Source: Lingula anatina
Taxonomy: Eukaryota > Animalia > Brachiopoda
Direction: 5' to 3'
DNA length: 64,000 bases
Assembly: GCA_051362555.1 (NCBI GenBank)
Contig: CM120641.1
Span: forward strand, 28,402,401-28,466,400
The notes under the pieces are model-generated. The model did no database searches, had not been told where the DNA came from, and saw only the letters and a program-made list of their open reading frames with translations. Below are positions 1 to 64,000 of the stretch, piece after piece (position 1 is the stretch's first letter; every line of letters starts with the position of its first letter). A program made the translations under genes and the position numbers.

Positions 1-3000
1 AGGACAAAGAAGATGATCAGCAACCCCACCCGGACATGGACTTCACTCTTGGATCCAAGCTAAGGTTAGTAAATTTTATTTTAAGGGGGTAGTGGGATTG
101 TTAATTTGAAAAAATCTAATCTAGTTTTTCATTTACTTTTACAGGACAAAGAAGATGATGAGCGACCCCACCCATAAATGGACTTCACTCTTGGATCTAA
201 GCTAAGGTTAGTAAATTTTATTTTCCTTTGGTGGTAGGATGGTTAATTTGAAAAAATCTAATCTTGTTTTTCATTTCTTTTTACAGGACAAAGAAGATGA
301 TGAGCGACCCCACCAGGACATGGACTTCACTCTTGGATCCAAGCTAAGGTTAGTAAATTTTATTTTAAGGGGGTAGTGGGATTGTTAATTTGAAAAAATC
401 TAATCTAGTTTTTCATTGACTTTTACAGGACAAAGAAGATGATGAGCGACCCCACCCGGATATGGACTTCACTCTTGGATCCAAGCTAAGGTTAGTAAAT
501 TTTATTTTAAGGGGGTAGTGGGATGGTTAAATTGAAAAAATCTAATCTAGTTTTTCATTTCTTTTTACAGGACAAAGAAGATGATGAGCGACCCCACCCG
601 GACATGGACTTCACTCTTGGATCCAAGCTAAGGTTAGTAAATTTTATTTTTCTTTGGTGGTGGGATGGGTAATTTGAAAATATCTTATCTTGCTTTTCAT
701 TTCTTTTTACAGGACAAAGAAGATGATGAGCGACCCCAACCGGAACATGGACTTCACTCTTGGATCCAAGCTAAGGTTATTAAATTTTATTTTTTTTGGT
801 AGTGGGATGGTTAAATTGAAAAAATCTAATCTTGTTTTTCATTTCTTTTTACAGGACAAAGAAGATGATGAGCAACCCCACCAGGACATGGACTTCACTC
901 TTGGATCCAAGCTAAGGTTAGTAAATTTTATTTTTTTTGGTAGTGGGATGGGTAAATTGAAAATATCTAACCTTGTTTTTTATTTCTTTTTACAGGATAA
1001 AGAAGATGATGAGCAACCCCACCCGGACATGTACTTCACTCTTGGATCTGAGCTAAGGTTAGTAAATTTTATTTTAAGGGGGTAGTGGGATTGTTAATTT
1101 GAAAAAATCTAATCTAGTTTTTCATTTACTTTTACAGGACAAAGAAGATGATGAGCGACCCCACCCGGACATGGACTTCACTCTTGGATCCAAGCTAGGG
1201 TTAGTAAATTTTATTTTATGGGGGTAGTGGGATGGTTAAATTGAAAAAATCTAATCTACTTTTTCATTTCTTTTTACAGGACAAAGAAGATGATGAGCAA
1301 CCCCACCCGGACATGGACTTCACTCTTGGATCCAAGCTAAGGTTAGTAAATTTTATTTTTGTGGGTTAGTGGGATGGTTAAATTGAAAAATTCTAATCTA
1401 GTTTTTCATTTCTTTTTACAGGACAAAGAAGATGATGAGCGACCCTACCCGGACATGGACTTCACTCTTGAATCCAAGCTAAGGTTAGTAAATTTTATTT
1501 TTCTTTGGTGGTGGGATGGGTAATTTGAAAATATCTTATCTTGTTTTTCATTTCTTTTTACAGGACAAAGAAGATGATGAGCGACCCCACCCGGAACATG
1601 GACTTCACTCTTGGATCCAAGCTAAGGTTAGTAAATTTTATTTTTTGGGGGGTAGTGGGATGGTTAAATTGAAAAAATCTAATCTTGTTTTTCATTTCTT
1701 TTTACAGGACAAAGAAGACGATGAGCGACCCCAGCAGGACATGGACTTCACTCTTGGATCCAAGCTAAGGTTAGTAAATTTTTTTTTTTGGTAGTGGGAT
1801 GGGTAAATTGAAAATATCTAACCTTGTTTTTCATTTCTTTTTACAGGACAAAGAAGATGATGAGCAACCCCACCCGGACATGGACTTCACTCTTGGATCC
1901 AAGCTAAGGTTAGTAAATTTTATTTTAAGGGGGTAGTGGGATTGTTAATTTGAAAAAATCTAATCTAGTTTTTCATTTACTTTTACAGGACAAAGAAGAT
2001 GATGAGCGACCCCACCCATAAATGGACTTCACTCTTGGATCCAAGCTAAGGTTAGTAAATTTTATTTTTTTTGGTAGTGGGATGGGTAAATTTGAAAAAA
2101 TCTAATCTAGTTTTTCATTGACTTTTACAGGACAAAGAAGATGATAAGCGACCCCACCCGGATATGGACTTCACTCTTGGATCCAAGCTAAGGTTAGTAA
2201 ATTTTATTTTAAGGGGGTAGTGGGATGGTTAAATTGAAAAAATCTAATCTAGTTTTTCATTTCTTTTTACAGGACAAAGAAGACGATGAGCAACCCCACC
2301 AGGACATGGACTTCACTCTTGGATCCAAGCTAAGGTTAGTAAATTTTATTTTTTTTGGTAGTGTGATGGGTAAATTGAAAATATCTAACCTTGTTTTTCA
2401 TTTCTTTTTACAGGACAAAGAAGATGATCAGCAACCCCACCCGGACATGGACTTCACTCTTGGATCCAAGCTAAGGTTAGTAAATTTTATTTTAAGGGGG
2501 TAGTGGGATTGTTTATTTGAAAAAATCTAATCTAGTTTTTCATTTACTTTTACAGGACAAAGAAGATGATGAGCGACCCCACCCATAAATGGACTTCACT
2601 CTTGGATCCAAGCTAAGGTTAGTAAATTTTATTTTTCTTTGGTGGTGGGATGGGTAATTTGAAAATATCTTATCTTGCTTTTCATTTCTTTTTACAGGAC
2701 AAAGAAGATGATGAGCGACCCCAACCGGAATATGGACTTCACTCTTGGATCCAAGCTAAGGTTAGTAAATTTTATTTTTTGGGGGGGTAGTGGGATGGTT
2801 AAATTGAAAAAATCTAATCTTGTTTTTCATTTCTTTTTACAGGACAAAGAAGATGATGAGCGACCCCACCAGGACATGGACTTCACTCTTGGATCCAAGC
2901 TAAGGTTAGTAAATTTTATTTTTTTTGGTAGTGGGATGGGTAAATTGAAAATATCTAACCTTGTTTTTTATTTCTTTTTACAGGATAAAGAAGATGATGA

Positions 3001-6000
3001 GCAACCCCACCCGGACATGGACTTCACTCTTGGATCCAAGCTAAGGTTAGTAAATTTTATTTTAAGGGGGTAGTGGGATTGTTAATTTGAAAAAATCTAA
3101 TCTAGTTTTTCATTTACTTTTACAGGACAAAGAAGATGATGAGCGACCCCACCCAGACATGGACTTCACTCTTGGATCCAAGCTAAGGTTAGTAAATTTT
3201 ATTTTAAGGGGGTAGTGGGATTGTTAATTTGAAAAAATCTAATGTAGTTTTTCATTGACTTTTACAGGACAAAGAAGATGATGAGCGACCCCACCCGGAT
3301 ATGGACTTCACTCTTGGATCCAAGCTAAGGTTAGTAAATTTTATTTTATGGGGGTAGTGGGATGGTTAAATTGAAAAAATCTAATCTAGTTTTTCATTTC
3401 TTTTTACAGGACAAAGAAGACGATGAGCGACCCCACCCGGACATGGACTTCACTCTTGGATCCAAGCTAAGGTTAGTAAATTTTATTTTATGGGGGTAGT
3501 CGGATGGTTAAATTGAAAAAATCTAATCTAGTTTTTCATTTCTTTTTACAGGACAAAGAAGATGATGAGCGACCCCACCCGGACATGGACTTCACTCTTG
3601 GATCCAAGCTAAGGTTAGTAAATTTTATTTTTTTGGGGGGTAGTGGGATGGTTAAATTGAAAAAATCTAATCTTGTTTTTCATTTCTTTTTACAGGACAA
3701 AGAAGATGATGAGCAACCCCACCAGGACATGGACTTCACTCTTGGATCCAAGCTAAGGTTAGTAAATTTTATTTTTTTTGGTAGTGGGATGGGTAAATTG
3801 AAAATATCTAACCTTGTTTTTTATTTCTTTTTACAGGATAAAGAAGATGATGAGCAACCCCACCCGGACATGGACTTCACTCTTGGATCTGAGCTAAGGT
3901 TAGTAAATTTTATTTTAAGGGGGTAGTGGGATTGTTAATTTGAAAAAATCTAATCTAGTTTTTCATTTACTTTTACAGGACAAAGAAGATGATGAGCGAC
4001 CCCAACCGGACATGGACTTCACTCTTGGATCCAAGCTAGGGTTAGTAAATTTTATTTTATGGGGGTAGTGGGATGGTTAAATTGAAAAAATCTAATCTAC
4101 TTTTTCATTTCTTTTTACAGGACAAAGAAGATGATGAGCAACCCCACCCGGACATGGACTTCACTCTTGGATCCAAGCTAAGGTTAGTAAATTTTATTTT
4201 TGTGGGTTAGTGGGATGGTTAAATTGAAAAATTCTAATCTAGTTTTTCATTTCTTTTTACAGGACAAAGAAGATGATGAGCGACCCTACCCGGACATGGA
4301 CTTCACTCTTGAATCCAAGCTAAGGTTAGTAAATTTTATTTTTCTTTGGTGGTGGGATGGGTAATTTGAAAATATCTTATCTTGTTTTTCATTTCTTTTT
4401 ACAGGACAAAGAAGATGATGAGCGACCCCACCCGGAACATGGACTTCACTCTTGGATCCAAGCTAAGGTTAGTAAATTTTATTTTTGTGGGTTAGTGGGA
4501 TGGTTAAATTGAAAAATTCTAATCTAGTTTTTCATTTCTTTTTACAGGACAAAGAAGATGATGAGCGACCCTACCCGGACATGGACTTCACTCTTGAATC
4601 CAAGCTAAGGTTAGTAAATTTTATTTTTCTTTGGTGGTGGGATGGGTAATTTGAAAATATCTTATCTTGTTTTTCATTTCTTCTTACAGGACAAAGAAGA
4701 TGATGAGCGACCCCACCCGGAACATGGACTTCACTCTTGGATCCAAGCTAAGGTTAGTAAATTTTATTTTTTGGGGGGTAGTGGGATGGTTAAATTGAAA
4801 AAATCTAATCTTGTTTTTCATTTCTTTTTACAGGACAAAGAAGACGATGAGCGACCCCAGCAGGACATGGACTTCACTCTTGGATCCAAGCTAAGGTTAG
4901 TAAATTTTTTTTTTTGGTAGTGGGATGGGTAAATTGAAAATATCTAACCTTGTTTTTCATTTCTTTTTACAGGACAAAGAAGATGATGAGCAACCCCACC
5001 CGGACATGGACTTCACTCTTGGATCCAAGCTAAGGTTAGTAAATTTTATTTTAAGGGGGTAGTGGGATTGTTAATTTGAAAAAATCTAATCTAGTTTTTC
5101 ATTTACTTTTACAGGACAAAGAAGATGATGAGCGACCCCACCCATAAATGGACTTCACTCTTGGATCCAAGCTAAGGTTAGTAAATTTTAATTTTTTTGG
5201 TAGTGGGATGGGTAAATTGAAAATATCTAACCTTGTTTTTTATTTCTTTTTACAGGATAAAGAAGATGATGAGCAACCCCACCCGGACATGGACTTCACT
5301 CTTGGATCCAAGCTAAGGTTAGTAAATTTTATTTTAAGGGGGTAGTGGGATTGTTAATTTGAAAAAATCTAATCTAGTTTTTCATTTACTTTTACAGGAC
5401 AAAGAAGATGATGAGCGACCCCACCCGGACATGGACTTCACTCTTGGATCCAAGCTAAGGTTAGTAAATTTTATTTTAAGGGGGTAGTGGGATTGTTAAT
5501 TTGAAAAAATCTAATCTAGTTTTTCATTGACTTTTACAGGACAAAGAAGATGATAAGCGACCCCACCCGGATATGGACTTCACTCTTGGATCCAAGCTAA
5601 GGTTAGTAAACTTTATTTTAAGGGGGTAGTGGGATGGTTAAATTGAAAAAATCTAATCTAGTTTTTCATTTCTTTTTACAGGACAAAGAAGACGATGAGC
5701 AACCCCACCAGGACATGGACTTCACTCTTGGATCCAAGCTAAGGTTAGTAAATTTTATTTTTTTTGGTAGTGTGATGGGTAAATTGAAAATATCTAACCT
5801 TGTTTTTTATTTCTTTTTACAGGACAAAGAAGATGATCAGCAACCCCACCCGGACATGGACTTCACTCTTGGATCTAAGCTAAGGTTAGTAAATTTTATT
5901 TTAAGGGGGTAGTGGGATTGTTAATTTGAAAAAATCTAATCTAGTTTTTCATTTACTTTTACAGGACAAAGAAGATGATGAGCGACCCCACCCATAAATG

Positions 6001-9000
6001 GACTTCACTCTTGGATCTAAGCTAAGGTTAGTAAATTTTATTTTCCTTTGGTGGTAGGATGGTTAATTTGAAAAAATCTAATCTTGTTTTTCATTTCTTT
6101 TTACAGGACAAAGAAGATGATGAGCGACCCCACCAGGACATGGACTTCACTCTTGGATCCAAGCTAAGGTTAGTAAATTTTATTTTTTTTGGTAGTGGGA
6201 TGGGTAAATTGAAAATATGTAACCTTGTTTTTTTATTTCTTTTTACAGGATAAAGAAGATGATGAGCAACCCCACCCGGACATGGACTTCACTCTTGGAT
6301 CCAAGCTAAGGTTAGTAAATTTTATTTTAAGGGGGTAGTGGGATTGTTAATTTGAAAAAATCTAATCTAGTTTTTCATTTACTTTTACAGGACAAAGAAG
6401 ATGATGAGCGACCCCACCCGGACATGGACTTCACTCTTGGATCCAAGCTAAGGTTAGTAAATTTTATTTTAAGGGGGTAGTGGGATTGTTAATTTGAAAA
6501 AATCTAATCTAGTTTTTCATTGACTTTTACAGGACAAAGAAGATGATGAGCGACCCCACCCGGATATGGACTTCACTCTTGGATCCAAGCTAAGGTTAGT
6601 AAATTTTATTTTAAGGGGGTAGTGGGATGGTTAAATTGAAAAAATCTAAACTAGTTTTTCATTTCTTTTTACAGGACAAAGAAGATGATGAGCGACCCCA
6701 CCCGGACATGGACTTCACTCTTGGATCCAAGCTAAGGTTAGTAAATTTTATTTTTCTTTGGTGGTGGGATGGGTAATTTGAAAATATCTTATCTTGCTTT
6801 TCATTTCTTTTTACAGGACAAAGAAGATGATGAGCGACCCCAACCGGAATATGGACTTCACTCTTGGATCCAAGCTAAGGTTAGTAAATTTTATTTTTTT
6901 GGGGGGTAGTGGGATGGTTAAATTGAAAAAATCTAATCTTGTTTTTCATTTCTTTTTACAGGACAAAGAAGATGATGAGCGACCCCACCAGGACATGGAC
7001 TTCACTCTTGGATCCAAGCTAAGGTTAGTAAATTTTATTTTTTTTGGTAGTGGGATGGGTAAATTGAAAATATCTAACCTTGTTTTTTATTTCTTTTTAC
7101 AGGATAAAGAAGATGATGAGCAACCCCACCCGGACATGGACTTCACTCTTGGATCCAAGCTAAGGTTAGTAAATTTTATTTTAAGGGGGTAGTGGGATTG
7201 TTAATTTGAAAAAATCTAATCTAGTTTTTCATTTACTTTTACAGGACAAAGAAGATGATGAGCGACCCCACCCAGACATGGACTTCACTCTTGGATCCAA
7301 GCTAAGGTTAGTAAATTTTATTTTAAGGGGGTAGTGGGATTGTTAATTTGAAAAAATCTAATCTAGTTTTTCATTGACTTTTACAGGACAAAGAAGATGA
7401 TGAGCGACCCCACCCGGATATGGACTTCACTCTTGGATCCAAGCTAAGGTTAGTAAATTTTATTTTATGGGGGTAGTGGGATTGTTAATTTGAAAAAATC
7501 TAATCTAGTTTTTCATTTACTTTTACAGGACAAAGAAGATGATGAGCGACCCCAACCGGACATGGACTTCACTCTTGGATCCAAGCTAGGGTTAGTAAAT
7601 TTCATTTTATGGGGGTAGTGGGATGGTTAAATTGAAAAAATCTAATCTACTTTTTCATTTCTTTTTACAGGACAAAGAAGATGATGAGCAACCCCACCCG
7701 GACATGGACTTCACTCTTGGATCCAAGCTAAGGTTAGTAAATTTTATTTTTGTGGGTTAGTGGGATGGTTAAATTGAAAAATTCTAATCTAGTTTTTCAT
7801 TTCTTTTTACAGGACAAAGAAGATGATGAGCGACCCTACCCGGACATGGACTTCACTCTTGAATCCAAGCTAAGGTTAGTAAATTTTATTTTTCTTTGGT
7901 GGTGGGATGGGTAATTTGAAAATATCTTATCTTGTTTTTCATTTCTTTTTACAGGACAAAGAAGATGATGAGCGACCCCACCCGGAACATGGACTTCACT
8001 CTTGGATCCAAGCTAAGGTTAGTAAATTTTATTTTTGTGGGTTAGTGGGATGGTTAAATTGAAAAATTCTAATCTAGTTTTTCATTTCTTTTTACAGGAC
8101 AAAGAAGATGATGAGCGACCCTACCCGGACATGGACTTCACTCTTGAATCCAAGCTAAGGTTAGTAAATTTTATTTTTCTTTGGTGGTGGGATGGGTAAT
8201 TTGAAAATATCTTATCTTGTTTTTCATTTCTTTTTACAGGACAAAGAAGATGATGAGCGACCCCACCCGGAACATGGACTTCACTCTTGGATCCAAGCTA
8301 AGGTTAGTAAATTTTATTTTTTGGGGGGTAGTGGGATGGTTAAATTGAAAAAATCTAATCTTGTTTTTCATTTCTTTTTACAGGACAAAGAAGACGATGA
8401 GCGACCCCAGCAGGACATGGACTTCACTCTTGGATCCAAGCTAAGGTTAGTAAATTTTTTTTTTTGGTAGTGGGATGGGTAAATTGAAAATATCTAACCT
8501 TGTTTTTCATTTCTTTTTACAGGACAAAGAAGATGATGAGCAACCCCACCCGGACATGGACTTCACTCTTGGATCCAAGCTAAGGTTAGTAAATTTTATT
8601 TTAAGGGGGTAGTGGGATTGTTAATTTGAAAAAATCTAATCTAGTTTTTCATTTACTTTTACAGGACAAAGAAGATGATGAGCGACCCCACCCATAAATG
8701 GACTTCACTCTTGGATCCAAGCTAAGGTTAGTAAATTTTATTTTTTTTGGTAGTGGGATGGGTAAATTGAAAATATCTAACCTTCTTTTTTATTTCTTTT
8801 TACAGGATAAAGAAGATGATGAGCAACCCCACCCGGACATGGACTTCACTCTTGGATCCAAGCTAAGGTTAGTAAATTTTATTTTAAGGGGGTAGTGGGA
8901 TTGTTAATTTGAAAAAATCTAATCTAGTTTTTCATTTACTTTTACAGGACAAAGAAGATGATGAGCGACCCCACCCGGACATGGACTTCACTCTTGGATC

Positions 9001-12000
9001 CAAGCTAAGGTTAGTAAATTTTATTTTAAGGGGGTAGTGGGATTGTTAATTTGAAAAAATCTAATCTAGTTTTTCATTGACTTTTACAGGACAAAGAAGA
9101 TGATAAGCGACCCCACCCGGATATGGACTTCACTCTTGGATCCAAGCTAAGGTTAGTAAATTTTATTTTAAGGGGGTAGTGGGATGGTTAAATTGAAAAA
9201 ATCTAATCTAGTTTTTCATTTCTTTTTACAGGACAAAGAAGACGATGAGCGACCCCACCCATAAATGGACTTCACTCTTGGATCTAAGCTAAGGTTAGTA
9301 AATTTTATTTTCCTTTGGTGGTAGGATGGTTAATTTGAAAAAATCTAATCTTGTTTTTCATTTCTTTTTACAGGACAAAGAAGATGATGAGCGACCCCAC
9401 CCGGATATGGACTTCACTCTTGGATCCAAGCTAAGGTTAGTAAATTTTATTTTAAGGGGGTAGTGGGATAGTTAAATTGAAAAAATCTAATCTAGTTTTT
9501 CATTTCTTTTTACAGGACAAAGAAGACGATGAGCAACCCCACCAGGACATGGACTTCACTCTTGGATCCAAGCTAAGGTTAGTAAATTTTATTTTTTTTT
9601 GGTAGTGTGATGGGTAAATTGAAAATATCTAACCTTGTTTTTCATTTCTTTTTACAGGACAAAGAAGATGATCAGCAACCCCACCCGGACATGGACTTCA
9701 CTCTTGGATCCAAGCTAAGGTTAGTAAATTTTATTTTAAGGGGGTAGTGGGATTGTTAATTTGAAAAAATCTAATCTAGTTTTTCATTTACTTTTACAGG
9801 ACAAAGAAGATGATGAGCGACCCCACCCATAAATGGACTTCACTCTTGGATCTAAGCTAAGGTTAGTAAATTTTATTTTCCTTTGGTGGTAGGATGGTTA
9901 ATTTGAAAAAATCTAATCTTGTTTTTCATTTCTTTTTACAGGACAAAGAAGATGATGAGCGACCCCACCAGGACATGGACTTCACTCTTGGATCCAAGCT
10001 AAGGTTAGTAAATTTTATTTTTTTGGTAGTGGGATGGGTAAATTGAAAATATGTAACCTTGTTTTTTATTTCTTTTTACAGGATAAAGAAGATGATGAGC
10101 AACCCCACCCGGACATGGACTTCACTCTTGGATCCAAGCTAAGGTTAGTAAATTTTATTTTAAGGGGGTAGTGGGATTGTTAATTTGAAAAAATCTAATC
10201 TAGTTTTTCATTTACTTTTACAGGACAAAGAAGATGATGAGCGACCCCACCCATAAATGGACTTCACTCTTGGATCCAAGCTAAGGTTAGTAAATTTTAT
10301 TTTTTTTGGTAGTGGGATGGGTAAATTGAAAATATCTAACCTTCTTTTTTATTTCTTTTTACAGGATAAAGAAGATGATGAGCAACCCCACCCGGACATG
10401 GACTTCACTCTTGGATCCAAGCTAAGGTTAGTAAATTTTATTTTAAGGGGGTAGTGGGATTGTTAATTTGAAAAAATCTAATCTAGTTTTTCATTTACTT
10501 TTACAGGACAAAGAAGATGATGAGCAACCCCACCCGGACATGGACTTCACTCTTGGATCCAAGCTAAGGTTAGTAAATTTTATTTTAAGGGGGTAGTGGG
10601 ATTGTTAATTTGAAAAAATCTAATCTAGTTTTTCATTGACTTTTACAGGACAAAGAAGATGATGAGCGACCCCAACCGGACATGGACTTCACTCTTGGAT
10701 CCAAGCTAGGGTTAGTAAATTTTATTTTATGGGGGTAGTGGGATGGTTAAATTGAAAAAATCTAATCTACTTTTTCATTTCTTTTTACAGGACAAAGAAG
10801 ATGATGAGCAACCCCACCCGGACATGGACTTCACTCTTGGATCCAAGCTAAGGTTAGTAAATTTTATTTTTGTGGGTTAGTGGGATGGTTAAATTGAAAA
10901 ATTCTAATCTAGTTTTTCATTTCTTTTTACAGGACAAAGAAGATGATGAGCAACCCTACCCGGACATGGACTTCACTCTTGAATCCAAGCTAAGGTTAGT
11001 AAATTTTATTTTTCTTTGGTGGTGGGATGGGTAATTTGAAAATATCTTATCTTGTTTTTCATTTCTTTTTACAGGACAAAGAAGATGATGAGCGACCCCA
11101 CCCGGAACATGGACTTCACTCTTGGATCCAAGCTAAGGTTAGTAAATTTTATTTTTGTGGGTTAGTGGGATGGTTAAATTGAAAAATTCTAATCTAGTTT
11201 TTCATTTCTTTTTACAGGACAAAGAAGATGATGAGCGACCCTACCCGGACATGGACTTCACTCTTGAATCCAAGCTAAGGTTAGTAAATTTTTTTTTTCT
11301 TTGGTGGTGGGATGGGTAATTTGAAAATATCTTATCTTGTTTTTCATTTCTTTTTACAGGACAAAGAAGATGATGAGCGACCCCACCCGGAACATGGACT
11401 TCACTCTTGGATCCAAGCTAAGGTTAGTAAATTTTATTTTTTGGGGGGTAGTGGGATGGTTAAATTGAAAAAATCTAATCTTGTTTTTCATTTCTTTTTA
11501 CAGGACAAAGAAGACGATGAGCGACCCCAGCAGGACATGGACTTCACTCTTGGATCCAAGCTAAGGTTAGTAAATTTTTTTTTTTGGTAGTGTGATGGGT
11601 AAATTGAAAATATCTAACCTTGTTTTTCATTTCTTTTTACAGGACAAAGAAGATGATCAGCAACCCCACCCGGACATGGACTTCACTCTTGGATCCAAGC
11701 TAAGGTTAGTAAATTTTATTTTAAGGGGGTAGTGGGATTGTTAATTTGAAAAAATCTAATCTAGTTTTTCATTTACTTTTACAGGACAAAGAAGATGATG
11801 AGCGACCCCACCCATAAATGGACTTCACTCTTGGATCTAAGCTAAGGTTAGTAAATTTTATTTTCCTTTGGTGGTAGGATGGTTAATTTGAAAAAATCTA
11901 ATCTTGTTTTTCATTTCTTTTTACAGGACAAAGAAGATGATGAGCGACCCCACCAGGACATGGACTTCACTCTTGGATCCAAGCTAAGGTTAGTAAATTT

Positions 12001-15000
12001 TATTTTTTTTGGTAGTGGGATGGGTAAATTGAAAATATGTAACCTTGTTTTTTATTTCTTTTTACAGGATAAAGAAGATGATGAGCAACCCCACCCGGAC
12101 ATGGACTTCACTCTTGGATCCAAGCTAAGGTTAGTAAATTTTATTTTAAGGGGGTAGTGGGATTGTTAATTTGAAAAAATCTAATCTAGTTTTTCATTGA
12201 CTTTTACAGGACAAAGAAGATGATGAGCGACCCCACCCGGATATGGACTTCACTCTTGGATCCAAGCTAAGGTTAGTAAATTTTATTTTAAGGGGGTAGT
12301 GGGATGGTTAAATTGAAAAAATCTAAACTAGTTTTTCATTTCTTTTTACAGGACAAAGAAGATGATGAGCGACCCCACCCGGACATGGACTTCACTCTTG
12401 GATCCAAGCTAAGGTTAGTAAATTTTATTTTTCTTTGGTGGTGGGATGGGTAATTTGAAAATATCTTATCTTGCTTTTCATTTCTTTTTACAGGACAAAG
12501 AAGATGATGAGCGACCCCAACCGGAATATGGACTTCACTCTTGGATCCAAGCTAAGGTTAGTAAATTTTATTTTTTGGGGGGGTAGTGGGATGGTTAAAT
12601 TGAAAAAATCTAATCTTGTTTTTCATTTCTTTTTACAGGACAAAGAAGATGATGAGCGACCCCACCAGGACATGGACTTCACTCTTGGATCCAAGCTAAG
12701 GTTAGTAAATTTTATTTTTTTTGGTAGTGGGATGGGTAAATTGAAAATATCTAACCTTGTTTTTTATTTCTTTTTACAGGATAAAGAAGATGATGAGCAA
12801 CCCCACCCGGACATGGACTTCACTCTTGGATCCAAGCTAAGGTTAGTAAATTTTATTTTAAGGGGGTAGTGGGATTGTTAATTTGAAAAAATCTAATCTA
12901 GTTTTTCATTGACTTTTACAGGACAAAGAAGATGATGAGCGACCCCACCCGGATATGGACTTCACTCTTGGATCCAAGCTAAGGTTAGTAAATTTTATTT
13001 TATGGGGGTAGTCGGATGGTTAAATTGAAAAAATCTAATCTAGTTTTTCATTTCTTTTTACAGGACAAAGAAGACGATGAGCGACCTCACCCGGACATGG
13101 ACTTCACTCTTGGATCCAAGCTAAGGTTAGTAAATTTTATTTTTCTTTGGTGGTGGGATGGGTAATTTGAAAATATCTTATCTTGCTTTTCATTTCTTTT
13201 TACAGGACAAAGAAGATGATGAGCGACCCCACCCGGAACATGGACTTCACTCTTGGATCCAAGCTAAGGTTAGTAAATTTTATTTTTTGGGGGGGTAGTG
13301 GATGGTTAAATTGAAAAAATCTAATCTTGTTTTTCATTTCTTTTTACAGGACAAAGAAGACGATGAGCCCCCCCACCAGGACATGGACTTCACTCTTGGA
13401 TCCAAGCTAAGGTTAGTAAATTTTATTTTTTTTGGTAGTGGGATGGGTAAATTGAAAATATCTAAATTTGTTTTTATTACTTTTTACAGGACAAAGAAGA
13501 TGATGAGCAACCCCACCCGGACATGGACTTCACTCTCGGATCCAAGCTAGGGTTAGTAAATTTTATTTTATGGGGGTAGTGGGATGGTTAAATTGAAAAT
13601 ATCTAATCTACTTTTTCATTTCTTTTTACAGGACAAAGAAGATGATGAGCAAACCCACCCGGACATGGACTTCACTCTTGGATCCAAGCTAAGGTTAGTA
13701 AATTTTATTTTTGTGGGTTAGTGGGATGGTTAAATTGAAAAATTCTAATCTAGTTTTTCATTTCTTTTTACAGGACAAAGAAGATGATGAGCGACCCCAC
13801 CCGGACATGGACTTCACTCTTGAATCCAAGCTAAGGTTAGTAAATTTTATTTTTCTTTGGTGGTGGGATGGGTAATTTGAAAATATCTTATCTTGTTTTT
13901 CATTTCTTTTTACAGGACAAAGAAGATGATGAGCGACCCCACCCGGAACATGGACTTCACTCTTGGATCCAAGCTAAGGTTAGTATATTTTATTTTTTGG
14001 GGGGTAGTGGGATGGTTAAATTGAAAAAATCTAATCTTGTTTTTCATTTCTTTTTACAGGACAAAGAAGATGATGAGCGACCCCACCAGGACATGGACTT
14101 CACTCTTGGATCCAAGCTAAGGTTAGTAAATTTTATTTTTTTTGGTAGTGGGATGGGTAAATTGAAAATATCTAACCTTGTTTTTTATTTCTTTTTACAG
14201 GATAAAGAAGATGATGAGCAACCCCACCCGGACATGGACTTCACTCTTGGATCCAAGCTAAGGTTAGTAAATTTTATTTTAAGGGGGTAGTGGGATTGTT
14301 AATTTGAAAAAATCTAATCTAGTTTTTCATTGACTTTTACAGGACAAAGAAGATGATGAGCGACCCCACCCGGATATGGACTTCACTCTTGGATCCAAGC
14401 TAAGGTTAGTAAATTTTATTTTATGGGGGTAGTCGGATGGTTAAATTGAAAAAATCTAATCTAGTTTTTCATTTCTTTTTACAGGACAAAGAAGACGATG
14501 AGCGACCCCACCCGGAACATGGACTTCACTCTTGGATCCAAGCTAAGGTTAGTAAATTTTATTTTTTGGGGGGGTAGTGGATGGTTAAATTGAAAAAATC
14601 TAATCTTGTTTTTCATTTCTTTTTACAGGACAAAGAAGACGATGAGCCCCCCCACCAGGACATGGACTTCACTCTTGGATCCAAGCTAAGGTTAGTAAAT
14701 TTTATTTTTTTTTGGTAGTGGGATGGGTAAATTGAAAATATCTAACTTTGTTTTTATTTCTTTTTACAGGACAAAGAAGATGATGAGCAACCCCACCCGG
14801 ACATGGACTTCACTCTCGGATCCAAGCTAGGGTTAGTAAATTTTATTTTATGGGGGTAGTGGGATGGTTAAATTGAAAATATCTAATCTACTTTTTCATT
14901 TCTTTTTACAGGACAAAGAAGATGATGAGCAAACCCACCCGGACATGGACTTCACTCTTGGATCCAAGCTAAGGTTAGTAAATTTTATTTTTGTGGGTTA

Positions 15001-18000
15001 GTGGGATGGTTAAATTGAAAAATTCTAATCTAGTTTTTCATTTCTTTTTACAGGACAAAGAAGATGATGAGCGACCCCACCCGGACATGGACTTCACTCT
15101 TGAATCCAAGCTAAGGTTAGTAAATTTTATTTTTCTTTGGTGGTGGGATGGGTAATTTGAAAATATCTTATCTTGTTTTTCATTTCTTTTTACAGGACAA
15201 AGAAGATGATGAGCGACCCCACCCGGAACATGGACTTCACTCTTGGATCCAAGCTAAGGTTAGTATATTTTATTTTTTGGGGGGTAGTGGGATGGTTAAA
15301 TTGAAAAAATCTAATCTTGTTTTTCATTTCTTTTTACAGGACAAAGAAGACGATGAGCGACCCCAGCAGGACATGGACTTCACTCTTGGATCCAAGCTAA
15401 GGTTAGTAAATTTTTTTTTTTGGTAGTGGGATGGGTAAATTGAAAATATCTAACCTTGTTTTTCATTTCTTTTTACAGGACAAACAAGATGATGAGCAAC
15501 CCCACCCAGACATGGACTTCACTCTTGGATCCAAGCTAAGGTTAGTAAATTTTATTTTAAGGGGGTAGTGGGATTGTTAATTTGAAAAAATCTAATCTAG
15601 TTTTTCATTTACTTTTATAGGACAAAGAAGATGATGAGCGACCCCACCCGGACATGGACTTCACTCTTGGATCCAACCTAAGGTTAGTAAATTTTATTTT
15701 AAGGGGGTAGTGGGATGGTTAATTTGAAAAAATCTAATCTAGTTTTTCATTTACTTTTACAGGACAAAGAAGATGATGAGCAACCCCACCCGGACATGGA
15801 CTTCACTCTTGGATCCAAGCTAGGGTTAGTAAATTTTATTTTATGGGGGTAGTGGGATGGTTAAATTGAAAAAATCTAATCTACTTTTTCATTTCTTTTT
15901 ACAGGACAAAGAAGATGATGAGCAACCCCACCCGGACATGGACTTCACTCTTGGATCCAAGCTAAGGTTAGTAAATTTTATTTTTCTTTGGTGGTGGGAT
16001 GGGTAATTTGAAAATATCTTATCTTGTTTTTCATTTCTTTTTACAGGACAAAGAAGATGATGAGCGACCCCACCCAGAACATGGACTTCACTCTTGGATC
16101 CAAGCTAAGGTTAGTATATTTTATTTTTTGGGGGGTAGTGGGATGGTTAAATTGAAAAAATCTAATCTTGTTTTTCATTTCTTTTTACAGGACAAAGAAG
16201 ACGATGAGCGACCCCAGCAGGACATGGACTTCACTCTTGGATCCAAGCTAAGGTTAGTAAATTTTTTTTTTTGGTAGTGGGATGGGTAAATTGAAAATAT
16301 CTAACCTTGTTTTTCATTTCTTTTTACAGGACAAAGAAGATGATGAGCAACCCCACCCAGACATGGACTTCACTCTTGGATCCAAGCTAAGGTTAGTAAA
16401 TTTTATTTTAAGGGGGTAGTGGGATTGTTAATTTGAAAAAATCTAATCTAGTTTTTCATTTACTTTTACAGGACAAAGAAGATGATGAGCAACCCCACCC
16501 GGACATGGACTTCACTCTTGGATCCAAGCTAGGGTTAGTAAATTTTATTTTATGGGGGTAGTGGGATAGTTAAATTGAAAAAATCTAATCTACTTTTTCA
16601 TTTCTTTTTACAGGACAAAGTAGATGATGAGCAACCCCACCCGGACATGGACTTCACTCTTGGATCCAAGCTAAGGTTAGTAAATTTTATTTTTGTGGGT
16701 TAGTGGGATGGTTAAATTGAAAAATTCTAATCTAGTTTTTCATTTCTTTTTACAGGACAAAGAAGATGATGAGCGACCCTACCCGGACATGGACTTCACT
16801 CTTGAATCCAAGCTAAGGTTAGTAAATTTTATTTTTCTTTGGTGGTGGGATGGGTAATTTGAAAATATCTTATCTTGTTTTTCATTTCTTTTTACAGGAC
16901 AAAGAAGATGATGAGCGACCCCACCCGGAACATGGACTTCACTCTTGGATCCAAGCTAAGGTTAGTAAATTTTATTTTTTGGGGGGTAGTGGGATGGTTA
17001 AATTGAAAAAATCTAATCTTGTTTTTCATTTCTTTTTACAGGACAAAGAAGACGATGAGCGACCCCAGCAGGACATGGACTTCACTCTTGGATCCAAGCT
17101 AAGGTTAGTAAATTTTTTTTTTTGGTAGTGGGATGGGTAAATTGAAAATATCTAACCTTGTTTTTCATTTCTTTTTACAGGACAAAGAAGATGATGAGCA
17201 ACCCCACCCGGACATGGACTTCACTCTTGGATCCAAGCTAAGGTTAGTAAATTTTATTTTTGTGGGGTAGTGGGATGGTTAAATTGAAAAATTCTAATCT
17301 AGTTTTTCATTTCTTTTTACAGGACAAAGAAGATGATGAGCGACCCCACCCGGACATGGACTTCACTCTTGGATCCAAGCTAAGGTTAGTAAATTTTATT
17401 TTTTGGGGGGTAGTGGGATGGTTAAATTGAAAAAATCTAATCTTGTTTTTCATTTCTTTTTACAGGACAAGGAAGACGATGAGCAACCCCACCAGGACAT
17501 GGACTTCACTCTTGGATCCAAGCTAAGGTTAGTAAATTTTATTTTTTTTGGTAGTGGGATGGGTAAATTGAAAATATCTAACCTTGTTTTTCATTTCTTT
17601 TTACAGGACAAAGAAGATGATCAGCAACCCCACCCTGACATGGACTTCACTCTTGGATCCAAGCTAAGGTTAGTAAATTTTATTTTAAGGGGGTAGTGGG
17701 ATTGTTAATTTGAAAAAATCTAATCTAGTTTTTCATTTACTTTTACAGGACAAAGTAGATGATGAGCGACCCAACCCGGACATGGACTTCACTCTTGGAT
17801 CTAAGCTAAGGTTAGTAAATTTTATTTTTCTTTGGTGGTAGGATGGTTATTTTGAAAATATCTTATCTTGTTTTTCATTTCTTTTTACAGGACAAAGAAG
17901 ATGCTGAGTGACCCCACCTGGAACATGGACTTCACTCTTGGATCCAAGCTAAGGTTAGTAAATTTTATTTTTTGGGGGGTAGTGGGATGGTTAAATTGAA

Positions 18001-21000
18001 AAAATCTAATCTTGTTTTTTATTTCTTTTTACAGGACAAAGAAGATGATGAGCGACCCCACCAGGACATGGACTTCACTCTTGGATCCAAGCTAAGGTTA
18101 GTAAATTTTATTTTTTTTGGTAGTGGGATGGGTAAATTGAAAATATCTAACCTTGTTTTTTATTTCTTTTTACAGGATAAAGAAGATGATGAGCAACCCC
18201 ACCCAGACATGGACTTCACTCTTGGATCCAAGCTAAGGTTAGTAAATTTTATTTTAAGGGGGTAGTGGGATTGTTAATTTGAAAAAATCTAATCTAGTTT
18301 TTCATTTACTTTTACAGGACAAAGAAGATGATGAGCGACCCCACCCGGACATGGACTTCACTCTTGGATCCAAGCTAAGGTTAGTAAATTTTATTTTTTG
18401 GGGGGTAGTGGGATGGTTAAATTGAAAAAATCTAATCTTGTTTTTCATTTCTTTTTACAGGACAAGGAAGACGATGAGCAACCCCACCAGGACATGGACT
18501 TCACTCTTGGATCCAAGCTAAGGTTAGTAAATTTTATTTTTTGGGGGGTAGTGGGATGGTTAAATTGAAAAAATCTAATCTTGTTTTTCATTTCTTTTTA
18601 CAGGACAAAGAAGATGATGAGCAACCCCACCAGGACATGGACTTCACTCTTGAATCCAAGCTAAGGTTAGTAAATTTTATTTTTTTTGGTAGTGGGATGG
18701 GTAAATTGAAAATATCTAACCTTGTTTTTCATTTCTTTTTACAGGACAAAGAAGATGATCAGCAACCCCACCCGGACATGGACTTCACTCTTGGATCCAA
18801 GCTAAGGTTAGTAAATTTTATTTTAAGGGGGTAGTGGGATTGTTAATTTGAAAAAATCTAATCTAGTTTTTCATTTACTTTTACAGGACAAAGTAGATGA
18901 TGAGCGACCCAACCCGGACATGGACTTCACTCTTGGATCTAAGCTAAGGTTAGTAAATTTTATTTTTCTTTGGTGGTAGGATGGTTATTTTGAAAATATC
19001 TTATCTTGTTTTTCATTTCTTTTTACAGGACAAAGAAGATGCTGAGTGACCCCACCCGGAACATGGACTTCACTCTTGGATCCAAGCTAAGGTTAGTAAA
19101 TTTTATTTTTTGGGGGGTAGTGGGATGGTTAAATTGAAAAAATCTAATCTTGTTTTTTATTTCTTTTTACAGGACAAAGAAGATGATGAGCGACCCCACC
19201 AGGACATGGACTTCACTCTTGGATCCAAGCTAAGGTTAGTAAATTTTATTTTTTTTTGTAGTGGGATGGGTAAATTGAAAATATCTAACCTTGTTTTTTA
19301 TTTCTTTTTACAGGATAAAGAAGATGATGAGCAACCCCACCCAGACATGGACTTCACTCTTGGATCCAAGCTAAGGTTAGTAAATTTTATTTTAAGGGGG
19401 TAGTGGGATTGTTAATTTGAAAAAATCTAATCTAGTTTTTCATTTACTTTTACAGGACAAAGAAGATGATGAGCGACCCCACCCGGACATGGACTTCACT
19501 CTTGGATCCAAGCTAAGGTTAGTAAATTTTATTTTATGGGGGTTGTGGGATGGTTAAATTGAAAAAATCTAATCTAGTTTTTCATTTCTTTTTACAGGAC
19601 AAAGAAGATGATGAGCGACCCCACCAGGACATGGACTTCACTCTTGGATCCAAGCTAAGGTTAGTAAATTTTATTATTTTTGGTAGTGGGATGGGTAAAT
19701 TGAAAATATCTAACCTTGTTTTTTATTTCTTTTTACAGGATAAAGAAGATGATGAGCAACCCCACCCAGACATGGACTTCACTCTTGGATCCAAGCTAAG
19801 GTTAGTAAATTTTATTTTAAGGGGGTAGTGGGATTGTTAATTTGAAAAAATCTAATCTAGTTTTTCATTTACTTTTACAGGACAAAGAAGATGATGAGCG
19901 ACCCCACCCGGACATGGACTTCACTCTTGGATCCAAGCTAAGGTTAGTAAATTTTATTTTTTGGGGGGTAGTGGGATGGTTAAATTGAAAAAATCTAATC
20001 TTGTTTTTCATTTCTTTTTACAGGACAAGGAAGACGATGAGCAACCCCACCAGGACATGGACTTCACTCTTGGATCCAAGCTAAGGTTAGTAAATTTTAT
20101 TTTTTGGGGGGTAGTGGGATGGTTAAATTGAAAAAATCTAATCTTGTTTTTCATTTCTTTTTACAGGACAAAGAAGACGATGAGCAACCCCACCAGGACA
20201 TGGACTTCACTCTTGGATCCAAGCTAAGGTTAGTAAATTTTATTTTTTTGGTAGTGGGATGGGTAAATTGAAAATATCTAACCTTGTTTTTCATTTCTTT
20301 TTACAGGACAAAGAAGATGATCAGCAACCCCACCCGGACTTGGACTTCACTCTTGGATCCAAGCTAAGGTTAGTAAATTTTATTTTAAGGGGGTAGTGGG
20401 ATTGTTAATTTGAAAAAATCTAATCTAGTTTTTCATTTACTTTTACAGGACAAAGTAGATGATGAGCGACCCAACCCGGACATGGACTTCACTCTTGGAT
20501 CTAAGCTAAGGTTAGTAAATTTTATTTTTCTTTGGTGGTAGGATGGTTATTTTGAAAATATCTTATCTTGTTTTTCATTTCTTTTTACAGGACAAAGAAG
20601 ATGCTGAGTGACCCCACCCGGAACATGGACTTCACTCTTGGATCCAAGCTAAGGTTAGTAAATTTTATTTTTGGGGGGGTAGTGGGATGGTTAAATTGAA
20701 AAAATCTAATCTTGTTTTTCATTTCTTTTTACAGGACAAAGAAGATGATGAGCGACCCCACCAGGACATGGACTTCACTCTTGGATCCAAGCTAAGGTTA
20801 GTAAATTTTATTTTTTTTGGTAGTGGGATGGGTAAATTGAAAATATCTAACCTTGTTTTTTATTTCTTTTTACAGGATAAAGAAGATGATGAGCAACCCC
20901 ACCCGGACATGGACTTCACTCTTGGATCCAAGCTAAGGTTAGTAAATTTTATTTTAAGGGGGTAGTGGGATTGTTAATTTGAAAAAATCTAATCTAGTTT

Positions 21001-24000
21001 TTCATTTACTTTTACAGGACAAAGAAGATGATGAGCGACCCCACCCGGACATGGACTTCACTCTTGGATCCAAGCTAAGGTTAGTAAATTTTATTTTAAG
21101 GGGGTAGTGGGATTGTTAATTTGAAAAAATCTAATCTAGTTTTTCATTGACTTTTACAGGACAAAGAAGATGATAAGCGACCCCACCCGGATATGGACTT
21201 CACTCTTGGATCCAAGCTAAGGTTAGTAAATTTTATTTTATGGGGGTAGTGGGATGGTTAAATTGAAAAAATCTAATCTAGTTTTTCATTTCTTTTTACA
21301 GGACAAAAAAAATGATGAGTGACCTCACCCGGACATGGACTTCACTCTTGGATCCAAGCTAAGGTTAGTAAATTTTATTTTTCTTTGGTGGTGGGATGGG
21401 TAATTTGAAAATATCTTATCTTGCTTTTCATTTCTTTTTACAGGACAAAGAAGATGATGAGCGACCCCACCCGGAACATGGACTTCACTCTTGGATCCAA
21501 GCTAAGGTTAGTAAATTTTATTTTTTGGGGGGGTAGTGGGATGGTTAAATTGAAAAAATGTAATCTTGTTTTTCATTTTTTTTTACAGGACAAAGAAGAC
21601 GATGAGCCACCCCACCAGGACATGGACTTCACTCTTCGATCCAAGCTAAGGTTAGTAAATTTTATTTTTTTTGTAGTGGGATGGGTAAATTGAAAATATC
21701 TAACCTTGTTTTTTATTTCTTTTTACAGGACAAAGAAGATGATGAGCAACCCCACCCGGACATGGACTTCACTCTTGGATCTGACCTAAGGTTAGTAAAT
21801 TTTATTTTAAGGGGGTAGTGGGATTGTTAATTTGAAAAAATCTAATCTAGTTTTTCATTTACTTTTACAGGACAAAGAAGATGATGAGCGACCCCACCCG
21901 GACATGGACTTCACTCTTGGATCCAAGCTAGGGTTAGTAAATTTTATTTTATGGGGGTAGTGGGATGGTTAAATTGAAAAAATCTAATCTACTTTTTCAT
22001 TTCTTTTAACAGGACAAAGAAGATGATGAGCAACCCCACCCGGACATGGACTTCACTCTTGGATCCAAGCTAAGGTTAGTAAATTTTATTTTTCTTTGGT
22101 GGTGGGATGGGTAATTTGAAAATATCTTATCTTGTTTATCATTTCTTTTTACAGGACAAAGAAGACGATGAGCGACCCCAGCAGGACATGGACTTCACTC
22201 TTGGATCCAAGCTAAGGTGAGTAAATTTTTTTTTTTTGGTAGTGGGATGGGTAAATTGAAAATATCTAACCTTGTTTTTCATTTCTTTTTACAGGACAAA
22301 GAAGATGATCAGCAACCCCACCCGGAACATGGACTTCACTCTTGGATCCAAGCTAAGGTTAGTAAATTTTATTTTTTGGGGGGTTAGTGGGATGGTTAAA
22401 TTGAAAAAATCTAATCTTGTTTTTCATTTCTTTTTACACGACAAAGAAGACGATGAGCGACCCCACCAGGACATGGACTTCACTCTTGGATCCAAGCTAG
22501 GGTTAGTAAATTTTATTTTAAGGGGGTAGTGGGATTGTTAATTTGAAAAAATCTAATCTAGTTTTTCATTTACTTTAATAGGACAAAGAAGATGATGAGC
22601 GACCCCACCCGGACATGGACTTCACTCTTGGTTCTAAGCTAAGGTTAGTAAATTTTATTTTTCTTTGGTGGTAGGATGGGTAATTTGAAAATATCTTATC
22701 TTGATTTCATTTCTTTTTACAGGACAAAGAAGATGCTGAGTGACCCCACCCGGAACATGGACTTCACTCTTGGATCCAAGCTAAGGTTAGTAAATTTTAT
22801 TTTAAGGGGGTAGTGGGATTGTTAATATGAAAAAATCTAATCTAGTTTTTCATTTACTTTTACAGGACAAAGAAGATGATGAGCGACCCCACCCGGATAT
22901 GGACTTCACTCTTGGATCTAAGCTAAGGTTAGTAAATTTTATTTTTCTTTGGTGGTAGGATGGTTAATTTGAAAATATCTTATCTTGTTTTTCATTTCTT
23001 TTTACAGGACAAAGAAGATGCTGAGTGACCCCACCCGGAACATGGACTTCACTCTTGGATCCAAGCTAAGGTTAGTAAATTTTATTTTTTGGGGGGTAGT
23101 GGGATGGTTAAATTGAAAATATCTAACCTTGTTTTTTATTTCTTTTTACAGGATAAAGAAGATGATGAGCAACCCCACCCGGACATGGACTTCACTCTTG
23201 GATCCAACCTAAGGTTAGTAAATTTTATTTTAAGGGGGTAGTGGGATGGTTAATTTGAAAAAATCTAATCTAGTTTTTCATTTACTTTTACAGGATAAAG
23301 AAGATGATGAGCGACCCCTACCGGACATGGACTTTAATCTTGGATCCAAGCTAAGGTTAGTAAATTTTATTTTTCTTTGGTGGTGGGATGGGTAATTTGA
23401 AAATATCTTATCTTGCTTTTCATTTCTTTTTACAGGACAAAGAAGATGATGAGCGACCCCACCCGGAACATGGACTTCACTCTTGGATCCAAGCTAAGGT
23501 TAGTAAATTTTATTTTAAGGGGGTAGTGGGATTGTTAATTTGAAAAAATCTAATCTCGTTTTTCATTTACTTTTATAGGACAAAGAAGATGATGAGCGAC
23601 CCCACCCGAACATGGACTTCACTCTTGGTTCTAAGCTAAGGTTAGTAAATTTTATTTTTCTTTGGTGGTAGGATGGGTAATTTGAAAATATCTTATCTTG
23701 ATTTCATTTCTTTTTACAGGACAAAGAAGATGCTGAGTGACCCCACCCGGAACATGGACTTCACTCTTGTATCCAAGCTAAGGTTAGTAAATTTTATTTT
23801 AAGGGGGTAGTGGGATTGTTAATATGAAAAAATCTAATCTAGTTTTTCATTTACTTTTACAGGACAAAGAAGATGATGAGCGACCCCACCCGGATATGGA
23901 CTTCACTCTTGGATCCAAGCTAAGGTTAGTAAATTTTATTTTATGGGGGTAGTGGGATGGTTAAATTGAAAAAATCTAATCTAGTTTTTCATTTCTTTTT

Positions 24001-27000
24001 ACAGGACAAAGAAGATGATGAGCGACCCCACCCGGACATGGACTTCACTCTTGGATCCAATCTAAGGTTAGTAAATTTTATTTTTCTTTGGTGGTGGGAT
24101 GGGTAATTTGAAAATATCTTATCTTGCTTTTCATTTCTTTTTACAGGACAAAGAAGATGATGAGCGACCCCACCCGGAACATGGACTTCACTCTTGGATC
24201 CAAGCTAAGGTTAGTAAATTTTATTTTTTGGGGGGTTAGCGGGATGGTTAAATTGAAAAAATCTAATCTTGTTTTTCATTTCTTTTTACACGACAAAGAA
24301 GACGATGAGCGACCCCACCAGGACATGGACTTCACTCTTGGATCCAAGCTAGGGTTAGTAAATTTTATTTTATGGGGGTAGTGGGATGGGTAAATTGAAA
24401 ATATCTAACCTTGTTTTTCATTTCTTTTTACAGGACAAAGAAGATGATCAGCAACCCCACCTGGACATGGACTTCACTCTTGGATCCAAGCTAAGGTTAG
24501 TAAATTTTATTTTAAGGGGGTAGTGGGATTGTTAATTTGAATAAATCTAATCTAGTTTTTCATTTACTTTTACAGGACAAAGAAGATGATGAGCGACCCC
24601 ACCCGGACATGGACTTCACTCTTGGATCTAAGCTAAGGTTAGTAAATTTTATTTTTCTTTGGTGGTAGGATGGTTAATTTGAAAATATCTTATCTTGTTT
24701 TTCATTTATTTTTACAGGACAAAGAAGATGCTGAGTGACCCCACCCGGAACATGGACTTCACTCTTGGATCCAAGCTAAGGTTAGTAAATTTTATTTTTT
24801 GGGGGGTAGTGGGATGGTTAAATTGAAAATATCTAACCTTGTTTTTTATTTCTTTTTACAGGATAAAGAAGATGATGAGCAACCCAACCCGGACATGGAC
24901 TTCACTCTTGGATCCAACCTAAGGTTAGTAAATTTTATTTTAAGGGGGTAGTGGGATGGTTAATTTGAAAAAATCTAATCTAGTTTTTCATTTACTTTTA
25001 CAGGATAAAGAAGATGATGAGCGACCCCTACCGGACATGGACTTCAATCTTGGATCCAAGCTAAGGTTAGTAAATTTTATTTTTCTTTGGTGGTGGGATG
25101 GGTAATTTGAAAATATCTTATCTTGCTTTTCATTTCTTTTTACAGGACAAAGAAGATGATGAGCGACCCCACCCGGAACATGGACTTCACTCTTGGATCC
25201 AAGCTAAGGTTAGTAAATTTTATTTTAAGGGGGTAGTGGGATTGTTAATTTGAAAAAATCTAATCTAGTTTTTCATTTACTTTTATAGGACAAAGAAGAT
25301 GATGAGCGACCCCACCCGGACATGGACTTCACTCTTGGTTCTAAGCTAAGGTTAGTAAATTTTATTTTTCTTTGGTGGTAGGATGGGTAATTTGAAAATA
25401 TCTTATCTTGCTTTTCATTTCTTTTTACAGGACAAAGAAGATGCTGAGTGACCCCACCCGGAACATGGACTTCACTCTTGGATCCAAGCTAAGGTTAGTA
25501 AATTTTATTTTAAGGGGGTAGTGGGATTGTTAATATGAAAAAATCTAATCTAGTTTTTCATTTACTTTTACAGGACAAAGAAGATGATGAGCGACCCCAC
25601 CCGGATATGGACTTCACTCTTGGATCCAAGCTAAGGTTAGTAAATTTTATTTTATGGGGGTAGTGGGATGGTTAAATTGAAAAAATCTAATCTAGTTTTT
25701 CATTTCTTTTTACAGGACAAAGAAGATGATGAGCGACCCCACCCGGACATGGACTTCACTCTTGGATCCAAGCTAAGGTTAGTGAATTTTATTTTTCTTT
25801 GGTGGTGGGATGGGTAATTTGAAAATATCTTATCTTGCTTTTCATTTCTTTTTACAGGACAAAGAAGATGATGAGCGACCCCACCCGGAACATGGACTTC
25901 ACTCTTGGATCCAAGCTAAGGTTAGTAAATATTATTTTTTGGGGGGTTAGCGGGATGGTTAAATTGAAAAAATCTAATCTTGTTTTTCATTTCTTTTTAC
26001 ACGACAAAGAAGACGATGAGCGACCCCACCAGGACATGGACTTCACTCTTGGATCCAAGCTAGGGTTAGTAAATTTTATTTTATGGGGGTAGTGGGATGG
26101 GTAAATTGAAAATATCTAACCTTGTTTTTCATTTCTTTTTACAGGACAAAGAAGATGATCAGCAACCCCACCTGGACATGGACTTCACTCTTGGATCCAA
26201 GCTAAGGTTAGTAAATTTTATTTTAAGGGGGTAGTGGGATTGTTAATTTGAATAAATCTAATCTAGTTTTTCATTTACTTTTACAGGACAAAGAAGATGA
26301 TGAGCGACCCCACCCGGACATGGACTTCACTCTTGGATCTAAGCTAAGGTTAGTAAATTTTATTTTTCTTTGGTGGTAGGATGGTTAATTTGACAATATC
26401 TTATCTTGTTTTTCATTTCTTTTTACAGGACAAAGAAGATGCTGAGTGACCCCACCCGGAACATGGACTTCACTCTTGGATCCAAGCTAAGGTTAGTAAA
26501 TTTTATTTTTTGGGGGGTAGTGGGATGGTTAAATTAAAAATATCTAACCTTGTTTTTTATTTCTTTTTACAGGATAAAGAAGATGATGAGCAACCCCACC
26601 CGGACATGGACTTCACTCTTGGATCCAACCTAAGGTTAGTAAATATTATTTTTTGGGGGGGTAGTGGGATGGTTAATTTGAAAAAATCTAACCTAGTTTT
26701 TCATTTACTTTTACAGGATAAAGAAGATGATGAGCAACCCCACCCGGACATGGACTTCACTCTTGGATCCAACCTAAGGTTAGTAAATTTTATTTTAAAG
26801 GGGTAGTGGGATTGTTAATTTGAAAAAATCTAATCTAGTTTTTCATTTACTTTTATAGGACAAAGAAGATGATGAGCGACCCCACCCGGACATGGACTTC
26901 ACTCTTGGTTCTAAGCTAAGGTTAGTAAATTTTATTTTTCTTTGGTGGTAGGATGGGTAATTTGAAAATATCTTATCTTGATTTCATTTCTTTTTACAGG

Positions 27001-30000
27001 ACAAAGAAGATGCTGAGTGACCCCACCCGGAACATGGACTTCACTCTTGGATCCAAGCTAAGGTTAGTAAATTTTATTTTAAGGGGGTAGTGGGATTGTT
27101 AATATGAAAAAATCTAATCTAGTTTTTCATTTACTTTTACAGGACAAAGAAGATGATGAGCGACCCCACCCGGATATGGACTTCACTCTTGGATCCAAGC
27201 TAAGGTTAGTAAATTTTATTTTATGGGGGTAGTGGGATGGTTAAATTGAAAAAATCTAATCTAGTTTTTCATTTCTTTTTACAGGACAAAGAAAATGATG
27301 AGCGACCCCACCCGGACATGGACTTCACTCTTGGATCCAAGCTAAGGTTAGTGAATTTTATTTTTCTTTGGTGGTGGGATGGGTAATTTGAAAATATCTT
27401 ATCTTGCTTTTCATTTCTTTTTACAGGACAAAGAAGATGATGAGCGACCCCACCCGGAACATGGACTTCACTCTTGGATCCAAGCTAAGGTTAGTAAATA
27501 TTATTTTTTGGGGGGTTAGCGGGATGGTTAAATTGAAAAAATCTAATCTTGTTTTTCATTTCTTTTTACACGACAAAGAAGACGATGAGCAACCCCACCC
27601 GGACATGGACTTCACTCTTGGATCCAACCTAAGGTTAGTAAATTTTATTTTAAGGGGGTAGTGGGATTGTTAATATGAAAAAATCTAATCTAGTTTTTCA
27701 TTTACTTTTACAGGACAAAGAAGATGATGAGCGACCCCACCCGGATATGGACTTCACTCTTGGATCCAAGCTAAGGTTAGTAAATTTTATTTTATGGGGG
27801 TAGTGGGATGGTTAAATTGAAAAAAATCTAATCTAGTTTTTCATTTCTTTTTACAGGACAAAGAAGATGATGAGCGACCCCACCCGGACATGGACTTCAC
27901 TCTTGGATCCAAGCTAAGGTTAGTAAATTTTATTTTTCTTTGGTGGTGGGATGGGTAATTTGAAAATATCTTATCTTGTTTTTCATTTCTTTTTACAGGA
28001 CAAAGAAGATGCTGAGTGACCCCACCCGGAACATGGACTTCACTCTTGGATCCAAACTAAGGTTAGTAAATTTTATTTTTTGGGGGGGTAGTGGGATGGT
28101 TAAATTGAAAAAATCTAATCTTGTTTTTCATTTCTTTTTACAGGACATAGAAGATGATGAGCGACCCCACCCGGACATGGACTTCACTCTTGGATCCAAG
28201 CTAAGGTTAGTAAATTTTATTTTTCTTTGGTGGTGGGATGGGTAATTTGAAAATATCTTATCTTGTTTTTCATTTCTTTTTACAGGACAAAGAAGATGCT
28301 GAGTGACCCCACCCGGAACATGGACTTCACTCTTGGATCCAAACTAAGGTTAGTAAATTTTATTTTTTGGGGGGTAGTGGGATGGTTAAATTGAAAAAAT
28401 CTAATCTTGTTTTTCATTTCTTTTTACAGGACATAGAAGATGATGAGCGACCCCACCAGGACATGGACTTCACTCTTGGATCCAAGCTAAGGTTAGTAAA
28501 TTTTATTTTTCTTTGGTGGTGGGATGGGTAATTTGAAAATATCTTATCTTGTTTTTCATTTCTTTTTACAGGACAAAGAAGATGCTGAGTGACCCCACCC
28601 GGAACATGGACTTCACTCTTGGATCCAAACTAAGGTTAGTAAATTTTATTTTTTGGGGGGTAGTGGGATGGTTAAATTGAAAAAATCTAATCTTGTTTTT
28701 CATTTCTTTTTACAGGACATAGAAGATGATGAGCGACCCCACCAGGACATGGACTTCACTCTTGGATGCAAGTTAAGGTTAGTAAATTTTATTTTATGGG
28801 GGTAGTGGGATTGTTAATTTGAAAAAATCTAATCTAGTTTTTCATTTACTATTACAGGACAAAGAAGATGATGAGCGACCCCACCCGGACATGGACTTCA
28901 CTCTTGGATGCAAGTTAAGGTTAGTAAATTTTATTTTATGGGGGTAGTGGGATTGTTAATTTGAAAAAATCTAATCTAGTTTTTCATTTACTTTTACAGG
29001 ACAAAGAAGATGATGAGCGACCCCACCCGGACATGGACTTCACTCTTGGATGCAAGTTAAGGTTAGTAAATTTTATTTTATGGGGGTAGTGGGATTGTTA
29101 ATTTGAAAAAATCTAATCAAGTTTTTCATTTACTTTTACAGGACAAAGAAGATGATGAGCGACCCCATCCGGACATAGACTTCACTTTTGGATCCAAGTT
29201 AAGGTTAGTAAATTTTATATTTCTGGGGTGGTGGAATGGGTAAATTGAAAACATCTAATCTTGTTTTTCATTTCTATTTACCGGACATAGAACATGATGA
29301 GTGACCCCACCTGGACATGGACTTCACTCTTGGATCCTAGCTAAGGTTAGTAAATTTTATTTTAAGGGGGTAGTGGGATTGTTAATTTGAAAAAATCTAA
29401 TCTAGTTTTTCATTTACTTTTACAGGACAAAGAAGATGATGAGCGACCCCACCCGGACATGGACTTCACTCTTGGATCTAAGCTAAGGTTAGTAAATTTT
29501 ATTTTTCTTTGGTGGTAGGATGGTTAATTTGAAAATATCTTATCTTGTTTTTCATTTCTTTTTACAGGACAAAGAAGATGCTGAGTGACCCCACCCGGAA
29601 CATGGACTTCACTCTTGGATCCAAACTAAGGTTAGTAAATTTTATTTTTTGGGGGGTAGTGGGATGGTTAAATTGAAAAAATCTAATCTTGTTTTTCATT
29701 TCTTTTTACAGGACAAAGAAGATGATGAGCGACCCCACCAGGACATGGACTTCACTCTTGGATCCAAGCTAAGGTTAGTAAATTTTATTTTTTTTGGTAG
29801 TGGGATGGGTAAATTGAAAATATCTAACCTTGTTTATTATTTCTTTTTACAGGATAAAGAAGATGATGAGCAACCCCACCCGGACATGGACTTCACTCTT
29901 GGATCCAACCTAAGGTTAGTAAATTTTATTTTAAGGGGGTAGTGGGATTGTTAATTTGAAAAAATCTAATCTAGTTTTTCATTTACTTTTACAGGACAAA

Positions 30001-33000
30001 GAAGATGATGAGCGACCCCACCCGGACATAGACTTCACTCTTGGATGCAAGTTAAGGTTAGTAAATTTTATTTTATGGGGGTAGTGGGATTGTTCATTTG
30101 AAAAATTCTAATCTAGTTTTTCATTTACTTTTACAGGACATAGAAGATGATGAGCGACCCCACCCGGACATGGACTTCACTCTAGGATGCAAGTTAAGGT
30201 TAGTAAATTTTATTTTATGGGGGTAGTGGGATTGTTAATTTGAAAAAATCTAATCAAGTTTTTCATTTACTTTTACAGGACAAAGAAGATGCTGAGCGAC
30301 CCTATCCGGACATAGACTTCACTCTTGGATCCAAATTAAGGTTAGTAAATTTTATATTTCTGGGGTGGTGGAATGGGTAAATTGAAAACATCTAATCTTG
30401 TTTTTCATTTCTATTTACAGGACATAGAACATGATGAGTGACCCCACCTGTACATGGACTTCACTCTTGGATCCAAGCTAAGGTTAGTAAATTTTATTTT
30501 TTGGGGGTAGTGGGATTGTTAATTTGAAAAAATCTAATCAAGTTTTTCATTTACTTTTACAGGACAAAGAAGATGATGAGCGACCCCACCCGGACATGGA
30601 CTTCACTCTTGGATCTAAGCTAAGGTTAGTAAATTTTATTTTTCTTTGGTAGTAGGATGGTTAATTTGAAAATATCTTATCTTGTTTTTCATTTCTTTTT
30701 ACAGGACAAAGAAGATGCTGAGTGACCCCACCCGGAACATGGACTTCACTCTTGGATCCAAACTAAGGTTAGTAAATTTTATTTTTGGGGGGGTAGTGGG
30801 ATGGTTAAATTGAAAAAATCTAATCTTGTTTTTCATTCCTTTTTACAGGACAAAGAAGATGAAGAGCGACCCCACCAGGACGTGGACTTCACTCTTGGAT
30901 CCAAGCTAAGGTTAGTAAATTTTATTTTTCTTTGGTGGTAGTGGGATGGGTAAATTGAAAATATCTAACCTTGTTTATTATTTCTTTTTACAGGATAAAG
31001 AAGATGATGAGCAACCCCACCCGGACATGGACTTCACTCTTGGATCCAACCTAAGGTTAGTAAATTTTATTTTAAGGGGGTAGTGGGATTGTTAATTTGA
31101 AAAAATCTAATCTAGTTTTTCATTTACTTTTACAGGACAAAGAAGATGATGAGCGACCCCACCCGGACATAGACTTCACTCTTGGATGCAAGTTAAGGTT
31201 AGTAAATTTTATTTTATGGGGGTAGTGGGATTGTTCATTTGAAAAATTCTAATCTAGTTTTTCATTTACTTTTACAGGACAAGGAAGATGATGAGCGACC
31301 CCACCCGGACATGGACTTCACTCTAGGATGCAAGTTAAGGTTAGTAAATTTTATTTTATGGGGGTAGTGGGATTGTTAATTTGAAAAAATCTAATCAAGT
31401 TTTTCATTTACTTTTACAGGACAAAGAAGATGCTGAGCGACCCTATCCGGACATAGACTTCACTCTTGGATCCAAATTAAGGTTAGTAAATTTTATATTT
31501 CTGGGGTGGTGGAATGGGTAAATTGAAAACATCTAATCTTGTTTTTCATTTCTATTTACAGGACATAGAACATGATGAGTGACCCCACCTGTACATGGAC
31601 TTCACTCTTGGATCCAAGCTAAGGTTAGTAAATTTTATTTTTTGGGGGTAGTGGGATTGTTAATTTGAAAAAATCTAATCAAGTTTTTCATTTACTTTTA
31701 CAGGACAAAGAAGATGATGAGCGACCCCAACCGGACATGGACTTCACTCTTGGATCCAAGCTAAGGTTAGTAAATTTTATTTTTCTTTGGTGGTAGGATG
31801 GGTAAATTGAAAACATCTAATCTTGTTTTTCATTTATTTTTACAGGACAAAGAAGATGATGAGCGACCCCACCCGGACATGGACTTCACTCTTGGATCTA
31901 AGCTAAGGTTAGTAAATTTTATTTTTCTTTGGTGGTAGGATGGTTAATTTGAAAATATCTTATCTTGTTTTTCATTTCTTTTTACAGGACAAAGAAGATG
32001 CTGAGTGACCCCACCCGGAACATGGACTTCACTCTTGGATCCAAGCTAAGGTTAGTAAATTTTATTTTTTTGGGGGTAGTGGGATGGTTAAATTGAAAAT
32101 ATCTAACCTTGTTTTTTATTTCTTTTTACAGGATAAAGAAGATGATGAGCAACCCCACCCGGACATGGACTTCACTCTTGGATCCAACCTAAGGTTAGTA
32201 AATTTTATTTTAAGGGGGTAGTGGGATGGTTAATTTGAAAAAATCTAATCTAGTTTTTCATTTACTTTTACAGGATAAAGAAGATGATGAGCAACCCCAC
32301 CCGGACATGGACTTCACTCTTGGATCCAACCTAAGGTTAGTAAATTTTATTTTAAAGGCGTAGTGGGATGATTAATTTGAAAAAATCTAATCTAGTTTTT
32401 CATTTACTTTTACAGGACAAAGAAGTTGATGAGCGACCCCACCCGGACATGGACTTCACTCTTGGATCTAAGCTAAGGTTAGTAAATTTTATTTTTCTTT
32501 GGTGGGAGGATGGGTAATTTGAAAATATCTTATCTTGTTTTTCATTTCTTTTTACAGGACAAAGAAGATGCTGAGTGACCCCACCTGGAACATGGACTTC
32601 ACTCTTGGATCCAACCTAAGGTTAGTAAATTTTATTTTAAGGGGGTAGTGGGATTGTTAATATGAAAAAATCTAATCTTGTTTTTCATTTCTTTTTACAG
32701 GACATAGAAGATGATGAGCGACCCCACCAGGACATGGACTTCACTCTTGGATGCAAGTTAAGGTTAGTAAATTTTATTTTATGGGGGTAGTGGGATTGTT
32801 AATTTGAAAAAATCTAATCTAGTTTTTCATTTACTATTACAGGACAAAGAAGATGATGAGCGACCCCACCCGGACATGGACTTCACTCTTGGATGCAAGT
32901 TAAGGTTAGTAAATTTTATTTTATGGGGGTAGTGGGATTGTTCATTTGAAAAATTCTAATCTAGTTTTTCATTTACTTTTACAGGACAAGGAAGATGATG

Positions 33001-36000
33001 AGCGACCCCACCCGGACATGGACTTCACTCTTGGATGCAAGTTAAGGTTAGTAAATTTTATTTTATGGGGGTAGTGGGATTGTTAATTTGAAAAAATCTA
33101 ATCTAGTTTTTCATTTACTTTTACAGGACAAGGAAGATGATGAGCGACCCCATCCGGACATGGACTTCACTCTTGGATCCAAGTTAAGGTTAGTAAATTT
33201 TATATTTCTGGGGTGGTGGAATGGGTAAATTGAAAACATCTAATCTTGTTTTTCATTTCTATTTACCGGACATAGAACATGATGAGTGACCCCACCTGGA
33301 CATGGACTTCACTCTTGGATCCTAGCTAAGGTTAGTAAATTTTATTTTAAGGGGGGAGTGGGATTGTTAATTTGAAAAAATCTAATCTAGTTTTTCATTT
33401 ACTTTTACAGGACAAAGAAGATGATGAGCGACCCCACCCGGACATGGACTTCACTCTTGGATCTAAGCTAAGGTTGGTAAATTTTATTTTTCTTTGGTGG
33501 TAGGATGGTTAATTTGAAAATATCTTATCTTGTTTTTCATTTCTTTTTACAGGACAAAGAAGATGCTGAGTGACCCCACCCGGAACATGGACTTCACTCT
33601 TGGATCCAAACTAAGGTTAGTAAATTTTATTTTTTGGGGGGTAGTGGGATGGTTAAATTGAAAACATCTAATCTTGTTTTTCATTTATTTTTACAGGACA
33701 AAGAAGATGATGAGCGACCCCACCCGGACATGGACTTCACTCTTGGATCTAAGCTAAGGTTAGTAAATTTTACTTTTCTTTGGTGGTGGGATGGGTAATT
33801 TGAAAATATCTTATCTTGTTTTTCGTTTCTTTTTACAGGTCAAAGAAGATGATGAGCGACTCCACCCGGACATGGACTTCACTCTTGGATCCAAACTAAA
33901 GTTAGTAAATTTTATTTTTTTGTGGTGATGGGATGGGTAAATTGAAAATATCTAATCTAGTTTTTCATTTATTTTTATAGGACAAAGAAGATGATGACTG
34001 ACCCCACACGGAACATGGACTTCACTCTTCGATCCAAGCTAAGGTTAGTAAATTTTATCTTTTTGTGGTGATGGGATGGGTAAATTGAATATATCTAATC
34101 TAGTTTTTCATTTCTTTTTACAGGACAAAGAAGATGATGAGTAATCCCACCCAGACATGGACTTCACCCTTGGATCCCAGCTAAGGTTAGTAAATTTTAT
34201 TTTTCTTTGGTGGTGGAATGGGTAAATTGAATACATCTAATCTTGTTTTTCATTTCTTTTTACAGGACAAAGAAGATGATGAGCGACCCCACCCAGACAT
34301 GGACTTCACTCTTGGATCCAAACTAAGGTTAGTAAATTTTATTTTTTTGTGGTGATGGGATGGGTAAATTGAAAAATCTAATCTATTTTTTCATTTATTT
34401 TTATAGGACAAAGAAGATGATGAGCGACCCCACCCGGACATAGACTTCACTCTTGGATCCAAGCTAAGGTTAGTAAATTTTATTTTTCTTTGGTGGTGGA
34501 ATTGGTAAATTGTAAACATCTAATCTTGTTTTTCATTCCTTTTTACAGGACAAAGAAGATGATGAGCGATCCCACCAGGACATAGACTTCACTCTTGGAT
34601 CCAAGTTAAGGTTAGTAAATTTTATATTTCTGGGGTGGTGGGATGGGTTAATTGAAAACATCTAATCTTGTTTTTCTATTCTTTTTACAGGACAAAGAAG
34701 ATGATGAGCGATCCCACCCGACATGGACTTCACTCTTGGATCCAAACTAAGGTTAGTATATTTTATTTTTCTGGGGCGGTGGGATGTGTAAATTGAAAAA
34801 ATCTTATCTAGTTTTTCATTTATTTTAACAGGACAAAGAAGATGATGAGTGACCCCACCCAGATAGGACTTCAATCTTGATTCCAAGCTAAGGTTAGTAA
34901 ATTTTATTTTTTTTGGTGGTGGGATGGGTAAATTGAAAATATCTAACCTTTTTTTCATTTCTTTTTACAGGATAAAGAAGATGATGAGCAACCCCACCTG
35001 GACATGGACTTCACTCTTGGATCCAAGCTAAGGTTAGTAAATTTTATTTTTCTGGGGCAGTGGAATGGGTAAATTAAAAAAATCTAACCTTGTTTTTCTA
35101 TTCTTTTTACAGGACAAAGAAGATGATGAGCGACCCCACCCGGACATGGACTTCACTCTTGGATCCAAGCTAAGGTTAGTAAATTTTATTTTTTGGGGGT
35201 AGTGGGATGATTAAATTGAAAAAATCTAATCTAGTTTTTCATTTATTTTTACAGGACAAAGAAGATGATGAGCGACCCCACCCGGATATGGACTTCACTC
35301 TTGGATCCAAACTAAAGTTAGTAAATTTTATTTTTTTGTGGTGGTGGAATGGGTAAATTGAATACATCTAATCTTGTTTTTCGTTTCTTTTTACAGGTCA
35401 AAGAATATGATGAGCGACTCCACCCTGACACGGACTTCACTCTTGGATCCAAACTAAGGTTAGTAAATTTTATTTTTTTGTGGTGATGGGATGGGTCAAT
35501 TGAAAATATCTAATCTAGTTTTTCATTATTTTTTACAGGACAAAGAAGATGATGACTGACCCCACCCGGAACATGGACTTTACTCTTGGATCCAAGCTAA
35601 GGTTAGTAAATTTTATCTTTTTGTGGTGATGGGATGGGTAAATTGAATATATCTAATCTTGTTTTTCATTTCTTTTTACAGGACAAAGAAGATGATGAGC
35701 GACCCCACCCAGACATGGACTTCACTCTTGGATCCAAACTAAGGTTAGTAAATTTTATTTTTTTGTGGTGATGGGATGGGTAAATTGAAAAATCTAATCT
35801 AGTTTTTCATTTATTTTTATAGGACAAAGAAGATGATGAGCGACCCCACCCGGACATAGACTTTACTCTTGGATCCAAGCTAAGGTTAGTAAATTTTATT
35901 TTTCTTTGGTGGTGGAATTGGTAAATTGTAAACATCTAATCTTGTTTTTCATTCCTTTTTACAGGACAAAGAAGATGATGAGCGATCCCACCAGGACATA

Positions 36001-39000
36001 GACTTCACTCTTGGATCCAAGTTAAGGTTAGTAAATTTTATATTTCTGGGGTGGTGGGATGGGTTAATTGAAAACATCTAATCTTGTTTTTCTATTCTTT
36101 TTACAGGACAAAGAAGATGATGAGCGACCCCACCCGACATGGACTTCACTCTTGGATCCAAGCTAAGGTTAGTAAATTTTATTTTTCTTTGGTGGTAGGA
36201 TGGGTAAATTGAAAACATCTAATCTTGTTTTTCATTTATTTTAACAGGACAAAGAAGATGATGAGTGACCCCACCCGGATAGGACTTCAATCTTGATTCC
36301 AAGCTAAGGTTAGTAAATTTTATTTTTTTTGGTGGTGGGATGGGTAAATTGAAAATATCTAACCTTTTTTTCATTTCTTTTTACAGGATAAAGAAGATGA
36401 TGAGCAACCCCACCTGGACATGGACTTCACTCTTGGATCCAAGCTAAGGTTAGTAAATTTTATTTTTCTGGGGCAGTGGAATGGGTAAATTGAAAATATC
36501 TAACCTTGTTTTTCTATTCTTTTTACAGGACAAAGAAGATGATGAGCGACCCCACCCGGACATGGACTTCACTCTTGGATCCAAGCTAAGGTTAGTAAAT
36601 TTTATTTTTTGGGGGTAGTGGGATGATTGAATTGAAAAAATCTAATCTAGTTTTTCATTTATTTTTACAGGAGAAAGAAGATGATGAGCGACCCCACCCG
36701 GACATGGACTTCACTCTTGGATCCAAACTAAAGTTAGTAAATTTTATTTTTTTGTGGTGGTGGAATGGGTAAATTGAATACATCTAATCTTGTTTTTCGT
36801 TTCCTTTTACAGGTCAAAGAATATAATGAGCGACTCCACCCTAACATGGACTTCACTCTTGGATCCAAACTAAGGTTAGTAAATTTTATTTTTTTGTGGT
36901 GATGGGATGGGTAAATTGAAAACATCTAATCTAGTTTTTCATTATTTTTTACAGGACAAAGAAGATGATGACTGACCCCACCCGGAACATGGACTTTACT
37001 CTTGGATCCAAGCTAAGGTTAGTAAATTTTATCTTTTTGTGGTGATGGGATGGGTAAATTGAATATATCTAATCTTGTTTTTCATTTATTTTTACAGGAC
37101 AAAGAAGATGATGAGTGACCCCACCCAGACATGGACTTCACCCTTGGATCCCAGCTAAGGTTAGTAAATTTTATTTTTCTTTGGTGGTGGAATGGGTAAA
37201 TTGAATACATCTAATCTTGTTTTTCATTTCTTTTTACAGGACAAAGAAGATGATGAGCGACCCCACTCAGACATGGACTTCACTCTTGGATCCAAACTAA
37301 GGTTAGTAAATTTTATTTTTTTGTGGTGATGGGATGGGTAAATTGAAAAATCAAATCTAGTTTTTCATTTATTTTTATAGGACAAAGAAGATGATGAGTG
37401 ACCCCACCCGGATAGGACTTCAATCTTGGATCCAAGCTAAGGTTAGTAAATTTTATTTTTTTCGGTGGTGGGATGGGTAAATTGAAAATATCTAACCTTG
37501 TTTTTCATTTCTTTTTACAGGACAAAGAAGATGATGAGCAACCCCACCTGGACATGGATTTAACTCTTGGATCCAAGCTAAGGTTAGTAAATTTAATTTT
37601 TTTTGTGGTGGTGGGATGGGTAAATTGAAAATATCTAACCCTGTTTTTCATTACTTTTTACAGGACAAAGAAGATGATGAGCAACCCCACCCAGACATGG
37701 ACTTCACTGTTGGATCCAAGCTAAGGTTAGTAAATTTTATTGTTTGGGGGTAGCGGGATGGTTAAATTGAAAAAATCTAATCTAGTTTTTCATTTATTTT
37801 TAAAGGACAGAGAAGATGATGAGCGACCCCACTCGGACATGGACTTCACTCTTGGATCCAAGCTTAGGTTAGTAAATTTTATTTTTCTTTGGTGATGGAA
37901 TGGGTAAATTGTAAACATCTAATCTTGTTTTTCATGCCTTTTTACAGGACAAAGAAGATGATGAGCGACCCCACCAGGACATAGACTTCACTCTTGTATC
38001 CAAGTTAAGGTTAGTAAATTTTATATTTCTGGGGTGGTGGGATGGGTTAATTGAAAACATCTAATCTTGTTTGTCTATTCTTTTTACAGGACAAAGAAGA
38101 TGATGAGCGACCCCACCCGGACATGGACTACACTCTTGGATCCAAGCTAAGGTTAGTAAATTTTATTTTTCTTTGGTGGTGGGATGGGTAATTTGAAAAT
38201 ATCTTATCTTGTTTTTCGTTTCTTTTTACAGGTCAAAGAAGATGATGAGCGACTCCACCCGGACATTGACTTCACTCTTGGATCCAAACTAAGGTTAGTA
38301 AATTTTTTTTTTGTGGTGATGGGATGGGTTAATTGAAAAAATCTAATCTAGTTTTTCATTACTTTTTACAGGACAAAGAAGATCATGACTGACCCCACCC
38401 GGAACATGGACTTCACTCTTGGATCCAAGCTAAGGTTAGTAAATTTTGTCTTTTTGTGGTGATGGGATGGGTAAATTTAAAATATCTAATCTTGTTTTTC
38501 ATTTCTTTTTACAGGACAAAGAAGATGATGAGTGACCCCATCCAGACATGGACTTCACCCTTGGATCCCAGCTAAGGTAAGTAAATTTTATTTTTCTTTG
38601 GTGGTGGAATGGGTAAATTGAATACATTTAATCTTGTTTTTCATTTCTTTTTACAGGACAAAGAAGATGATGAGCGACCCCACCCAGACATGGACTTCAC
38701 TCTTCGATCCAAACAAAGGTTAGTAAATTTTATTTTTTAGTGGTGATGGGATGGGTAAATTGAAAAATCTAATCTAGTTTTTCATTTATTTTTATAGGAC
38801 AAAGAAGATGATGAGCGACCCCACCCGGACATAGACTTCACTCTTGGACTCAAGATAAGGTTAGTAAATTTTATTTTTCTTTTGTGGTAGGATGGGTAAA
38901 TTGAAAAAATTTAATCTTATTTTTCATTTCTTTTTACAGGTCAAAGAAGATGATGAGCGACTCCACCCGGACATGGACTTCACTATTGGATCCAAACTAA

Positions 39001-42000
39001 GGTCAGTAAATTTTATATTTCTGGGGCGGTGGGATGTGTAAATTGAAAACATCTAATCTTGTTTTTCATTTCTTTTTACAGGACAAAGAAGATGATGAGT
39101 GACCCCACCCAGACATGGACTTCACCCTTGGATCCCAGCTAAGGTTAGTAAATTTTATTTTTCTTTGGTGGTGGAATGGGTAAATTGAAAACATCTAATC
39201 TTGTTTTTCATTTCTTTTTACAGGACAAAGAAGATGATGAGTGACCCCACCCAGACATGGACTTCACTCTTGGACCAAAGATAAAGTTAGTAAATTTTAT
39301 TTTTCTTTGGTGGTAGGATGGGTAAATTGAAAAAATCTAATCTTATTTTTCGTTTCTTTTTACAGGACAAAGAAGATGATGAGCGACCCCACCAGGACAT
39401 AGACTTCACTCTTGGATCCAAGTTAAGGTTATTAAATTTTATATTTCTGGGGTGGTGGGATGGGTTAATTGAAAACATCTCATCTTGTTTTTCTATTCTT
39501 TTTACAGGACAAAGAAGATGATGAGCGACCCCACTCGACATGGACTTCACTCTTGGATCCAAACTAAGGTTAGTAAAGTTTATTTTTCTGGGGCGGTGGG
39601 ATGTGTAAATTGAAAAAATCTTATCTAGTTTTTCATTTATTTTTACAGGACAAAGAAGATGATGAGTAACCCCACCGGGATAGGAGTTCAATCTTGGATC
39701 CAAGCTAAGGTTAGTAAATTTTGTTTTTTTTTTATGGTGGGATGGGTAAATTGAAAATATCTAACCTTGTTTTTCATTTCTTTTTACAGGACAAAGAAGA
39801 TGATGAGCAACCCCACCTGGACATGGACTTCACTCTTGGATCCAAGCTAAGGTTAGTAAATTTTATTTTTATGGGGCGGTGGAATGGGTAAATTGAAAAT
39901 AGCTAACCTTGTTTTTCATTTCTTTTTACAGGACAAAGAAGATGATGAGCGACTCCACCCGGACATGGACTTCACTCTTGGATCCAAACTAAGGTTAGTA
40001 AATTTTATTTTTTTGTGGTGATGGGATGGGTTAATTGAAAAAATCTAATCTAGTTTTTCATTACTTTTTACAGGACAAAGAAGATGATGACTGACCCCAC
40101 CTGGAACATGGACTTCACTCTTGGATCCAAGCTAAGGTTAGTAAATTTTATCTTTTTGTGGTGATGGGATGGGTAAATTGAATATATCTAATCTTGTTTT
40201 TCATTTCTTTTTACAGGACAAAGAAGATGATGAGTGACACCATCCAGACATGGACTTCACCTTTGGATCCCAGCTAAGGTTAGTAAATTTTATTTTTCTT
40301 TGGTGGTGAAATGGGTAAATTGAATACATCTAATCTTGTTTTTCATTTCTTTTTACGGGACAAAGAAGATGATGAGTGATCCCACCCAGACATGGACTTC
40401 ACTCTTGGATCCAAGCTAAGGTTAGTAAATTTTATTTTTTGGGGGTAGTGGGATGGTTTAATTGAAAAAATCTAATTTAATTTTTTATTTATTTTTAAAG
40501 GACAAAGAAGATGAAGAGCGACCCCACCCGGACATGGACTTCACTCTTGGATCCAAGCTAAGGTTAGTAAATTTTGTTTTTTTTGGTGGTGGGATGGGTA
40601 AATTGAAAATATCTAACCTTGTTTTTCATTTCTTTTTACAGGACAAAGAAGATGATGAGCAACCCCACCTGGACATGGACTTCACTCTTGGATCCAAGCT
40701 AAGGTTAGTAAATTTTATTTTTATGGGGCGGTGGAATGGGTAAATTGAAAATAGCTAACTTTGTTTTTCATTTCTTTTTACAGGACAAAGAAGATGATGA
40801 CTGACCCCACCCGGAACATGGACTTCACTCTTGGATCCAAGTTAAGGTTAGTAAATTTTATTTTTTGGGGGTAGTGGGATGATTAAATTGAAAAAATCTA
40901 ATCTTGTTTTTCATTTATTTTTACAGGACAAAGAAGATGATGAGCGACCCCACCCGGACATGGACTTCACTCTTGGATCCAAGCTAAGGTTAGTAAATTT
41001 TATTTTTCTTTGGTGGTGGGATGGGTTAATTGAAAAAATCTAATCTAGTTTTTCATTACTTTTTACAGGACAAAGAAGATGATGAGCGACCCCACCCGGA
41101 ACATGGACTTCACTCTTGGATCCAAGCTAAGGTTAGTAAATTTTATCTTTTTGTGGTGATGGGATGGGTAAATTGAAAATATCTAATCTTGTTTTTCATT
41201 TCTTTTTACAGGACAAATAAGATGATGAGTGACCCCATCCAGACATGGACTTCACCCTTGGATCCCAGCTAAGGTTAGTAAATTTTATTTTTCTTTGGTG
41301 GTGGAATAGGTAAATTGAATACATCTAATCTTGTTTTTCATTTCTTTTTACAGGACAAAGAAGATGATGAACAACCCCACCCAGACATGGACTTCACTTT
41401 TGGATCCAAACTAAGGTTAGTAAATTTTATTTTTTTGTGGTGATGGGATGGGTAAATTGAAAAATCTAATCTAGTTTTTCATTTATTTTTATAGGACAAA
41501 GAAGATGATGAGCGACCCCACCCGGACATAGACTTCACCCTTGGATCCAAGCTAAGGTTAGTAAATTTTATTTTTCTTTGGTGGTGGAATGGGTAAATTG
41601 TAAAGATCTAATCTTGTTTTTCATTTCTTTTTACAGGACAAAGAAGATGATGAGCGACCCCACCCGGACATAGACTTCACCCTTGGATCCAAGCTAACGT
41701 TAGTAAATTTTATTTTTTGGGGGTAGTGGGATGGTTAAATTGAAGAAATCTAATCTAATTTTTCATTTATTTTTAAAGGACAAAGAAGATGAAGAGCGAC
41801 CCCACCCGGACATGGACTTCAGTCTTGGATCCAAACTAAGGTTAGTAAATTTTATTTTTTGGGGGGTGGTGAGAGGGGTAAATTGAAAAAATCTAACCTT
41901 GTATTTAATTTCTTTTTACAGGACAAAGAAGATGATGAGCGACCCCACCAGGACATAGACTTCACTCTTGGATGAAAGTTAAGGTTAGTAAATTTTATAT

Positions 42001-45000
42001 TTCTGGGGTGGTGGGATGGGTTAATTGAAAACATCTAATCTTGTTTTTTTATTCTTTTTACAGGACAAAGAAGATGATGAGCGACCCCACCTAGACATGG
42101 ACTTCACCCTTGGATCCAAGCTAAGGTTAGTAAATTTTATTTTTCTGGGGCGGTCTGATGTGTAAATTGAAAAAATCTTATCAAGTTTTTCATTTCTTTT
42201 TACAGGACAAAGAAGATGATGAGCAACCCCACCTGGACATGGACTTCACTCTTGGATCCAAGCTAAGGTTAGTAAATTTTATCTTTTTGGGGGTAGTGAG
42301 ATGGTTAAATTGAAAAAATCTAATCTTGTTTTTCATTTATTTTTACAGGACAAAGAAGATGATGAGCGACCCCACCCGGACATGGACTTCACTCTTGGAT
42401 TCAAGCTAAGGTTAGTAAATTTTATTTTTTTGTGGTGATGGGATGGGTAAATTGAAAAATCTAATCTAGTTTTTCATTTCTTTTTATAGGGCAAAGAAGA
42501 TGATGAGCGAACCCACCCGGACATAGACTTCACTCTTGGATCCAAGTTAAGGTTAGTAAATTTCCTATTTCTTTGGTGGTGGAATGGGTAAATTGAAAAA
42601 ATCTAATCTTGTTTTTCATTTCTTTTTACAGGACAAAGAAGATGATGAGCGACCCCACCCGGACATGGACTTCACTTTTGGATCCAAACTAAGGTTAGTA
42701 AATTTTATTTTTTTGTGGTGATGGGATGGGTAAATTGAAAAATCTAATCTAGTTTTTCATTTATTTTTATAGGACAAAGAAGATGATGAGCGACCCCACC
42801 CGGACATAGACTTCACCCTTGGATCCAAGCTAAGGTTAGTAAATTTTATTTTTCTTTGGTGGTGGAATGGGTAAATTGTAAAGATCTAATCTTGTTTTTC
42901 ATTTCTTTTTACAGGACAAAGAAGATGATGAGCGACCCCACCCGGACATAGACTTCACCCTTGGATCCAAGCTAACGTTAGTAAATTTTATTTTTTGGGG
43001 GTAGTGGGATGGTTAAATTGAAGAAATCTAATCTAATTTTTCATTTATTTTTAAAGGACAAAGAAGATGAAGAGCGACCCCACCCGGACATGGACTTCAG
43101 TCTTGGATCCAAACTAAGGTTAGTAAATTTTATTGTTTGGGGGGTGGTGAGAGGGGTAAATTGAAAAAATCTAACCTTGTATTTAATTTCTTTTTACAGG
43201 ACAAAGAAGATGATGAGCGACCCCACCAGGACATAGACTTCACTCTTGGATGAAAGTTAAGGTTAGTAAATTTTATATTTCTGGGGTGGTGGGATGGGTT
43301 AATTGAAAACATCTAATCTTGTTTTTTTATTCTTTTTACAGGACAAAGAAGATGATGAGCGACCCCACCTAGACATGGACTTCACCCTTGGATCCAAGCT
43401 AAGGTTAGTAAATTTTATTTTTCTGGGGCGGTCTGATGTGTAAATTGAAAAAATCTTATCAAGTTTTTCATTTCTTTTTACAGGACAAAGAAGATGATGA
43501 GCAACCCCACCTGGACATGGACTTCACTCTTGGATCCAAGCTAAGGTTAGTAAATTTTATCTTTTTGGGGGTAGTGAGATGGTTAAATTGAAAAAATCTA
43601 ATCTTGTTTTTCATTTATTTTTACAGGACAAAGAAGATGATGAGCGACCCCACCCGGACATGGACTTCACTCTTGGATTCAAGCTAAGGTTAGTAAATTT
43701 TATTTTTTTGTGGTGATGGGATGGGTAAATTGAAAAATCTAATCTAGTTTTTCATTTCTTTTTATAGGGCAAAGAAGATGATGAGCGAACCCACCCGGAC
43801 ATAGACTTCACTCTTGGATCCAAGTTAAGGTTAGTAAATTTCCTATTTCTTTGGTGGTGGAATGGGTAAATTGAAAAAATCTAATCTTGTTTTTCATTTC
43901 TTTTTACAGGACAAAGAAGATGATGAGCGACCCCACCCGGACATGGACTTCACTCTTGGATCCAAACTAAGGTTAGTAAATTTTATTTTTTTGTGGTGAT
44001 GGGATGGGTAAATTGAAAAATCTAATCTTGTTTTTCATTTATTTTTACAGGACAAAGAAGATGATGAGCGACCCCACCCGGACATAGACTTCACTCTTGG
44101 ATCCAAGTTAAGGTTAGTAAATTTTATATTTCTGGGGTGGTGGAATGGGTAAATTGAAAACATCTAATCTTGTTTTTCATTTATTTTTATAGGGCAAAGA
44201 AGATGATGAGCGAACCCACCCGGACATAGACTTCACTCTTGGATCCAAGTTAAGGTTAGTAAATTTTATATTTCTGGGGTGGTGGAATGGGTAAATTGAA
44301 AACATCTAATCTTGTTTTTCATTTCTTTTTACAGGACAAAGAAGATGATGAGCGACCCCACCCAGACATGGACTTCACCCTTGGATCCAAACTAAGGTTA
44401 GTAAATTTTATTTTTCTGGGGGGTGGGATGTGTAAATTGAAAAAATCTAATCTTGTTTTTTGTTCCTTTTTACAGGACAAAGAAGATGATGAGCGACCCC
44501 ACCAGGACATAGACTTCACTCTTGGATCCAAGTTAAGGTTAGTAAATTTAATATTTCTGGGGTGGTGGGATGGGTTAATTGAAAACATCTCATCTTGTTT
44601 TTCTATTCTTTTTACAGGACAAAGAAGATGATGAGCGACCCCACCCGACATGGACTTCACTCTTGGATCCAAACTAAGGTTAGTAAATTTTATTTTTCTG
44701 GGGCGGTGGGATGTGTAAATTGAAAAAATCTTATCTAGTTTTTCATTTATTTTTACAGGACAAAGAAGATGATGAGTGACCCCACCCGGATAGGACTTCA
44801 ATCTTGGATCCAAGCTAAGGTTAGTAAATTTTATTTTTTTTGGTGGTGGGATGGGTAAATTGAAAAAATCTAATCTAATTTTTCATTTATTATTACAGGA
44901 GAAAGAAGATGATGAGCGACCCCACCCGGACATGGACTTCACTCTTGGACCGAAGCTAAGGTTAGTAAATTTTATATTTCTGGGGTGATGTGATGGGTAA

Positions 45001-46143
45001 ATTGAAAAAATCTAATCTTGTTTTTCATTTTTTTTTTACAGGACAAAGAAGATGATGAGCGACCTCAACCGGACATAGACTTCACTCTTGGATCCAAGTT
45101 AAGGTTAGTAAATTTTATTTTTCTTTGGTGGTAGGATAGGTAAATTGAAAACATCTAATCTTGTTTTTCATTTCTTTTTACAGGACAAAGAAGATGATGA
45201 GCAACCCCACCGGACATGGACTTCACTCTTGGATCCACGCTAAGGTTAGTAAATTTGATTTTTTGGGGGTAGTGGGATGGTTAAATTGAAAAAATCTAAA
45301 CTAATTTTTCATTTATTTTTACAAGACAAAGAAGATGATGAGCGACCCCACCCGGACATGGACTTCACTCTCGGATCCAAGCTAAGGTTAGTAAATCTTA
45401 TTTTTGGGGGGTAGTGGGATGGTAAAATTGAAAAAATCTAATCTTGTTTTTTATTACATTTTACAGGACAAAGAAGATGATGAGCGATCCCATCCGGACA
45501 TGGACTTCACTCTTGGATCCAAGCTAAGGTTAGTAAATTTTATTTTTTTGTGGTGGTGGGATGGGTAAATTGAAAACATCTAATCTTGTTTTTCATTTCT
45601 TTTTACAGGACAAAGAAGATGATGAGCGACCCCACCCGGACATGTACTTCACTCTTGGATCCAAGCTAAGGTTAGTAAATTTGATTTTTTGGGGGTAGTG
45701 GGATGGTTAAATTGAAAAAATCTAATCTAGTTTTTCATTTATTTTTACAGGACTAAGAAGATGATGAGCGACCCCACCCGGACATAGACTTCACTCTTGT
45801 ATCCAAGCTAAGGTTATTAAATTTTATTTTTCTTTGGTGGTGGGATGGGTAAATTGAAAATATCTTATCTTGTTTTTTATTTCTTTTTACAGGACAAAGA
45901 AGATGATGAGCGACCCCACCCGGACATAGACCTCACTCTTGGATCCAAGTTAAGGTTTGTAAATTTTATATTTCTGGGGTGGTGGGATGGGTAAATTGAA
46001 AAAATCTAATCTTGTTTTTCTATTCTTTTTACAGGACAAAGAAGATGATGAGCGTCCCCACCCGGACATGGACTTCACTCTTGTATCCAAGCTAAGGTTA
46101 GTAAATTTTATTTTTTTGGGGTGGTGGGATGGGTTAATTGAAA
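1..46143 (+). repeat. Tandem satellite-like array, ~142-bp monomer, ~324 copies, truncated by the left window edge
   Basis: Core GACAAAGAAGATGATGAGCGACCCCACCCGGACATGGACTTCACTCTTGGATCCAAGCTAAG recurs every 141-144 bp (first core 3-64, second starts 145, last 46035-46096). Copy number estimated as span divided by ~142. Confidence 0.99.
3..46096 (+). ncRNA. Putative multi-exonic repeat-built non-coding transcript (each monomer = 62-nt exon + ~80-nt intron); transcription unproven
   Basis: Unit 1: AG at 1-2, exon-like 3-64, intron-like 65-144 = GTTAGT...GGGGGTAGTGGG...TCTAAT...TTTTTCATTTACTTTTACAG. The same signal set is present in nearly all units. Two consecutive 62-nt cores joined give a TAA or TGA in every frame. 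No promoter or terminal exon is visible in the window. Confidence 0.4.
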
Positions 46144-49100
46144 CAAGGCAGCAAAGCTGTCAAATGTACAGACAAAAAGCAGAAAATAAAAATGCAGAAA
46201 ATAGGATACTGTTAATTCTGATGCACTTATGTATTATGCGTAACTGAATAGTCAACATCAAATTTTAATTCTGCACAACAGTGGATTAGGATTAAAGTAA
46301 AATGTGTAACAAGTATTAGACTGCATTCCCATACCTTTATCAATCTTACAGGATCAATCTAACTCCAAGGGGTTTCTCACTAAATTTCTTTCAGCTTAAG
46401 CGGCTTAGGATTCTGGCATGCCAGTTTCAGTAGGTGTCACAGACAGCTTAGCCACTTACATTGATTGCAATTTAGCAAGAATTCCCTTGGAGATAGATTG
46501 ATCCAAAGTTAGCATGATAGGGTCTGGAAATGGCCCCTAAGGCCTCAGGCTGATAAGAGTTAAAGTTTATATTTTGGAAATGCCAGAATGAGAATAAGTG
46601 ATTCAATAGAGCTGTTTTTCTAATTTGGGCTCTATGCCAATCCTAAGAATCATTCTTGTAAGTTAAAAAATACAGGAAATGTTACAAAGTAACAGTACAG
46701 GGCTCCTGGTGGATGAGTGATAAGTCACATCTTGAAAATGCCAGTTTGAAAAATTAAAAATTAAAAAAAGAAAAATTACAAAAATATTCCACTAAAGCTG
46801 CCATTCAGTCTAGTTGTATTACCATGATATGAATCATCTGACTTGAGTTTAAACAGTTTAAACAACTCACAGAAATATAATTTATTTTGTTTTAGCACAA
46901 AATGGCAGTCATAGCTATTATTCTGATATCTGAACTTGTCATCAGACCATGTGACCTCCATAGATAAACTCTGTAATAATCTCTTAAGAGATTATAACAA
47001 AAAAACTTTTTAGAAAAAAATCATTTTTTGCCAAAACAAACAGTTATTATCCCTTTTAACTGCAAAGTCAAGTTGCAAATATTGCACAACAGGTAGTATC
47101 AATAAAAGTGAACTGTTACATGCTCTTTGGAGTTATAAGTCCCACACTGAAAATGCCAATATGTGAAAGATAAATATTTCACAAAAATGTACAATAGAAT
47201 AACATGGCCAATAAGATTACATTTTCAGGACCACATGTGAGAGTTCAAATTCACATAATGAAAATCCCAATATGTGAAAAATGATGACAGTACCTAAAAT
47301 AATATTACACAATGCTTAAAGACATAAAAAGCAACACAACTGCTAATGTGGAAATACAGAAAATGTACAATGCTTCTGGTGGATGGGAGTTAAAAGTGAC
47401 ATCTTGAAGATGCTAGTGTTTGAAAAATAATTTTAAAAAAATGTAAAATAAAACATGCTATTCAAACTTTTAATCTAGCTGTATAACTATAAACATGATA
47501 TGAATAACCTTATTGAATTTGAGAATAAGGCACTGTTATTCATCTTTAGCATTAATGTAAGCGTTACACAAAATTTTTCTTTTGTAAGCTTATTTTCAAT
47601 ATAAAACAACATTTACCTGCATAATTATCATCGATTCCTAATTATGTGACACAGTTAAGAGAGCTAAACCTATAGGACTTTACAAAGAAATCTCAACGTG
47701 TGTTATATGTAATCTCATTAAATGGCCACTTGAAAATTAATTAAGCAAATTACTCTATAACCCTGAATTTAGCTAGTGATGACCCAGGGGGCAATAACAT
47801 ACTGAGCGCTATCCATATACATTTATTGCACCATTTAGCACTCTACAGAACTGCATTGCTTCCAAAACAGAAAACAACCACACTGATTTTCCAACACAAG
47901 CTGCACTTCAGACCTATAAAACTTTTCTGTAAGTATGAGTATCATAAGTAACATGGTTTTCCCTTACTAGTAATCGCTATCCTGGCAGCAGTGTCCGAAA
48001 TGGGGTTTTCTTCAACTTTCATGCAATTTAACATAATGCTTAACAGCATAATGACCATCAATTTATAATAATATAGTAACAGTATCATGGATATTCAGAA
48101 AACATAATTAGCAGTGGTCTTCAAGCCAACAGAAGTTCAAAGTCACATCTTGAAAATGTCCTTATGTGAAAATTTTAATTCTCACAAAAAACTATATAAT
48201 TTCCAGAAAAGTTAATTGATAAAACAGGTTTTCCAACTGAAGCTACATTTTAGTCCTATGCAACTTTTCTGTAAGTTTGAGAAGAGTAAGTGACATGGTT
48301 TTCTTTAAATGGTCACTATGGAGGCAGTGACCAAAATAGGATTGTCTTCAATTTTGATGCAATTTAACATAATGCTTAACAGCATAATGACCATCAATTT
48401 TTTTATAAAAAAATAAAAGTATCATGGATATTCAGAAAATGTGATATAGGAAGGTCTTCAAGGCCATGGAAGTTCAGTCACACTTTCAAAATCCCAAAAT
48501 GTAAACAAGAGACTTTATAGACCTTAATCTAATTAGTGATCACCCAAGGGACACTTTCATACTGACTGCCATCCATACAGTACCATCATATAGCACTCTA
48601 TAGAACTGCATTGCTTACAAAACAGAAAACAATCACACTGATTTTCCAACACAAGCTGCACTTTTCAGTAAGTACCATGGTTTTGTGTCCAAAATATTTT
48701 TTTTCCATTTTGATGCAATATTATATAATGCTTAACAGCATAATGACCATCAATGTTTAATAATAAAATAAAAGTATTATGGATATTCAGAAAATGTGAT
48801 ATGGGAAGGTCTTCAAGGCCGTGGAAGTTCAGAGTCACACTTTCAAAATGCCAAAATGTAAACAAGAGATAACTGTACTGAATTGATTTTCTTACCATTT
48901 TCAGCACCTTTTTTTACATAAAACAAAATAATCAATTTACTGTCATTTTTAAATGATCAACTAAAAAAAATTGTTGACATAAGAAAAATATCAATGGAAC
49001 AATTTTAAATGTCCAATTTGCTCCATTCTGAGATTCTGAACATAGTGAATGATTGAATGTGACAAACTGTAAAGATATCATTTTTTCCCATTTTTGACAC

Positions 49101-49789
49101 TTTATTACACAATACACAATAACAGGTTTACCATCATTTTTAAATAATCAACTAACATGTCAAAAGAAAAACTTTACATATCTAATTAGTTCAAAAATGA
49201 GACTGTTAACATGCCTGAGAATTAAATTTGAGGAAAAAACATATACAAAAAAAGGCATAACTTCACCAAAATGTACCTGATCAAGCTTATTTTTAAAAAT
49301 TAATCTGTATTTCAGTAACATTGATCACTCCTGTGAATTTCAAGACAATTGGCCAATCAATTTTCCTTAAAATGTGTTATAGGTGTTGCATATATGCTGA
49401 AAAAAGTGAAAAAAAAAAACAGCAATCTTTTATAAAAATGGCAAGATCATGCCAATTTTCTAACTTGACCTGCATATTATGGATATTCATCAGTTCTGTA
49501 AGTTTCAATCCAAAAGGAAAAATGATTTTCCAGTTATCATGTTATCAGTGTTGCATAAATGCTGAAAAAACTGAAAAAACAGCATAACTTTTATAAAAAA
49601 TGGCCCGATCATCCGGATTTTCGAACTTGGCCTGCGTATTTTGACTATTCATCAGTTCTAGAAGTTTCAAGCCAAAAAGTAAAATGGTTTTCCACATATC
49701 GTGTTAGCGGTAAAAGTGCACAATGACGGCAATAGCGACGACAGATGCAGGTGACGGCTAATGTACACATCTGTGTCTGTACATAAAAA
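46141..49789 (-). mobile_element. Non-autonomous Helentron-type element (HINE/DINE-1-like), copy 1, ~3.65 kb
   Basis: Subterminal inverted repeats ATGTACAGACA (46164-46174) and TGTCTGTACAT (49774-49784); short terminal stem-loop GGCAGC-AAA-GCTGTC next to AAACAAG; decayed GACGGC-type microsatellite near 49725-49745; internal tandem repeats; A/T-run ends with no TSD; both ends homologous to 52893-54681. Confidence 0.8.
47900..48870. repeat. Internal ~340-bp diverged tandem repeats of HINE copy 1
   Basis: ATGCAAT...ATAATGCTTAACAGCATAATGACCATCAAT recurs near 48021, 48357 and 48713, and in copy 2 near 53268 and 53590. Confidence 0.85.
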
Positions 49790-50213
49790 TCTTTCACATT
49801 AGTTCTTCAATCAACCAATTGAGCAACCTTTTTTTTTTTTTGTAACTGCTTCAATTTCTTTCAAGAATCCAAGTGCATTTTCTGGCTTTAAATCTGAGAA
49901 TAAACAGTAAATTTTTTCAGTAAATAGCTAGAACTGAAACTGTTAACCTCCAATATTCCAATGTCCACCTAAAGTATTTTCAGTAGGGCATGTGGCTATC
50001 CAGTGGAGAAGCCTCCATCCAAGAGATGTGTACTTGCCCCCCACCCCCCCAAATTAATGACAATGCTTTAGATAGACATTTAAATATTTCATGTACACAA
50101 CTTCACATCGTGATGTTGAAGTTACCATTTTATTCCAAGCTGATGAAATTTTCTGACTTCAAACCCAAATCGTGAACTTGGATATACACAAAACAAGAAT
50201 AACTTTTTTCTGT

Positions 50214-50219
50214 TTTATT
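50214..50219 (-). promoter_or_regulatory. Candidate poly(A) signal of Smurf (implies ~2.2-kb 3' UTR)
   Basis: Minus strand reads AATAAA followed about 15 nt later by GU-rich TTCTTGTTTTGTGT. Other minus-strand AATAAA hexamers exist (51697-51702, 50129-50134), so the choice is inference. Confidence 0.4.
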
Positions 50220-51416
50220 TATTCACTGACCATGAATAATTTCACCTGCTTTCTGTACAGATACTAATGTGACAAAAGAAAAAATGGCAAGGAACCACTG
50301 TAACTGTGGTTTGCCTTACCTACGCTCAATATGCTACATTTATACTGAATACAGCAATATACAAAGCAATTCATTTTGTTCTACTATCTACCAACCTAAC
50401 TAACCTCTTACTAGAAGGGTGCTGACAAATCCTACACAAGACTGACCAGACTTAAAATTACAATACTGTACAAAAGTAGACAGACAGCTGATATCAAACC
50501 ATGAAGTTGTTGTGTATTATAATAGCTTAGCTTTTTCATTTGCATAGCTAGTGCTCTGGATTTTAACCTCATAAACTTCTGGATGCACTGATCAAAGATC
50601 AACAATGATAATTGGAACAATGATGTTCATGACACACTGTAACAGATTTTATCCTAAAGTTAACATGTAACACTGTAACGATGTTTAATATTGCCAAGTG
50701 GTGGCTATACTGGCAAGACATTACCATAAACTTGATAAAAATGTATGAACATTTCATATTCATTTAAATCTATCTCTTACTCAACAGCTGATATTAATGG
50801 ATACTTCAGATTGAGCAATGTTTGATGTTTGAGGCAAAGAACAGCGGTGCAATATATATAAAGAAAATATATTGTTATATTCTTACATATTTTCTAAAAA
50901 TGGTTTGCACCAGTATTATAAGATACTTCTTACAAAATCAATATCTATTTGACGCAACATCCTTAATTCCAGGATAGCAATAATCAAGAAATTTGTCTAG
51001 GAGTGTGAAACTTTAAAAAAATCAAAATAGTTTGACATGATTCAACAAATAACATTTTTACTGTTTTGACTACATTACATATCCTCAGCCATTGCCAATA
51101 ATCCAGGTATTAAAAATCACAAATCCTAATGTCTTAATAAAATGTAACAGGTAACCATCTGATGAAAATCCTTTTTCAGCATGCAGATTATTCATCTCCA
51201 ATCTTTCCAAGATCCAGAGCTTTGCAACCTATAGCTTCTAGCCAACAGTAAATAAAATACACTGGGCCTCCAAGTTCAAACAGCCTACTTCACAAAATGA
51301 TAAAAAATTCACAATATTCAACAGCACCTTGGAAAACAGTACATCTAGCTCAAGGCTGAAGACCAACATATACTTCTCCATCACATTGCATTGCTTTAGT
51401 TGCAGCATGCAGAGAA

Positions 51417-51452
51417 GGGGAGGGGGTGGGGGGAGGGGGTGGGGGGTGGGGG
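51417..51452 (+). repeat. G-run tract (G-quadruplex-capable on +; C-rich on the Smurf sense strand)
   Basis: Six runs of 4-6 G separated by single A or T. Confidence 0.85.
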
Positions 51453-51505
51453 TGAGAGGCAGCTTTTCTTGTGCTCAATCCAAATGTGCAAACTTAACCT
51501 GCACA

Positions 51506-51550
51506 ATGATGATGACGACGATAATGATGACGATGATGGTGAAGACGATA
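51506..51550. repeat. Imperfect (GAT/GAC)n microsatellite
   Basis: ATGATGATGACGACGATAATGATGACGATGATGGTGAAGACGAT seen directly. Confidence 0.8.
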
Positions 51551-52413
51551 TCAACCATATGACTGGTGACATTCTGTTCAAGTAGGCACCAATTTACTGG
51601 ACTCGAACAATGTACAAAAGTATAATGATAAGTATATGCCTCTGTATGCTACATTTTTTTCCCTAGGATTAATCAAAATAACCCTATGGCAGATGATTTA
51701 TTAAACTGTCCATTTCTTATATTAAGATGTTATTCAACCCTTGACTGAAAATAAGTCAACTGCGAGAGCAGTGGGCAGTGTAAACAGACAGGTGTCATCC
51801 CAAGTCTCTCCACTGTGTATGAAAATATATCAAAGAAAGATGCCGCTAAAAGTCCTTTTCATCATCAGATCCCCTAATTATGAAGTCACTAACTGTTCAA
51901 CATATAGGTCGAGAAAGCACTGCATTCAGGCTGACATTGCTAAGCATTTAGCTTCTGAGCACAACCTTTTTAATACAAACTATGGGAAGGGGATTGAGAA
52001 AAATATTCGAGCAAGACAACAAAAGATTTGACATCTGTGCACTGGCATTGTGAAACAAGTGGTCGCTCTCACCACTTGTGTGTATGTGAGTGAGGTACAT
52101 GTAAACATCCACTTCTTCCTCCTCCTCCGCCTGTGTTATCCTCCCCCTTTGCTTGCAATACTACGATTTCATTGCCACAGCATATCACGACATCACACCT
52201 CTACATAGTTGTTGTCACTGAAGCATACCGGAAGTATTGTCAAAACAATATGCCTTTCTCACTGCCAAAACATCAACAAAATGGGTAGTATCTCGTGATG
52301 CCCGTCACACGTCAATCCTTCCTCTAACAAGTGTGACCGTCTAGTAGGGTGCCAATACATCATGTGACAGGGGAAGATATGCAAGACAGACCCTCAATAT
52401 CTTCTTGCTCTTA

Positions 52414-63490
<11,077 letters not shown>

Positions 63491-64000
63491 CTAAAATAAA
63501 GAAACAATTATTTACAATCATCATATTTCAGAATTGTAAAGGGGGGAAAGCGATATAAATGGCACACTCAAAGCAATTTATGCAACATACTCTAATATGT
63601 GCATTAAAACAGTTCCTTAAAAAAAAGAAAACACTACTCTTACATCATTTATGCACCCAAAAGTCAAGTTCAATTACCACAGCTGTTTTTAACATCCACT
63701 ACATTCCTATCCTTTAAAATATCTTCCTTTTAAAAAGAAGCAAATACACAAGGTTTAAGATGGTACCAAATCATATATTTTTCAATGGTAGCTGAAATCT
63801 TATGCCACTGCCCTTAACCTGATGAGGGGTCATCTTCCTCTTTGTTATTTCAGTTTGTACCACCTGCCACATAACAGTGACTTGTGGGCACTTTAAAATG
63901 TCACTCCCTTTGTCATCACCCAAGCATTTCCATACAGTTGAAACAGTTTTAAACATCTAAAGATTTTTTACACATCATACAAAATAAAATCATTTGAAAC

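What the first reader, a model, noticed from the sequence alone, without database searches (positions are those of the whole stretch)
1..46143. Satellite whose monomer is a complete exon-intron unit: a possible spliced repeat RNA of 300+ exons
Seen: each ~142-bp monomer has YAG | 62-nt core | AG/GTTAGT donor, then G-runs, CTAAT/CTAAC with the branch A about 26 nt before the acceptor, a T-rich tract and (T/C)AG, all on one strand with the right order and spacing (unit 1: exon 3-64, intron 65-144). The core starts with purine-rich GAAGATGATGA. Core length is nearly fixed (61-63 nt) and variation is concentrated in the spacer. Established: these are the standard U2-type signals, and GGG runs and GAR-rich motifs are known splicing enhancers. 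Inference: the array may be a gene body giving a spliced RNA of about 20 kb made of one 62-nt repeat (a repeat-scaffold lncRNA, a splicing-factor or EJC sink, or a small-RNA precursor), or a satellite amplified from one ancestral exon and intron. I do not recognise it as a described family.
Basis: partly seen in the sequence, partly recalled or inferred. Interest (0 to 1): 0.9.

Follow-up and report, generated by a model that had tools for sequence, protein, structure and literature searches.

The report
Brachiopod satellite made of spliceable exons
A 142-base repeat, present 325 times in a row here and probably over a thousand times in the lamp shell Lingula, is one tiny exon plus one intron, and RNA reads show copies of it joined exon to exon at the predicted splice sites, although most of that RNA appears to come from more diverged copies elsewhere in the genome rather than from this array.

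Summary
Observation confirmed. Bases 1-46143 hold 325 units of 142 bp, each a 61-63 nt exon plus a 77-83 nt GT-AG intron with branch point and pyrimidine tract on the + strand. The flank is a Lingula anatina Smurf gene. RNA is strand-biased and drops at both exon edges. No such joint was listed in two DNA contig sets (a weak control). However, expression is low (0.2-4.5 reads per million), and the RNA carries alleles absent from or rare in this array. The family is much larger than the window. So spliced repeat RNA exists, but this array being its 300-exon gene body is not shown. It is non-coding. Splice-critical bases vary less than expected (P 0.001-0.03). Best reading: a satellite amplified from one exon-intron cassette of a spliced non-coding gene family. 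No description was found in 9 paper searches.

The parts
1..46143 (+). Tandem array of 325 exon+intron units (142 bp), open at the left window edge; local higher-order periods of about 8-12 units; 234 distinct units among 324
3..64 (+). Exon of unit 1 (62 nt; 61-63 nt across units), non-coding
   Evidence: exon-exon RNA joints for the family
65..144 (+). Intron of unit 1 (80 nt): GTTAGT donor, G-rich middle, CTAAT branch site with A at -26, T-rich tract, CAG
541..682 (+). Single rotated monomer used as the target for RNA and DNA reads (exon 571-632)
46035..46143 (+). Last exon (46035-46096) and a truncated last intron (47 of 80 nt) with donor but no acceptor
46144..46332 (+). Dispersed repeat that begins exactly where the array ends (79% like 52897-53078); first + strand AATAAA after the array at 46185
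52414..63490 (-). Neighbour, not part of the array: 3' part of the Smurf HECT E3 ligase gene (WW and HECT exons), tail-to-tail with the array; identifies the organism as Lingula anatina

Best explanation
This is a high-copy Lingula satellite whose monomer is one 62-nt exon plus one 80-nt intron, RNA reads of the family are joined exon to exon at its splice sites, and it likely arose by tandem amplification of one cassette of a spliced non-coding gene. Shown: the anatomy; one-strand-biased, low-level RNA; exon-to-exon joints; no coding constraint; a family larger and more varied than this array. Inferred mechanism: RNA polymerase II reads through a few older, diverged members from an upstream promoter and unique exon. 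The spliceosome removes each short intron and leaves a non-coding RNA of repeated ~62-nt exons. The sense strand has almost no poly(A) signal, which would allow long read-through. Unequal crossing-over then expanded and homogenised blocks such as this one, which are probably methylated (CpG decay) and mostly silent in the sampled tissues but still spliceable. The lower variation at splice bases suggests that this block or its recent ancestors were under weak selection to stay spliceable. For the role of the RNA (untested, my odds): by-product or inert host transcript 50%, locus-bound scaffold that gathers splicing factors 25%, small-RNA precursor that silences the satellite 25%.
For: Joint 630->569 'goes back 62' with 3 ambiguous letters (AGG on both sides, so equal to 632|571, GT..AG): X11 7 reads/3 starts, X13 9 reads/6 starts, all first mate on -, with up to 62 letters on the shorter side. 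Joints and loose ends at 569/570 carry diverged exon ends (periods 62, 63, 58) and one unrelated upstream sequence not in the window. Pooled depth, intron over exon, at acceptor and donor: 0.63 and 0.58 for first-mate-minus reads, 0.84 and 0.93 for the other orientation, 0.79 and 0.84 for DNA contigs. Strand ratio is about 127:20. DNA contigs (12,972 and 6,202 laid) list unit-to-unit joints but no 62-base joint. Seven RNA-enriched alleles are at 9-40% of reads, 0.1-3.5% of DNA and 0-9 of 324 window units. Alleles 576T and 585C are at 13-25% of DNA and 0 of 324 here. Rough family size is at least ~1,000 units (inference). Splice-critical sites show 8 changes over 7 sites against about 4 per site elsewhere, P=0.0009 base-matched; distinct alleles 6 of 21 against 10.7 expected, P=0.026. 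AATAAA occurs 2 times on + and 340 times on -. The two CpGs are CA/TG in 118 and 50 of 324 units.
Against: The exact joint is listed in only 2 of 6 RNA runs, both from study P5. It is 0 in X14 and X17, and not listed in X12 or X18 (listing needs 3 reads; these two were laid at 84% rather than 88%). Only 6-26% of each RNA run was read. The DNA control is weak: contigs drop rare forms, only a few contigs were scored as joints even for the genomic 140-base step, and 51 between-letter rows and 110 loose-end rows were not shown. Unspliced unit-to-unit reads also occur (X11 3, X17 2, plus 651->541 rows). Library orientation was taken from the tool's general rule, with no control gene laid. RNA and assembly are from different animals, so allele differences could partly be population differences. 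The conservation test uses non-independent copies on a poorly resolved tree, and 8 units have lost the AG. No genome was available, so the transcribed loci, the promoter and the left end were not seen. The direction of origin (gene to satellite, or satellite recruited into genes) is not tested.
Confidence: 0.6

Rival explanations
1. This array itself is the body of a very long spliced non-coding RNA (20 kb or more, 300+ near-identical exons), made in a tissue or stage that was poorly sampled, such as the germ line, and running tail-to-tail towards Smurf.
For: Splice bases are more conserved than expected inside this array. 316 of 324 introns keep GT..AG. The sense strand is nearly free of AATAAA, with one 42 nt after the array end. 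The exact 62-base joints are between copies at least 88% like a window unit. Some reads carry alleles common in the window (590A in 9 of 41 X11 reads vs 79 of 324 units). Expression varies 20-fold between runs.
Against: Many RNA alleles are absent here. 0 of 56 X11 and 0 of 37 X13 reads are 99%+ like the reference unit, though only 8 of 324 window units are. CpG decay suggests methylation. The last intron is cut by a dispersed repeat. Levels are very low for a family of this size.
Confidence: 0.25
2. The joined reads come from an exon-only tandem repeat already present in DNA (a retro-copied or deleted form), or from template switching or small circles, so no present-day splicing is needed.
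For: The DNA control shows presence, not absence. The joint has 3 ambiguous letters. It was seen in one study only.
Against: No 62-base joint was listed in two whole DNA contig sets, and no spacer in the window is under 77 nt. Joints fall exactly on GT/AG, on one orientation only. Neighbouring exons differ in sequence and length, which a single-exon circle cannot give. A retro-copy would itself need earlier splicing.
Confidence: 0.08
3. The exons are protein-coding: a repeat protein, or a Dscam-like cluster of mutually exclusive exons encoding a 20-residue acidic peptide.
For: Frame 1 of the common exon is open. Two diverged 63-nt RNA exons, read by eye from loose ends, would keep frame. Third codon positions change more often (5.0 vs 3.1 and 2.0).
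Against: After correcting for base type there is no synonymous excess in any of 6 frames (frame 1: 20 observed vs 19.2 expected). 60 of 325 exons have a stop, and 59 are not 62 nt. The joined exons have a longest open frame of 97 codons. No credible protein relative was found. Reads join repeats in series rather than choosing one.
Confidence: 0.04
4. The unit is a spliced-leader RNA gene array or a host for an intronic small RNA (snoRNA, mirtron).
For: The donor is followed by a U-rich, Sm-site-like run, and the exon holds an RUGAUGA motif (seen in the sequence; motif names recalled).
Against: Reads per million are under 5, and there is no mass of diverse sequences behind the donor. The unit has its own acceptor, which is used. 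There is no Rfam match near threshold and no unusual fold (z -0.06 to -0.85).
Confidence: 0.03

Closest known systems
SNHG14 / SNORD116 host-gene repeat (PMC13326403, passages read)
   Same: Non-coding transcript whose body is a tandem array of hundreds of units with repeated host exons (317 SNORD116 copies in pig), homogenised in groups.
   Different: Each SNHG14 unit carries a snoRNA. Here the 80-nt intron has no detectable cargo, the unit is satellite-sized, and the family has many divergent arrays.
Firre lncRNA with exonic RRD local repeats (PMC9074896, passages read)
   Same: Spliced non-coding RNA made largely of repeated exons.
   Different: Human isoforms have 0-6 RRD exons at one locus. 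Here exon and intron are amplified together as a 142-bp satellite of hundreds to thousands of copies.
Chicken LL2R tandem repeat RNA (10.64898/2026.03.19.712899; abstract, sections 29 and 32 read)
   Same: One-strand transcribed tandem array, dense in splice sites, poor in poly(A) signals.
   Different: LL2R has over three times more donors than acceptors and is thought to splice poorly. This unit has one of each in working order, and joined exons are seen. Condensates are untested here.
Intragenic tandem arrays with one exon per unit: NBPF, LPA, DMBT, DAZ (PMC2588610, passages read)
   Same: Repeat unit equals exon plus intron.
   Different: Those are protein-coding. The units listed in the passages read are kilobases long (NBPF ~1.5 kb, DAZ 2.4 kb). 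This one is non-coding and 142 bp.
Spliced pericentromeric RNAs, e.g. fission yeast intron-like elements (review PMC10356649, passages read)
   Same: Repeat-derived RNA processed by the spliceosome, linked there to heterochromatin.
   Different: There the monomer is not itself an exon-intron unit. Centromeric position is untested here, and the array ends about 6 kb from a conserved gene.

Membership tests
Satellite DNA | Long head-to-tail array of a short monomer | tested here: met
   46 kb, 325 x 142 bp, mean pairwise identity 0.90
Satellite DNA | High genomic copy number with array-specific variants | tested here: met
   Thousands of DNA contigs laid; alleles at 13-25% in DNA are absent from the window; at least ~1,000 units by inference
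Centromeric satellite | CENP-A binding or centromeric position | not testable with these tools
   No genome held
U2-type exon-intron unit | GT donor, branch A, pyrimidine tract and YAG in order on one strand | tested here: met
U2-type exon-intron unit | Intron removed in RNA (family level) | tested here: met
   16 reads, 9 starts, 2 of 6 runs, one study; no such joint listed in DNA contigs, a weak control
Repeat-exon lncRNA gene (Firre/SNHG14-like) | This array is transcribed as one unit with promoter and 3' end | tested here: inconclusive
   RNA alleles mostly not of this array; left end outside the window; no long reads among the runs laid
Repeat-exon lncRNA gene (Firre/SNHG14-like) | No protein-coding potential | tested here: met
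snoRNA/miRNA host array (SNHG14 type) | Structured small RNA in each intron | tested here: not met
   Best Rfam scores 12-20 bits against gathering 33-85; fold z > -0.9
Spliced-leader RNA array | Exon trans-spliced to many mRNAs, abundant, no own acceptor used | tested here: not met
   Under 5 reads per million; acceptor used; few loose ends behind the donor
Coding repeat or mutually exclusive exon cluster | Frame and codon constraint | tested here: not met
LL2R-type architectural RNA | Nascent RNA retained at the locus and recruiting splicing factors | not testable with these tools
   Needs RNA-FISH and immunostaining
piRNA/siRNA precursor | Small-RNA reads from the unit | not tested
   No small-RNA run was listed

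The most novel reading that the evidence does not exclude
A satellite whose every monomer is a functional exon-intron unit kept spliceable by selection. Whole arrays, this one included, are read as genes of hundreds of exons. They give a spliced, polyadenylated RNA made of one 62-nt repeat, which loads a spliceosome and exon-junction complex every 62 nt and acts as a splicing-factor scaffold or as the licensed precursor of small RNAs that control the satellite.
Probability: 0.25. Interest if true: 0.9.

Novelty: new variant of a known kind. Interest (0 to 1): 0.7.

Why it matters
It is a direct link between genes and satellite DNA: a nucleosome-sized satellite monomer that is a working exon plus intron, with spliced RNA seen. 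It gives a testable case for how satellites are born from transcribed sequence and whether splicing helps a cell handle or silence repeat RNA. Hundreds of natural variants of one 80-nt intron also make a ready-made splice-site mutagenesis series in a lophotrochozoan. If whole arrays are spliced end to end, they would be among the most exon-dense transcription units known (comparison from recall).

Tried and rejected
No whole genome was held, so other loci and the left end could not be examined. No RNA holder was listed in the run index; this is no evidence either way. Parent-protein searches: PDB 0 hits for the 20-residue frame; word search among longer proteins 2 candidates, none scoring; HMMER over 1.84 billion representatives 3 hits, all unnamed repetitive sequences of 30-44% identity, taken as chance. 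Pfam was not run: one search failed on a frame slip and was not repeated. Rfam found nothing near threshold in the array or flank. There is no second copy of the monomer in the flank. Three loose-end motifs from RNA are not in the window at up to 3 mismatches. A 28-base exon pattern had 0 matches in metagenome contigs. The third-codon-position excess vanished after base correction. Lack of sense-strand AATAAA follows from one monomer sequence and is weak evidence by itself. Earlier-finding look-ups by sequence and by genome were empty.
Full report
Observation. Tandem Repeats Finder gives one array from 1 to 46143, period 142, 324.8 copies. It parses into 325 cores of 61, 62 or 63 nt (10, 266, 49) and 324 spacers of 77-83 nt. 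All 325 cores are followed by GT (298 AAG|GTTAGT); 316 of 324 spacers end in AG (297 CAG, 15 TAG, 4 AAG). The branch-type A sits 26 nt from the intron end and never varies. A strict rule for donor, branch, tract and acceptor in order was met by 0 of 20,000 shuffles of one monomer, and a loose rule by 147; 213 and 294 of 324 real units pass. The rules are post hoc, and the monomer shuffled passes only the loose one. The claim that variation is concentrated in the spacer is not supported: a few spacer sites are highly polymorphic, but medians (P=0.50) and changes per site are alike.

Context. The array ends inside an intron, exactly where a dispersed repeat begins (46144; second copy at 52897). 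About 6 kb further, on the - strand, lie the WW and HECT exons of a Smurf E3 ligase; a 70-residue stretch is 100% identical to the Lingula anatina protein, the next best hit with more than 85% being 90%. The organism is therefore taken as this brachiopod. No genome was held. Ten DNA runs of four studies hold the repeat, so it is not an assembly artefact.

RNA test. One monomer (541-682, exon 571-632) was the target for six raw RNA runs of three studies and two DNA contig sets. Reads laid: 56, 37, 37, 18, 10 and 2, that is 4.5 to 0.2 per million records, from 6-26% of each run. A joint that goes back 62 bases, with three ambiguous letters that make it equal to exon end 632 joined to exon start 571, was seen in X11 (7 reads, 3 starts) and X13 (9 reads, 6 starts). 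All were first-mate-minus, which by the tool's general rule means + strand RNA; no control gene was laid. It was 0 in X14 and X17 and not listed in X12 and X18, where a row needs 3 reads. X12 shows loose ends at both exon edges (3 and 4 reads). Both positive runs belong to one study. Further joints end at the same acceptor with diverged exon ends between (X11: 4 and 4 reads, periods 63 and 62; X13: 2 reads, period 58). One loose end in X13 (4 reads) is an unrelated sequence abutting the acceptor and absent from the window; it is a candidate unique upstream exon. Unspliced unit-to-unit reads also occur (X11 3, X17 2, and 2 each in three 651->541 rows). Pooled depth falls at the exon edges in the main orientation (intron/exon 0.63 and 0.58) more than in the other orientation (0.84, 0.93) or in DNA (0.79, 0.84). 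The DNA sets (12,972 and 6,202 contigs laid) list unit-length joints but no 62-base joint. This control is weak: contigs drop rare forms, few contigs score as joints, and 51 and 110 rows of two tables were not shown.

Which copies are expressed. I picked seven alleles because they looked enriched in RNA. Pooled over X11, X12 and X13 they stand at 9-40% of reads, against 0.1-3.5% of DNA depth and 0, 6, 1, 0, 0, 0 and 9 of 324 window units. Conversely, two alleles at 13-25% of DNA are in 0 of 324 window units and nearly absent from X12. So three pools differ: this array, the bulk genomic family, and the transcribed copies. If three window-typical alleles were confined to this array, the family would have at least about 900-1,700 units (one estimate 6,900) (inference, since summed contig depth is no copy number). 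Most RNA thus seems to come from a few older, diverged members. Some reads may come from this array (590A in 9 of 41 X11 reads, 24% of window units), but none can be assigned. RNA and assembly are from different animals.

Coding or cargo. The common exon reads as 20 open codons in frame 1, but 62 nt shifts frame. The 325 exons joined in a script give 20,189 nt with a longest open frame of 97 codons. 60 of 325 exons have a stop, and no frame shows synonymous excess. No protein relative was found. Rfam and folding show no small-RNA cargo. Low abundance and a used acceptor exclude a spliced-leader array.

Selection on splicing. Seven canonical positions (donor +1, +2, +5; branch T and A; acceptor AG) carry 8 parsimony changes against about 4 per site elsewhere (base-matched P=0.0009; GT/AG alone P=0.005). 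Counting distinct alleles gives 6 of 21 against 10.7 expected (P=0.026). Copies are not independent and the tree is poorly resolved, so this is suggestive. It is the main evidence that this array, or its recent ancestor, was kept spliceable. The two CpGs are decayed to CA/TG in 118 and 50 of 324 units, against about 2.5% for other C/G transitions, which points to germ-line methylation (inference). AATAAA occurs 2 times on the sense strand and 340 on the antisense.

Mechanism. Most likely (0.6) one exon-intron cassette of a spliced non-coding gene was amplified in tandem into a satellite family. A minority of diverged members are still transcribed on the sense strand and spliced into repeat RNA, while homogenised blocks such as this one are mostly quiet in the tissues sampled. 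The anatomy, the joints, the allele pools and the lack of coding are shown; origin, promoter, silencing and function are inferred. An exon-only DNA copy or artefact (0.08), a coding cluster (0.04) and a small-RNA or leader array (0.03) fit worse.

Comparison with what is known. It works like repeat-exon non-coding genes: SNHG14, with 317 SNORD116 units in pig (PMC13326403, passages), and Firre, with up to six RRD exons in human isoforms (PMC9074896, passages). It fails the cargo test for the first and is far smaller in unit and larger in number than the second. Chicken LL2R is a one-strand, splice-site-rich, poly(A)-poor tandem RNA that gathers splicing factors but has unbalanced sites (10.64898/2026.03.19.712899; abstract and sections 29, 32). 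Exon-per-unit arrays in human genes are coding (PMC2588610, passages). Splicing of pericentric RNA is linked to heterochromatin in fission yeast (PMC10356649, passages). The main text of the Lingula chromosome-level genome paper has no occurrence of 'satellite', 'tandem', 'centromer' or 'lncRNA' (PMC13121700, term search). Its supplements were not opened, and its repeat tables may list the family unnamed. Nine library searches (listings only for papers not named above) showed no description of this repeat or of a satellite monomer that is a spliced exon-intron unit; the library lacks most subscription papers. An earlier AI note reports a 286-bp repeat with one-sided splice signals in another animal, without RNA data. 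It is unchecked, but it hints that the pattern may recur.

Verdict. Real, and more than sequence resemblance: the family is spliced. It is a new variant of repeat-exon non-coding units, at satellite scale. Interest 0.7; it would be 0.9 if long reads show whole arrays spliced end to end.

Noticed in passing
RNA runs X11, X12, X13, X17, X18 and DNA X4, matching window 552-590 only: A distant relative of the unit keeps the acceptor region and the first 20 exon bases and then diverges. It appears with its intron end attached in 5 of 6 RNA runs of two studies (3-10 reads each), which suggests one old copy inside a steadily expressed transcript. It probably accounts for part of the RNA-enriched alleles (563G, 575T).
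   Followed up: partly
window 52414-63490, - strand: 3' part of the Smurf (C2-WW-HECT) E3 ligase gene, tail-to-tail with the array. The database cluster holds two named Lingula Smurf proteins of equal length on different scaffolds, possibly two haplotypes.
   Followed up: partly
window 46144-49800 and 52897-54681: Two related blocks of dispersed repeats (for example 48685-49789 vs 53559-54681, 78%), each with 160-162 bp tandem units. One block abuts the array end, the other lies in the last Smurf intron.
   Followed up: no
window 46351-46504: Inverted repeat with 65-nt arms, 75% complementary, 24 nt apart, 200 bases after the array; looks like a small non-autonomous element.
   Followed up: no
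window 1-46143: Local higher-order periods (best-match offsets 9, 10, 8, 12, 11 and 20 units) and a gradient from homogeneous left to more diverged right (exon identity about 0.97 to 0.94-0.96), suggesting that the array's active centre lies left of the window.
   Followed up: partly
window 61046-61151: Weak Rfam U6 match (21.5 bits, gathering 44, E 0.2) in a Smurf intron; probably chance.
   Followed up: no
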